Notes: generated by a model from the letters alone, not told the origin. A stretch of DNA of 64,000 bases from Deltaproteobacteria bacterium (GCA_032128375.1 JAQBGU010000107.1:7879-71878); one strand, 5' to 3'; shown: positions 1-64,000, counted from the first letter of the stretch. Numbers and translations: made by a program.

Positions 1-749
1 ACGAGGTGCTGGATCGGGCTTCGGCCGAAGGCGTTGACGCGTTCGTTGCGATCGGCTCGGGTTATGGAATCCGAAGCAACAGCCGAGCTGTCGCGCTGGC
101 CGCCAGCGATCCCCGCGTATTTGCGACAGTCGGCGTCCACCCTCACGAGGCCAGCGAACTCGACGATGAAATGCGTGGATGGTTGAATCAGCTGCTCGAC
201 CAACCGCGCGTCGTGGCCGTTGGTGAATGCGGACTCGACTATCACTACATGAAGTCAGATCGGGAAGTACAGCGATCTGTCTTCGCCGAGCAGGTCGCGA
301 CCGCGCGCGAGCGTTCTTTGCCCGTCACGATTCACGTGCGGGGAGACGAGCCCAACGCCTACGACGAACTGCTCGAGATCTGGCTGTCCGAAGGTGGTGG
401 CGACCTGGCAGGGGTGCTTCATTGCTACACTGGGACGCTCGAGTTCGCGAAGCGAGCGATGGACGCGGGGTTCTTCGTTTCCTTCTCTGGAATACTGACA
501 TTCAAGAACGATCGCGGGCTGCGCGACGTAGCGAAGGAAATTCCCTTGGATCGACTCATGGTCGAAACCGATGCACCGCTACTCGCACCACAGGGGTTTC
601 GCGGCAAGCGCAACGAACCGGCTCGTGTGAGTGTGGTGGGCGAAGTTCTCGCAGAGGTCTTGCGCATGCCAATAGCGGAAGTGGCAATGGCGACCTCTGC
701 CAATGCGCGGGCACTGTTTCGACTCGACGAGGCCGCACCCGTTGAGTGA
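1..749 (+). CDS. tatD: TatD-family metal-dependent hydrolase (5' end lies outside window)
   Basis: ORF 6..749 is open to the window edge. It carries VGVHPHEA and GECGLDYHY motifs and a VETDAP motif typical of TatD/YcfH hydrolases. The usual N-terminal HxH segment is missing, so the gene is truncated by the window. Confidence 0.85.
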   Translation, partial: EVLDRASAEGVDAFVAIGSGYGIRSNSRAVALAASDPRVFATVGVHPHEASELDDEMRGWLNQLLDQPRVVAVGECGLDYHYMKSDREVQRSVFAEQVATARERSLPVTIHVRGDEPNAYDELLEIWLSEGGGDLAGVLHCYTGTLEFAKRAMDAGFFVSFSGILTFKNDRGLRDVAKEIPLDRLMVETDAPLLAPQGFRGKRNEPARVSVVGEVLAEVLRMPIAEVAMATSANARALFRLDEAAPVE

Positions 750-1542
750 ATCGTCGAATGCCGAGACGCAAGTGGTCCGTGAACTGGCCGAACGGCTGGC
801 CCGACAAGCGGGTGCAATCCAGCGCGAGCGCTACGAGGGAGCACTGGTCATCGAGACCAAGAGTGAGAGCATCGACCTCGTCACCGATGTCGACCACGCG
901 TGTGAAAAACTCATCGTCGGCACACTGGCCGAGTTGCGCCCCGACGACGCGATCCTCGCCGAGGAAGGCAGCGGCGACGACACGACCGACGCGTCGTGGC
1001 GTTGGATCATCGATCCCCTGGACGGTACGACGAACTACGCGCATGGCTACCCTCGCTTCTGCGTATCGATCGGCGTAGAGCACGGGGGTGTCGGCACGGT
1101 CGGCGTCGTCTACGACCCGCTGCTCGACGAACTGTTCTGCGGGGTTCGCGGCCGCGGCGCGACACTGAACGGGCGGGCGATCCACGTCTCTGGCGAAAGC
1201 GACATGAGCCAGGCCATGCTCGCTACCGGCTTCGCATACGACGTGCATCGATCCGACGACGACAACATCAACCACTTCGCCGCAATCGTCAAAGCCGCCC
1301 GCGCGTTGCGTCGCGACGGCAGCGCGGCGCTAGATTTGTGTTATGTGGCAGCGGGACGCTTCGACGGCTTTTGGGAACTGAAACTTCACGCCTGGGATGT
1401 TGCCGCCGGAATCATCATCGTCGAGGAGGCAGGCGGCCGCACCAGTGATTTTACCGGAGCCGAATCCTGCCGTACCGGTCGCGAAACGGTCGTCAGCAAC
1501 GGCCACCTCCACGACGCGATGCTCGAAATTCTGCGACACTGA
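742..1542 (+). CDS. suhB: Inositol monophosphatase family protein (SuhB-like)
   Basis: WIIDPLDGTTNYAHG and AWDVAAG motifs of the IMPase family. Start is uncertain: TTG 742 overlaps the tatD stop, GTG 772 is an alternative, and the ORF track starts at 703. Confidence 0.85.
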   Translation: MSESSNAETQVVRELAERLARQAGAIQRERYEGALVIETKSESIDLVTDVDHACEKLIVGTLAELRPDDAILAEEGSGDDTTDASWRWIIDPLDGTTNYAHGYPRFCVSIGVEHGGVGTVGVVYDPLLDELFCGVRGRGATLNGRAIHVSGESDMSQAMLATGFAYDVHRSDDDNINHFAAIVKAARALRRDGSAALDLCYVAAGRFDGFWELKLHAWDVAAGIIIVEEAGGRTSDFTGAESCRTGRETVVSNGHLHDAMLEILRH

Positions 1543-1857
1543 GTCCGCGGGGAAATAGTGGATCGACAGTCAGCGCCGATCGCGCGAAATGCCCTGTCGG
1601 ACAGCCCGATGACGATCTGCGACGGCGATCGATCCACGATTCTGGGCACGAGTGCGCCAACTCGAGCGCGGCGAGCTGTGGGTGGGCGAGCGTCGTGAAA
1701 CGCAAGCCGTCGGTATCCAGGCGATTCAGCAGGTGTGATGCAAAGCCCGCTTCGATGCGACTGGACCCGACGACGAAGACGTCGCCGGGTCTCGAGATCG
1801 CAAGCTGGACCGATCGTGCACGACACCGGCTTGCAGCCGAGTATTCGCGCTGCGCGT

Positions 1858-3324
1858 TCACCCGCTCGGTTCGTGCACACCCGGTAGGCTGCCTTTTGGA
1901 GAACCATCAGCGGGTACATCGGTCGGTTTCGGCGCGAGGAAGTGATTGTTCAGCGCTTCAGTGCTGAGCGGAACATTCTCGCCGATCTCCGGGCCCAACT
2001 GGAAGACGGTTGAGCTGCCTGGGATCTGCGCGGGTATGCCCACCGCTCGCGGGGTACCCAGCCGGAGATCCGCCAGTGGTGCCGTATCGTCCTCCCCGTA
2101 GACCGTGATCGAGACTTGCGCCGGGTCGAGACCGATCGCGGCTAGTTCGTCCGGCCCAATTTCGTCGGCCAGGATCGATCCTGCGCGCAGACGCGAGAGC
2201 TCGGTCACCATCGCTGCGAGCTTGCCCTCTGCAAATTCATCCGGTGTAGCGGTCCAGCCAGCGTCGCCCTGGGTCGCGGTGATCGCGATCGTCTCACCCT
2301 CTTCCGTCAGGAAGCCGAGTTCGATGCGCTTGGCGTCGAACGGGGAAAATTTACCGAGCTGCCGGAACCGATACGGCGAGAGCCCTGTCGGGAAATCCAC
2401 GGTCTGCGCTACCGGAATCGTGTACAGCGACGCTTCGCCGGCGCGCACGATCTGCGACGCGCCGTCGGCCGAAACCCCGCCCAGCACCACGGCGACAACT
2501 CGCACCTCGGCGCCCTCGTCGGCCGCCAGTTCGATGCGCGCCTCGAACGCCGGCCGATCCAATCCCAACTGCGCGTCAGTGCCCGGTTCGTCGATGAACC
2601 CGTCGGCACGCAACGTGGAAAGGGTGGACAACAGTTCGTCGACCGTCAGCTCGTCCGCGGGGCCCTGGATCGGCTCGACGAGCCGCCATCCTGCGTCGGC
2701 CTTTTCGATCGCGACGCCAGCCACACCCTCGCCATCGGGCCACGATAGGCGGATCGTTCGCACCGCACTGCGGTCGAATCTCGCAATCCGCTTCTCGCGC
2801 AAATCCTCGAAGGACTTTTTGAACGCCCCCATCCGGTGCGACGCCACGATGTAAACGGTGTCGTTACCCTCGACTGCAGCGTACGCGTTTGCGCCAACGG
2901 GCGTGGCGTTTCCGAGCGCAAGAGCCCCTTGGGCCCCGGCCGCCGTAAAGCGAACGAGGTATTCATCGGTCTTGGTGGAGCCGAGCCCGTAGACCCCATG
3001 CGGTCGCGGGTCTTCGATCACCGATTCGCTCAGGATCGAGGTCAACGCGCTCGCGATCCCATCGACGGCGAAGTCGTCGGCCGGAAAGTCGAGCGGGGCC
3101 GTTATGCGCCAGCGGTTGTCGACCCGGCCGATCTCGACGCGTACCGCGTCCGTCGTGTGCAGCGTGATCGTCTCGATCGACTCCTGTTCGACGCCCGGAA
3201 AGAGTCGTTTGGTGGCCTCCTCGGCGTCCTTGCGGCCCTGTTCGCCTTCGATCTCGTAGAAATAGACGAACGTCGCCAACACGGCCGCTAGAACGAACAG
3301 GATCCCGGTAGCTTTGGGATTCAT
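1858..3324 (-). CDS. DUF4340-like protein, partner of GldG-type ABC-2 systems
   Basis: N-terminal TM helix (ILFVLAAVLATFVYFY) followed by a long soluble domain. ATG 3324 forms an ATGA overlap with the upstream GldG-like stop. The position downstream of gldA/F/G-like genes is typical for this family. Confidence 0.7.
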   Translation of the reverse strand: MNPKATGILFVLAAVLATFVYFYEIEGEQGRKDAEEATKRLFPGVEQESIETITLHTTDAVRVEIGRVDNRWRITAPLDFPADDFAVDGIASALTSILSESVIEDPRPHGVYGLGSTKTDEYLVRFTAAGAQGALALGNATPVGANAYAAVEGNDTVYIVASHRMGAFKKSFEDLREKRIARFDRSAVRTIRLSWPDGEGVAGVAIEKADAGWRLVEPIQGPADELTVDELLSTLSTLRADGFIDEPGTDAQLGLDRPAFEARIELAADEGAEVRVVAVVLGGVSADGASQIVRAGEASLYTIPVAQTVDFPTGLSPYRFRQLGKFSPFDAKRIELGFLTEEGETIAITATQGDAGWTATPDEFAEGKLAAMVTELSRLRAGSILADEIGPDELAAIGLDPAQVSITVYGEDDTAPLADLRLGTPRAVGIPAQIPGSSTVFQLGPEIGENVPLSTEALNNHFLAPKPTDVPADGSPKGSLPGVHEPSG

Positions 3325-4919
3325 CGCGGCGTGTTCTGGCGCCGGCTCCACCAGGTGAAGACTCCCAGTACCGCGAGTGCCTCGGGCAACGCGAACAGCG
3401 AGAAGAGCCGAATCGTCTGGAACTGAGCGGTGGACAACTGGAAACGCGATGCGCGCGCCGTGTTGGGCCGCAAAGAGATCGCCTCGACATCGCCGAGCAA
3501 CCAGTTCACCGTGTTCACAAACAGGTCGCGGTTGCGGTAGGCGCCCAACAACTCATTGGCCGCGAAGTCCGCATCGCCGAATACCGCGAGCCGCGCTTCT
3601 ACATTCCCCGAGTCGGTGTCGCCATCGACCGAGTCCGCAGCCGCCTCATCGAATACTACGATACCGGCGACAGCCACCGGAACAGGTCCCGCCAGATCTT
3701 CGGCACCAAGCTCGGCATCCCCCTGGTCGTAAAAGCGCTCGAGGTCGCTCTCGGCCCAGGATTCCTTACCGGTCAGCACGATCTCGGTAAAGCTGCCCGC
3801 CGCGCCCTCGCGTTGCTTCACGCTGCGAACGACATGAAACAGCGTCGTTTCGCGCATGTCCCGCGTGATGGCGTGATCGGCGTATTGGCTGGCAAAAGGC
3901 GTCGTCGCGCGCCCGAACAGCGCTTGCTGGCGGTCGACGACCACGTCCTCGCCGAGGGCCACACCCCACTCGGCCAACTTCTCGACGAGGTCGGTGTTCG
4001 CTCGCGGATCGACCAACGCGAGCAGCGCGCCACCGCGTCGCAAGTAGGCATCGAGCGCCGCCGATTCCTCGGGCCGCAGCGTCCGTGTTGGCCCCGCAAC
4101 GATCACGACATCTGCATCGTCGGGAACTGCCCCTTTGGCGGCCAGCAGCAACCGTTCGACGCTGTAGTTCTCGTTGCGAAGCGCTTCAGCTGCCAGCGAG
4201 TAGGCCTCCTTGGCGGCGGCGGCTTCGGCATCGATTGCACGCTCGTTGTGGCCCTCGAGAAAGTAGACCGTCTTTTCACCCGTCCGCGTCAGCTTGACGA
4301 TCGCGTTGGTGATCTTTTCTTCGGTCAGCTCATCGAGCGTGACGACCTCGTCGCGATAGGCCAAGCGCAGCAGACCGTGCCCCAGCTGTTCGGAATTGAT
4401 CGCGTAACGCTCGAGCAAATCCGGCTGTTCGTTCGGGTCTGCGATGACTTCGACAACGAAGCGCTCCGTTTCGTAGGCGTAGCGATCGAGTGTCTCCTTT
4501 ACGCCGCCAACCTCGCTGCGCGCGAACAACCCGACGACCCTGACGTCCTCGTCGAGCGCGGCCAGCACTTTCTGAGTCTGGTCCGTCAACGAGTGGACCT
4601 GCTGCTCACTCCAATCGAAACGCTTGGAGTACCGGTTCGCCATGAAGCCACCCAAACCCAGGATCACAATCGCGAGTAGGGTCGAAATGACTGCACTCGA
4701 GCCGTGCTTGGAGGCGCGCCGGGCCTCGCCGGAGCTCATCCGCTCGCGTAGAGCATCGAGGTTGATCACAGCCCCAGAAGCCAGCAACACGACGCCGACC
4801 ACGCCGTGGACGATGCTCCAGCTCAAGTGCGTGACACCCGTCAGCGCCATGAAGAAGCTGGCGAGCGCAAACAGGATGGATACGCCCCCAAGCGCACCCA
4901 GAAGTGATGAGACTCCCAT
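3321..4919 (-). CDS. GldG-like ABC-2 transporter auxiliary component
   Basis: 532 aa with N- and C-terminal TM segments flanking a large periplasmic domain. It sits immediately downstream of the ABC-2 permease and ATPase. Confidence 0.75.
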   Translation of the reverse strand: MGVSSLLGALGGVSILFALASFFMALTGVTHLSWSIVHGVVGVVLLASGAVINLDALRERMSSGEARRASKHGSSAVISTLLAIVILGLGGFMANRYSKRFDWSEQQVHSLTDQTQKVLAALDEDVRVVGLFARSEVGGVKETLDRYAYETERFVVEVIADPNEQPDLLERYAINSEQLGHGLLRLAYRDEVVTLDELTEEKITNAIVKLTRTGEKTVYFLEGHNERAIDAEAAAAKEAYSLAAEALRNENYSVERLLLAAKGAVPDDADVVIVAGPTRTLRPEESAALDAYLRRGGALLALVDPRANTDLVEKLAEWGVALGEDVVVDRQQALFGRATTPFASQYADHAITRDMRETTLFHVVRSVKQREGAAGSFTEIVLTGKESWAESDLERFYDQGDAELGAEDLAGPVPVAVAGIVVFDEAAADSVDGDTDSGNVEARLAVFGDADFAANELLGAYRNRDLFVNTVNWLLGDVEAISLRPNTARASRFQLSTAQFQTIRLFSLFALPEALAVLGVFTWWSRRQNTPR

Positions 4920-4950
4920 CAGTGCACCCCTCCGAAATAGCTGCTCGCCA

Positions 4951-5736
4951 TTATCGCCATCTCACAGACTCCACCGAAGCCTTCGTCAGCAGCAAAAAGA
5001 CCCCGATCATCACGGCGAAGTACGCCAGGTCCGCCGTGTCGACGAGGCCTTTCAGGAGATTTTCAAAGTGCAGTGCGGCCGATAGGTAGCGGAGCCCATC
5101 TGCCACGGCCGGCGCGGATCCGGCCACACCGAAGTCCGCGACGGCTGGAAGCAACAGCAGTGTAAGGAGCACCACGAACGAGATCAGAAATGCGATGATC
5201 TGGTTGCGTGTGACCGAAGATGCAAAGCCACCGATCGCGACGTACGTCCAGCCCACCAACAGGATCCCGAGCAGACCCGACACGGTCTTGCCAACTTCGG
5301 GATCTCCGTAGGCGAAAAGCAACCCGGGAAACATGCCGACTAGCAGCGTGAGCAGCGCGACGAAGATTGCCCCTGCTGCGAACTTTCCCAGCACGATGTC
5401 CCAGATCGTCAATGGGCTCGTCAGAAGCATTTCCTCGGTCCGGTTGCTCTTTTCCGACGCGTACAACCCCATCGTGATGCCGGGTATCAGGAACATCAAC
5501 ACGACCGACATCGAGCCATAGAACTCACCGATCAGGCGGTCGTTCAGGTTCCACTGGGCCAATTCATCGAATGCCTGATACTGCTGCATACGCATCAGCA
5601 TCTCGTTGAACCAGGCGACATCGAGGATGAAAAACACACCCGCGAGTACGGAGAACAAGCTCAGGACTCCGTATGCGATCGGAGATACGAACAGCGAGCG
5701 TAACTCACGCCCCGCTATCGAGCCGATGTGCTTCAC
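4951..5736 (-). CDS. ABC-2 type transporter permease (GldF-like)
   Basis: 261 aa polytopic membrane protein. Its GTG start forms a GTGA overlap with the ATPase stop. Confidence 0.8.
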   Translation of the reverse strand: MKHIGSIAGRELRSLFVSPIAYGVLSLFSVLAGVFFILDVAWFNEMLMRMQQYQAFDELAQWNLNDRLIGEFYGSMSVVLMFLIPGITMGLYASEKSNRTEEMLLTSPLTIWDIVLGKFAAGAIFVALLTLLVGMFPGLLFAYGDPEVGKTVSGLLGILLVGWTYVAIGGFASSVTRNQIIAFLISFVVLLTLLLLPAVADFGVAGSAPAVADGLRYLSAALHFENLLKGLVDTADLAYFAVMIGVFLLLTKASVESVRWR

Positions 5737-6506
5737 GATGCCGCCTCCTGCGCCGGCTCGGCTGGCTCCATATCGGCCGCATCGCGAGATGTGTGCCGGG
5801 CAAAGATTTCCTCGAGAGTGGTTCCATCTGCCGTCAGCTCATCGAGTGGCGCGTCGACCACCTTGCGGCCCTGGTGAATCAGGATCACGCGGCGGCAAAT
5901 GGCATCGACTTCGGCCATGATATGCGTCGAAAGGATCACGGTGTGCTGTGCCACACCCCGGCCCGGTGCCGTCAGTTCTGAGATCAGGGCGCGAATCTCA
6001 CGAATCTGCAGCGGGTCGAGTCCGGCGGTCGGTTCATCGAGGATCAGCACAGGCGGGTCGTGCACGATGGCCTGCGCCAGTCCTACGCGCTGCCGAAATC
6101 CCTTCGACAGCGTTCCAATCACCTGGCGGTGCACGTGCGTCAGATCGGTTCGCTCGATTGCGCGCTCTACCGCGTCACGTCGCTGCTTCCTCGCCACGTC
6201 CTTGATGCGCGCCACGAATGCCAGATACGACTCGACGGTCATTTCGGGATACAGCGGCGGCATCTCCGGCATGTAACCGATCGCGCGGCGCGCTGCGATC
6301 GGATCTTCGAAGATGTCGTGGCCGGCGATGACAGCGGTTCCATCGGTGGGCGGCAAGAAGCCCGTGATCATGCGCATCGTCGTGGTTTTTCCGGCGCCGT
6401 TGGGCCCCAGAAATCCGACGACCTCGCCTTTGCCAATCGAAAACGACACATCGTCCACGGCGGCCAGGTCGCCATAACGCTTGGAAAGCCCCCTCGCTTC
6501 AATCAC
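5733..6506 (-). CDS. ABC transporter ATP-binding protein (GldA-like)
   Basis: Walker A GPNGAGKTTT, signature LSKGFRQR and Walker B LILDEPTAGLD. Confidence 0.9.
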   Translation of the reverse strand: MIEARGLSKRYGDLAAVDDVSFSIGKGEVVGFLGPNGAGKTTTMRMITGFLPPTDGTAVIAGHDIFEDPIAARRAIGYMPEMPPLYPEMTVESYLAFVARIKDVARKQRRDAVERAIERTDLTHVHRQVIGTLSKGFRQRVGLAQAIVHDPPVLILDEPTAGLDPLQIREIRALISELTAPGRGVAQHTVILSTHIMAEVDAICRRVILIHQGRKVVDAPLDELTADGTTLEEIFARHTSRDAADMEPAEPAQEAAS

Positions 6507-6607
6507 GGTATCACCACTCTCCTTCGGCCCTTCGCCACATGCGTGCGCGGCGCGATCTTGTTTCGCGCCTTGTCCGCACTTGGGTTCCAGTGCGCGTTTC
6601 TCTTTCT

Positions 6608-6683
6608 GTCAGCTTCTGTCAGCTTCTGTCAGCTTCGGTCAGCTTCGGTCAGCTTCAGCCAGCTTCGGTCAGCTTCAGCCAGC
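6608..6683. repeat. 10-bp tandem direct repeat, about 7.6 copies (gtcagcttcN)
   Basis: Read directly: gtcagcttct x2, gtcagcttcg x2, gtcagcttca, gccagcttcg, gtcagcttca, gccagc. Located between the tetR stop (6705) and the ABC ATPase start (6506). Confidence 0.95.
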
Positions 6684-6704
6684 ATTCAGTAGATCCTGAT
6701 GGGC

Positions 6705-7337
6705 TCAAGTACAGATCCCATTGAGGTAAACCTCGACGACCGTCCGGGCGACGCGATCGAAGTAGTCGCCCTCTTTCTCGCCGGCCTCAATTTCGATCAC
6801 TCCCAGCACGAGCCCGGTAATAACGATCTCGAGCCCCCCGATCAACACATAGCACGCAATTTTGGGATCGAGATCTACTCGAACCTCGCCTCCCGCCTGG
6901 CCATCCCGCAAGATTGCCGCGATCATCGCGAACAATTTGCCCACCGCGTGCATCTGACCGGGTTCTGCGAAGCGCGACGAGCGTTGAATCTCGAGCACTA
7001 CGACCTTGACCCACTCGGGTCGTACCCGATAGGCGTTCACGATCAATTTCGCGATGGAGAGCAGCTTGTCTCGGGATGACTCATTCGAAGCTGCTATCGC
7101 GCTCACCACATCCAGGAAGCCACCCCAGCGCTCTTCGAAGATGCTGTTGAGGACTTCTTCTTTGTTTTTGAAGTAGTGGTAGACGAGGCCGTACGCGATC
7201 CCGGCTTCCTCGGCGATATCCGACACCCGCGCTGCGTGGTAACCCGTCCGAGCAAATACCCGGATCGCGGCGTCCAATATGGCAGTTCGTTTGTCTCGGC
7301 GAGCAGTTGATTCGGGGGCGGCAGGCAATTTGACCAC
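6705..7337 (-). CDS. TetR/AcrR family transcriptional regulator
   Basis: N-terminal HTH region (FARTGYHAARVSDIAEEAGIAYGLVYHYFKNKEE) characteristic of the TetR family. Confidence 0.9.
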   Translation of the reverse strand: MVKLPAAPESTARRDKRTAILDAAIRVFARTGYHAARVSDIAEEAGIAYGLVYHYFKNKEEVLNSIFEERWGGFLDVVSAIAASNESSRDKLLSIAKLIVNAYRVRPEWVKVVVLEIQRSSRFAEPGQMHAVGKLFAMIAAILRDGQAGGEVRVDLDPKIACYVLIGGLEIVITGLVLGVIEIEAGEKEGDYFDRVARTVVEVYLNGICT

Positions 7338-7458
7338 TGCAGTGCGTGTCTAAGGGGAGCCGCTGACTATATGAACTCAACCTGCGCCGTCAATACTTCA
7401 TGAATCCCAAACAGGAGCTGGAGTAGCCAACTCGACCAGACGGACTATCCTACTGGAA

Positions 7459-7761
7459 ATGCATAGGTTTCTGTTCGTTGAAGTCGTCCTGGTCGCCGTC
7501 GTGACGGGACTGGTGGCAGGGCCCGCCGCGGCGAGCGTGCCGCCGCCCGGATCATCACTCCCGTCAGCGCTCCGACTGCCCGTCGCTAACCCTCCCGGTC
7601 TCACGACTGGCCAGCCTGCTGGCGATTGGCGGGGTCGCTATTGCACGACCCCGTCGTGCACCGGCGGGTCGTCCCAACCGGGGTCGGCTGCACTCGGCTT
7701 TGGATCGGCCGTGCTCGCTGCGGGCTGGATCGCGAGGCGGCGCCGTCCGCTGGAAAGCTGA
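7459..7761 (+). CDS. Small secreted protein with Cys-motif/TM/Arg-cluster C-terminus (MYXO-CTERM/PEP-CTERM-like sorting signal)
   Basis: Signal-peptide-like N-terminus (FVEVVLVAVVTGLVAGPAAAS). C-terminus reads SCTGGSSQPGSAALGFGSAVLAAGWIARRRRP. The ORF ends 9 nt before the GT4 start codon. Confidence 0.4.
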   Translation: MHRFLFVEVVLVAVVTGLVAGPAAASVPPPGSSLPSALRLPVANPPGLTTGQPAGDWRGRYCTTPSCTGGSSQPGSAALGFGSAVLAAGWIARRRRPLES

Positions 7762-7772
7762 ACGGGCGGATC

Positions 7773-8885
7773 ATGCGGATTGCGCTCTTCATCGAGCGAT
7801 TCGAACCTGGTCGCGGGGGCGTCGAAAACGTCGCGTGGACGGTGGCGCACGACCTCGCCCGTGCGGGCGACGAAGTTCACGTAGTCGCTCGCCGGTCCAG
7901 CGCCCAGGCGCAGGTTCGTGTTCACAAGGTCGATGTTTCTGATCGCTGGCAGCCGATGCGGGTATCGCGTTTTTCCCGCGCAACAGCCCGTGTCGCTCCG
8001 CGCGGTTCATTCGACGTCGTCTACTCGCTCGCGCGCACCGAACATCAAGACGTCTATCGAGCCGGGGCCGGAAGCCACGCGAGCTACATGGAGCGGCGCT
8101 ACCGGAAGCTGTCGGGGTCGCTGTATAGGCTATCCCCACGACACGCGGTCCTGCTTTCAATCGAGCGCCGCGTGTTTCGCGATGCGAGCCAGACGGTTCA
8201 ATGCGGTTCCGAGATGGTTCGACGCGAACTCCAACAACGCTACGAGATCTCGAGCGAGCGCCTGGTCGTCGTCCGCAACGGCGTCGACCTCGACCGTTTC
8301 CGACAGACACCCGAAATCCGCGAAACTCATCGCGCACTTCTGCGTACCGAGCTCGGCGCTGGCGACCAGCTGGTCTGGCTCTTTGCCGGGTCGGGGTTCG
8401 CTCGCAAGGGCCTCGATACCGCGCTGCGCGCGCTGGCGCGCGCAGAGCGCGGCGACTGCCAGATGTGGATCGTGGGGGGCGACCGGCCGGCCGCGTGGCA
8501 ACGTCTCGCGAAATCGCTCGGGGTCGCAGAGCGGGTGCGCTTCCTGGGATTTCGAGCGGACATGCCCGAACTCTATGCGGCCGCCGACGCGCTGGTCCTG
8601 CCCACGCGCTACGACGCCTGCGCGAACGTCTGCTTCGAAGCGGCGGCGGCCGGAATTCCGATCGTCACGACCGCATCCAACGGTGCGGCCGAGGTGCTGG
8701 AAGGCGGCGCCGTCATCATCGACGACCCCGAAGATACGGGTGCTGTCGCGGCAGCACTCGACGCTCTGAGCGACCCAGAGACGCGCGCGCGAATGGGCCA
8801 TTCGGCGCATGCGGCTGCGGCACAGCTAGGCTGGAGCGACCACGTTGCGCGCCTTCGCAGACTGTTCGCCGAGCTCGCGGTTTGA
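7773..8885 (+). CDS. Glycosyltransferase family 4 (WaaG/RfaG-like)
   Basis: Starts MRIALFIERFEPGRGGVENV. The C-terminal half has a GT4-type sugar-nucleotide binding region (LPTRYDACANVCFEAAAAGIPIVT). The ORF-track start at 7626 is probably an upstream extension. Confidence 0.85.
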   Translation: MRIALFIERFEPGRGGVENVAWTVAHDLARAGDEVHVVARRSSAQAQVRVHKVDVSDRWQPMRVSRFSRATARVAPRGSFDVVYSLARTEHQDVYRAGAGSHASYMERRYRKLSGSLYRLSPRHAVLLSIERRVFRDASQTVQCGSEMVRRELQQRYEISSERLVVVRNGVDLDRFRQTPEIRETHRALLRTELGAGDQLVWLFAGSGFARKGLDTALRALARAERGDCQMWIVGGDRPAAWQRLAKSLGVAERVRFLGFRADMPELYAAADALVLPTRYDACANVCFEAAAAGIPIVTTASNGAAEVLEGGAVIIDDPEDTGAVAAALDALSDPETRARMGHSAHAAAAQLGWSDHVARLRRLFAELAV

Positions 8886-10483
8886 CACAGGAAATCCGCT
8901 GGCATCGCGGGAATCGAGCGATTCAGACGCAGCTCGCGACGACGCTCGCCGATCCGTCGCGCCATGTTGGAAAACTCGAGTTGCTATTCGATCGACCTGG
9001 CCGCCGGCGGCTGTTCCGGCTCACGACCGACGCCGGAGACCGGCTATTTGTCAAACAAATATGTCGGCGAAGCTTTCGGGCGTTTCGCGGCGCAGCGGAG
9101 GCGGCCGGCCTCGATGCCGCGGCTCGCGAGTGGCGGGCGCTTTCGACGTTGCACCGCGCGGGAGTTGCAGTCCCCGAGCCAATCGCACTCGGGACGCTGT
9201 CAAACGGAGACCGAGTCGTGGCAACGCGCTTTGTCGAGGGCTCGACCCTGAAGGATCGCCTCGAAGAACCGGACCGCTGCACCCGCAGTGAACACAACGC
9301 GATGCTCGTCGCCGTCGGAAAACTCGTGCACTGTTTCCACGTTGCCGGCTACATACACCGAGATCTTCACTGGGGAAACATCCTGATCGCGAAATCCGGG
9401 CCAGTCCTTTTGGACTTGCAAGCCGCGCTGCCAGCCAGCGTCGCATTCGCGCGTCGGCGCGATCTGGGCCACCTCGACTACTCGGTCTCTCAGCAATTGA
9501 CCATCAGTGACCGCACCCGTCTTCGCGCCGCTGCTCTCGGGATCGAAGGCAGATTCGGTCCTGCCGAACGCCGAGCGTTGCGCGCGGTCGGCGAAGCGTC
9601 GATCACATCGGGGCGCACGCACGCAGCCAGTCGTACACGTCGATCGCTTCGACCGGGGCGCCAGTACGCGTCAATCCGTTTCGGTCTCCACCGCGGGCTG
9701 CGCCGACGCGAGGTGTCCGAACGCGACGTTGCGACGGTATTGGCGGCATGCGACGCATCGCGGAGCGACGCAGGCTGCCAGATCCTGAAGGCCGACGCGC
9801 GAGCCCAGGTATCCGCGGTATCGGCGGGCAACCTCAGCTGGATCGTCAAGGACTACCGCAACGGCGGCTGGCTGAGACGCGCAGCAGACCTGTTTCGCGG
9901 CTCACCGGCGCGCCGTGCATGGCTCGGGGGGCACGGCCTGCTGGCTCGGGGAATCGGCAGCGCGCGACCACTTGCGTTCGTCGAGCGCCGGCGCTTCGGG
10001 GTTCCAGTCGCGTCCACGATCGTCTTGGAGGATCTGCGGGGTCTCGAGTCGGCTGATGACTGTCCAACCGATTGGGCCGACGAACGGGAAATCCTGGCTG
10101 CGCTGTCGCGACTCGCGATCGACTTGCATCGACGCGGCGGCATCCACGGAGACCTGAAGGCGAGCCACGTCCTGCTGGAGCGAGCGGCCGACGGCTTGAA
10201 TGGGCGCTTGATCGATCTCGATGGAGTGCGCTTCCGACGCCGCCTTTCGGATCGCGCGCGGATCCACTCTCTGGCTCAGCTGAACGCGTCGCTACCGGAT
10301 CACATCTCCAACGCCGAACGCCTGCGCGCGTTCGGCCGCTACGCGGCCGCGATACCGTTTCGCGGAGACACAAGACGCTGCCTGAGCGAAATCGTCGCCA
10401 TCAGTCTGGCGCGACGACACCGATGGACCGGCAGCGACTGCTCGCTCGCCAACCAGAATCGGCCCCAGGAGTCTGCGCGGTAG
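8882..10483 (+). CDS. Tandem (duplicated) lipopolysaccharide kinase (Kdo/WaaP) family protein
   Basis: Two kinase-like halves: HRDLHWGNIL...LLDLQ and HGDLKASHVLL...LIDLDG. TTG 8882 overlaps the GT4 stop (TTGA). The 8201..8881 part of the ORF overlaps the GT4 gene and is treated as non-coding. Confidence 0.7.
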   Translation: MTQEIRWHRGNRAIQTQLATTLADPSRHVGKLELLFDRPGRRRLFRLTTDAGDRLFVKQICRRSFRAFRGAAEAAGLDAAAREWRALSTLHRAGVAVPEPIALGTLSNGDRVVATRFVEGSTLKDRLEEPDRCTRSEHNAMLVAVGKLVHCFHVAGYIHRDLHWGNILIAKSGPVLLDLQAALPASVAFARRRDLGHLDYSVSQQLTISDRTRLRAAALGIEGRFGPAERRALRAVGEASITSGRTHAASRTRRSLRPGRQYASIRFGLHRGLRRREVSERDVATVLAACDASRSDAGCQILKADARAQVSAVSAGNLSWIVKDYRNGGWLRRAADLFRGSPARRAWLGGHGLLARGIGSARPLAFVERRRFGVPVASTIVLEDLRGLESADDCPTDWADEREILAALSRLAIDLHRRGGIHGDLKASHVLLERAADGLNGRLIDLDGVRFRRRLSDRARIHSLAQLNASLPDHISNAERLRAFGRYAAAIPFRGDTRRCLSEIVAISLARRHRWTGSDCSLANQNRPQESAR

Positions 10484-10573
10484 CACGCCAGCTCCAGCGT
10501 GCAGGCGACGACGTGGAAGCTTTCGCCGCGCAGCAGCGAACGCGCAACCAGGTCGCTCCCCCATCCAGCGGGT

Positions 10574-10879
10574 TCAGCGAGAGATCAGTACCCAGCGAAA
10601 GTAGCTCGACGAATTCGAGATCCGGCCCCCCTCACCCAGGCTATACGTCAGTTCGGGCGTCGCATGTGCGCCGTTGACGATCTCTTGGAACGCTTTCAGT
10701 TTCGCTTCGGGGTCGTCGGCGTTGTTGCCGTGGAAGACGATCTCGACTCGGGTTTTGCTCTCGATCACATTGAGGACCAGTGTCGCAAGCGTGAACAACT
10801 TCCCGATACCCTCAACGGCCTCGACCGAGAAGCGCGGGACATCTACTTGCGATAGCTCGAAGCCGTATTCGATTCGCAT
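10574..10879 (-). CDS. Hypothetical small protein
   Basis: 101-aa ORF with protein-like composition. GGAGAGAG Shine-Dalgarno-like sequence just upstream of the ATG. No family recognised. Confidence 0.5.
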   Translation of the reverse strand: MRIEYGFELSQVDVPRFSVEAVEGIGKLFTLATLVLNVIESKTRVEIVFHGNNADDPEAKLKAFQEIVNGAHATPELTYSLGEGGRISNSSSYFRWVLISR

Positions 10880-11042
10880 GGCTCTCTCCGTGTCTCCAGC
10901 GTGTCAGCGTGTCATGTGTTGAGTGGTTAGGTGTGCCGTGTTCCATGAAGCGCGCGCAGAGTGCCCTTGCCGCTTCGGGATGTCAATCGCCCGTCGCGTG
11001 TATGACCGGCGCGGCTACACAACTATGGCCGCAGCAGAACCC

Positions 11043-11975
11043 TCAAAGGTCTTCTTTGGCAACCGCTCGCAACCGATCGACCAGCTCGTCGCGGGTAAAG
11101 ATCCCTTTTTCGATCAGTAATTGCGCGATGGCTCTCAACATCGAATCGTTGGTGTTCCCGATCGCCGGCTTTGCGGGCAACATCTCCGGCGGTGGCTCGG
11201 CGAACTCGAGGATTTCTGGAATGTCGGGTTCGGGCTCGACCAACAACTCGGGCATGGACAGTTCGGCATCCGATTCCGTTTCGAATTCTGGCTCGAACGC
11301 CAGCTCGAAATCAGCCTCCAACTCCATCCCTTCAATACCCAGATCCGCATCGGCGAACTCCCCGCAGCCGATCTCCTCTTCGGCCAGTTGCTCTTCCGCC
11401 ATCGAGAATGAATCGGTGGCTGCAGCCAGCGGCCTCGGCTCGTGTGATTCGCCCGCGGGCTTTCTGATCGGTAGCGGACCGGAATGCAACGCGGAGTCGA
11501 GCGGCGCAATGCTGGAGGATTCCCAGTGGTAGTGGCGATGGATGCACTCGTTGAGTTCGGTGGGGCCGACGAGAACTGGCTGGACCACCATGCCGACTTC
11601 GGCTCTGATCTGCTCGAGAGCCGCAGTATCGGTCGGGTCTTCCATTCCCAGATACAGAACCTTCTGTGAACCTTCGCCATTGATCAGCAGCGGCAGGCAG
11701 CCGTATTTCTCCGCGACGGCAACAGGCACCAGCTCCAAGATTTCTGCATTGATGCGCTTGCTGCGCAGCGAGACGACGGGCAGTTTGAGATGGCTAGCCA
11801 GTGCGCGAATCAGCGTGGATTCATCGAGATAACCCAATCGCACCAGCGTCATTCCGAGCGGACTGTCCTGACTCTTCTGTTCCGCGAGTCCGTGCTTCAG
11901 CTCGGACTCGTTCACCACGCCTGCTGCCAGGAGCAAATCCCCCAATCGGGGCTGTTCGGGTCCGTTGTCCGTCAC
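11043..11975 (-). CDS. Stand-alone MshEN / T2SS-E N-terminal domain protein (putative c-di-GMP receptor)
   Basis: Residues 10-33 read RLGDLLLAAGVVNESELKHGLAEQ, fitting the published MshEN motif RLGxx(LVI)(LVI)xxG(LVI)(LVI)xxxxLxxxLxxQ. A second half-motif follows (LGMTLVRLGYLDESTLIRALASHL). There is no ATPase domain. An acidic linker and a short C-terminal helical region follow. Confidence 0.8.
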   Translation of the reverse strand: MTDNGPEQPRLGDLLLAAGVVNESELKHGLAEQKSQDSPLGMTLVRLGYLDESTLIRALASHLKLPVVSLRSKRINAEILELVPVAVAEKYGCLPLLINGEGSQKVLYLGMEDPTDTAALEQIRAEVGMVVQPVLVGPTELNECIHRHYHWESSSIAPLDSALHSGPLPIRKPAGESHEPRPLAAATDSFSMAEEQLAEEEIGCGEFADADLGIEGMELEADFELAFEPEFETESDAELSMPELLVEPEPDIPEILEFAEPPPEMLPAKPAIGNTNDSMLRAIAQLLIEKGIFTRDELVDRLRAVAKEDL

Positions 11976-12083
11976 GGTCAGTCAATCGGCCCAACGGGGC
12001 CGCGACCTTACCTCCAACGCTTGCCGCCCGAAAAGCGTCCGCAGAGCCTTTGCGCGCGCGGATACCGCAGGGGAAATTCGTTT

Positions 12084-13148
12084 TCAACTCAACGTGAAGG
12101 TCTCTCCGAGCTGCTGCCGAAGCTCGCTGCCCAGGCCCCGAAGAATCACGTCAGATTCGGCCTCATCGGTGTTGCACATCACGGCGATCGAAACCCGTCT
12201 CTCGGCCATCTTCGTGAAGTGCGCCACGCGCACGTCGTAGCCGGGCCCGCGACCTCCGTGACCGAACTCGGGACCCAAGGCCCCGTCGGGGTCCGCCATC
12301 AGGCCCAGCCCGTAGCACGGCGTCACCGCGGGGGGAAAATCGTCGGGAACGCGACACAGCGTTGTCATCTGGCCGAGCGAATCTCGTAACACCAGTTTTC
12401 CGCCGAATAGCGCGTGAAACATCTCGCATAGCTCAGCTGCGGTCGATGCGACCACGCCCGTTGCGCACCAGCGCGGATCCAGTACGTCGCGCACATCGTT
12501 GGGAGGCCCGGGCGGACAGAATCTGCGACTGAACCCCGGCGCCAGCGACGCAAACGAATCATCGACTGCGAACGTGCTCGAGAAGCCGAGTGGGCCCGCG
12601 ATGTGCTGGCCCACCGCGTCGGCAAAGCTCGAGTCGTTCGCTCGCTCGACAACCCGCTTGAGGAGCATGTAGCCGGTGTTCGAATAAGACCAGCCCGCGC
12701 CGGGATCGAAATCGAGGCCGCGCCGGCAACTGGCGTCGACGAACTGATCGAACGACCACGCCTTCCCTGGCGACTCGGCCAGCGCGATCACCTGTTCCTG
12801 GATCAAGCTGTAGTTTGGAACCCCGGCGCTGTGGTCGAGCAGGCGCCGCAACGACACGATGTCGCCGAAAGGCAGATCTGGCACCCATTTCGAGATCGCG
12901 TCGTCGAGCGCGAGTGCACCCGTTTCCGCCAGCCGAACCACGCAGATCGCGGTCACCGTCTTCGTGACGCTATAAGCCGGCATGCACGCATCAGCCGGCA
13001 TCGCGATGCTCTTCGCCAAGTCGCACGATCCAGCCGCACCGGCCCAGGCTCCCAGTCCATCGCAGCGGACGGCTGCCGTCGCGCCCAGCGCCCCAGCATC
13101 GACAACCAGGCGCTCGAATGTCCGTTGCAGCGCGATTTCGGTTCGCAC
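12084..13148 (-). CDS. Serine hydrolase, beta-lactamase/PBP4-like (class C fold)
   Basis: SxxK motif (YSVTKTV) and YSN-type motif (WSYSNTGY). Confidence 0.85.
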   Translation of the reverse strand: MRTEIALQRTFERLVVDAGALGATAAVRCDGLGAWAGAAGSCDLAKSIAMPADACMPAYSVTKTVTAICVVRLAETGALALDDAISKWVPDLPFGDIVSLRRLLDHSAGVPNYSLIQEQVIALAESPGKAWSFDQFVDASCRRGLDFDPGAGWSYSNTGYMLLKRVVERANDSSFADAVGQHIAGPLGFSSTFAVDDSFASLAPGFSRRFCPPGPPNDVRDVLDPRWCATGVVASTAAELCEMFHALFGGKLVLRDSLGQMTTLCRVPDDFPPAVTPCYGLGLMADPDGALGPEFGHGGRGPGYDVRVAHFTKMAERRVSIAVMCNTDEAESDVILRGLGSELRQQLGETFTLS

Positions 13149-13153
13149 GTCGA

Positions 13154-14053
13154 TCAGCGGCCCAGCCCTCCCGCGCGCGATCGACTGCCAGTGCGGATCG
13201 CGACAGACCCGCTGCGGACCGCCAGCTTCCCCCGGGCATTGAGAACGTCAAATCGAATCGAGTCTGCATCGGTGCAGAGAATCTGTAGCGTCAGTGTCGA
13301 TGGCATCGCGACCATCGCGCCGAGCCGTCCCGAGATCGCAAGAACGCGTGTTGCATCGCCATCGAGTTCGCAATCGACGATCGTCGAGACCGCCAGTGCG
13401 AGCGTGGCCGTGCCGTGCAGAATGATTCCAGGCAGCCCTGCCGTGGCCGCTACCGCCGCATCGGTGTGGATCGGGTTCCAGATACGCGCGCACTCCGAAT
13501 AGACGTGGGCCGCCTGCGCAGGGACCAGAACCTCTACGCTGCGTCGCACTTCGGGATCGATGATCCGTTTGGGCTCTGCCGGACGGTCCCCGATCGTCGT
13601 GTCTTCCCCCAAGACCTCGCTACCGCGATACAGAGACCCGTACCAGGTGGTGCAGACGGCCATCCCCGCAGCATCGACCGTCTCGAGTTCGACGACTTGA
13701 TAGGCACCCGCGCGATGGCGGCTGACCTCCACGACGCGCGCTCGTGTACGCAGCGTCTGGCCGGCACGTATCGGCTGATGAACGATGAGGTCATGTGTGA
13801 AGTGGACTCCGCGCACCCGTTCATCCGCCTTGAGGTCCTGGTTTTCGACCCAACCGGCGACGCTCAGGAAAACCGGCCACTCGAAGCAGACGGGAAACAA
13901 CGGATGAGCGAGCACGTCCGGGCGCACGGCGGTGTCTGTGTACTGCGCGGACGCATTCCCGATTCCAGCCGCGTAGGCCATGGTCCAGCGAGCGTCGATG
14001 GGGGTCGAAAACCAATCGCCGATTGCACCGACGCTACGCGAGGAAAGCGGCAC
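13154..14053 (-). CDS. MaoC-like (double hot-dog) dehydratase
   Basis: C-terminal half carries WNPIHTD...GLPGIILHG, typical of MaoC dehydratase. The length fits two hot-dog folds. Confidence 0.75.
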   Translation of the reverse strand: MPLSSRSVGAIGDWFSTPIDARWTMAYAAGIGNASAQYTDTAVRPDVLAHPLFPVCFEWPVFLSVAGWVENQDLKADERVRGVHFTHDLIVHQPIRAGQTLRTRARVVEVSRHRAGAYQVVELETVDAAGMAVCTTWYGSLYRGSEVLGEDTTIGDRPAEPKRIIDPEVRRSVEVLVPAQAAHVYSECARIWNPIHTDAAVAATAGLPGIILHGTATLALAVSTIVDCELDGDATRVLAISGRLGAMVAMPSTLTLQILCTDADSIRFDVLNARGKLAVRSGSVAIRTGSRSRAGGLGR

Positions 14054-14056
14054 CGC

Positions 14057-14755
14057 CTAGCCGGGGAGCGAGCCGGTCAAGGATACGCGTTGTGAAATCT
14101 CGATCCAGTTGCCGTCCGGATCGCGGATGAACGCGATCCGAGCGATCTTTCCGAGTGTCATCGGAGAAAATCCCGGCATGGCGCCCCGGTCGACTGCACT
14201 GGCATATTCGGCATCGACGTCCCAGACCTGGACCGTGAGGTATCGAAATCCGGGAGCGCGCATGACCTCGTTGCAGGTGACCGGTGCGTCGGCGGTCACC
14301 GCCGGATCCTCCGCGAACAAAAGCATCGTGTTTCCCCAGCGGTACGACTGCTCGGCGACCGGATCCAGTCCAAGGACCCGAGCGTAGAACGCGTGATGTG
14401 CCTTGGCGCTGTGAACCGCGAGCCGGATGCCGATGCCGTCTATCCCGGCGTAGCCCGGTGGGACCAACCGCACCCGGTTGCCGTCCGGGTCGAGCAGCGC
14501 TCGCTCGGCCACGAGCCCCTCCCGCGCGATCAACAGCTCGCGGTAGCCGCTCGGTGCGAGATCAGCCAGCGGTTCACGGGAGTGGTTGAGCTTGAACACC
14601 GAGCCATTGAGGGCATGACGATACTGCCGAACACCGCGTCCGGCGGGCAGCATTTCCTCATACGGCAGCGCTACGTCGGAGCACCAAAATTCGAGCATCG
14701 CGTCGCGATCGACCGTATACAGGCCAAAATCCAGAACATCCTTGGCCAATTTCAC
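14057..14755 (-). CDS. VOC (glyoxalase/bleomycin resistance/dioxygenase) family protein
   Basis: Two-module VOC-like architecture. C-terminal [12 protein letters not shown] is a typical VOC beta-strand motif. Confidence 0.7.
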
Positions 14756-15024
14756 GAGGAGCCTCCGGAATGAACAGACAGTCCTGGTTGGTGACGCGCG
14801 CGAATCTCGAGAACCTCGTCGACGGCGGGTTCGCCTCTGTGGTTTTCGCCAGCATAACGGAGGATCCCAGACCCCAGCCAGGATCCGCCCTGAATCCAGC
14901 CAGCGCGGTGTTCGGCCAGAAGAACAGGTCGCGTGATTCGACTCCTGTTCCGGTGCGCCATCTGCTACTCAGTGCCCCGGGGGAAGATCCACTGACAGCC
15001 CATCCGGCAGTCCACGAATGACGC

Positions 15025-16029
15025 ATGACCACTGAGCCGCCGCGCGCCGAAGCGCTGCTCGAAGTCATCGACCTCGTCACGTCCTTTCGGACCGAGGCGG
15101 GGACGATTCGCGCAGTCGACCAGGTGAGCTTCTCAGTCGAGACCGGTCGCACCGTGGCATTGGTGGGCGAGTCGGGCTGCGGCAAGAGTGTCACGGCGCT
15201 GTCGCTCATGCGTCTGATCCCCACCACCAACGGTCGCATCGACAGTGGCGCTGTCCGCTTCAACGGCACGGATCTCTTGGGCTTGTCCGAGCGCGAAATG
15301 CGTGACATCCGCGGCAACGAGATCTCGATGATCTTCCAGGAATCGATGACGGCACTGAACCCGGTTTTCACCGTGGGGCAGCAGATCATGGAGATCTTCA
15401 AAACCCATCGCGGTTACGGTCGCTCGCGAGCGCGAGCGGCCGCCATCGCGATGCTCACCGAAGTCAAGATTCCGAACCCCGGGCAACGTGTCGACGAATA
15501 TCCGTTCCAGTTATCCGGCGGAATGCTCCAGCGTGTGATGATCGCAATGGCTCTCGCATGTGAGCCGAGCCTGCTGATCGCCGATGAACCCACCACAGCG
15601 CTAGACGTGACGATTCAGGCGCAGATTCTCACTTTGATGCAGAACCTGCAGCAGGAACACCACACCGCGATCATTCTGATCACGCACGACCTCGGTGTAG
15701 TCGCGGAGTTCGCAGACAGTGTCGTCATCATGTACGCCGGTAGGGTCGCGGAGCGCGGGGACGTATTCACGATCTTCGAGGATCCAAAGCATCCCTATAC
15801 CCAAGGGCTGATGCGGGCGATCCCAGGACTCGAGGACAACCGGACTGGCGGGCTGTCCACCATCGAAGGCAACGTGCCCTCGCTCCAGAACCTGCCCCAG
15901 GGCTGCCGCTTCCATCCGCGCTGCCCTCATGCCCAGGAGCTGTGTCGCAGCGAAGTTCCGCAGCTCGAGCAGGTCTCCGACACACACGATGTCGCGTGTC
16001 ATCTCGTCGCTGGGAGGCTCGCTTCGTGA
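15025..16029 (+). CDS. Oligopeptide/dipeptide ABC transporter ATP-binding protein (OppD/DppD-like)
   Basis: Walker A GESGCGKS, signature LSGGMLQR, Walker [13 protein letters not shown], and the C-terminal Opp-type CxFxxRC segment. Confidence 0.9.
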
Positions 16030-17009
16030 CCGCGTTACTCGAGGCCCGCGACGTCAAGATGCACTTCCCCGTCACGGGAGGACTCCTCAAGCGCCGCGTC
16101 GGCACCGTATTCGCCGTCGACGGCGTGAGCTTCACGCTCGAGCGGGGGAAGACCTTGGGCATCGTCGGCGAGTCGGGCTGCGGCAAATCGACACTCGGTC
16201 GGACCTTGGTTCGCCTCTACCGACCGACCGATGGCTCGATCCTTTTTGGTGGTCGAGACATCTCGAATCTGCCCAACAGCGATCTGGTCTCGCTGCGTCG
16301 TCGGATGCAAATGATTTTTCAAGACCCTTATTCGTCTCTGAATCCGCGCAAATCGATTCGTTCAACACTGGAAGAACCCATGCGGATCCACGCTATCGGC
16401 GACGCCCGGGAGCATTTCGAGCGGGTCGCATTGCTGATGGAAAAGGTCGGTCTTCGCCATGACGATCTGCACAAGTATCCGCATGAATTCAGCGGCGGCC
16501 AGCGCCAACGAATCGGCATCGCGCGAGCACTGGTTCTGGGGCCGGAGCTGATCGTCGCTGACGAACCTGTTTCGGCTCTCGACGTCTCCATCCAGAGCCA
16601 GGTCTTGAATCTGCTCGTAGACCTCCAACGTGAGTTCTCGCTCACATACGTTTTCATTTCCCACGATCTGACCGTGGTCAAATACGTTTCAGACCGCGTC
16701 GCCGTGATGTACCTCGGTCGCATCGTGGAGATTGCAGATGCCCAGAGCATCTACCAGCATCCCGCGCATCCCTACACGCAGGCCCTGCTCGCATCTCTCC
16801 CGATCGCCGATCCACGCCAGCGTCGGGTGCGCCAAACGCTCGACGGTGACGTGCCAAACCCGAGCCAGCCACCTCCTGGCTGCGCTTTTCACACCCGCTG
16901 CCCCCACGTGCGCGACATCTGCAGGCAGCAGGCCCCGACGCTGGAAAGGCTAACGGACGGATCGGACCACTACGCCGCATGCCACTTCACAGAAGAGCTT
17001 CGAACATAG
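16026..17009 (+). CDS. Oligopeptide/dipeptide ABC transporter ATP-binding protein (OppF/DppF-like)
   Basis: Walker [10 protein letters not shown], signature FSGGQRQR, Walker [16 protein letters not shown] 16026 forms a GTGA overlap with the upstream stop. Confidence 0.9.
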
Positions 17010-17020
17010 GAGCGAGAACC

Positions 17021-18868
17021 ATGAAAGCACCCAAAATCACCCGACGCAGTTGTCGACCGTTCGCAAGGCCAGCCGTGTGGGCCGCCGCCATTCTCGCGCT
17101 CGCCGCCACCGGCGGCTGTGGTGATGGGGTGGGCGAGCAGGCGACAAGCACCTCGATCGACAATCCGTCTGCACACGAGACGGTCTTCTATGGGCGTCGA
17201 AGCTCCGCGCACAAAAATCTGGATCCGATCAAGCAATTCGACCAGGCGTCGTCTGAGATTCTGATGAACGTGTACGACACGTTGCTCTCCTATCACTACC
17301 TCAAGCGGCCCTATGAGCTTGTGCCGCTGTTGCTCGAAGAAATGCCGCAGAAGCAGCCAGATGGTGTCACTTACTCGTTTACACTCAAAAAGGGGGTTCA
17401 CTTCAACGACGACGCGTGCTTCGAGGGTGGGAAGGGACGTGAGCTCACGGTCGACGACGTGTTCTACAGCATCAAGCGCTTCGCGGACGCCAACGAGAAC
17501 GTCAAGAGCTACCCGCTTCTCGCGGGCTTCGTGTTGGGCCTCGACGAATTTCACGAGCAGACGCGCGAACTCGGCAAAGGTATCGATTACGCGGCCCACG
17601 ACGTAGCGGGCCTCATCCGCATCGACGACTACCGATTCCAGATTCGCTTCACGGGCGACAACCCGTTGGCCCTATATCCGTTCGCGGCGCAGATCATGTC
17701 GATCGTTCCAAAGGAAGGGGTCGACCGCTACGGCGAGGACTTCGCCAACCACCCGGTCGGCACGGGCCCCTTCACGATCAAGGAGTACTCGCGGCGAGGC
17801 ACCATCGTGCTCGCGAAGAATCCGAACTACCACGATCGCTACCCGGCGGAGGGCGCGCCGGGCGACCAGGAGATGGGTCTCCTGGCGGATGCAGGCGAGC
17901 CGCTGCCGTTCGCGGACGAGGTTCGCCTGCCGCTGATCGAAGAGCCGCAGCCCGCCATGCTGCAGTTCCGCAAGGGGCAGATCGACTGGCTCGGCATGGA
18001 CAAGGACAGCTTCACCAAAATGGCTTCTCGAGATGACGAGGGCGCGTTTCACTTGAAACCGCCCTTCGACGAACAGTTCAACATGTACGTGGAACCCGGC
18101 TTGAGCGCGGAATTCATTGTATTCAACATGGACGATCCTCTCGTCGGGGCGAACAAGCTGCTGCGCCATGCGATCGCGCTGGCTCTGGATGTCGACGAAT
18201 TCATCAAGACGCTACTCAATGATCGCGGCATGCCCCTTTCCACGATCGTCCCGCACCCGATCGCCGGCAGCGAGACAGACATCGGATTCAACAGACGCGG
18301 TGTCGACGTCGAAGCGGCCAAGCGCAAGCTCGCCGAAGCCGGCTATCCGGGGGGCGAGGGGCTGCCTGAGCTCACGATCGACTACCGCGCCTCGACGAAA
18401 GACGCGCGGCAGGGCTTCGAGTTTGTTCGCAACGAACTCGCACGCATCGGCGTTCGAGTCAAACCCAACTTCCAGACATTCTCAGCCTTCTTGAAGCGGA
18501 TCGAATCGGGGAACTTTCAGATCATCGTCGCAGGCTGGGCGGCGGATTTTCCCGACGCCGAAAACTTCTTTCAACTCCTGTACAGCGAAAACAGAGTACC
18601 GCTGCCGAACCACGGCAATTTCGACAATGCCGAGTACGACGAGCACTACCTGGCGTCACGGTTCATGCCGAACGGCCCCGATCGCTACGAACACTTCCGG
18701 CGCATGTCAGAGATCATCCAGGAAGAAGTACCGCTCATTCTTCGGTTCAACGGCCTTCACTTCGGGATCTACCAACGCTGGATCGGAAACATGAAGCGAA
18801 ACATCATGCTCGACCGGCCGTACAAATATTTTCGCGTCAATGACGGGCGGAGAGACCCGAGCAGCTGA
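17021..18868 (+). CDS. ABC transporter substrate-binding protein, family 5 (peptide/nickel)
   Basis: ATG 17021 is preceded by AGGAG. Has a signal peptide with LAATGGC lipobox-like Cys. The approximately 615 aa length and sequence character are typical of family 5 SBPs. Confidence 0.9.
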   Translation: MKAPKITRRSCRPFARPAVWAAAILALAATGGCGDGVGEQATSTSIDNPSAHETVFYGRRSSAHKNLDPIKQFDQASSEILMNVYDTLLSYHYLKRPYELVPLLLEEMPQKQPDGVTYSFTLKKGVHFNDDACFEGGKGRELTVDDVFYSIKRFADANENVKSYPLLAGFVLGLDEFHEQTRELGKGIDYAAHDVAGLIRIDDYRFQIRFTGDNPLALYPFAAQIMSIVPKEGVDRYGEDFANHPVGTGPFTIKEYSRRGTIVLAKNPNYHDRYPAEGAPGDQEMGLLADAGEPLPFADEVRLPLIEEPQPAMLQFRKGQIDWLGMDKDSFTKMASRDDEGAFHLKPPFDEQFNMYVEPGLSAEFIVFNMDDPLVGANKLLRHAIALALDVDEFIKTLLNDRGMPLSTIVPHPIAGSETDIGFNRRGVDVEAAKRKLAEAGYPGGEGLPELTIDYRASTKDARQGFEFVRNELARIGVRVKPNFQTFSAFLKRIESGNFQIIVAGWAADFPDAENFFQLLYSENRVPLPNHGNFDNAEYDEHYLASRFMPNGPDRYEHFRRMSEIIQEEVPLILRFNGLHFGIYQRWIGNMKRNIMLDRPYKYFRVNDGRRDPSS

Positions 18869-19800
18869 TGCTGCAATACGTGACCCGGCGATTGTTCCAC
18901 ATGATCCCGATCGTGATCGGGGTGGCCGCGCTCGTCTTCACGTTGTTCACCACCGTGGGAGAGGACCCCGCGCTCGTTGCGCTCGGGCAGCACGCCACGG
19001 CAGAGGCCATCGCCGACCTGCGTGCCGAGTGGGGACTCGACAAGCCGATCCTGATGCAGTTCGTCGACTTTCTCGGCCAGATCGCGACGTTCGACTACGG
19101 GCGTTCATTCAACACCAATGAAAAGCTTTCCGACATCTTCCGTTCGGGTGCTGCCATCTCGCTATCTCTCACCGTGCTTCCCTACTTCTTTGGAGCGTTG
19201 ACGAACATTGCGATCGCCATGTTGATCGCATTCTACCGCGGAAGCCTGTTCGACCGCCTTTCTACCGTGCTGTTCGTGGCCGGTATGAGTATCTCGTACC
19301 TCGTCTACATCATCGCATTCCAGTACCTGCTCGCGTTTCAATTCGACTGGTTTCCCATCAACGGCTATGCGACGGGTGCCGGCGGTGTGAAATACCTGCT
19401 CCTACCCTGGATCATCATTCTCGTGGTGGCGGCCGGCCCAGAAATTCGCGTGTACCGAACCGTCTTCCTCGATGAAACCAACGCCGACTATGTCCGCACC
19501 GCATTTGCGAAGGGACTGGGCAGCGGCCGTGTGCTGTTCAAACACATCCTGAAGAACGCGATGATCCCCATTCTCACCAACATGGTGATTGGAATTCCAT
19601 TCCTCATTTTGGGTGCATTCCTGCTGGAGCGGTTCTTCAGTATTCCCGGGCTCGGTGACATATTGATCAACGCCATCAACACAGGCGACTTCCCGATCAT
19701 CAAGGGACTCTCCGTGTTGATCGCAATCGCGTATTCGTTTTTCAATCTCCTGACCGATGTGCTGTACGCGTTCGTGGATCCGCGGGTGCAACTCTCGTGA
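18868..19800 (+). CDS. Peptide ABC transporter permease (OppB/DppB-like)
   Basis: Polytopic membrane protein with an EAA-type loop region (YVRTAFAKGL). Confidence 0.9.
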   Translation: MLQYVTRRLFHMIPIVIGVAALVFTLFTTVGEDPALVALGQHATAEAIADLRAEWGLDKPILMQFVDFLGQIATFDYGRSFNTNEKLSDIFRSGAAISLSLTVLPYFFGALTNIAIAMLIAFYRGSLFDRLSTVLFVAGMSISYLVYIIAFQYLLAFQFDWFPINGYATGAGGVKYLLLPWIIILVVAAGPEIRVYRTVFLDETNADYVRTAFAKGLGSGRVLFKHILKNAMIPILTNMVIGIPFLILGAFLLERFFSIPGLGDILINAINTGDFPIIKGLSVLIAIAYSFFNLLTDVLYAFVDPRVQLS

Positions 19801-20681
19801 CTGTGGGAACGGCGCCCATGTCCGAGATCCCGCGCGGGGAGAGCCTCGGCCAGCGCGCGTTTCGGTTGCTGAAAAAGAAGCGCAGCGCGGTCGTTTGCTT
19901 CTCGATCGTGGCGGTCTATGTGCTGATCGCGGCTCTCGGCTGGCTTGACCTGCTGCCGGATTTTCAGGAACGCGTCGGCGAGTCCTACGACTCCCCGTCG
20001 CTCGAATTCGCGAAGATCCTTGGCATGGATATCTTCGGGCGGTCTGTGCTCTACAAGATATTGATCGGCACGCGAACCGCGATCACCATCGGGTTCTTCG
20101 TCACAGCGATCAGCGTACCCGTTGGGGTCATGCTGGGATGCGTCGCGGGCTACTACGGTGGCCGCGTCGACGCATTCATTGTGTGGATTTACTCGGTACT
20201 CACCTCCATTCCATACATCTTGTTGATCGTCGGAATTTCTTACGTGCTCGGGAAGGGGATCCTGTCGATCTGCATCGCCATGGGAGCTGTCGGTTGGGTC
20301 GGACTCTGCCGGCTGATTCGCGGCGAAGTCGCCAAGCACAAGAACCGGGAGTACGTTCTGGCCGCTCGAATGCTCGGTGCGAGTGACGCGCGCATCATGT
20401 TCCGGCACATCCTGCCGAACGTGTTTCACCTCGCCATCATCAGCGCTTCCCTGCAGGTGCTCAACGCGATCAAGTCCGAGGTGATCCTCACTTTCCTCGG
20501 CGTAGGTATCCAAGATGGTGCAAGCTGGGGCACGATGGTATCCGACGCGACCGGTGAACTCGTCAACGGCATCTGGTGGCCGCTCGCCGGGGTGACACTG
20601 GCGATGTTCGCGCTGATGTACGCCCTGAACGTCGTCGGCGATTCCCTACGCGATGCTCTGGATCCCAAATTGATCGACTAG
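19797..20681 (+). CDS. Peptide ABC transporter permease (OppC/DppC-like)
   Basis: Polytopic membrane protein containing EYVLAARMLGAS. GTGA overlap with the upstream permease. Confidence 0.9.
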   Translation: MTVGTAPMSEIPRGESLGQRAFRLLKKKRSAVVCFSIVAVYVLIAALGWLDLLPDFQERVGESYDSPSLEFAKILGMDIFGRSVLYKILIGTRTAITIGFFVTAISVPVGVMLGCVAGYYGGRVDAFIVWIYSVLTSIPYILLIVGISYVLGKGILSICIAMGAVGWVGLCRLIRGEVAKHKNREYVLAARMLGASDARIMFRHILPNVFHLAIISASLQVLNAIKSEVILTFLGVGIQDGASWGTMVSDATGELVNGIWWPLAGVTLAMFALMYALNVVGDSLRDALDPKLID

Positions 20682-22258
20682 TGACACACACGAATCGATC
20701 GCCCAGTTGTATACTGGCGACAGTGGTTGCAACCAACGAGATCGTATTGGGCCTTCTGGGAGACCGAGCGGGCGCGCAGCCGCAGGGGCACAGCCGAGCC
20801 TGTTCACTGGGCTGGCTGGTGTTGCTCGCGACGCTGCTCGCATTTTCGTGTGCGGACGATAGAGAACGCGATAAACCCAATGTGATTCGCCGACCCAACA
20901 TCGTCGTAATCATGACCGACGACCAACGCTGGGACGAAGTCGAGTATATGCCGACCGTGACCCAGCGCCTCGCGGGCGAAGGGACGACCTTCACAAACAG
21001 CTTCGTCACGACCTCGCTGTGCTGCCCGAGCCGCGCGAGCTTTCTGTCCGGCCTTTACGCCCACAATCATGGGATCATCACACTAGGCGGCGCGACCCGA
21101 TTCAACGCATCGTCGACCGTCGCGGTCTGGCTTCAGAGCGCCGGCTACCGGACTGCGTTGATCGGAAAATACATGAACAACAACGGGCTGCTCGCCCCGC
21201 GGATTCCACCGGGGTGGGACACCTGGCGCACTTTCGCGGACACCCTGAAATCTTTCCGGCGCGACTTTCTGTACTACGACTACAAGCTCAACGAAGACGG
21301 CGAGGTTGTGTTTCACGGATCCGAACCCGCAGACTACTCGACCGATCTACTCGGTACGATGGCGATCGAGTTCATCCGCGCCAACGCGCCGGGGCCCTTC
21401 TTCCTGGTCTACACCCCATTCGCACCCCACGCACCGCCGCGCCCCGCACAGCGGCACGCAGGAGCTTTCACAGATCGCGAGTTGCCGACTCGCGACAACT
21501 ATTTCGAATCTGATGTGTCCGACAAGCCAGCCCACATCCGCAACCATCCGGGTAGCGACTCATGGACGCAAGAGCGCGCTCGCGAGCTCACCGATCAAGT
21601 TCGCGAGAAGCGAATTCCACTGCTCGAATCCTTACTCGCCGTCGATGAGGTGACAGCCAATATTCTGGACACACTCGCTGAGCTTTCGATCGACGACAAC
21701 ACAGTCGTGTTCTTCACCTCCGACAACGGTTTCATGTGGGGCGAACACTGGAAAATCGGCAAGCTGTATGCGTACGAAGAATCGATCCGGGTGCCATTGA
21801 TCGTCCGTGACCCGCGCTCCGATCAACCTCGCACCGAAGCTGCGCTGGTTCTCAACATCGATCTCGCGCCGACAATCGCTGAACTCGCCGGACTCGAGGC
21901 TCCCAAGAATGTCGACGGTCGCAGCTTCGCCCATCTGATAGAGGGCAACCAACGCGAACGCGGCGAACGCGGCTGGCGTGAAGATTTCCTGATTGAACTG
22001 CCGATCGATCCCCGCCAGGAGCGCGACGCATTCGCAGCCGTTCGCTCGTCTCGGTGGAAGTACATCATGAACAATGATCGCTTCGAAGAACTCTACGAAC
22101 TCGATGCAGACCCATTCGAACTCGACAACCTGCTCTTCACGGACCCAACGGACTCGATCGTCGTGCAGGCCGTGAAGCACATGCGAATGCGCGTCAACGA
22201 GTTGGTCCGCTTTCGGGGGGGCGCAGCTGAAACAAGTCCGCGGACACCGGGGGATTGA
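20681..22258 (+). CDS. Cys-type sulfatase
   Basis: NIVVIMTDDQRWD and the formylglycine signature CCPSRASFLSG (CxPxR). The exact start is uncertain. The N-terminus has a lipobox-like LLAFSC. Confidence 0.85.
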   Translation: MTHTNRSPSCILATVVATNEIVLGLLGDRAGAQPQGHSRACSLGWLVLLATLLAFSCADDRERDKPNVIRRPNIVVIMTDDQRWDEVEYMPTVTQRLAGEGTTFTNSFVTTSLCCPSRASFLSGLYAHNHGIITLGGATRFNASSTVAVWLQSAGYRTALIGKYMNNNGLLAPRIPPGWDTWRTFADTLKSFRRDFLYYDYKLNEDGEVVFHGSEPADYSTDLLGTMAIEFIRANAPGPFFLVYTPFAPHAPPRPAQRHAGAFTDRELPTRDNYFESDVSDKPAHIRNHPGSDSWTQERARELTDQVREKRIPLLESLLAVDEVTANILDTLAELSIDDNTVVFFTSDNGFMWGEHWKIGKLYAYEESIRVPLIVRDPRSDQPRTEAALVLNIDLAPTIAELAGLEAPKNVDGRSFAHLIEGNQRERGERGWREDFLIELPIDPRQERDAFAAVRSSRWKYIMNNDRFEELYELDADPFELDNLLFTDPTDSIVVQAVKHMRMRVNELVRFRGGAAETSPRTPGD

Positions 22259-22979
22259 GTTCGACGTCGGAAAGTGAGATCTCGGCGTGGGTCGTGCCGA
22301 TCGTCACGTCGAGTTCGATCCCGTGCGCGAGCCATTCGCCATGGATCTCGCGGTAGTCGTCGAAGTGGGCGTGCCAGATCGCCTGCCCTGAAGGATCGAA
22401 TCGCAGCGATTCGATCAAGTACCCGTGCGGACCGAACGACACGCGCTGTTTCCTCACGCCGGCGCTGTCCGCCAAGTCGATCGAGGTCAGACCGCGTGGG
22501 TCACTCGCGACGCGCGTGGGTACCCAACCCGGGTCCGGGACGGGAACACCGAGCAGGACCGAGATCGCTTCTTCCGCTGTCAGCGCGATCCGCGCTTCAT
22601 CCCACAGCAAGTTGGGTCCAAGCTCGCCTGTTTCGTACGACTGATCTTGGGTTCGCAGGACTTCGAACCGATTCCCGTCGGTCACTACGACCGCCAACGC
22701 CTGGTTGAGAAAACCGAGGACCTCGACGCGCAGCCGGGCGGGACGCTGCACCACCAGAACCTGTCTACCCCGCACGGCGATGCTGCCATCCGCAGAATCG
22801 ACAGCGATTCTGGCGCGGCCCCGCAAACCGGTGCGGGCGGCCGATCCAGCTACCCACTGGGCCAGCACCGCCAATGCTCTCGGATCGTCGGGTTCGAGCA
22901 CCCGCTCGGGCAGGGTTCGGCACGAAACCACAAGCAGACTCACGAACAACCCTGTGATGATCGCTCGCCTGGCCTGCAT
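22194..22979 (-). CDS. DUF4292/LolB-like outer-membrane lipoprotein
   Basis: ATG 22979 gives MQARRAIITGLFVSLLVVSC (lipoprotein signal). Located directly downstream of the TPR lipoprotein gene. The family call is from overall resemblance only. Confidence 0.55.
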   Translation of the reverse strand: MQARRAIITGLFVSLLVVSCRTLPERVLEPDDPRALAVLAQWVAGSAARTGLRGRARIAVDSADGSIAVRGRQVLVVQRPARLRVEVLGFLNQALAVVVTDGNRFEVLRTQDQSYETGELGPNLLWDEARIALTAEEAISVLLGVPVPDPGWVPTRVASDPRGLTSIDLADSAGVRKQRVSFGPHGYLIESLRFDPSGQAIWHAHFDDYREIHGEWLAHGIELDVTIGTTHAEISLSDVELNPPVSADLFQLRPPESGPTR

Positions 22980-23213
22980 TTCTCCTCTTGGGTCGGCGAA
23001 GCCCCTGACAGGTCTTCGGTCGCGAGGCCATTCCGTTTCGAGCTGGGGTTTCATGCGAACCAGCGCCTTGAATGGCTCTGCCGAAATCTCCTCTGGAGGC
23101 CCCATGCGACGACTTTGCCTATCGGGAGAAGGAGAAGCAAGGGCGCGGGAATCGGAAGCTCACCCAAGAGCGGCGGCGATCGTCGAGGCGTGGTGAGAAA
23201 TACAGGATGTCGC

Positions 23214-25034
23214 CTACTCGAGCTCGCGTCTCAGGCCTTCGAGCTTTTTCATCAGATCCGGCTGCTCGCCTTCGCGCGGGACGAGTTCCACGGCCTGCTC
23301 GTAGTTCTCGAGTGCCTGCTCCTTTTCGTCGAGCAACAGGTACGCATCCCCGAGATGCTCGGACACGACTGGGTCACCACCCGTCAGTTCCTCGGCACGA
23401 TGCAGTGTCTTCAAGGAGCGCTCGATATACTGCTTGGCCTCTTCTTCTCTTCCGGTCTCGATCAGCGGCAGCGCGCGCATGTAGTAGACCCAGCCGAGGC
23501 TATCGGTAATGAATCCATCGTCGGGCCGAAGCCCGAGTGCTTGCGTGATGTAGTCCTCGGCCCGGTCGAGTTCCTGGCCGCCTTCGGCCCACGTATAGCC
23601 GACATAGTTCAGCGCACTGGCATTCTTCGGGTTGCGCTCGATTGCGCGCTGCATGTAGACAAGCGCCTCTTTGGTTCGTTTCGCTTCGCCGTAGACGACG
23701 CCCAGGTTATACAGGAGTTCGTCATCGTCGGGACTCTTCAGCAACAGCCCTTCGAGATATGCAACCGCACCGTCGAAGTCACCGGCCTTCGCGCGCAGTG
23801 TCGCGGAATACAATTCACGGGGCCGAGTCGGATTGACTGCAAGCGCGGTCTGCAGTTCTTCGAGCGCACGATCGAAATCTCGTGCTCGCTCGTAGAGAAC
23901 CGCGAGCTGTGTGCGCGCTTCGGCATAGTGGTCACTCTCGGCTGGGACCATCGAGAACGCGTCGACCGCTGCTTCATCATCGCCGAGACGGCGTCGCACG
24001 ATCCCGAGGAAGAACGTGACCTCTCCATTGCCCGGTCGTGAGGCCAGAAATCGTTCGAACTGCTCTGCGGCTTCCTCGAAGCGTTCCGCTTCGTAGTAGA
24101 CGAAGCCCAAACGCTCGATCGCTCGCCAGGCGTCGGGATAGTGCTGCTGGATCTCCTTCAACGTATCGATGGCACCTTCCATGTCGTTGTCGCCGATCTG
24201 AACGTCGGCGAGCGCCATCAAGGTCGCTTGGTGATGCGGATGGTTTTCCAAGATCTCTCGAAAGATGGCCTGCTGCCCCTCGACATCGCCTTGTTCGCGC
24301 GCCAACCGCGCCAGTTGGGAGAAGATCCGCACGTTGGTCGGCTCGATCGCCAGAGCCGTGCGAAGCGCCTTCTCTGCCTCCTTTGTGCTTCCCATCCTTT
24401 CATGGGCGTTGGCGAGCATGCCATAGGCGGCGGTGGAATCTTCATCGAGTTCGATCAGCCACTGGGCGATCTCGATCGCCTTCGACGAATCGTGTTCGAG
24501 GTGGATCTGGTAGAGCAACATTGCCGCTTGTTCGCTGCGCGGGTTCCCGTCAACGTCGAGCAGCACTGCTTCGGCTTCCGCGAACTGCCGCGCCAGCCGG
24601 TACAACTGGCCCAGAAACAGCCGCGTAAGATCGTCATCGGGCTCGAGCTCGAACGCGTGCTTTGCGTGCACGAGAGCCTGCGCCGGGTTTCCCTGGCGGA
24701 TCAGCGAGTTTGCGAGCCGGCGATGGATGAACGGCGAATCCGGGTCTTTTGCCAAAGCGCGCTGGAATGCGGCCGTCGCCTGTTCGAGTTCACCGTGGGA
24801 TTCGTGCTGCAAGCCGACCAGAACATCGTACTCGGGCGGTGCGTCCGGGCGCACTTCCACACCCAGCTCGCGCGACCCCGCCGTTTCGCTTTTCGGTGCC
24901 TCGAAACCCAGCGTCGCGCAGCCCGCGCTCGACATCGCACCCGCGACCACCGCGGCCATCTGTAGTTGACCAATCAGTTGGCGAATCAGGGGGCGAATCC
25001 CTGTACGAATCCCTGTTCGCATCCCTTGGCTCAT
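23214..25034 (-). CDS. TPR-repeat lipoprotein
   Basis: Many 34-aa TPR units along the whole protein. Lipobox MSSAGC. Start is ambiguous (25034 versus ATG 24959) because a 12-bp repeat array covers the 5' end. Confidence 0.85.
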   Translation of the reverse strand: MSQGMRTGIRTGIRPLIRQLIGQLQMAAVVAGAMSSAGCATLGFEAPKSETAGSRELGVEVRPDAPPEYDVLVGLQHESHGELEQATAAFQRALAKDPDSPFIHRRLANSLIRQGNPAQALVHAKHAFELEPDDDLTRLFLGQLYRLARQFAEAEAVLLDVDGNPRSEQAAMLLYQIHLEHDSSKAIEIAQWLIELDEDSTAAYGMLANAHERMGSTKEAEKALRTALAIEPTNVRIFSQLARLAREQGDVEGQQAIFREILENHPHHQATLMALADVQIGDNDMEGAIDTLKEIQQHYPDAWRAIERLGFVYYEAERFEEAAEQFERFLASRPGNGEVTFFLGIVRRRLGDDEAAVDAFSMVPAESDHYAEARTQLAVLYERARDFDRALEELQTALAVNPTRPRELYSATLRAKAGDFDGAVAYLEGLLLKSPDDDELLYNLGVVYGEAKRTKEALVYMQRAIERNPKNASALNYVGYTWAEGGQELDRAEDYITQALGLRPDDGFITDSLGWVYYMRALPLIETGREEEAKQYIERSLKTLHRAEELTGGDPVVSEHLGDAYLLLDEKEQALENYEQAVELVPREGEQPDLMKKLEGLRRELE

Positions 25035-25037
25035 ACC
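24966..25037. repeat. Degenerate 12-bp tandem repeat, about 6 copies
   Basis: ttgaccaatcag ttggcgaatcag ggggcgaatccc tgtacgaatccc tgttcgcatccc ttggctcatacc. If translated it gives the GMRTGIRTGIRPLIRQLIGQL periodic peptide. Confidence 0.85.
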
Positions 25038-25060
25038 GACTCCTGCCAGATCCTATCGGC

Positions 25061-25684
25061 TCATTCAGCCGCTGGCCCCGACAAATATCCCTTCCCGGCC
25101 AGGTAGTCGATCACCTGTCCGACGCTCTGCTCGATGCTCTGACCGCCCGTATCGACCACCAGTTCGGGTTTGTTGGGTGCTTCGTATGGCGCCGAGATCC
25201 CCGTGAACTCGGGGATCTCTCCCGCCCGCGCCTTCTTGTATAGGCCCTTTACGTCGCGCCCCTCACAGGTCTCGAGGCTCGCGTCGACAAATACTTCAAC
25301 AAAATCGCCATGTGGCATTAGCTCGCGGACCGCGTCGCGATCGGCACGATACGGCGAAATAAATGACGTGAACACGATCACTCCCGCCTCGGTAAACAGC
25401 TTCGAAACCTCACCGATACGCCGGATATTCTCGGTGCGATCCTCTGGTGAAAAACCCAGATTGCTATTGAGTCCGTGTCTGACGTTGTCGCCGTCCAAGA
25501 CGTAAGCGAGGTGACGGCGATGGGTCAGCTCCGCTTCGGCAGCGACGGCCAGCGTCGATTTTCCAGAGCCTGATAGGCCGGTCAACCAGACGGTGACACC
25601 GCGTTGGCCAACCACGCGCTCCCGGTCCTTTCGTTCGATCTGACCGGAATGCCAGGTAATGTTGTCGCTCTTAGGTTCAGCCAA
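25061..25684 (-). CDS. cysC: Adenylyl-sulfate (APS) kinase
   Basis: P-loop GLSGSGKSTLA. Typical CysC length and FISPYRADR motif. Confidence 0.9.
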   Translation of the reverse strand: MAEPKSDNITWHSGQIERKDRERVVGQRGVTVWLTGLSGSGKSTLAVAAEAELTHRRHLAYVLDGDNVRHGLNSNLGFSPEDRTENIRRIGEVSKLFTEAGVIVFTSFISPYRADRDAVRELMPHGDFVEVFVDASLETCEGRDVKGLYKKARAGEIPEFTGISAPYEAPNKPELVVDTGGQSIEQSVGQVIDYLAGKGYLSGPAAE

Positions 25685-25763
25685 CGCAAAACTCCTTCGG
25701 TCTCGTGCTCTCGAGGGTCCGTCTCGAAACGGGTGCCAATATCCAGAACGTTGTAGTTCGTGT

Positions 25764-25834
25764 GATCAGTTCGTGATCAGATCGTCGATCCGTTCATCGA
25801 TGGGCTCATCGATCGGTTCACCCCATCGATGTCG
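25764..25834. repeat. Degenerate 12-bp tandem repeat (gatNNNNtcatc), about 6 copies
   Basis: gatcagttcgt gatcagatcgtc gatccgttcatc gatgggctcatc gatcggttcacc ccatcgatgtcg. Located between the desulfurase stop (25837) and the cysC start (25684). Confidence 0.8.
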
Positions 25835-25836
25835 GC

Positions 25837-27039
25837 TCAATTCCGAACCGCACCGGGACCTGGGAAGGTAGCGGGGACGCGCGACTCGGGCTCGCCTCGA
25901 AGCCGACGAATCACCTCGATCAGCCGATCGGCGACCCAGCCAACCTGGTCGGCGTCGTTGCCTCTGCCCAGACCGAAGCGCAGCGTGCTGCGCGCCATTT
26001 CGTCGCTCAGGCCGAGCGCACGAAGCACATGGCTGGGTTCGGGACTCCCCGAGGAGCAGGCCGAGCCCGCCGAGAGCGCCACCTGTGGTAGAGCGGCAAT
26101 CAGCTGATCGGCCGAGATCCCAGGAAATGAAACGCTGAGATTTCCAGGCAGTCTGCGCTCGAGATGCCCATTGGTGATGGGATTGCCGAGTGCATCTGAC
26201 AACCGCACCCACAGCATCTGGCGTAGCTCGCGGAGGCGGCGGGCTTCGGCATCGCGCTCAGCAAGACAGATTTCGACGGCCTTCGCAAAGCCCACGATTA
26301 GCGCGACCGGCAGCGTCCCGGAGCGGCGTCCGGCCTCCTGGCCGCCTCCAAATACCAGTGGACGGATCCGGACTTTCGGTCGGCGCTTGGCGACATACAG
26401 CAAACCGATTCCCTTGGGCCCATAGAGTTTGTGGGCGCACATCGACAACAGATCCAGATTGCAGTGCTGCACGTCGATTGGAACCTTTCCGACTGCCTGG
26501 GCCGCATCAGTGTGGAACAGCACAGCGCGTTCGCGACAGATCCGACCGATTTCCGCCAGAGGCTGGAGGGTGCCCACTTCGCTGTTGGCGGCCATTACCG
26601 ATACCCAAAGCGTCCGGTCCGTGATGGCGCGCTCGACGGCAGCGGGGTCAACCAGACCGGTGCGGTCGACCGGAAGAACCGTCAAATCGAAGCCCTCGGA
26701 TTCTAGAGCGCGGCTGGTCTCGAGTACGGCGGGGTGCTCGATGGCTGTGGTGATGAGGTGATTTTTTTCGGGTGCGGCCCGGGCAGTCCCGAGCAGCGCG
26801 AGGTTGTCGCTCTCGGTTGTGCCACTGGTGAACACAAGTTCACTCGGGTCCCGCGCACCAATCGCGGCCGCGAGATTTTCCCTCGCCAGGGCAACCGCAG
26901 CCTCGGCACGCCAGCCGAACAAGTGACTGCTGCTCGACGCGTTGCCGAAATCGTCTGAGGCGTACGGAGACATCGCCTCGACGACGCGCGGATCGACCGG
27001 AGTGGTCGCGTGGTGGTCGAGATAGATCGGCGCGCTCAC
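25837..27039 (-). CDS. Cysteine desulfurase, IscS/NifS family (PLP-dependent)
   Basis: Class V aminotransferase fold. Has SMCAHKLYGPKG (PLP lysine region) and the active-site loop SAGSACSSG. Confidence 0.9.
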   Translation of the reverse strand: MSAPIYLDHHATTPVDPRVVEAMSPYASDDFGNASSSSHLFGWRAEAAVALARENLAAAIGARDPSELVFTSGTTESDNLALLGTARAAPEKNHLITTAIEHPAVLETSRALESEGFDLTVLPVDRTGLVDPAAVERAITDRTLWVSVMAANSEVGTLQPLAEIGRICRERAVLFHTDAAQAVGKVPIDVQHCNLDLLSMCAHKLYGPKGIGLLYVAKRRPKVRIRPLVFGGGQEAGRRSGTLPVALIVGFAKAVEICLAERDAEARRLRELRQMLWVRLSDALGNPITNGHLERRLPGNLSVSFPGISADQLIAALPQVALSAGSACSSGSPEPSHVLRALGLSDEMARSTLRFGLGRGNDADQVGWVADRLIEVIRRLRGEPESRVPATFPGPGAVRN

Positions 27040-27135
27040 GAACCTGGCGGGCTGCGGCCGTGGGTGCGTTGGAGGCGGTGCGACCCGCGGTAGCGCTCGC
27101 GGTGCGGCCCCCGACTCCTCTGGATTCGCTGCTCT

Positions 27136-27468
27136 CTAGGCAGCGAAGGATTCTCCACAACCACAGGTAGCGCTTGCATTTGGGTTGCCCATCTTGAACC
27201 CGGTCTCGTTTAGCGTATCCACGAAATCGAGCTTGGTCCCCATCAGGTACAGCGCACTCTTCTCATCAATAATGACCCGAATCCCATGCGCTTGAATCTC
27301 GGAATCAATCTCTTTGAACTGGTCATCGAACGCGAGCTCGTAGCGAAGCCCCGAGCAACCTCCACCCACCACCTTCATCCGCAGGGCATGGGTGTCGAGC
27401 TTCCCGTCTTTTTCGAGCAGTTCGTGGATCCGCCGACCGGCGGCTTCTGTGACTTCAATGATCGACAT
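27136..27468 (-). CDS. Iron-sulfur cluster insertion protein (IscA/ErpA, HesB family)
   Basis: C-terminal CGCGESF motif plus an upstream conserved Cys (GGGCSG). ATG 27468 is preceded by GGGAAGAG. The ORF-track TTG 27501 is probably an extension. Confidence 0.85.
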   Translation of the reverse strand: MSIIEVTEAAGRRIHELLEKDGKLDTHALRMKVVGGGCSGLRYELAFDDQFKEIDSEIQAHGIRVIIDEKSALYLMGTKLDFVDTLNETGFKMGNPNASATCGCGESFAA

Positions 27469-27504
27469 ATACTCTTCCCGCCAGTTCGCCTTTCGGTTCA
27501 AGCC

Positions 27505-27559
27505 GTTGTTCGACTGCTGTTCGACTGTTGTTCGACTGCTGTTCGACTGCTGTTCGACA
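27505..27559. repeat. 11-bp tandem direct repeat, 5 copies (g[ct]tgttcgact)
   Basis: gttgttcgact gctgttcgact gttgttcgact gctgttcgact gctgttcgaca. Located 37-91 nt upstream of the iscA-like ATG on its sense strand. Confidence 0.95.
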
Positions 27560-27612
27560 CAGGGAGAATAGGCACGAGTGCCTCTAAGTCAAATCGACGG
27601 GTGCTCTGCCGC

Positions 27613-28389
27613 TCATTCGCTTCGATCTGGCATACCCGCCGCCTCCTCTTCGGCCGGCCGAGGCAGGAACCTCACGAAGATCTCGCGGTTGCCTTTCGGC
27701 CCAGCCAAACGGCTGTCCGCGCTTGCGACCGGGTCCCAGCCGAGTTCGGTCCCGCAGACGGCGACACGGTCTGCGGCGGCCCCTCGCAACACGGGATCGC
27801 GAACGACGCCGCCCTTGCCGACTTGCCCCTTGCCGACCTCGAATTGCGGCTTGACCATCACGAGCAGCTCGCAGCTCGGCAGTTCCCGAGCCAGCATCGG
27901 CAACAGCAAAAGCACTGAAATAAACGAAACATCGACGACCACCAGACTCGGTATTGCGTCCAGATCTGATGCCTTGAGGTAGCGAGCGTTGGTTCGCTCC
28001 ATCACGCTCACGCGCGGGTCTTCACGAAGGCGCAAATCGAGCTGGCCCCAACCCACATCTACCGCGACAACGCGGCTGGCTCCCGCTTGGAGCAGGCAAT
28101 CAGTAAAGCCTCCCGTCGAGGCGCCGAGATCGAGGCAAATTCGTCCCCGCGGATCGACACCCAGGTCCTCGAGCGCACCCGAGAGCTTCTCGCCACCGCG
28201 CGACACATAGCGGCGATCTTCTCCGCGGAGCCGGAGCTTTGCTTGATCCGCAACGCGTGTGCCCGGCTTGTCGATCGGCACGTCGTCGACCAGCACGCGA
28301 CCGGCTCGAATCAGCGCCTGTGCGCGGGTGCGTGACTCTGCCAGCGCGTCGGCGACCACCCGCTCGTCCAGGCGCTGGCGCGCACTCAC
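27613..28389 (-). CDS. tlyA: TlyA family rRNA (cytidine-2'-O)-methyltransferase
   Basis: N-terminal S4-like domain and a FtsJ-type SAM motif (LDLGASTGGFTD). GTGA overlap with the dxs stop. Confidence 0.85.
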   Translation of the reverse strand: MSARQRLDERVVADALAESRTRAQALIRAGRVLVDDVPIDKPGTRVADQAKLRLRGEDRRYVSRGGEKLSGALEDLGVDPRGRICLDLGASTGGFTDCLLQAGASRVVAVDVGWGQLDLRLREDPRVSVMERTNARYLKASDLDAIPSLVVVDVSFISVLLLLPMLARELPSCELLVMVKPQFEVGKGQVGKGGVVRDPVLRGAAADRVAVCGTELGWDPVASADSRLAGPKGNREIFVRFLPRPAEEEAAGMPDRSE

Positions 28390-30299
28390 TGGCTCGTCGG
28401 CAGCTTGCCGAGCAGACGCAGCAGGGCCTTGACGGCCTCGGCAATTCCGTCGCGATCGAGCCCGAACTCAGCGCGAATTTTCTGGGGGTCCCCGTGCTCG
28501 ACGATCCGATCCCCAATCGCCAGACACCGAATCGGCACCTGCACGCCCGCCTCGGCCAATACCTCCAAAACGGCCGAGCCGAACCCGCCGATTCCAGAGT
28601 GCTCTTCTACGGTCACCAGCACCGAGCAGCGTCTTGCGAGCGCCAGGATTCGGCTCTTGTCGACGGGTTTCGCAAAACGAGCGTTCAGCACGGCGATCGA
28701 GATGCCGTCTGCCGAGAGTTCTGCCGCAGCTTCCATCGCCTCGTGGGCCAACGTACCGAGCACGATGACGGCAGCATCGTCACCGTCGCGCATCAACTCG
28801 GCCTCGCCGATCGGGATGGGCTTGATGTCCGGGTCGAGCGGAACGCCGAGACCTGTGCCACGCGGGAAGCGCACTGCCGCCGGACCTGGGTATTCGACCG
28901 CCGTTCGGACCATGTGGCGCAGCTCGTTTTCGTCCTTCGGCGCCATGATCGTAATATTCGGAAGCGCGCGCAGGTAAGTCAGATCGTAGAAGCCCTGGTG
29001 GGTCGCTCCGTCTGCCCCGACGATTCCAGCACGGTCGAGCGCCAGTGTCACATCCAGATTCTGAAGGCAGACGTCGTGCACAACCTGGTCGAACGCGCGC
29101 TGCAGGAATGTCGAGTAGATGGCCGCTACCGGTTTCATCCCCTCGGATGCGAGGCCCGCCGCGAAGGTGACCGCGTGCTGTTCGGCGATCCCAACATCGT
29201 AGAAGCGGTCCGGAAAAGCCCGGCTGAAACGATCGAGCCCGGTTCCGTCCGCCATCGCAGCGGTAATCGCCAGGATTCGTTCGTCGCTCTTCGCCAGCTC
29301 AATGAGTGCATCCGCAAATACATCCTGGTACTTCGGCGGGCCCGGCTTGCTGGGGTAGAAGGCTCCTGATTCGATCTCGAATGCGCCTACGCCGTGATAC
29401 TTGAACGGATCCTGTTCAGCGGGCTCGTAACCGCGGCCCTTCGACGTCAACGCGTGCACCAGAATCGGGCCCTCCCCGTTGGCGATCATCTGCTTGACGT
29501 TGGCGAAGGTCTCGAGCAGTACGTCGACGCGATGGCCCTGGATCGGGCCGACGTACTTGAAATTCAGCGCTTCGAAGAGCATTCCCGGCAGGAAGAACAC
29601 CTTCAGGGATTCTTCGACCTTCTGCGCCCAGTGCAGCATGTCACCCGGAAGCGTACTCAGGAATTCCCTGGCAAAACCCTTCACGCGTCGAACCATCGGT
29701 TTGGAAAGTTTCCGGGACAGATAGGATGACATCGCGCCGACGTTCGGCGAGATCGACATCTCGTTGTCATTGAGAACCACAACGAGGTTCTTCTGTTGCA
29801 GATGGCCCGAATGGTTGAGCGCCTCGAACGCCATCCCCGCGGTCATCCCTCCGTCTCCGATGAACGCAATCGCGCAGCGATCGCCGTGGCCCTGGTGTTG
29901 CATCGCGCGCGCCATACCGAGTGCAGCCGAAATCGATGTCCCCGCGTGTCCAGCGCCAAACGAATCGAATTCCGACTCGGAGCGGCGCAAGAACTTCGCG
30001 ATGCCACCCTCCATGCCGATCCGATCGAAACCCTCCCGCCGGCCCGTCAACATCTTGTGTGGATAGCCCTGGTGGCCCACGTCCAGCACGAGCCTGTCGC
30101 GGGGGGTATCGAAGACATAGTGGATCGCTGTCAGCAGTTCGACGGCCCCCAGACTCGATGCCAGGTGCCCCCCGGTGCGCGATACGCGCTGGATGATCTC
30201 GGAGCGAAGCTCTTCGGTCACCATCACGACTTGTTCCCGTGTGAGCTTTCTCAAGTCCTCCGGTGACTCGATCTGATCCAGCCATCCCGCGCCGCTCAT
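28386..30299 (-). CDS. dxs: 1-deoxy-D-xylulose-5-phosphate synthase
   Basis: 637 aa. TPP-binding GDG motif (AFIGDGGMTAGMAFEALN), the HQGYPHK segment, and a transketolase-like C-terminus. Confidence 0.95.
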   Translation of the reverse strand: MSGAGWLDQIESPEDLRKLTREQVVMVTEELRSEIIQRVSRTGGHLASSLGAVELLTAIHYVFDTPRDRLVLDVGHQGYPHKMLTGRREGFDRIGMEGGIAKFLRRSESEFDSFGAGHAGTSISAALGMARAMQHQGHGDRCAIAFIGDGGMTAGMAFEALNHSGHLQQKNLVVVLNDNEMSISPNVGAMSSYLSRKLSKPMVRRVKGFAREFLSTLPGDMLHWAQKVEESLKVFFLPGMLFEALNFKYVGPIQGHRVDVLLETFANVKQMIANGEGPILVHALTSKGRGYEPAEQDPFKYHGVGAFEIESGAFYPSKPGPPKYQDVFADALIELAKSDERILAITAAMADGTGLDRFSRAFPDRFYDVGIAEQHAVTFAAGLASEGMKPVAAIYSTFLQRAFDQVVHDVCLQNLDVTLALDRAGIVGADGATHQGFYDLTYLRALPNITIMAPKDENELRHMVRTAVEYPGPAAVRFPRGTGLGVPLDPDIKPIPIGEAELMRDGDDAAVIVLGTLAHEAMEAAAELSADGISIAVLNARFAKPVDKSRILALARRCSVLVTVEEHSGIGGFGSAVLEVLAEAGVQVPIRCLAIGDRIVEHGDPQKIRAEFGLDRDGIAEAVKALLRLLGKLPTSQ

Positions 30300-31138
30300 A
30301 TACTCCTCCGAACCGCGAACTGCACCAGCTGCCGCAATGGTTCCGCTTTGTCACCCAGACAATCGAGCTCACCAAGTGCCACCACCAACAGCTCTTCGGC
30401 GCGACGCCGTGACGCATCCAACCCCAGTACCCGGACCAGTGAGCACGCATCGTCCTCGCCCTCATCGAGCACATCGTCGGCGATCTGAAACGCGACCCCG
30501 GCGGCGTAACCGCAGCGTTGGAATCGCTCTACGGTGTCTCGATCGGCCCCTGCCAGCTGGGCGCCTCCCACGATGGATGCACAGATCAGCGCGCCGGACT
30601 TGCGGCCGTGAATCGATTCGACAGCCGCGGCATCGACTCTTGTGAGGTCGAAGTCGAGGTCGTCCGCCTGGCCGCCGACCAACTGCAGCGAGCCGGCGGC
30701 CCGGGCGAGTTCGCGCATCGCGGCCAGCTTTTGTTCGGCAGACGCATCGCCATCACCGGCCGCGAGAACCTCGAAGGCTCTAGCCAACAGCGCGTCTCCC
30801 GCCAACACCGCGATCGCTTCGCCGAAAGCGACATGCACCGCTGGCACTCCTCGTCGCTCGTCGTCGTCATCCATGCAGGGGAGATCATCGTGGATCAGCG
30901 AATACGTGTGCACGAGTTCGACCGCCACCGCCATCGGCAACGCTCGCTGCGGTGGCGCACCCACCGCTTCGGCTGCGGACATCGCGAGCACCGGCCGCAG
31001 CCGTTTGCCACCGGGAAACAAGATGTGCCGCATCGCTGCGTGGAGTATTGCCGGGTCCTCGGACGCAGCGGGAATCGCAGCCTCGAGCAGCCGGTCGACC
31101 ATCGGAATGCACTCACGGAAGTAGGCGTGGACGTCCAC
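30296..31138 (-). CDS. ispA: Polyprenyl (farnesyl/geranylgeranyl) diphosphate synthase
   Basis: First DDxxD region IHDDLPCMDDDDERRG and second aspartate-rich motif FQIADDVLD. Confidence 0.9.
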   Translation of the reverse strand: MDVHAYFRECIPMVDRLLEAAIPAASEDPAILHAAMRHILFPGGKRLRPVLAMSAAEAVGAPPQRALPMAVAVELVHTYSLIHDDLPCMDDDDERRGVPAVHVAFGEAIAVLAGDALLARAFEVLAAGDGDASAEQKLAAMRELARAAGSLQLVGGQADDLDFDLTRVDAAAVESIHGRKSGALICASIVGGAQLAGADRDTVERFQRCGYAAGVAFQIADDVLDEGEDDACSLVRVLGLDASRRRAEELLVVALGELDCLGDKAEPLRQLVQFAVRRSI

Positions 31139-31470
31139 TAGTCCTCTTCCCCGGCTTCGGCGGCCTTGTCATTGTCAGCTGATAAGACGCCGTCAGCTGA
31201 TAAAAAGGGACGAGCGATCCATTTCTCGCCCTCGCGCACAAGGATTTCGATTCGGCGCTCGGCGTTCGCTAGCTCTCCTGCGCAACGTCGCGTGAGTTTC
31301 ACTCCTTCCTCGAAGTCAGCGAGTGCAGACTCGAGTTCGACATCCCCCTCTTCCAGTCGATCGACGATCAACTCCAGCCGCGCAAGGGCCTGCTCGAAAC
31401 TCGGCTCGCCCGCCGCGCCTTCTGCCGATCTGGACTGTTGCTTCGAACCCTCGGGATCGTCTTCGCTCAT
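31138..31470 (-). CDS. xseB: Exodeoxyribonuclease VII small subunit
   Basis: Core FEQALARLELIVDRLEEGDVELESALADFEEGVKLTRRC is typical XseB. ATG 31470 gives 110 aa. The ORF track extends to a TTG at 31821 (227 aa) through a repeat array, so the start is unresolved. Confidence 0.8.
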   Translation of the reverse strand: MSEDDPEGSKQQSRSAEGAAGEPSFEQALARLELIVDRLEEGDVELESALADFEEGVKLTRRCAGELANAERRIEILVREGEKWIARPFLSADGVLSADNDKAAEAGEED

Positions 31471-31494
31471 ACCTTCGACCTGCGTGCCTTTTTT

Positions 31495-31590
31495 GACTGA
31501 ATGTCTGACTGAATGTCTGACTGAATCTCTTGATGATGTCTCGCTGAATGCCTTGCTGAATGTGTTGCACGAACTCTCGCTGAAAACTTG
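31495..31590. repeat. 12-bp tandem repeat, about 8 copies decaying from perfect (gactgaatgtct)
   Basis: gactgaatgtct x2 perfect, gactgaatctct, then degenerate gctgaatg-type units. Lies in the 369-bp xseA-xseB gap, in frame with the long xseB ORF. Confidence 0.9.
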
Positions 31591-31839
31591 TCCTACCGGC
31601 TGCTTTTCCGGCTGTTCTTCGACTTCGGACGAGAAGAGCGGATCGCGCTGCGCGAGTGGAACCGCGCGGCTTGCGGCGTCGAGACGAGGAAAATTGACGA
31701 TCCCACTTGCTGCTAGTTGCTGCCGGTTTCGCCCACGCCGCCAACGCGTCAATGCTTGTGCGGCATCTACTGACTGTGCGGCCATGCTACCCATGGCTCC
31801 GGCGAGCGTCAACGGAGACAAACTTCGAACTGGCTGTTT

Positions 31840-33084
31840 TCAAAGGAGCTTTATCGTACCTGTGGGGGCGTCCAACGGCTGGACGGACGCTACGACGGCT
31901 TCGAGCTGCGCGCGTGCGAGCCGAATCGAAAGTCGATCCCCGGTGGCGAGTTGGTCCGCGGATCGCGGGATCGAACCGTCCCCCGCGTGCCGCACCAACG
32001 CATAGCCCCGACCCAACACCCCGAGTGGCGAAAGCGAGTCTAGCCTGCCGCCCAACCCGGCCAACGCCGCCCGCGCGCGAACCAAGTGTGCGCTTGCCGC
32101 GCGCCCGAGTGCGCGCGACGCGGCCTCGAAGCGCGCGCGTTGGGTCGCCAACCGCGCGGATGGAGCGAGCGCGCGCAGTGCTTCGCTCTCTTTTTCGAGT
32201 CGCGCCCGAGCGCTCTTGGTGATCGAGGCTATCGCTCGCAGCATCCGCTGCCAATCGCGTTGCAGGTGACGCGCCAGCTGGGTCCCGTCAGGCACCGCAA
32301 GTTCTGCAGCGGCCGACGGAGTCGCCGCGCGCGCGTCCGCCGCAAGGTCGGCGATCGTCACGTCTAGCTCGTGCCCCACACCCGAAATCACGGGTACCGC
32401 GGCGCGCACGATCGCGCGGGCAACCGCTTCCGAATTGAACGCAGCCAGGTCCTCGAGCGAGCCACCGCCTCGAACGAGCAAGATCAGATCGACCCCGGGC
32501 CTGCCGCTCAATCGATCGAGCGCGGCAGCGATCTCTGCATCGGATCCGTCGCCCTGCACACGGGTAGCCGAGATCGTAATGGCTGCGCCGGGGTAGCGTC
32601 GACCGGTGACGCTCAACACGTCGCGGATAGCGGCCCCAGTCGGCGAGGTGACTACACCGAGATGCCTCGGCCGTTCTGGCAACGCACGTTTGCGTCGCGG
32701 ATCGAACAATCCTTCGGCTTCGAGCCGATTGCGAAGCTGCTCGAACGCCAGTTGCAGCGCACCAAGTCCCCGCGGCTCGAGTTCGCGAACGATCAGTTGC
32801 AGATCACCGCGAGCCTCGTAAATCGAGACCTCGGCGTAGACCAATACTTCGAGTCCGTCTTCCGGATCGAACTTCAGCCGGCGCGCCGCATTGCGAAACA
32901 GCGCCGCGCGAAGCTGCCCGGAAGCGTCCTTGAGTGTGAAATAGATGTGACCGGACTTTGCCAGGTGCACGTTGCTGAGCTCGCCTACGATCCAGATACG
33001 ACCGATGCGTTGCTCGACGATCGACCGGACACCGGCCAGCACCTGCGCCACCGTGTAGATTCGCTTCGCGTCGGGCTCGCTCAT
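31840..33084 (-). CDS. xseA: Exodeoxyribonuclease VII large subunit
   Basis: 414 aa. N-terminal OB-fold segment (IWIVGELSNV...SGHIYFTLKD) and a catalytic domain with GGGSLEDL. Confidence 0.9.
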   Translation of the reverse strand: MSEPDAKRIYTVAQVLAGVRSIVEQRIGRIWIVGELSNVHLAKSGHIYFTLKDASGQLRAALFRNAARRLKFDPEDGLEVLVYAEVSIYEARGDLQLIVRELEPRGLGALQLAFEQLRNRLEAEGLFDPRRKRALPERPRHLGVVTSPTGAAIRDVLSVTGRRYPGAAITISATRVQGDGSDAEIAAALDRLSGRPGVDLILLVRGGGSLEDLAAFNSEAVARAIVRAAVPVISGVGHELDVTIADLAADARAATPSAAAELAVPDGTQLARHLQRDWQRMLRAIASITKSARARLEKESEALRALAPSARLATQRARFEAASRALGRAASAHLVRARAALAGLGGRLDSLSPLGVLGRGYALVRHAGDGSIPRSADQLATGDRLSIRLARAQLEAVVASVQPLDAPTGTIKLL

Positions 33085-33109
33085 ACCTTCTGGGGGACGG
33101 CGGCCACGT

Positions 33110-34525
33110 TCAGGGTTGATTCTCCCGCGCGTTCGCTTGCAGCGACGGGGTTTTTTCGGCGTCGCGCATGTGCTCGAAGTAGGTCCAGCTCTTCAACACT
33201 TCGAGGGCGCGCGTGAGTTGGACGTCAGGTCTTTCCGCGGTTTCGGCTTCAATCGACTCTGTCAAACGAGCGTCTGGCCCCAAGCCGTCTCCTTCGGTCG
33301 CCTCGTCCGGTGAAGCGTCGTCCTGGGTGAAGTGGCCCTCGAGATCGGACTCGCGCACTCTTCTGCGCGCTTTGCCTGTGGCGGCCACGACGACGGGGTC
33401 GACTACGATGTCCGGCGCAATCCCGACTTCTTGAATCGAGCGACCCGACGGCGTGTAATACAGCGCGGTCGTCAAGCGCAGCCCGTGATTTCCCTCGAGC
33501 GGGTAAACCGTCTGCACTGAACCCTTCCCGAACGTCTGCTGGCCGACGATCAATGCGCGGCGTTGGTCCTGGAGCGCTCCTGCGACGATCTCCGAGGCAC
33601 TCGCTGAACCCGGGTTGACCAGAACGGTGATCGGATAATTCGGTTCCGTGCCGGTAGCCTGCGCCCTGTACTCCTGACGCTGGCTGGCGTCTCGACCTTC
33701 GGTGTACACAACGAGTCCTTCGTCCAACCAGGTATCGGAAATTTTGACGGCCTGGTCGAGCAGGCCTCCCGGGTTGTCGCGCAGATCGATCACGAGACCA
33801 CGGAAGGGCTCGTCCGAATCTTCGCGCATTCGCTTCAATCCCTCCTGCAGTTCATCTACCGTCCGCTCGGCGAACGAGCGGATTCGAACGTACGCGTAGC
33901 CCGGCTCGAGCATCCGGCTGGTCACGGAAACCACCTGGACGACGTCACGCACAACCGTGAAGGGCCGAGGCTCGCTGAACCCCTCACGGTAGATCTCGAT
34001 CGTGATCTCGGTCCCGCGCCTGCCGCGCATCAGAGACACCGCCTCGATCAGCGTCATGTTCTTGGTCGCGCGACACTTCTCGTCCCAGTCTTCGGGGACC
34101 ACGGTCGGACAGATTTTGATGATCTGATCGCGCGATTCGATTCCCGCCCGGTCTGCCGGAGTGCCCTCGATTGGAGCGATTACCTCGATGTAACCATCCG
34201 GGTCTTTCGTGATCTCGATGCCGAGTCCGTGAAATTCGCCGCGGGTGTCGACCTGCATCTCCTGATACTGCTCGACGTCCAGAAACGAAGAATGCGGGTC
34301 GAGTCCGCTAAGCATCCCGCTCACGGCCCCCCGGATCAGCGTCCCATCCTCGATCGGCTCGACGTAGTGGGTGCGAACCAGCGTCAGCACATTCGTGAAC
34401 AGGCTGAGATCGTCGTACCGGGTCTGCGCCGAATTCACGATACTCGGCGACAAACCGGATACCGCCGCGGCGACCACCACGCCCGCTAAAAACGTCAACA
34501 TGAATCGAATTCTGAGTCGTCGCAT
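33110..34525 (-). CDS. S41 family C-terminal processing peptidase
   Basis: PDZ region plus S41 catalytic region (VLVNPGSASASEIVAGALQD...GKGSVQ). ATG 34525 gives a signal-anchor N-terminus. Confidence 0.9.
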   Translation of the reverse strand: MRRLRIRFMLTFLAGVVVAAAVSGLSPSIVNSAQTRYDDLSLFTNVLTLVRTHYVEPIEDGTLIRGAVSGMLSGLDPHSSFLDVEQYQEMQVDTRGEFHGLGIEITKDPDGYIEVIAPIEGTPADRAGIESRDQIIKICPTVVPEDWDEKCRATKNMTLIEAVSLMRGRRGTEITIEIYREGFSEPRPFTVVRDVVQVVSVTSRMLEPGYAYVRIRSFAERTVDELQEGLKRMREDSDEPFRGLVIDLRDNPGGLLDQAVKISDTWLDEGLVVYTEGRDASQRQEYRAQATGTEPNYPITVLVNPGSASASEIVAGALQDQRRALIVGQQTFGKGSVQTVYPLEGNHGLRLTTALYYTPSGRSIQEVGIAPDIVVDPVVVAATGKARRRVRESDLEGHFTQDDASPDEATEGDGLGPDARLTESIEAETAERPDVQLTRALEVLKSWTYFEHMRDAEKTPSLQANARENQP

Positions 34526-34671
34526 GGATCGGATCTCCGTTGGGTGCTCTCGTCTGCGGATTTCTTGTTTCTTTGGTTTTTTGCCAATCACAACTCTACC
34601 CCGTCCCGGCGCGGGCGCGAGCAAACTGTGATCGATGCTCTCGGATCTGGCTGCCCATCCGTGTCAATTCA

Positions 34672-35847
34672 TCAACTGGATTGGCTCGCTCCCATCGGAA
34701 CGAGCCAATCTGCCGGGTCTTGCGGCTCGCCGCCGTGACGAATCTCGAAGTACAGCCTGGCGCCGAGCAGAGATCCCGTGTCGCCCACCGTCCCGACCAC
34801 TGCCCCGGAAGCGACGTTATCACCGACATCGACGCGAATTTCCTCCAGGTGTCCGAGCACGGTGAAGTACTCATCGCCGTGGTCGAGGATGACAATTTTC
34901 CCGTAACCGCGAAACCAGCCGGCGAGACGGACGAGACCAGGCGCGACTGAGCGCACGGGCGTGCCCATCGCTGCATCGAACTCGACGCCCTTGTGGAAGG
35001 TCTTGGTGTGAAATTCGGCGTCGACGACCCGTCCGAAGTGTTTCGCGATCGGCGCTAGGACTGGCGGGCGCAATCGTGTGCGGAGCGACTCGAACGGTAT
35101 CGCGACAAGCTGGTACTCGGCTTTCTGTGTCGCCTCGAGCGATAGCAGGGTTTCCTCCAGCGCACGCGCAGCAATCTCCATTTCGACGAGTGCCGACCGC
35201 TCGCTCGTGCGGTCGCCTTGCAGCCGGGTGAGTAGCCGCCGCTTCACGATTCGCTCTCGCTCGAGTTGTGCCGTGCGATCGTTCAAATCTGCAAGCACCT
35301 CGTCGCGGCTTGCCAACGCATCCCGCGCCCGGGCTTCTACATCGACCAACGCCGCAGATTCGATTCGGTGTCGATCGAGTAGTTGAGCGTCGTGATCCAA
35401 CAATTGTTGCAGGGTGCGCACACGGGCGAGTAGATCCTGGATACCCTCCGCGGCGAACAGCAGCGCAACAGGCCCGATTTCGCCGGCCCGATACAACGCC
35501 ACCGCTCGGGCGGCCATTGCGCGCTCAGTGGCGCGCTGGCGCTCGAGAAGTCGGACCACCTCCAACTCGACGTTCGCAAGCGTGGAACTCGCTGCTTCAG
35601 CCCGGCGCCGGACAGACACGAGATTGTGCCGGAGCGCCGACGTGCTTCGATCGATCGCCTCCAGTGTCTCGAGCAGGCCACGTTGTTCGCGCTCGTAGGT
35701 TGCGACGCGCTCGCGACTGCCGCGGATGGCACTGCGCAACTGGTCAAGATTCTGGCCGTTGTTGTCGACGGCCAGCGCGAGACCGGTTGGCCCGACCCCG
35801 AAAGACAGCCATGCGGTCAATGCAACCGCAGCCCTGCGAGCCATCAC
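34672..35847 (-). CDS. EnvC-like murein hydrolase activator (coiled coil plus M23/LytM domain)
   Basis: Long coiled-coil N-terminal region and a C-terminal LytM-type domain (GKIVILDHGDEYFTVLGHL...LYFEIRHGG). Follows ftsEX with a 4-nt overlap. Confidence 0.8.
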   Translation of the reverse strand: MMARRAAVALTAWLSFGVGPTGLALAVDNNGQNLDQLRSAIRGSRERVATYEREQRGLLETLEAIDRSTSALRHNLVSVRRRAEAASSTLANVELEVVRLLERQRATERAMAARAVALYRAGEIGPVALLFAAEGIQDLLARVRTLQQLLDHDAQLLDRHRIESAALVDVEARARDALASRDEVLADLNDRTAQLERERIVKRRLLTRLQGDRTSERSALVEMEIAARALEETLLSLEATQKAEYQLVAIPFESLRTRLRPPVLAPIAKHFGRVVDAEFHTKTFHKGVEFDAAMGTPVRSVAPGLVRLAGWFRGYGKIVILDHGDEYFTVLGHLEEIRVDVGDNVASGAVVGTVGDTGSLLGARLYFEIRHGGEPQDPADWLVPMGASQSS

Positions 35848-36761
35848 GAGCGAAAGCCCGCGGTGATCGCACCAGCCGATCCGATCAACCCCAGTGCCGC
35901 GCCTCCGCCCACGACCATGGCCGACTCGATCGTGGAAAAAAACCGCGGCGTCGAACCGACGATCATCTCCAGACCCGACTCGAGGCCGGGTAGCGCCAGT
36001 TCAAATATCGCGAACAGGATCGCCAACGCGATGACACCGCCCGCCCCACCCTGTAACAGCCCCTCGAGCAGGAATGGAGTCCGGATGAACCCGCGGCTCG
36101 CTCCCACCAGCGACAGAATCTCCAGTTCGTCGCTGCGAGAGATGATTCCCAGCCGAATGGTGTTGGCAACGATCAGCAGCGTCGCGAGAGCCAGGATGAG
36201 TCCCAACCCCGTCCCGATCGTTCGCACCATCGATATCGCGTGGAGGTATCCCTCGACCCAGTCGCGTCCGGAACTGAGGTCGTCGATGCCAGCGAGTTCC
36301 TGGATCGATATGGACACCGCGGCCAAGCCGTCGGCTGAGCGTTTGTCGGGCGAAAGCACGATTTCGAGCGACGCGGGCAACGGGTTCGCATCCAACCCTT
36401 CGAGCAATCGAACTCCGCTTCCAACCGAAGCCCGAAACCGCTCGAGCGCCTGTTCGGGAGACACCCGACTCACTTCGGCAACGCCCGCCAACGCCGCGAC
36501 TCGGACGGCCAGATCACGCCGTGCATCCGGCGAGAGATCCGACTCGAGATAGGCGGTGATCCGCAATTCGTCGCCAAATTCGTTGATCAGTTCTTCCATG
36601 TTGTAGACGAGCAGCAGGAATGCACCGACGAGAACCAACATGACACCGATCGTCAATACCGCAACGCCAGTGGTTCCCCTGCTCGCCCACAAGCCGCGAA
36701 ACGCGGTGTGAACGAAATAGATCATCCGGTAGAGCGCGCCCGACCACACCGAACGACTCAT
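35844..36761 (-). CDS. ftsX: Cell division permease-like protein FtsX
   Basis: Four-TM FtsX topology with a large first periplasmic loop. Overlaps the ftsE stop. Confidence 0.85.
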   Translation of the reverse strand: MSRSVWSGALYRMIYFVHTAFRGLWASRGTTGVAVLTIGVMLVLVGAFLLLVYNMEELINEFGDELRITAYLESDLSPDARRDLAVRVAALAGVAEVSRVSPEQALERFRASVGSGVRLLEGLDANPLPASLEIVLSPDKRSADGLAAVSISIQELAGIDDLSSGRDWVEGYLHAISMVRTIGTGLGLILALATLLIVANTIRLGIISRSDELEILSLVGASRGFIRTPFLLEGLLQGGAGGVIALAILFAIFELALPGLESGLEMIVGSTPRFFSTIESAMVVGGGAALGLIGSAGAITAGFRS

Positions 36762-37501
36762 CGGGAAACCCCTGGCGGCCGCGCGTCTTCGGTGAGCTTA
36801 CCGCCTTCGAGCCGAAGGGTGCGCTTTCGATATCGCTTGACCAGGTCCAATTCGTGTGTCGCAACGACTACACAGGTGCCACGCAGCGCGGTGCCGGCGA
36901 TCAGATCCATGATATCGACGGTGAGATCCGGGTCGAGATTTCCGGTCGGCTCGTCAGCGAGCAGGATTTCCGGCTCGTTGACCAGTGCGCGGGCCAACGC
37001 TACGCGTTGCTGTTCGCCACCCGAAAGAGCGAGCGGATAGTGGTCTCGGCGATGTTGAAGGCCGAGCTGCTTGAGAATCGCGAAGACTTTCGCGCGTGTC
37101 TTTCGAGGCGGACACCCGGTGACATGCAGCGCCACCGCGACGTTCTCTGAGACCGTTCGTCGACTCAACAGCTTGAAATCCTGGAATACGACACCAATAC
37201 GCCGCCGCAGCGGCGGGATCGCCGATTCGCCCAGCCGCGCAATATTGCGCCCCAGTACGACAATCTGGCCTTCACTGGGTCGCTCGGCGCCGAATAGGAG
37301 ATTCAGCAGAGTCGATTTCCCGGCGCCACTCGGGCCGGTCAAGAAGACCATCTCCCCCTTCGCGAGTTCCAGGCTGATGTCGCAAAGCGCATTCGTCCCC
37401 GCCAGGTACGACTTGGAAACGTGGAACATCCGGATCGCGCCGTCGCTGCCGAGTCCGGCAGTTGCGGAACCAAAGCCCCGCATCCGCGAGCGCTGACTCA
37501 C
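36758..37501 (-). CDS. ftsE: Cell division ATP-binding protein FtsE
   Basis: Walker A GPSGAGKSTLL, signature LSGGEQQR, Walker B ILLADEPTGNLD. Start is either GTG 37501 (GTGA overlap with the upstream gene) or ATG 37429. Confidence 0.9.
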   Translation of the reverse strand: MSQRSRMRGFGSATAGLGSDGAIRMFHVSKSYLAGTNALCDISLELAKGEMVFLTGPSGAGKSTLLNLLFGAERPSEGQIVVLGRNIARLGESAIPPLRRRIGVVFQDFKLLSRRTVSENVAVALHVTGCPPRKTRAKVFAILKQLGLQHRRDHYPLALSGGEQQRVALARALVNEPEILLADEPTGNLDPDLTVDIMDLIAGTALRGTCVVVATHELDLVKRYRKRTLRLEGGKLTEDARPPGVSR

Positions 37502-38106
37502 GCTTTGGAGCGCGTTTTGACGGGCGAACGTCGGTCCGACGAGCGCTCGCGGGCCTTTTGGACCAGGTATTCCAGGATCACCTCGTCGAGTGGCTTCTGC
37601 GGGTCGATGCTGTCGCCAAATGCTGCTCTGGCGCCTGGCCGCGCGGCTTGCATGTTCAAAAGCGGCTCACCCGCCAGGCTCGGGTCGGTGTCGAATTGTG
37701 GTGTCGTCACGCTGCCGGTGATGGCGCCAGTTTGGATCAGCTGGGCAGCGGATGGGTCGGCATGCTCGGCGGCAAAAGGCTCGGCGTGCGACACCGCCGC
37801 ATCGATCTCGGGTGCTGTGACGCTCGCCCGTCGGTCAGGGAGCCGTTCCGCGATCGCAGCGTCGAATTCGCCACGTCGAAGTGCTTTTAGCATCGCCTTG
37901 TGTTGCTCTTCGATTCGGCTTCTCACTTCACGGTCGAGATCCGGCGACTCCACCGCATCCGAATAGTCCTGTTTGCGAGATCCAACGATCGTGCCGCCGG
38001 AGTAGACGTGACTGATGATGTGCGGGTTCGCGCGACCACTGTCCTCTGTCTGGACGTGGAATACCCTCTCACGGTGGCGAATATTCGTGTTGCAGCCAGT
38101 GATCAT
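37498..38106 (-). CDS. Hypothetical protein heading the ftsEX-envC-ctp cluster
   Basis: ATG 38106 gives MITGCNTNIRHRERVFHVQTEDSG..., a compact N-terminal domain followed by a low-complexity tail. Stop overlaps the ftsE GTG. No family name recognised. Confidence 0.55.
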   Translation of the reverse strand: MITGCNTNIRHRERVFHVQTEDSGRANPHIISHVYSGGTIVGSRKQDYSDAVESPDLDREVRSRIEEQHKAMLKALRRGEFDAAIAERLPDRRASVTAPEIDAAVSHAEPFAAEHADPSAAQLIQTGAITGSVTTPQFDTDPSLAGEPLLNMQAARPGARAAFGDSIDPQKPLDEVILEYLVQKARERSSDRRSPVKTRSKA

Positions 38107-38311
38107 CGCCGGTGTCGGCCCCCTGCGAACCGCTTGAACGCGCGAGTCTGGTACGCCAGCTGGCCGTTGTCGACTCGGCCTGGCAAGACTTCGCGCAATC
38201 GGGCGAGTCCATTTGGAGAATCGGCGAATTGGCAGACGAGCTGAAGCCCGACATCGTCGCATTCAGGCCCCAGGGCCCATGCAGGGGGGGGTGGAATCGG
38301 CCTCGCCGGAA

Positions 38312-38342
38312 GCCCCAACCCGCCCACTTGGCGGGTTGGGGC
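38312..38342 (-). terminator. Perfect 13-bp stem hairpin downstream of the LTD/PEP-CTERM gene
   Basis: gccccaacccgcc cactt ggcgggttggggc. Located 57 nt after the stop at 38399. No clear U-tract, so function as an intrinsic terminator is not certain. Confidence 0.5.
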
Positions 38343-38398
38343 TCGGTGGCGGCGTCGATAGGGGGGCTGGGGATCGCCGCCGGAGGGTCCTGTGGAAC

Positions 38399-39103
38399 CT
38401 ACAGCTGACAGCGCTTTCCACTGAGTTGCGGCGAGCCGGAACGTCGCATTCGATGGCGCGATCTCACCAGCGCGAGCAGCCCGACGGTAAGCAACGCCAT
38501 TGGCTGCGGTTCTGGCACCGACAGGAGTTCGAAACTTCCGGGACTCGGAATTTCTTGAATCCGGAAATCAGCCAGATTGTCGTCGGTATCGACGTCCGCG
38601 AATATTCGCGCCAGGCTCGATCCAGCCGGGGGATCGGGTGCCGGGCTCCCCTCGCCGGCGAACACTTCACCGATGCCGAAGCTGCCGTAGCCCACTGCAT
38701 CCAAGACCTCGGCGGCGTTGCGCAATACGATGGAATCTGGGCCGTTTTGGAAGTCGAAATTTGCGATCTGGTCGGCGCCCGGCACGAGAGATGTGCCATC
38801 GCCGCTGTCATCAGCAACGACGAAGATCCCTTCCGGAGAAAAGATTCCGACCAGCGCGATCGTAGGTCCGAAGTCGCCATTGGCGCCGTTGACCCCTTCG
38901 AGAAACAGGCCCTCTGTCGAGGTCCCCGGCTCACCATAGAGTTCAACGAACGACTGACCGTTGTCAGAACCGACTGCGTCGTAGTAGATCTCTGAAATCA
39001 GCGGCACCGCGCTGGCAACAGACGCAAGCAAGATCGCCCCGACCAAGGCTGAAATCGGGAGCGCCGGTCCCCATGAGAAGCTGCGAGGTTTCTGATCGGC
39101 CAT
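38399..39103 (-). CDS. Lamin-tail-domain (LTD) protein with PEP-CTERM sorting signal
   Basis: Signal peptide after ATG 39103. LTD-like core (SEIYYDAVGSDNGQSFVELYG...DSIVLRN...LDAVGYG). C-terminal VPEP plus TM (MALLTVGLLALV) plus Arg-rich cluster. Confidence 0.8.
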   Translation of the reverse strand: MADQKPRSFSWGPALPISALVGAILLASVASAVPLISEIYYDAVGSDNGQSFVELYGEPGTSTEGLFLEGVNGANGDFGPTIALVGIFSPEGIFVVADDSGDGTSLVPGADQIANFDFQNGPDSIVLRNAAEVLDAVGYGSFGIGEVFAGEGSPAPDPPAGSSLARIFADVDTDDNLADFRIQEIPSPGSFELLSVPEPQPMALLTVGLLALVRSRHRMRRSGSPQLSGKRCQL

Positions 39104-39126
39104 GCGGGCCGATCGAGCCTGGGTTT

Positions 39127-39198
39127 GGATCGCAAATTGAATCGCAAATTGAATCGCAGATTGGATCACTTTTTGAATCACTGTATCGGTCACTGTAA
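39127..39198. repeat. 12-bp tandem repeat, about 6 copies (gaatcgcaaatt)
   Basis: ggatcgcaaatt gaatcgcaaatt gaatcgcagatt ggatcacttttt gaatcactgtat cggtcactgtaa. Spans the gap between the upstream stop (39190) and the LTD gene ATG (39103). Confidence 0.9.
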
Positions 39199-41097
39199 AA
39201 TACTCTCCGATGCGTTCGGGACCGGGCTAGGTGCATCACCCGAATCTCGGGCCATGCTGTGACGCCTGGGATCTCGCGGAGCGGGATCGCGTTGTGTCGA
39301 ACCCGCAAGCGGGTCGGACTCGGGGAGTCGGCGGGAGAACCAACCACCAGTCCACGCATCGATTCCCGCAGCGAGTTGGTCCGCGCGAATCTGCAGCGGT
39401 AGCCCGTCGCCGTCCCCGCTTATGGAATGGATTTCGGCGAGCACACGCTGTCTCTCGAAGTACAGCTGCGTCACCTCATCGAGCACTTCGTCTCGCAACT
39501 CGATGATCTCGCGCGCCTCTCGCGAAATGTCGAGCCGCTCCGGGTGGTACGCGATGTCGCCGAGGTCCCAGACCAGGCTGAGTCGGAGTTCCAATCCTGT
39601 CGCGCGATCGCGATCTGAATCTCTCAGCTCACGGAGTCCCCCCGACAGGTAAGCCTCGTCGTAGTCCCAGCTCCGCGATTTGTCTCTGTCACGGGAGATC
39701 GAGAAGGCAACGGCCGGAAGCCAGCCTCGACGATCCAGTCCCCGGTTGATCTCGCGAACCCGGCCTGGATCGAGTTCGAGGTAATCGAGTGCGGCTCGGT
39801 GAACCCGATCGATACCCGGATCCGCCGAATCGTGTTGCGGCAGACTCGGCGGAACAGCGACTCCCAAACCCGCGGTACCCACCATCAGACCACGATCGGT
39901 CGCGACATAGAGGGCGTGTTCGATTTCGCTGTCGGCGCTCTCGCGACCGATCGCCGCCAAATCCCCGATTGGACGGGTCGCAAACGGGCCGTTCGCAGGC
40001 AGCCACGGTCCGCGCAGGTTCCGCGAGCGGAACAGTCCCCGGTCCGACGCGAGCCAGCACCAGCCTATTGCCTGAGCGAGTTCGACGATCGACGCGCCCG
40101 GAGCCAATTCCGGGCGCAGCACATCCCAACCGAGCCCTGATTCCATGGAATCGTCGGCTCGGCTCACGACGATTGCAGAGTCGTAGACGACGACAATCTC
40201 AGAGCCGTCGATGTCGAGCGCGATGTCGACCGCTTCGCCACGTCCCGGCCCCAATGGCAGCTCGATTGGACTCGCACTTGTCTGATGGAAGAGAGTCTGA
40301 TGGAAGAGAGTCTGATGGATACTGGTTTGCTGAGATAGCGCCTGCGTGGATCGGGACGGAGTCTGAGGCGTCGCAGACACTGCGGCTTGTAGAAACACCC
40401 GCCACAGCTGACCGCGAATGACGGCCCAACACTCGATTCCGTCGCTGCGCTCCTTCAGCGCGACACTGGAGGCTGGACCGGTGGGTACCCCCCCGCCGAG
40501 TCGCTGCCATACCTGCGCATCAAGCGACAGGAACACCCCGTCGGCGGTCGCAATCGCGGTTACCCGGCCCGCCGTCGCGATACGCGACACATCCGCAGCG
40601 CCCGCACCCGGCGCCGGAGCGACCGGGCGACCAGCGGATGCGAAATCCGCCCGATACAGCCCTGATTCGGTAGCGATCAACAAGTCGGGTGAATGCGTCC
40701 CGATCGCTGCGACGAATCGGACTTCCCGCACGGCACCTCGAAGCCAGTGCCTGCGCAGCGCGTCGGGTCCGCTCCCAACCAATACGCCGCGCGAGTCCCC
40801 TACCGCGAACGCGAATCGCGCCCCCGGTGCGATGGCGACCGCGTGGATCGCATCGCGAGCGGCCGCGAGAGCAACCGTTTCCCACCGGACTTCCAAGGGA
40901 AGTTGAGCCGAACGCTCGTCGGAACGCTCGTTGAAGCTCTCGTCGGAGCTCTGGTTGGAGCTGGCAGTTCCGGGGGCGAGTGTCGAAGCGAGTGAAGCCA
41001 GAACAGCGAGGATTGCGGTCGCGAGGATCTGGATCGTTCCGACCTTGCTCGTGGGTCGTTTCGAGGAGCGCACCACAAGGGAAAGAGCAAGATGCAT
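39190..41097 (-). CDS. Large secreted hypothetical protein
   Basis: 635 aa with an N-terminal signal/anchor (ILATAILAVLASLASTLA). Contains two internal in-frame nucleotide repeat arrays. No recognisable catalytic motif. Confidence 0.7.
   Translation of the reverse strand: MHLALSLVVRSSKRPTSKVGTIQILATAILAVLASLASTLAPGTASSNQSSDESFNERSDERSAQLPLEVRWETVALAAARDAIHAVAIAPGARFAFAVGDSRGVLVGSGPDALRRHWLRGAVREVRFVAAIGTHSPDLLIATESGLYRADFASAGRPVAPAPGAGAADVSRIATAGRVTAIATADGVFLSLDAQVWQRLGGGVPTGPASSVALKERSDGIECWAVIRGQLWRVFLQAAVSATPQTPSRSTQALSQQTSIHQTLFHQTLFHQTSASPIELPLGPGRGEAVDIALDIDGSEIVVVYDSAIVVSRADDSMESGLGWDVLRPELAPGASIVELAQAIGWCWLASDRGLFRSRNLRGPWLPANGPFATRPIGDLAAIGRESADSEIEHALYVATDRGLMVGTAGLGVAVPPSLPQHDSADPGIDRVHRAALDYLELDPGRVREINRGLDRRGWLPAVAFSISRDRDKSRSWDYDEAYLSGGLRELRDSDRDRATGLELRLSLVWDLGDIAYHPERLDISREAREIIELRDEVLDEVTQLYFERQRVLAEIHSISGDGDGLPLQIRADQLAAGIDAWTGGWFSRRLPESDPLAGSTQRDPAPRDPRRHSMARDSGDAPSPVPNASESILQ
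40281..40320. repeat. 15-bp in-frame tandem repeat, about 2.7 copies (tctgatggaagagag)
   Basis: Two perfect copies plus a partial third. Encodes the (H)QTLF pentapeptide repeat on the minus strand. Confidence 0.9.
40909..40968. repeat. Degenerate 12-bp in-frame tandem repeat, 5 copies
   Basis: cgaacgctcgtc ggaacgctcgtt gaagctctcgtc ggagctctggtt ggagctggcagt. Encodes SSNQSSDESFNERSDERS just after the signal peptide. Confidence 0.8.
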
Positions 41098-41275
41098 GCC
41101 GTCGCACCGATCATTCGGTCGGGATCAGCAAGCGCGCGAAATGCGGATGGATTTCGGTCTCCGCGAGAGCGCGATCGAGGGCCCGGGTGAACCACTGGGC
41201 TCGCGCCCGGACCCAACGCCCGCTGACACCCGGCTTCCTTGACGGTTGCAGACACCTCCAGAACACTCATCGGTC

Positions 41276-41857
41276 ATGTCCAAGCGCCTCGACCGATGGC
41301 TCGTCCCGCTGCTTGGCGTCGCGATCTTGTTCGCCGCCGTGCGGGAAGTACAGGCCGGTGAAGCCGTGGGCGAGCCCGAGCTGTACCGTTGGCTCGACCG
41401 AAACGGGGTCGTCCGCTACACGCCCGACCTCGACCGAATTCCGGACACGCGTCGCAAGACTGCGATTCGCGTCATATCGGGAACCAACCCTCTGGGCGAG
41501 CCGCTGGAGACCCCGACCGCGCCGGCCTCACTTGCCCCGCTCGGCCCAGCCCTGGCCGGCGCCGACCCATTCAACGCGCCTGCCGAGCTGCGGCGGGTCG
41601 AAAGCGAGCAGCTCGCCACCCATGCCGAGTTCGGCGGCAATACGTGGCCCGAACTCGACGCGCGCATCTCCGAACTCGAAATTTTGATCCAGGCCGACGA
41701 AGAGATCATCAAGGAAATGATCTCGGCACCTTCCAGTGAGGGCAGCGACGAACTGATCTACTCGCCCGTGCTGCGCCAGATCGCGTCGCGCCTGCCCATT
41801 TTGCAGGGCGAGCTCAACGAGTTGCTGCGCTGGCGCGAGCAGCCACAGGATCGATAG
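41276..41857 (+). CDS. DUF4124-like secreted protein with C-terminal coiled coil
   Basis: Signal peptide after ATG 41276. LYRWLDRNGVVRYTPD resembles the DUF4124 signature (YkWvDenGvvhysd). Confidence 0.6.
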   Translation: MSKRLDRWLVPLLGVAILFAAVREVQAGEAVGEPELYRWLDRNGVVRYTPDLDRIPDTRRKTAIRVISGTNPLGEPLETPTAPASLAPLGPALAGADPFNAPAELRRVESEQLATHAEFGGNTWPELDARISELEILIQADEEIIKEMISAPSSEGSDELIYSPVLRQIASRLPILQGELNELLRWREQPQDR

Positions 41858-41868
41858 GTACCGGAGCC

Positions 41869-42843
41869 GTGTCCGGAATTTCAGCCTCTCCGATCGTCGC
41901 GCTTTGCGGCGGCGTGGGGGCCGCGCGCTTTCTGGCCGGCCTCGTCGCTGCCGTCGACCCTCAGCAGGTAACGGCTATCGTCAATACGGGCGACGATCGC
42001 ATGTTCTACGGCGTCCACGTCTCGCCCGACCTCGATATCGTCACATACACGCTATCGGGACAAGTCGACTCCACCCGCGGCTACGGTCTGGCCGGCGATC
42101 GATACTCCGTCGTCGACGCGTTGGGCGCGTTCGGGCACGAAAGTTGGTTCAGACTCGGCGACCGCGACTTCGCCACGAGCTACCACCGGACACTTCGGCT
42201 CGCCGCTGGCGTGGGCTTGACCGCGGTCACCCATGAGATTCAGACGCATTTCGGCGTGCCCATTCGAATTCTACCCATGTCTGAAGATCCGTGCCCCACC
42301 ATCGTCGAACTCGAAGGTGGCAGGAGATTACACTTCGAGGAATACCTCGCGCGCGACGGCGCGCCCGACGAGGTTTGTGGGGTCGATCTGTCTGCCGCCG
42401 AGCGAGCGGTGCCGGGCCCCGGTGTACTGGAGGCGATCTCGAGTGCCGGAACGATACTATTGTGCCCGAGTAATCCGGTCGTTTCGATCGGCCCGATCCT
42501 GGCGGTCCCTGGTATCCGCGATGCGGTGGTCGATTCTCCGGCGCCGGTCGTCGCGGTATCGCCGATTGTCGGTGGCGCGCCAGTGAAGGGGCCGGCCGAT
42601 CGACTGCTGCGGGGTTTGGGCAAAGAGGTCTCGGCACGTGGAGTCGCTGTGTGGTACCAGGGTCTGATCGACGGCTTCGTGATCGACCAACGCGATGCCG
42701 ATCTGGCCAAAGACATCGAAGCGATGGGCATGCCGACGCGCGTACTCGACACGCTCATGAAGACCACGAAAATTGCGGCATCGGTGGCGCGGGCCGCGCT
42801 CTCGCTGGCTGAGGCCCTGTCGGCCTCGGAGCCGCGCGAATGA
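41869..42843 (+). CDS. cofD: 2-phospho-L-lactate transferase (F420 biosynthesis)
   Basis: N-terminal LCGGVGAARFL motif and CofD/FbiA-like length and sequence throughout. Confidence 0.85.
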   Translation: MSGISASPIVALCGGVGAARFLAGLVAAVDPQQVTAIVNTGDDRMFYGVHVSPDLDIVTYTLSGQVDSTRGYGLAGDRYSVVDALGAFGHESWFRLGDRDFATSYHRTLRLAAGVGLTAVTHEIQTHFGVPIRILPMSEDPCPTIVELEGGRRLHFEEYLARDGAPDEVCGVDLSAAERAVPGPGVLEAISSAGTILLCPSNPVVSIGPILAVPGIRDAVVDSPAPVVAVSPIVGGAPVKGPADRLLRGLGKEVSARGVAVWYQGLIDGFVIDQRDADLAKDIEAMGMPTRVLDTLMKTTKIAASVARAALSLAEALSASEPRE

Positions 42844-43481
42844 TCGCGGCGATCGTACCGGTGAAAGCACTGGGGTCGTCAAAGTCGCGGTTGTTTTCGG
42901 CCTTGGATCGAAAGTCGGTCGAACGGCTGTCGATCGCGATGCTCGGCGATGTGGTCGATGCTCTGCTTTGCGTCGCGGCATTGGACCGCGTCGCGGTGGT
43001 CACGCCTGACCCCGAAGTCGCAGCCATCGTGCGACCGACGGCCGCCGAAGTGCTGTTACGCGACGTTCCGGGGCTGAACGCTTCGATTGACGATGCGTCG
43101 GCCACACTCGCTCCCGGACCCGATGACGCGACACTGGTGGTGCTCGGCGACGTCGCGGGCGCGCGTTCCGACGATCTCTCGAAGCTGATCGACGCCTGCG
43201 CGCCGCGCGGAGTGGTGCTGGCTCCCTCGTCGGATGGGGGGACTTCTGCGCTGTTTCGGCGCCCCGCCAACGTGATCAAGTCCGGGTTTGGCGCAGACAG
43301 CGCAGCGGTGCACCGCAAGCTGGCCTGCGTCGCCGGCATACCCTTTTGTGAAGTCGCACTCGCGTCTCTCGCGATCGACATCGACGATCGCGAGGATCTC
43401 GTGAACTTCGCCAGACACGGGTGCGGCGGGCCGCGGACACGTGCGCTGCTCGCTGAACTCTTACCGGAGTTGATATCATGA
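42840..43481 (+). CDS. cofC: 2-phospho-L-lactate (or related) guanylyltransferase
   Basis: N-terminal IVPVKALGSSKSRL motif typical of CofC/FbiD. ATGA overlap with cofD. Confidence 0.8.
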   Translation: MIAAIVPVKALGSSKSRLFSALDRKSVERLSIAMLGDVVDALLCVAALDRVAVVTPDPEVAAIVRPTAAEVLLRDVPGLNASIDDASATLAPGPDDATLVVLGDVAGARSDDLSKLIDACAPRGVVLAPSSDGGTSALFRRPANVIKSGFGADSAAVHRKLACVAGIPFCEVALASLAIDIDDREDLVNFARHGCGGPRTRALLAELLPELIS

Positions 43482-44236
43482 GCGTCGTACCCGGAGCGAT
43501 CCACTTGATTCCGCTGCTCGGAATCCCTGCCGTACAGCCCGGCGATGACCTCGCAGCGATGATTCGGACCGCCGCAGATGCGTGTGACATCCAGTTGAAA
43601 GATGGCGCATTGGTGGTCTGCCAGAAAATCGTGTCCAAGGCCGAGGGAAGGGTTGTCGCACTCGCCGACGTAGAACCCACTGAGGAGGCACTGAAGATCG
43701 CAGCCGAGGACGACCGCGATGCCAGACAGACCGAACTGGTGCTGCGCGAAACGAAGCGAATCGTCCGGCGCGGTCATGGGGTGCTGATCTCGGAAACCCG
43801 ACATGGGTTCGTCTGTGCGAATGCGGGACTGGATCTTTCCAACGCGGTCGCGCCAGACTCGGCCGTATTGCTGCCACTCGATCCCGATGCATCGGCGCGC
43901 AAGCTGCGCGACGCACTGATGAAAAATGGCGCCGGGCCGCTGGCTGTCATCGTGAGCGACACGTTCGGTCGGCCGTGGCGCGATGGACTGGTGGACGTCG
44001 CACTCGGAAGCGCCGGTATCGCGCCGATCATGGACTTGCGCGGCCAGACCGACCTGATCGGCCGCGAACTCGAAGTGACCGCCACGGCGACGTGCGACCA
44101 ATTTGCCGCCGCCGCCGGGATCTTGATGCAAAAGGCCGCCGGCATCCCAGCCGTCTGGATCGAGGGCCACCCGATCGAAGGCGACGGAACCATTCGGGAG
44201 ACGCTGCGCGACCCGAGCACAGATTTGTTTCGATAG
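43478..44236 (+). CDS. cofE: Coenzyme F420-0:L-glutamate ligase (stand-alone type)
   Basis: 252 aa CofE-like protein (VVCQKIVSKAEGR...GFVCANAGLD...SDTFGRPWR). No fused nitroreductase domain. ATGA overlap with cofC. Confidence 0.85.
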   Translation: MSVVPGAIHLIPLLGIPAVQPGDDLAAMIRTAADACDIQLKDGALVVCQKIVSKAEGRVVALADVEPTEEALKIAAEDDRDARQTELVLRETKRIVRRGHGVLISETRHGFVCANAGLDLSNAVAPDSAVLLPLDPDASARKLRDALMKNGAGPLAVIVSDTFGRPWRDGLVDVALGSAGIAPIMDLRGQTDLIGRELEVTATATCDQFAAAAGILMQKAAGIPAVWIEGHPIEGDGTIRETLRDPSTDLFR

Positions 44237-44308
44237 TTCGTGACAGCTGAAAATGATCGCTGAGCCAACAGCTTGGCCGCTGGCTTGGAACAGGGTCGTC
44301 GGAGCGGT

Positions 44309-45478
44309 TCATGGTTCGCGCTGCTGAGCCGCTTTCTTCAGCAGTACGTGGCCATAGTGTTCGCCGGCCGCATCGAGATCGAAGATCGTATGCGCGCTCA
44401 TCATGTGAATGTCGCGATGAATGCGTCCGAGTTCGCAATCTTGAAAATGTGCGCTCGCTCCACTCGCCTCCAAGATGTCGCGAATGACGTTGCGACAGTT
44501 CCGCACCACGTGCGCGATCTGCAGGCGCAGCGGCGCTACGACATGGCCCGAAGCCGTCTCGTCGCTTCGGCTGAAATCCTCGATCCGACAGGCCGCGGCA
44601 CGCAACAGTGATTCTGCGGAACTCACCTCCATGAAGGCGTGGGCGAGCCGAATCTGGTTCGGGAGCTTCTCGGCCTGAATCGTCGCGCTACCAAACAGCA
44701 CGCGCTGCAACATGCGCTCGCGAAACAGCGTCAGCGCCCGCTTGGCACAGCCGACAGCTGGAATCGCTGCTGTGAGGGCCAGAAAAGGAATGATCGGATA
44801 GCGGTGCATCGAAGGCGAACCAATCGGTCTGGCGTGCTCGAACGATGGCAGTGGGAGCGAAACGTGGCTGCTTGGAACGTAGACTGCTTCGACGACCATG
44901 TCGTGGCTTCCCGTCGCCGCCATGCCGTCCACATGCCAGGTATCTGGTGCTTTCACTTTTTCGCGGGGCAACAGGAATGTTCGCGGTACGCGTTCATCCT
45001 CCGAATCGATGCGACCCGATAGCAACACCCAATCCGCGTGCACGATGCCGGTGCCGAACTTCCAGCGGCCCGACAGTTCGTACCCGCCGTCGACCGGCTT
45101 GGCGAGACCCGTCGGCCCGACGCCGCCCGGCGCGAGGATGAACGCTTGTCGAGCGAAGATCTCCGCCTGCAGTTCATCTGCGAAGCGCACCAGCGCCCAG
45201 TTGTGCTCCATGTAGAACGTGGTGATCCATCCGGTCGAAGCGCAGGCTTCGCTGACGATGAGGCCGATGTCGATGAAAGTCTCCAGATCGATCTCGTACC
45301 CACCGAAGTGCCTGGGGACGAACGACTTGAAAACGCCCGTGGCCTTGAGCGCATCGATCACTTCGTCCTCGGGCTGTCGCGAGCGTTCGGCCTCGAATGA
45401 CCGCTGCGAGATGAGCGGAGCCAGCGCCTTCACTCGCTCCACGAGGCCTTCAGCCGAAGTTTCGATGGCGACACTCAT
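44309..45478 (-). CDS. Acyl-CoA dehydrogenase-fold flavin-dependent monooxygenase/dehydrogenase
   Basis: Three-domain ACAD-like layout, about 390 aa from ATG 45478. Resembles the group D flavin monooxygenase / SfnB-type family. Substrate unknown. Confidence 0.7.
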   Translation of the reverse strand: MSVAIETSAEGLVERVKALAPLISQRSFEAERSRQPEDEVIDALKATGVFKSFVPRHFGGYEIDLETFIDIGLIVSEACASTGWITTFYMEHNWALVRFADELQAEIFARQAFILAPGGVGPTGLAKPVDGGYELSGRWKFGTGIVHADWVLLSGRIDSEDERVPRTFLLPREKVKAPDTWHVDGMAATGSHDMVVEAVYVPSSHVSLPLPSFEHARPIGSPSMHRYPIIPFLALTAAIPAVGCAKRALTLFRERMLQRVLFGSATIQAEKLPNQIRLAHAFMEVSSAESLLRAAACRIEDFSRSDETASGHVVAPLRLQIAHVVRNCRNVIRDILEASGASAHFQDCELGRIHRDIHMMSAHTIFDLDAAGEHYGHVLLKKAAQQREP

Positions 45479-45556
45479 TCTGGACACGAGCCTCTCCCTG
45501 GGTCTCCCCGCAAGCCGCCCACGACATCCACAGCTACCACAGCCGTCGGCCAACGT

Positions 45557-46165
45557 TCAAGGCCGCGTGACGGCTCTCCAGAGTTCCCCCAGACCCGTCT
45601 TCTGACTGGCCGAAGTGGGGATGACTCGAGTTGCCGGCAATTCGATCGACTCTTTCATCGCTCGGATGCGGGCGGCGCGTCGCATCGGTTTGAGCTTGTC
45701 GATCTTCGTGATTGCGAGCACGATCGGGATCTCTCGCTCGGCGAGCCAGTCGATCAGAAGTGTCTCGTCTTCGGATACGTCGCGCCGGATATCTTGCAGC
45801 AGCACCGCCGACGTCAGCGTGGAACGGCCGTCGAGGTAGGACTCGACCAGGCCCTGCCAGCGCTTCCGCTCGAGCTTACTCACCCGCGCGTAGCCATAAC
45901 CGGGCAGGTCGACCAACAACGCCTGGTGGCTCGCCGCTCGGTCGCTGTTGCCCGCGCTGTACCGGACCTGGTACCAGTGAATCAATCTCGTTTTGCCCGG
46001 TGAACTGCTGGTACGGGCCAGTTTCTTGCGGTTCACCAGCGCGTTGAGCAGGCTCGACTTGCCGACGTTCGAACGCCCCAAGAAGGCGACTTCGGGCGCC
46101 GACGGGTTTGGAAAACCGTCCAGGGCTGCGGCCGTAGCGTGCCATTTCGCTTCGAGAACCCTCAC
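45557..46165 (-). CDS. engB: Ribosome biogenesis GTP-binding protein YihA/EngB
   Basis: G1 GRSNVGKSSLLNAL, G3 DLPGYG, G4 TKIDK. GTG 46165 gives a GTGA overlap with the aminotransferase stop. The ORF-track start at 46249 is probably too long. Confidence 0.85.
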   Translation of the reverse strand: MRVLEAKWHATAAALDGFPNPSAPEVAFLGRSNVGKSSLLNALVNRKKLARTSSSPGKTRLIHWYQVRYSAGNSDRAASHQALLVDLPGYGYARVSKLERKRWQGLVESYLDGRSTLTSAVLLQDIRRDVSEDETLLIDWLAEREIPIVLAITKIDKLKPMRRAARIRAMKESIELPATRVIPTSASQKTGLGELWRAVTRP

Positions 46166-47328
46166 GACAGCGTCGGCAGCACGCGTCCGATCCGGTCCAA
46201 CGCCTCGGCGATTGCGGATTCGGAATTCGCGTACGAAAAGCGCAACCAACCTTCGCCGGCATCGCCAAAATCGACTCCGGGCGCGACGCCGACATTCGCG
46301 CGATCGAGCAACGTGTAGGCAAGGGCCAGCGAGTCCGAGCCGAATCGCCGGGCGTCTGCAAACACGTAGAACGCGCCCATGGGATCGACCGGTACTTCGA
46401 ACCCCAATGATCGCAAGCCATCGATCAGGATGCGCCGGCGCCTCGCATACGCGTCGACCATCCCCTTGAGTACCCGACCACGCGTCCGGCCCTCGTCGCG
46501 CAGGACTGCGATCCCGGCGTGCTGAACGAAGCTGTTGGCCGAAATGAACAGATTCTGCTGCAGGGTCTGAACCAGCCGTTGCGCGGGCTCTGGAACGATC
46601 GCGTAACCGAGCCGGAACCCCGTCATCGCGTAACGTTTCGAAAAACCGTCCAGCACGTACGCATCGTCTGTGACCGCCAGCGCCGTTGTCACACGCGCAG
46701 CGTCGTACAAAAGGCCGTCATAGATTTCGTCCGAAATAATCGGGAGCCCAAGTTCGGCCAGTGCGCGAAGCGTCTGTTCGCTTTGGACCGCACCGGTGGG
46801 GTTTGCGGGAGACCCCACGACGATCGCACGCGTCCGAGGCGTGATGGCGGCGCGAACCCTGTCAACATCCAGTTCGTAGCCGGTGGAGGGCTCGCAGCGG
46901 ACCAGCACCGGCGTACCGCCGCTGATTCGAATGAAGTTCGGATAACAGGGGTAGTGGGGGGTACCCAGGATGACCTCGTCTCCAACATCGACGAGCAGCG
47001 AGAAAATCAGCACGAGCGCCGACGACGTGCCGCCCGTGACGATCACGCGCCCCGCATCGATACCGACTCCGAATCGACGCTGATAGTCTTCGGCGATCGC
47101 TTCGCGAAGCTCCGCCAGCCCCCGGCTGTCGGTATAGTGGGTCTCGCCCGACTCGATCGCTTCTGTGCACGCTCGCAGCGCAGCCGGATGAGCTGGAAAA
47201 TCCGGTTCGCCGATCTCGAGGTGGATGACGTCCACCCCATCGCGTTCCATGGCTTGCGCGCGCTCCATGACCTCCATAGCCAGGAACGGTCGAATGTTGT
47301 CGGTACGCGGCGAAAAGCGCTGGCCCAT
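46162..47328 (-). CDS. Class I/II pyridoxal-phosphate-dependent aminotransferase
   Basis: PLP-lysine motif GFSKRYAMTGFRLGY. ATG 47328 gives a typical approximately 388-aa protein. Confidence 0.9.
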   Translation of the reverse strand: MGQRFSPRTDNIRPFLAMEVMERAQAMERDGVDVIHLEIGEPDFPAHPAALRACTEAIESGETHYTDSRGLAELREAIAEDYQRRFGVGIDAGRVIVTGGTSSALVLIFSLLVDVGDEVILGTPHYPCYPNFIRISGGTPVLVRCEPSTGYELDVDRVRAAITPRTRAIVVGSPANPTGAVQSEQTLRALAELGLPIISDEIYDGLLYDAARVTTALAVTDDAYVLDGFSKRYAMTGFRLGYAIVPEPAQRLVQTLQQNLFISANSFVQHAGIAVLRDEGRTRGRVLKGMVDAYARRRRILIDGLRSLGFEVPVDPMGAFYVFADARRFGSDSLALAYTLLDRANVGVAPGVDFGDAGEGWLRFSYANSESAIAEALDRIGRVLPTLS

Positions 47329-55347: not shown

Positions 55348-55979
55348 TCCCCCCGAGGCCCCCGAAAGGGGGCGTCGGGGGCTTCCGCAGAGGATAGCCC
55401 CGCGGTGTCTGCGGAAACCCGCATCTGCAGGTCGATTTTCAGGCCGGCCCATATCGACCCGATGCCCTGGTGTTCGTGTCGTTCGCGGGACACACCGATC
55501 GGATTGAGCGCGTCCGCGAGTGGGGCTCGGTACCAGGGGAAAAGGGTCGTCGGTATCTGTTCAACGTCGAACCAGCGCACGACGGGCGTCTCGTAGCTCG
55601 GACGCAGCCGCCCGCTCATCACCTGGCAGGTAAACACGCGCGCAGTGTGGGGCCGGAAGCCCGTCCGAACATAGTCGCCAACGTGGCACTCGACGCTGAC
55701 ATCCAGACCGGTCTCCTCCCGCACCTCGCGCACCACGGCGGACTCGGCACTTTCGCCACGATTCGCGTTTCCACCTGGGAGTTCCCAGCCGCGCAGATCA
55801 TGGCGCACCGCGAGCGCCACGCAGCCGTCGCGCAGCACGACACCCTGGCAAACCATGAGCGGCTCCCGCTCGATCAATCGCGGAGCAGCCAACCCCCACC
55901 AAGCGAGCTCGAGATAGTTCGGAATCGCCCATGCAAGCCGGCCAAGCAGCCCTCGGCGGGCCGGCTCTCGGCTCGACAC
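55338..55979 (-). CDS. NUDIX hydrolase
   Basis: Nudix box GGNANRGESAESAVVREVREETGL (Gx5Ex7REUxEExGU). Confidence 0.85.
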   Translation of the reverse strand: MSSREPARRGLLGRLAWAIPNYLELAWWGLAAPRLIEREPLMVCQGVVLRDGCVALAVRHDLRGWELPGGNANRGESAESAVVREVREETGLDVSVECHVGDYVRTGFRPHTARVFTCQVMSGRLRPSYETPVVRWFDVEQIPTTLFPWYRAPLADALNPIGVSRERHEHQGIGSIWAGLKIDLQMRVSADTAGLSSAEAPDAPFRGPRGEGH

Positions 55980-55983
55980 CGGC

Positions 55984-56871
55984 CTACTCGATGATCTTGG
56001 TGAGCGGGTATTCGACGATGCCGCACGCCCCGGTTTCGGACAATCGCGGGATCAGCTCGGTCACGATGCTCTCTTCGATCACCGTGTTGATCGCAGTCCA
56101 GCTCTCGTCGGCCAGGCGAGAAATGGTCGGCGTCGCAAGTGCAGGGAGCAGCTTGAGTACGGCTTCGAGCCGATCAGCCGGCACGTTCATCATCAGACCG
56201 ACGCGGTCGCTGGCGCGGATCGCCCCCTTCAACACAATCAACAAGCGCTCCATCTTCCGGCATTTCCACGCGTCGGCGTGCGCATCGCGATTGGCGATCA
56301 AACGCGGCGTGCTCTCGAGCACGGTATCGATCACGCGCAGGTTGTTGGCGCGCAAGCTCGACCCGGTTTCCGTCACATCGATGATCGCGTCTGCGAGTAG
56401 CGGTGGCTTGACTTCGGTCGCCCCCCAGGAGAACTCGACCTTGGCCTTGACCCCATGTTTCCGCAGATAACTCCGCGTGAGGTTCACGACCTCGGTTGCA
56501 ATCCGCTTGCCGTTCAGATCCTTGGGCTTGCGGATCTTCGAATCGTTCTTGACCGCGACGATCCAGCGGACCGGGCCGTAGTTGGGCCAAGGCGCACGCA
56601 GGTCCGCGAGTTCCTTCACCTTCGCGCGGTTTTCGAGAGTCCAATCCAGCCCGGTGATGCCCGCGTCCAGAACCCCCTGCTCGACATAGCGCGCCATCTC
56701 CTGGGCGCGGATCAGCACACATTCGATTTCGGGATCGTCGATTTCCGGATAATAGGAACGCGACGGGATACTCAACCGGAAACCGGCATGGGTGAACAAC
56801 ATCAGGGTCGTTTCCTGAAGGCTGCCCTTGGGAAGCCCGAGCCGAAGGATCTTGCCCTTGGAGGCCTTCAT
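55984..56871 (-). CDS. hisG: ATP phosphoribosyltransferase, long form
   Basis: ATG 56871 gives MKASKGKILRLGLPKGSLQE.... Has the DVTETGSSLRAN motif and a C-terminal regulatory domain. Confidence 0.9.
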   Translation of the reverse strand: MKASKGKILRLGLPKGSLQETTLMLFTHAGFRLSIPSRSYYPEIDDPEIECVLIRAQEMARYVEQGVLDAGITGLDWTLENRAKVKELADLRAPWPNYGPVRWIVAVKNDSKIRKPKDLNGKRIATEVVNLTRSYLRKHGVKAKVEFSWGATEVKPPLLADAIIDVTETGSSLRANNLRVIDTVLESTPRLIANRDAHADAWKCRKMERLLIVLKGAIRASDRVGLMMNVPADRLEAVLKLLPALATPTISRLADESWTAINTVIEESIVTELIPRLSETGACGIVEYPLTKIIE

Positions 56872-57278
56872 TTTCCGTACACCTCTTTGGGATCGAAGAC
56901 CTGTTCGCCGACGTCGATCCAGCTGCCATCTTCGAGCTTTCGGAAAAAGCAGCTGCGCCGTCCGGTGTGGCACGCCGCTCCACCACGCTGCTCGACCCGG
57001 ACAACCACGACATCGCCGTCACAGTCGATGAACAGGCTCTTCACCTTCTGCGTGTTCCCGCTCTGCTCGCCTTTGTGCCACAGCTTGTTTCGGGAGCGGC
57101 TCCAATACACGACCTCGCCTCGCGAAAGCGTCAGAAGAAACGATTCAGGGTTCATGAACGCGACCATGAGCACTTCGTCGGTCGCGTCGTCAATCGCGAT
57201 CGCAGTGACCAGGCCGTCCGCCTTGCTGAAATCCAGCGCGTCGATGGGGCTCTTGCTGGGGTCTTCAAAGGGGTCCAT
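56868..57278 (-). CDS. hisI: Phosphoribosyl-AMP cyclohydrolase (monofunctional)
   Basis: Motifs YWSRSRNKLWHKGEQSGN and CDGD...ACHTG. ATGA overlap with hisG. Confidence 0.9.
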   Translation of the reverse strand: MDPFEDPSKSPIDALDFSKADGLVTAIAIDDATDEVLMVAFMNPESFLLTLSRGEVVYWSRSRNKLWHKGEQSGNTQKVKSLFIDCDGDVVVVRVEQRGGAACHTGRRSCFFRKLEDGSWIDVGEQVFDPKEVYGK

Positions 57279-57291
57279 GGGGAGGCGGAGG

Positions 57292-59907
57292 CTATCGGGC
57301 AGCGAGCGCCGCCGCCAGACGCCCGCGCAAGGGCATCACATCTTCGAACAGCGGCCCGGGCTGGTAGAGCGGCTCTTTGCCGGTGGAGTCTGGGGCCTGC
57401 TCCAGAATGCCCCTGCGTTCCATCAAGTCGAGCGACCCGCGAAACGCGGTCTCGTTTGCCGACTCTCTCCGCGCGACTTCTCCGAGTAGCTCGGAGCGCA
57501 CGTAATGTTCGTCGGCCGCCTTCATCAGGTTCTTGCGCGACATCGCTCCAACCATCGCCAGCACGGCGTTCGAGGTCGCGTAGTAGACCTCGACGATTCC
57601 GCGCGTTTGTTCCGCCAGGAATCGAAAATACGAAACGCCCTTTTCGGTAGGCTCGAGGCGCTCGCCGGAACGCTCGATCCAGCAGAATCGCTCGAAGTGG
57701 TCGATGAAGGCGTCTACGTGAGACGCGAGAACTTCACCTTTGGGAGTGAAAAACTCGAAATAGAACAGGTCGAGCCAGACCGGCAATTCGGCGCGAACGC
57801 TGTCGATTTCTGGGCTCGACAGCAGGTGTCGCGCCAGGAAGCTCGGCGTCGCCAGGTAGTGGACGATCGTGTTCCGGTACATGTCGAGCGCCCGCACGCG
57901 ACCGGGCTCGTAGTAAAGGACTTCTCCCCTCGCGTCGGGGTCGGAACGGATCAGGTCTGCGCTCAACATCGAGCCGATCGATACGTGGAATCCGCCCTCG
58001 TCGCGATCCAGTGCGGGCGTGAGTCGGACATCTTGCAGTCGCAGCAAGTCGACGATCTGCTGCATTCGCGCCGCCAACTCTTCGCGAAACATCCCGCGAC
58101 TCGATTCCCCCATCAGCGCACACGCGGCGACCGATGTCGCGTTGGGAATCACAGACCAGTTGATTCGTTCGACGAGGCGGTTGCCCAGCCCTTCGACAAA
58201 CGCTCGTTTCTCCTGCAGGGCCTCGGGCGTGTCATCGAGGAACCGTTCGCGTTGGTCCCCCAAGGCGTCCGCCAGGGAAATCGGCTCACCAAAATTGACG
58301 AATACGCTCCCGAAGGCAAGACGCAGGAATTTCCGCGCTCGGACGAGTCCCCACACGCTCTCGGCCTGTTTCTGTTCGCCTTCGAGTTCCCCCATCATCG
58401 CGCTCTCTTCGACGAGCCGTTCGTACGAGATCGCGATGGGTACGAAGAACATGTCGCGCCGCGCACTCGCGAGAAATGCCTCGACATTCCAGGCGAGCAT
58501 CCCCAGTCGGGGCGCGAGCGACTTGCCGGTTCGCGAACGACCCCCCTCGATGAAGAATTCCTGCGGGAAGCCCTGCTTGATCAGGTGAGCCACATAGGCT
58601 TGAAACACGGCTTTGTAGAGAGGATCGTCGAACGACTTCCGCAAGAAGAACGCGCCGGCGCGACGCCAAATGAACCCGAACGGGCCGAACGCCATGTTGT
58701 CCCTGGCCGCGATATGCGGCGGAACAAGGTGATTGCCGTAGAAGATGATCGACAGGATCAGAAAATCGAAGTACGAGCGATGGCTCGGTGCGAGCACGAG
58801 TGGGTGGCGCTTGGCGTAGTCGGCGATTTTCTCGATTCCCGTCAGCTCGATCGAAGTGAACAACCGCTTCAGGATGGCACCAACCAGAAAATTGAGAGCG
58901 GCCAGAAACGTCGAGTTCATATTCGCGGCGATTTCGCGGAACATCTTCGCGGCCTCGGCTTGGCCACGCTCTACCGACGCGTTGCGTCCGCTCGCCCAAT
59001 CGCGAATCGCGTGTTCGACTACCGGGCTCCCGATCACGCTCTGTTGCACACGGTGACGGGGCCGCAGCGTCGGTCCCTCGACCACTTTCTCCTCGCGGTA
59101 CAGGAAGGTCAGGATCGATCGACGCACTTTGCGTGCGACGCGATACCGACCCTCTTTTCGCTGCGCGTGAACGAACCGTCCGAGGTCGATCGAACCTCCC
59201 ACCTTCACACACAGGCCGCGATAGGTGGTCAGAAACGAGATCACCTTCGCCAGGTCTGACGGTCGCGTCGTAGCGCCGTACGTGAGATTCAGAAATCCTT
59301 GATGTGAGCGCGGCCCCTTTGTCCAGAACAGCGCAAGCGGAACCAGGTAGACCGGACGATCGGAATCCCGGACGTTCGCGACGATCTCCTCGAGCAGGTC
59401 GAGTTCACCCTTACCGTGCTCGACGGCGCTCTTGCGGGAGCGCAGCTGGGTTCGAATCCGGGCCGTGCGCAAGAACAGAAACGACGAGGTGCCGCGGCGA
59501 ACGTTCGAACCGAGGTTCGCGCGTGTCTCAGCCAGGTCGAACTCCCGAAACAATTCCCCCCGCCGCGACCAGGCCAGTCGCAATAGTTGCAACAGCGGCC
59601 GGTAGTAGAAAAACCGGATGCCGTTGGCGAACCGGGACAACCTCAACCCTTCGCGGACGAACAGCGTGTTGAATAGGAAATAGTCGAGACGGCTCGCATA
59701 GCGCATCACGTAAACGACCGATCCGCGACTCTCGAGTTCGCGAAGGTGATCGACGGTTTCTTTGTCGAGGTCGAAGTGACGGAAAAATCGCTGCGCAAAC
59801 CACTGGAACGGCCAATTGAACTGAGGCGTCATCGCAGACAACGCATCGGAGGCGTCGTCCACCAGATCGATCCGATCGACCGAATTCTCCCCGGGGTGCT
59901 CAGCCAT
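57292..59907 (-). CDS. plsB: Glycerol-3-phosphate 1-O-acyltransferase
   Basis: 871 aa. HxxxxD acyltransferase motif (PSHRSYFDFLIL) and FIEGGRSRTGK block, as in PlsB. Confidence 0.9.
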   Translation of the reverse strand: MAEHPGENSVDRIDLVDDASDALSAMTPQFNWPFQWFAQRFFRHFDLDKETVDHLRELESRGSVVYVMRYASRLDYFLFNTLFVREGLRLSRFANGIRFFYYRPLLQLLRLAWSRRGELFREFDLAETRANLGSNVRRGTSSFLFLRTARIRTQLRSRKSAVEHGKGELDLLEEIVANVRDSDRPVYLVPLALFWTKGPRSHQGFLNLTYGATTRPSDLAKVISFLTTYRGLCVKVGGSIDLGRFVHAQRKEGRYRVARKVRRSILTFLYREEKVVEGPTLRPRHRVQQSVIGSPVVEHAIRDWASGRNASVERGQAEAAKMFREIAANMNSTFLAALNFLVGAILKRLFTSIELTGIEKIADYAKRHPLVLAPSHRSYFDFLILSIIFYGNHLVPPHIAARDNMAFGPFGFIWRRAGAFFLRKSFDDPLYKAVFQAYVAHLIKQGFPQEFFIEGGRSRTGKSLAPRLGMLAWNVEAFLASARRDMFFVPIAISYERLVEESAMMGELEGEQKQAESVWGLVRARKFLRLAFGSVFVNFGEPISLADALGDQRERFLDDTPEALQEKRAFVEGLGNRLVERINWSVIPNATSVAACALMGESSRGMFREELAARMQQIVDLLRLQDVRLTPALDRDEGGFHVSIGSMLSADLIRSDPDARGEVLYYEPGRVRALDMYRNTIVHYLATPSFLARHLLSSPEIDSVRAELPVWLDLFYFEFFTPKGEVLASHVDAFIDHFERFCWIERSGERLEPTEKGVSYFRFLAEQTRGIVEVYYATSNAVLAMVGAMSRKNLMKAADEHYVRSELLGEVARRESANETAFRGSLDLMERRGILEQAPDSTGKEPLYQPGPLFEDVMPLRGRLAAALAAR

Positions 59908-60223
59908 CGTCCACAGGTACCACCGCTGAACCGGTGGGGCAACGAATACGTGCGGAGATTCGCCACCCCACGCAGCTGCCTCCGGAGTCTCCCTGGCTTG
60001 AAGAGAAATTCGTCCAATGCCCGAACCTCGCGAGCTGACCAGCCGCCATCAGCTGATGACCTCACCGGCGAATCGTTGGCGTACGCGAAGTCACCGCAGG
60101 TAGATTGCTGCACGCTTGGACCGCGCCCGTGAGCGCGCCTCCAAGCCGACACGCTGGGGAACGCGCTAGTGTCCCGACACAGGTTCGCCGCGCGCAAGAA
60201 CCTGCCGAATTCCTGAGTTGGAT

Positions 60224-60265
60224 CATCCACTCACGAGCATCCACTCACGAGCATCCACTCACGAG
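60224..60265 (+). repeat. Perfect 14-bp tandem repeat, 3 copies (catccactcacgag)
   Basis: Three identical copies end 8 nt before ATG 60274. The last copy contributes the GAGG Shine-Dalgarno-like element. Confidence 0.95.
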
Positions 60266-60273
60266 GTAGTCGC

Positions 60274-61359
60274 ATGGATCTCTCCAAGTTCTCGACGGAA
60301 ACGCTGATTTCGAGCGTGTTTCGGGACTCCTATACGCTCGACTCCGAGAAACTCGAATCGCTGTACAGCAAGTCGAAACGTCACCAATGGAATGCCGAGG
60401 TCGACGTCGACTGGAGCCAGTTCGAACCCGGCTGTGACATTCTGGATCGCGAAACGGACTTCTTGTTTAGACTGGACTGTGTTCGGAAACTCCCCGAATC
60501 GCAGCAGGCCGCGCTGTGGCGCGGTGCCAACCTGTTCTTGATTTCGCAGGTTCTGCACGGCGAGCAGGCGGCTTTGATGACCTGTGGTCAACTGGTCAAC
60601 GCAGTGCCCGATATCGATGGTAAGTTTGCCGCCGCGGTCCAGGTGATGGACGAGGCACGTCACGTCGAAGTCTTCGCCCGCTACCTCGAGTGCCAGGGGC
60701 AGCGCTTTCCGATCGACCCGGATCTGAAGTGGATCATCGAGCGGCTGCTCGGTGAATCCGACTGGGAGGCGAAGTGCGTCGGAATGCAGATCATTTTGGA
60801 AAGCGTCGCGCTGTCGTTTTTTCGACTCGGCGAGAGCCGCGGAATCGAGCCGGTCTTCAAGTCATTCATCGGCCGTGTTCACGAAGACGAGTCACGCCAC
60901 GTGGCCTATGGCGTACTGTCGCTGAGCGAGCGGATCCCGGAACTCCCGGCGGGTGTGCGAAACCGCCTCGAGGACTGGGCATACGACTCCGTGGCCAGAC
61001 TCGCTGGCCGCGCCGGCAAGCCCAGCTTCACGTCACAGTTCCAGGCATTGGCGAGCGTCGGTCTCGATCTCGAAAGCTTCCTTCCGAAGCTGATTGAAGA
61101 AACCCGCGACAGTTCGCACATCGACTTCGAAGGTCTCGACGACCCGATGGCACAGACGGTCCTCCCCAACCTGATGCGCGTCGGCCTCGTCCCGGAGCGG
61201 CTCGTCAACGGCTACCTCGCGCAGGGATTCCGGATCGACCTCTCGGCCGGCACCGTGGACGACATCCACACTCACCATGACGAAACGCAAGCCGCCCGCT
61301 CCGTGTTCGCGGCGAAGGGCGTGGACTTCTCAGACGCCAAACAGGTGGCGGCCGCCTGA
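60274..61359 (+). CDS. Ferritin-like diiron-carboxylate protein (AurF/R2-like oxygenase superfamily)
   Basis: Paired E...ExxH ligand pattern: HGEQAA, DEARHVEVF, ILESVAL, EDESRHVAYG. The exact family is not resolved. Confidence 0.65.
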   Translation: MDLSKFSTETLISSVFRDSYTLDSEKLESLYSKSKRHQWNAEVDVDWSQFEPGCDILDRETDFLFRLDCVRKLPESQQAALWRGANLFLISQVLHGEQAALMTCGQLVNAVPDIDGKFAAAVQVMDEARHVEVFARYLECQGQRFPIDPDLKWIIERLLGESDWEAKCVGMQIILESVALSFFRLGESRGIEPVFKSFIGRVHEDESRHVAYGVLSLSERIPELPAGVRNRLEDWAYDSVARLAGRAGKPSFTSQFQALASVGLDLESFLPKLIEETRDSSHIDFEGLDDPMAQTVLPNLMRVGLVPERLVNGYLAQGFRIDLSAGTVDDIHTHHDETQAARSVFAAKGVDFSDAKQVAAA

Positions 61360-61392
61360 CCCGGTGGCGGTAGGGGCTGCCCGTCCTTCCGC

Positions 61393-62409
61393 CTATCGCA
61401 GTCGATACACGCTGCTGGCGGTGCCGTGGAACATTGCGTCCTTCTCGTCCTCCGAGAAGTCTTGGACGATTTTCTTCATGCCGTTCCACATGACGTGGTA
61501 CGACAGCGAGAATTTGTCGACCGGAAAGTTGCTCTCGAACATGCAGCGGGCCGGCGTGAAGCACTCGATCATGTGCAGGTAGTAGCGTGACTGCGCCGCG
61601 ACGAACTCATCCGAAGACGGCGGAAGATCTCGCCCCATCCAGCCGAAGCCGTTGTCCGGCATCGCGAGACCTCCGAGCTTTGCAAACACGTTTTCCGATC
61701 TAGCAATTTGCGCCACGTCCTTCTTCCACTGCTCGAAAATTTCCTCGCGCCGGGTCGCATAGCTACCAACACCAAGCGGCGTACCGAAGTGGTCCAGCAC
61801 CATGATCGTATCCGGAACTGCCTGAGCGAGCGCTGCGAATGCCGGATTCTGGTGGTGGTAGTGCCAGGTGTCGTAGCTGTGGCCGAGCCGGCCGAGGACC
61901 TTGACGCCTTTTTGGAAACTCGCGTCTTCGTACAAGCCAGCCGGAGCGCGCCCTGGGATCATCAGCACCTCGGGATGGTCGTCGCGCGCTCCCGCATGGC
62001 GGATGCCGCGAAACAGGCCTCGACCTGCTTCGACGTGTTGCCACAACAGGGCTTCCAGGCCATCGGTGATGGTCAGATCGACATGGGAAATCAGCGCAGC
62101 GATTTTCGCCCGTCCGGATCCGTCCGCAGCGCTCCTTGCGGCCGCATCCACGACAAAATCGATCTCTCCGATCGATCTCTGCCCTTGCGGCCCCTGTGTC
62201 CGATATTCAGCCCCGCACTCCATGAACACTGTTTTCTCGATGTTGTGACCGCTGCCGGTGTCTGCCCACAAGTCGTCGAGCAGATACCGCGGCAGTCCCG
62301 GGTGTCGCCACAGGTGATGGTGCGGATCGACGATCGGACGATCCGCGTCGATGATTTCTTCTCGCACCTGATCTAGCCAGGCTCCCGGGTGGGATAGCAG
62401 GTCACTCAT
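61393..62409 (-). CDS. Amidohydrolase-2 family metal-dependent hydrolase
   Basis: ATG 62409. N-terminal IVDPHHHLW metal-binding motif and TIM-barrel hydrolase character. Confidence 0.8.
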   Translation of the reverse strand: MSDLLSHPGAWLDQVREEIIDADRPIVDPHHHLWRHPGLPRYLLDDLWADTGSGHNIEKTVFMECGAEYRTQGPQGQRSIGEIDFVVDAAARSAADGSGRAKIAALISHVDLTITDGLEALLWQHVEAGRGLFRGIRHAGARDDHPEVLMIPGRAPAGLYEDASFQKGVKVLGRLGHSYDTWHYHHQNPAFAALAQAVPDTIMVLDHFGTPLGVGSYATRREEIFEQWKKDVAQIARSENVFAKLGGLAMPDNGFGWMGRDLPPSSDEFVAAQSRYYLHMIECFTPARCMFESNFPVDKFSLSYHVMWNGMKKIVQDFSEDEKDAMFHGTASSVYRLR

Positions 62410-62440
62410 TCGTGTTTTCTCCTCCTTCGGCGGCAGAGGA

Positions 62441-63295
62441 TCAAGCCGGCAAATCGGCCAGTTCGAGGCTGACATCCCACAGACGCGCGGCATCTTCTGA
62501 ATACCGCGCATTCGCGGCGAGCGGTCGGAGTTTCATGTTGTAGAAGTACCCGCCGTTTTTTTCTCGGCCCTGCCGAACCGCGGGCGCTGTGCACAAGTAC
62601 ACCCCGGTTTCTCCGCCCTTCTGCGGAGACCGCGCAAACGGCGAGATCAGCGCCGTGGCGAACCGCGCAAAGCGACCGTTGTTCTTGGCCAGATCACTGC
62701 CTACGAAACCGGGATGGAAGCTGTGGGCGCTGAGCCCGCGGATCCCATGGCGCCGGCCGAGTTCTTGCGCGAACAACACGTTGGCGAGCTTCGATCGACA
62801 GTAGACGGGAAATGCCGAGTATTTCTTCTCTGCCTGCAGGTCATCGAAATCGAGTCGCCCGGCGAACTTGTAGCCGTCCGAGGCGGTGCAGACCACACGT
62901 GGCTCGTCGGTCCCGCATAGGCGGTCGAGCAGCAGGTTCGTCAACAGGAAATGGCCGAGGTGATTGACCGCGAAGGTGGTTTCGTAGCCGTCTTCAGTGG
63001 TACTTCGAGACAGGTTGAACACGCCCGCGTTGTTGTACAGCACGTGCAGCGGGCGATCGCTGCTGAGAAACCTTTCGGCGACACGGCGGACGTCCTGCTG
63101 TACCCCCAGATCGCCGACCAGCATGTCGAGCTTTGCAGTTCCGTGCGCGCGACCCATCTCGTCGAGGACTCGTTGCCCCTTGTCGGCGTCCCGACACACC
63201 CCGACGATGTCGGCGCCCATGGCCGCCAGCGCGAACGCCGACGCGCGACCCAGCCCGGCCGTGAAGCCGGTAACCATCACGGTCTTGCCGCGCAT
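62441..63295 (-). CDS. Short-chain dehydrogenase/reductase (SDR)
   Basis: ATG 63295. Cofactor motif TGFTAGLG, NNAG, and catalytic YCRSK. Confidence 0.9.
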   Translation of the reverse strand: MRGKTVMVTGFTAGLGRASAFALAAMGADIVGVCRDADKGQRVLDEMGRAHGTAKLDMLVGDLGVQQDVRRVAERFLSSDRPLHVLYNNAGVFNLSRSTTEDGYETTFAVNHLGHFLLTNLLLDRLCGTDEPRVVCTASDGYKFAGRLDFDDLQAEKKYSAFPVYCRSKLANVLFAQELGRRHGIRGLSAHSFHPGFVGSDLAKNNGRFARFATALISPFARSPQKGGETGVYLCTAPAVRQGREKNGGYFYNMKLRPLAANARYSEDAARLWDVSLELADLPA

Positions 63296-63608
63296 GTCGG
63301 TGTGGGGGGCTGCCACGGCTAGCGATCTCCTGCGCTGGAATCCTGGGGTTGTGGAATTGTAGGGGAACTGGCGCGACCAAAGCTCTCCGCGACCGCGGGC
63401 TTCTGGCGATCCAACGGGCAGGCAGGCTACTTGCGGGGGGTCGGATCTGTGGAGCGGGCACGCGTGGAGCGGCCCGGGTAGCGGTCGACTGGCTCCGCGG
63501 CGCACCGAGTTCGACGCTGCAGGCGCTTGGGTCGACGTTGGACGCGAGAGCGTCGCAATCCCGCTACCCTGGGGAGACGCGGGAACGAGCTATCGGAGGC
63601 AAGTAGGC

Positions 63609-64000
63609 ATGGTCGATTCAAAAGCCCTCGCGAGCTGGATCGAACTCGAAGGCTGTTTCAATTTTCGCGACCTCGGGAACTACACCAACACCACAGGCAA
63701 GCAGATGCGTTGTGGGCAGGTGTTTCGCGCCGACGGTCTGCAGCGCCTCACCGAGACGGACCTGGATCACCTGTGTGGAGAGATCGGCCTGCGCGGCGTG
63801 ATCGATCTGCGCTCGAGCGATGAGGTAGAGGCGGATGGTCGCGGCGCGATCGAGCAGCGCGTTGCCATCCACCACGTGCCGCTATTCGAACGCACGCGTG
63901 CCGGGGCAGGCCAGGCTAGAGCTGATTGGATCAAGCCCGAACTGCTCTCGCATATGGGTGATCTCTATTGGCTCATGCTGCAAGCGGCCAGCGGGCCGAT
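63609..64000 (+). CDS. Protein-tyrosine phosphatase family protein (3' end outside window)
   Basis: My own translation from ATG 63609: MVDSKALASWIELEGCFNFRDLGNYTN...VFRADGLQRLTETDLDHL...VIDLRSSDE, matching the NFRDLG...DLRs..E pattern of the tyrosine phosphatase (Y_phosphatase3-type) family. Open to the window end. Confidence 0.7.
   Translation, partial: MVDSKALASWIELEGCFNFRDLGNYTNTTGKQMRCGQVFRADGLQRLTETDLDHLCGEIGLRGVIDLRSSDEVEADGRGAIEQRVAIHHVPLFERTRAGAGQARADWIKPELLSHMGDLYWLMLQAASGP

Follow-up and report, generated by a model that had tools for sequence, protein, structure and literature searches.

The closest described counterparts of the arrays analyzed here are bacterial VNTRs (long-unit SSRs, MLVA loci), with which they share head-to-tail units of 7-18 nt, mostly intergenic positions, in-frame units if genic, gain and loss of whole units, homogenisation of neighbouring units within each lineage, slippage-type rates and a concentration upstream of start codons. 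They differ from usual VNTRs in a density 7-10 times that of relatives' syntenic loci, in the location of several arrays right at predicted transcription starts or on translation-initiation signals, and in a sense-strand A-bias. The tandem repeats of Borgs (PMC9879509) likewise have array-specific units, an independent rapid origin and an A-bias, with coding units divisible by three and non-coding units not, flanking partial copies, broken assemblies, and a lipoprotein and membrane-anchored protein among those affected. However, Borgs are archaeal extrachromosomal elements of ~33% GC, whereas the host here is a bacterial chromosome of 62% GC; the present arrays are short, most of them are imperfect, the fraction within ORFs is only about a quarter to a third, compared with about half in Borgs, and four (A5-A8, listed below) are identical in a second, 99.9% identical genome. 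The Borg likeness put forward in an earlier, sequence-only reading of this DNA stands as a partial resemblance and not as membership, since none of the window arrays is a perfect repeat of at least 50 nt and at least 3 units, the Borg criterion (PMC9879509).

As in the contingency loci of Neisseria, Haemophilus and Campylobacter, repeats near gene starts change by slippage. In contrast to those loci, the units are long and the coding arrays frame-preserving, with on/off logic impossible; the non-coding arrays do not lie between -35 and -10, the genes are housekeeping genes, and the rate per generation is estimated to be of the order of 1e-8 to 1e-7, against 1e-5 to 1e-2 in contingency loci. 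The heptameric repeats of Xanthomonas and Nostoc (PMC4692102) are also intergenic between co-oriented genes, are not tied to pathogenicity genes and show extensive length variation among close species, but they consist of one G-rich, G-quadruplex-capable unit genome-wide, whereas the present arrays each have their own G-poor unit.

The window, the whole stretch of ~64 kb examined, comes from a Baltic Sea Myxococcota chromosome. It was compared with 52 kb of a sister genome at 96% nucleotide identity (GCA_032125315.1; loci L170, L172 and L173), a relative at 83% nucleotide identity (L171), further relatives' loci (L084, L085, L086 and L090), and a second NCBI MAG at 99.9% identity (L176). All eleven arrays claimed in the sequence-only reading were found by TRF at, or a few bases off, the coordinates given, although the copy numbers of decayed arrays had been put somewhat too high. 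The arrays, the smaller repeats and the predicted promoters are as follows.

6519..6536, minus strand: 8-nt micro-repeat GCCGAAGG, 2 units (comparison with L170 and L171)
6604..6690, minus strand: A1, 10-nt array GCTGNNNGAA, 8 units (TRF, 10 nt x8.6)
10889..10925, minus strand: A11, weak CGTGTC-type array, 8-11-nt units (TRF score 36; 10897-10914, 8 nt x2.2)
15018..15030, plus strand: 7-nt duplication ATGACGC/ATGACC, absent in L170
24964..25037, minus strand: A2, coding 12-nt array (TRF and relatives; 24964-25026, 12 nt, ~5 units)
25762..25834, minus strand: A3, 11-12-nt array (TRF, 25762-25820/34)
27505..27559, minus strand: A4, 11-nt array AGTCGAACAGC x5 (TRF, 95% matches; 27507-27558, 11 nt x4.7)
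27565..27592, minus strand: predicted sigma-70-type promoter TTGACT-16-TATTCT upstream of the iscA-like gene (promoter scan)
31174..31203, minus strand: coding 18-nt repeat in the XseB C-terminal tail, LSADGV, ~1.7 units (sister comparison)
31494..31590, minus strand: A5, 12-nt array AGACATTCAGTC, ~7 units (TRF, 31494-31584, 12 nt x5.9 plus decayed units)
31707..31726, minus strand: 10-nt tandem duplication in the xseB leader, one copy in L172
31784..31812, minus strand: predicted sigma-70-type promoter TTGACG-17-TAGCAT after xseA (promoter scan; conserved in L085)
38273..38291, unstranded: small 10-12-nt repeat beside a poly-G tract (sister comparison)
39124..39198, minus strand: A6, 12-nt TTTGCGATTCAA-type array (TRF, 39124-39179, 12 nt x3.6 plus decayed units)
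40280..40319, minus strand: A7, perfect coding 15-nt array x2.7 (TRF, 100% matches)
40909..40968, minus strand: A8, coding 12-nt array (TRF, 40910-40962, 12 nt x4)
55248..55293, plus strand: A9, C/A-rich 14-15-nt array, x2.6-3 (TRF and gene map; 55248-55285, 14-15 nt x2.6)
60224..60265, plus strand: A10, perfect 14-nt array CATCCACTCACGAG x3 (TRF, 100% matches)

Ten arrays in the window reached a TRF score of at least 50, whereas 60 dinucleotide-preserving shuffles gave a mean of 0.62 (maximum 3), so that the window exceeds chance. A count of repeats with a period of 7-20, a length of 36 nt or more and no fewer than 2.9 copies gave, per kb of intergenic DNA, 0.78 in the window, 0.11 in the syntenic loci of 21 related Myxococcota MAGs and 0.08 in 59 outgroup loci, a density about 7-10 times that of relatives. 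The units are all different, as had been noted; the longest substring common to any pair is 8 nt, equal to that of random segments. Eight of the listed arrays are non-coding and three lie in frame within genes. Across all loci, small duplications included, units measure 7-18 nt, and most arrays are decayed (77-95% matches by TRF).

A1 lies in a 198-nt spacer that separates a gene of the TetR family (6705-7337) from the leading gene (start 6506) of an ABC-2 transporter operon, both assigned by Pfam. Its variants in the window are GCTGGCTGAA x2, GCTGACCGAA x3 and GCTGACAGAA x3; the sister locus L170 has 9 units, 6 of them identical, in another mix of variants (GCTGGCTGAA x6 consecutive), and no array was found in L171. 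The micro-repeat GCCGAAGG adjoins the ABC ATPase gene's ribosome-binding site (GAAGGAG) and has 3 units in L170 (8-nt indel at window position 6535; TRF) and 1 copy in L171. A11 lies 10 nt ahead of the ATG of gene 10574-10879 (101 aa); it was confirmed as a real repeat by the sister genome, which is without one 11-nt unit. The 7-nt duplication at 15018..15030 copies the start codon of gene 15025-16029.

A2 forms codons 4-23 of a TPR lipoprotein gene (23214-25034; TPR by Pfam). Its peptide, GMRT-GIRT-GIRP-LIRQ-LIGQ, lies within the signal peptide's charged N-terminal stretch, before a lipobox-like SAGC. The unit count is 1 in L085, 2 in L084, ~3 in L086, 4 in L172 and 5 in the window; four relatives retain the ATG and the AGGAG ribosome-binding site. 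An effect on N-terminal peptides, suggested earlier as a general possibility, is thus borne out by this one array, which lengthens such a peptide. A3 lies in the spacer from a cysteine desulfurase-like gene (stop 25837) to cysC (APS kinase, TTG start 25684), which measures 152 nt in the window against 53-114 nt in the array-free L086, L084 and L085, and is 24 nt (2 units) shorter in the sister locus L172.

A promoter scan of 25600-31900 gave two promoter-like matches only (27592-27565 and 31812-31784). The first, upstream of the iscA-like gene, is kept in L084, L085, L086 and L172; A4 begins 5-6 nt past its -10 hexamer and therefore makes up the 5' end of the iscA-like leader (ATG 27470). The array has 2.2 units in L172 and is represented in L084 by single GAAC seeds only, and Logan contigs terminate within it. 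The second promoter would drive xseB-ispA-dxs via a leader of ~300 nt. Within this leader A5 stops 24 nt ahead of the xseB ATG (31470) and is most uniform at its gene-proximal end. In L172 it was found as 12 nt x9.8, including 4 perfect units of another variant (TTCAGTGAGACA x4 in the sister, TTCAGTCAGACA x3 in the window); at the same place L084 has a single TTCAGC seed and L085 an unrelated 14-nt array. The XseB tail repeat carries one extra 18-nt in-frame unit in L172 (LPADGV; 18 nt x2.7, TRF).

A6 lies between the stop of a gene for a 635-aa protein (39190) and the probable ATG (39103) of an LTD/PEP-CTERM protein, and is most likely non-coding. This ATG is favoured over the recorded GTG start at 39193 because the signal peptides of eight relatives have 25-35 residues. 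The repeat at 38273..38291 lies in the spacer that follows the LTD/PEP-CTERM gene; L172 carries one additional unit of 10 nt there (12 nt x2.4, TRF). The 635-aa protein is membrane-anchored; A7 encodes its HQTLF repeats (residues ~260-273) and A8 a polar Ser/Asp/Glu-rich linker directly after the N-terminal membrane anchor. A6, A7 and A8 are the same in L176. A9, previously taken for a 5' leader array, begins 5 nt past a stop codon between convergent genes and is thus in a 3' spacer; its RNA is predicted to be fully unstructured. A10 is followed, 8 nt after its end, by the ATG of gene 60274-61359, which is diiron oxygenase-like. The sister locus L173 has 5 variant units in place of the 3 perfect ones, and no array was found in L090 (89% amino acid identity). 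A10 also breaks assemblies, five independent k=31 contigs and a sister MAG contig ending at or in it.

In the sister genome all seven comparable listed arrays (A1, A2, A3, A4, A5, A10 and A11) differ from the window by whole units, as do the xseB C-terminal repeat and one array past the window end. Tandem-unit events account for 11 of the 12 indel loci of at least 6 nt found against the sister in 35 kb. In relatives with 81-91% protein identity, promoter, ribosome-binding site and start codon are retained and the spacers are shorter; the array sites hold a single seed copy or, in two L085 leaders, small repeats of a different unit. These comparisons show that the arrays arose within this lineage and change by whole units, and agree with the earlier view of independent, recent arrays varying as slippage predicts. 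Nine of nine arrays had changed at 3.8% divergence and none of six at 0.05-0.08%, which places turnover between roughly 33 and 600 events per array for each substitution per site. In mutation-accumulation lines of Myxococcus xanthus, repeats changed at 1.23e-8 per unit per generation, compared with 5.5e-10 per site for substitutions, and the events were biased to insertion, 21:6 (PMC11069108). Scaled to a 5-unit array these rates give a ratio of ~110, and the turnover observed here fits ordinary replication slippage as in that species.

Based on these observations, the arrays are considered, with a probability of roughly 0.7, to be ordinary bacterial VNTRs (minisatellite-type, 7-18 nt units) that arose through slippage during replication and small tandem duplications; we infer both the slippage mechanism and near-neutrality. 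A short seed in the ancestral spacer would have been duplicated, after which the array would grow and shrink by whole units while adjacent unit blocks homogenise and lineages fix different variants. Selection would act only as a filter, arrays persisting where added sequence is harmless: 5' leaders past promoters, operon spacers, 3' spacers, the charged stretch of a signal peptide, and protein linkers and tails. Within genes, survival would be limited to units that are multiples of three. The expected split in unit length holds, as all four in-frame coding repeats have such units (12, 15, 12 and 18 nt), whereas the units of the non-coding arrays measure 8-15 nt and are divisible by three in only 3/8. 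Further signs of such a filter are that arrays interrupt neither the -35/-10 hexamers nor the spacing from ribosome-binding site to start, and that the predicted accessibility of the ribosome-binding site does not change with them. The visible outcome would be longer leaders and spacers and a few added peptide repeats, for which a regulatory role is not needed. The kind of element is ordinary and its density here unusual, with no special function shown; slippage alone does not account for the 7-10 times excess. Two further observations count against this reading. Several small duplications coincide exactly with ribosome-binding sites or start codons. The sense strand of the non-coding arrays has 34% A and 21% G, versus 20% and 31% in other intergenic DNA, and A exceeds T in 8/10 arrays (window non-coding arrays and arrays from compared genomes), which hints at an orientation-dependent bias or RNA-level selection. 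As precedent, earlier work describes long-unit repeats concentrated upstream of start codons in large, high-GC genomes of non-pathogens (summarised in PMC4692102).

An adaptive role is unlikely. Copy number in leaders, ribosome-binding sites and signal peptides would then adjust translation or export, a graded evolvability device unlike the on/off contingency loci. Many genes do have arrays or micro-duplications where translation is initiated, and the iscA-like and xseB leaders independently gained unrelated repeats in L085. The A-richness and G-poverty of the sense strand would favour unstructured leaders, and the energy predicted for opening the ribosome-binding site is slightly lower with the array than without it in 6/6 leaders, though by just 0.04-1.7 kcal/mol. 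However, this energy is effectively the same with the array, without it and with the array shuffled, so that the proposed tuning of translation was not supported, and no consistent RNA structure was predicted across the arrays. Nor are the arrays "parked" near starts in any particular sense. Five of the 8 non-coding arrays lie fully, and 2 partly, within 100 nt upstream of a start, as do ~47% of the window's intergenic bases; such placement does not exceed that of intergenic DNA at large and is expected of any element confined to it. The genes that follow the arrays are of housekeeping type (iscA/iscS-like, cysC, xseB-ispA-dxs, ABC transporter), A9 lies in a 3' spacer, close relatives with the same genes have no arrays, and switching, if any, must be slow because no change was seen at 99.9% identity.

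Similarly doubtful is a dedicated or biased repeat-forming process of the kind proposed for Borgs, in which a lineage-specific replication or repair factor makes A-biased repeats; such a factor would explain why this species-level lineage is rich in arrays. The excess is confined to this lineage, each array has its own unit, the sense strand is A-biased, partial copies resembling seeds adjoin the arrays, coding units are divisible by three, the proteins concerned are a lipoprotein and a membrane-anchored one, and contigs terminate at arrays. Two sister-genome arrays pass the strict Borg threshold, covering 0.22% of the 52 kb, where such repeats cover 0.62% in Borgs and at most 0.01% in their hosts (PMC9879509). 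Against it, no window array passes that threshold and most are decayed, turnover equals that of ordinary slippage, one array is a clear counter-example to the A-bias, a candidate enzyme was not seen in the window, and the sample is small.

A reading as cis-regulatory arrays, either phased protein-binding sites or intrinsically curved promoter DNA, is largely refuted. Units of 10-12 nt are near one helical turn, and direct repeats at about this spacing are used by OmpR/PhoB-type regulators, but the units range over 7-18 nt, differ in every array, change freely in copy number and are not kept in relatives that retain the promoters. The helical-turn curvature once suggested at promoters also conflicts with position, as both arrays with a tool-detected conserved promoter (A4 and A5; promoters predicted) lie downstream of it in the transcribed leader. 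Assembly artefacts are scarcely credible even though contigs often end in near-perfect arrays, as the window has no repeated 30- or 31-mer able to cause a false join, independent Logan assemblies from three runs show the same arrays, the second NCBI MAG has the same arrays without indels, and the sister genome carries homologous arrays with diverged units.

All of the arrays listed in the sequence-only reading were recovered by Tandem Repeats Finder (TRF), with coordinates exact or a few bases off. At a TRF score of 50 or more, ten arrays were found in the window, against a mean of 0.62 and a maximum of 3 in 60 dinucleotide-preserving shuffles. They are head-to-tail direct repeats with units longer than about 6 nt, commoner than chance by TRF and the shuffles, and have most of the defining features of bacterial variable-number tandem repeats (VNTRs). 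Our main reading, to which we give a probability of about 70%, is that they are VNTRs driven by slippage, which are tolerated in leaders and spacers and within flexible protein segments.

Unit lengths ranged from 7 to 18 nt overall, and the longest perfect runs in the window were 42 and 33 nt. Any two arrays shared a substring of 8 nt at most, as random segments also do; no array unit was found elsewhere in the window and no motif was common to the arrays, which agrees with the earlier claim of no common unit. The proposed split in unit length, with coding units in multiples of three and non-coding units free, was also borne out, as the coding units (12, 15 and 12 nt, together with an 18-nt repeat in the tail of XseB) were all divisible by three (4/4), compared to 3/8 of the non-coding arrays. 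The units were usually most uniform at the gene-proximal end of an array, with exceptions. Gene starts and promoters were placed by comparison with relatives.

Tandem repeats of the window (A1 to A11) and its edge, with unit numbers in the window and in the sister genome GCA_032125315.1
A1: spacer between co-oriented genes; window 8 units, sister 9
A2, 24964-25037: coding, with ATG 25034 and an AGGAG ribosome-binding site kept in four relatives; the tetrapeptides encoded by its 12-nt unit are GxRT-like and fall within the charged N-terminal part of a lipoprotein signal peptide; window 5 units, sister 4 (indel of 12 nt)
A3: spacer between co-oriented genes; window 2 units more than sister
A4, 27505-27559: follows a conserved promoter, TTGACT-16-TATTCT, and begins 5-6 nt past its -10 hexamer; window 5 units, sister 2.2
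A5, 31494-31590: at the 3' end of a roughly 300-nt leader with a conserved promoter (TTGACG-17-TAGCAT) ahead of it; window about 7 units, sister about 10
A6: most likely a spacer between co-oriented genes
A7 and A8: read in frame within a membrane-anchored protein of 635 aa
A9: after a stop codon, between convergent genes
A10, 60224-60265: between a promoter-like element and the start codon; window 3 units, sister 5
A11: spacer between co-oriented genes; window one 11-nt unit more than sister
XseB tail repeat: sister one unit (18 nt) more than window
Array beyond the window end: 3.8 units in the window's strain, 2.8 in sister

From its distance to the -10 hexamer, A4 forms the 5' end of the iscA-like leader. 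A promoter scan of 6.3 kb gave only two promoter-like hits, those of the A4 and A5 leaders. The promoter-like element of A10 is kept in distant relatives but was missed by the consensus scan. The gene downstream of A6 encodes a signal peptide of 25-35 residues in eight relatives, a length which fits ATG 39103 and not GTG 39193. The LTD/PEP-CTERM gene call on record (38399-39193) starts at GTG 39193 and reads through A6. This comparison indicates that ATG 39103 is the true start and that A6 adds 30 residues to the annotated protein; the call on record would then be 30 codons too early because the frame stays open through the array. The region 31471-31839 holds a conserved promoter and an unusually long leader (about 300 nt) before xseB-ispA-dxs. 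This leader belongs to a similar length class in relatives, had no match in Rfam, and could be an undescribed regulatory RNA. ExoVII (xseAB) is one exonuclease known to stabilise tandem repeats in E. coli.

Seven arrays (eight with A6) lie in intergenic DNA, which makes up about 10% of the window (binomial P for at least 7 of 11 arrays about 2e-5). Purifying selection that removes insertions from genes leaves such a concentration. The arrays had also been described as parked near gene starts. Of intergenic bases, 47% are within 100 nt upstream of a start, and among the eight non-coding arrays five lay wholly, two partly and one not within this distance; the proximity to starts is thus no greater than being intergenic explains, and the check for start-codon enrichment beyond that expectation gave none.

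Divergence was sampled at four levels, from 99.92-99.95% nucleotide identity down to 81-90% amino acid identity, with A6-A8 compared with the 99.9% genome only. At 99.92-99.95% (three Logan contigs and GCA_032128195.1), arrays A2, A3, A5, A6, A7 and A8 were unchanged, and the only indels over 20.6 kb were two homopolymer differences. At 96.2-96.3% nucleotide identity (sister loci L170, L172 and L173), 9/9 homologous arrays differed by whole units. Gene-internal repeats kept the frame, the A2 and xseB indels being 12 and 18 nt, and tandem-unit events accounted for 11 of the 12 indel loci of at least 6 nt between window and sister over 35 kb. Three of these events were very small: one unit of 8 nt right beside the ribosome-binding site of the ABC ATPase gene, one start-codon copy of 7 nt at 15018 and one 10-nt duplication in the xseB leader; several small duplications fall exactly on initiation signals. 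The dominant unit variant per array was not the same in window and sister, which points to repeated expansion and contraction. At 89-91% amino acid identity (loci L084, L086 and L090 of more distant relatives), promoters, ribosome-binding sites and start codons were kept and the spacers were shorter, with one seed copy; the same was found for L085 and L171 at 81-90%. Whole-unit change in all nine arrays at 96% and the single seed copy in farther relatives support the recent slippage-like origin suggested from the sequence. The genomes provide a natural series, from the seed to 2, 3, 4 and 5 units, in which slippage lengthens 5' leaders and a signal peptide and leaves promoter, ribosome-binding site and start codon untouched.

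At the locus L085 (GCA_029261905.1), the leaders of the iscA-like gene and of xseB have their own small, unrelated repeats. One of them, a 14-nt x2.8 array at L085 2025-2063, contains copies of the start-codon region of xseB (GTGAGCGCAGAAGA / GTGAGCGCAGACAA / ATGAGCGCAGACGA), yielding two 5-codon mini-ORFs with TGA stops overlapping the next start (GTGA / ATGA). Elsewhere, a poly-G next to a 10-12-nt repeat (window 38273-38300) is G8 versus G9 in GCA_032128195.1, and the repeat beside it also differs in the 96% sister.

The changes at 9/9 arrays at 3.8% divergence, against 0/6 at about 0.08% or less, bracket the turnover between about 33 and 600 events per array per substitution per site. Mutation accumulation in Myxococcus xanthus gave 1.23e-8 repeat-unit indels per unit per generation and 5.5e-10 substitutions per site, the repeat-unit indels showing an insertion bias of 21:6 and including one 16-nt unit (PMC11069108). 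For a 5-unit array these rates correspond to a ratio of about 110, inside the bracket, so that ordinary slippage is sufficient. The arrays turn over more slowly than phase-variable loci, by orders of magnitude.

Variation within populations was approached through contig ends. At A10, k=31 contigs from three runs with the window allele all start at base 60236, inside the array. No repeated 31-mer was found in the window sequence, and a branch at 60236 therefore needs reads with at least four units. Two more runs gave contigs that end in or at this array, as the sister MAG contig does, and one of the contigs ending there bears an allele other than that of the MAG. These contig ends, rather than reads, are indirect evidence of within-population variation at the perfect array A10. 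Short-read contig ends in or beside A4, A5 and A10 were seen in several runs and MAGs (27516-27558; 60236; position 1 of L173; position 1 of L084). Fragmented assemblies in the lineage recurrently go back to the arrays; besides splitting short-read assemblies the arrays mislead start-codon calling, and they would be good strain-typing markers for the lineage.

With regard to function, each array was folded as sense-strand RNA and no common structure was found (z-scores -3.1 to +1.0), while the window gave no Rfam hits at gathering thresholds and no tRNAs with ARAGORN. The predicted opening energy of the ribosome-binding site was alike in native, array-deleted and array-shuffled leaders. Hence the idea of translation tuning was not supported, predicted accessibility being unaffected by the array or its order. 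Phased promoter curvature fared no better, as the units vary from 7 to 18 nt and the arrays lie downstream of promoters. The sole demonstrated phenotypic effect is at the protein level, where the signal peptide gains length in its N-terminal stretch (about 9 residues to about 25); extra peptide repeats arise in XseB and probably in the 635-aa protein.

When TRF arrays were counted loosely (score of 45-50 upwards, no limit on period), two-copy coding repeats of 18-30 nt inflated the numbers in relatives of more than 70% GC. Stricter criteria were therefore used, and arrays were counted per kb of intergenic DNA if they had a period of 7-20 nt, 2.9 copies or more and a length of 36 nt or more.

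Strict arrays per kb intergenic
Window: 0.78
21 related loci: 0.11
59 outgroup loci: 0.08

Compared with real genomes, the array density of the window is moderately unusual. Perfect repeats (at least 30 nt, 3 units) numbered 3.4 per 100 kb in window plus sister, against 0.53 in 1.7 Mb of other bacterial loci. Beyond the window, a 13-nt x4.4 array lies about 100 nt before its start (in the sister genome) and a 12-nt x3.8 array about 3 kb past its end. Occasional long arrays occur in distant Myxococcota MAGs at other points of the syntenic block (14 nt x10.4, L018 5608-5753; 19 nt x5.3, L018 1808-1910; 18 nt x5.1, L011 2770-2860). In surveys as summarised in PMC4692102, long-unit repeats are found mainly in large, high-GC, non-pathogen genomes and are concentrated upstream of start codons. 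The arrays described here are notable mainly for their density and for the clear evolutionary series.

On the sense strand, A makes up 34% of the pooled non-coding arrays and 20% of other co-directional intergenic DNA, and G 21% and 31%, respectively; A exceeds T in eight of ten arrays, with one tie and one reversal. This A-richness recalls the A-bias of Borgs, the archaeal extrachromosomal elements (PMC9879509). The resemblance to Borg repeats that had been pointed out stands for the multiple-of-three rule, and extends to the unique units, quick independent origin, contig breakage and perhaps A-bias; it fails on perfection and on the carrier. No window array has a perfect run of 50 nt or more with at least three units. 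In the sister genome two arrays pass this strict Borg threshold (64 and 51 nt), covering 0.22% of 52 kb, where the tandem-repeat share is 0.62% in Borgs and at most 0.01% in archaeal hosts (PMC9879509). Borgs are linear extrachromosomal elements of Methanoperedens, whereas the arrays here are carried on a bacterial chromosome with housekeeping operons and Myxococcota synteny. That a species-level lineage of free-living Myxococcota_A (probably JAJDAM01, Baltic Sea) gained a Borg-like tendency to form A-biased, array-specific repeats, oriented with transcription and preferentially extending 5' leaders, ribosome-binding regions and signal peptides, appears quite unlikely. If true, it would make the Borg repeat phenomenon a general, transferable mutational state and not a peculiarity of an archaeal element. 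Under slippage-driven VNTRs, the traits so striking in Borgs (unique units, multiples of three, broken assemblies and perhaps A-bias) can come from slippage and selection in an ordinary chromosome, which tempers claims of a special mechanism for them.

Phase-variable contingency loci were rejected, since unit lengths inside genes are divisible by three, both A4 and A5 come after the -10 and the genes serve housekeeping functions; unlike such loci, the arrays keep frame and promoter spacing. Regulator-binding repeats or iterons were likewise rejected, the units being unique and absent from relatives at 81-91% amino acid identity. An assembly artefact does not fit the recurrence of the arrays in 99.9%-identical assemblies or the window being free of repeated 31-mers, and a CRISPR array was dismissed because the units abut, without spacers.

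The window genes are housekeeping genes of a bacterial chromosome of 62% GC. They include a TetR gene followed by an ABC-2 transporter operon; oligopeptide transporter genes; xseA, then xseB-ispA-dxs; TlyA/FtsJ-like, iscA-like and cysteine desulfurase-like genes; cysC and a TPR lipoprotein gene; and genes for F420 biosynthesis and cytochrome c maturation. Gene order over about 25 kb is common to some twenty Myxococcota MAGs. Identical sequence is present in the Baltic Sea runs ERR5010711, ERR5010721 and ERR5010722, whose bins were classified by GTDB as Myxococcota_A, SMWR01, genus JAJDAM01 (bioRxiv 10.1101/2025.06.02.657333). Based on these same-run bins, the window likely belongs to JAJDAM01, the genus named for the MAG that gave L085 and L171. 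A coenzyme F420 biosynthesis cluster (CofD, CofC, F420 ligase) was located at 41869-44236 in this Myxococcota_A genome. The poly-T at about 48562 (48553-48575) is T9 in the window versus T8 in the 99.9% identical GCA_032128195.1. The T9 version breaks ccmF (48165-50127) into two overlapping ORFs, while CcmF of the latter genome is intact (653 aa); the difference reflects an assembly error or else a homopolymer frameshift. At about 1833 the sister has some 1.8 kb extra (L170 14719-16519) without counterpart in the window, in a stretch with gene calls for an MBOAT-family protein and a 389-aa protein, a gene-content difference at 96% identity.
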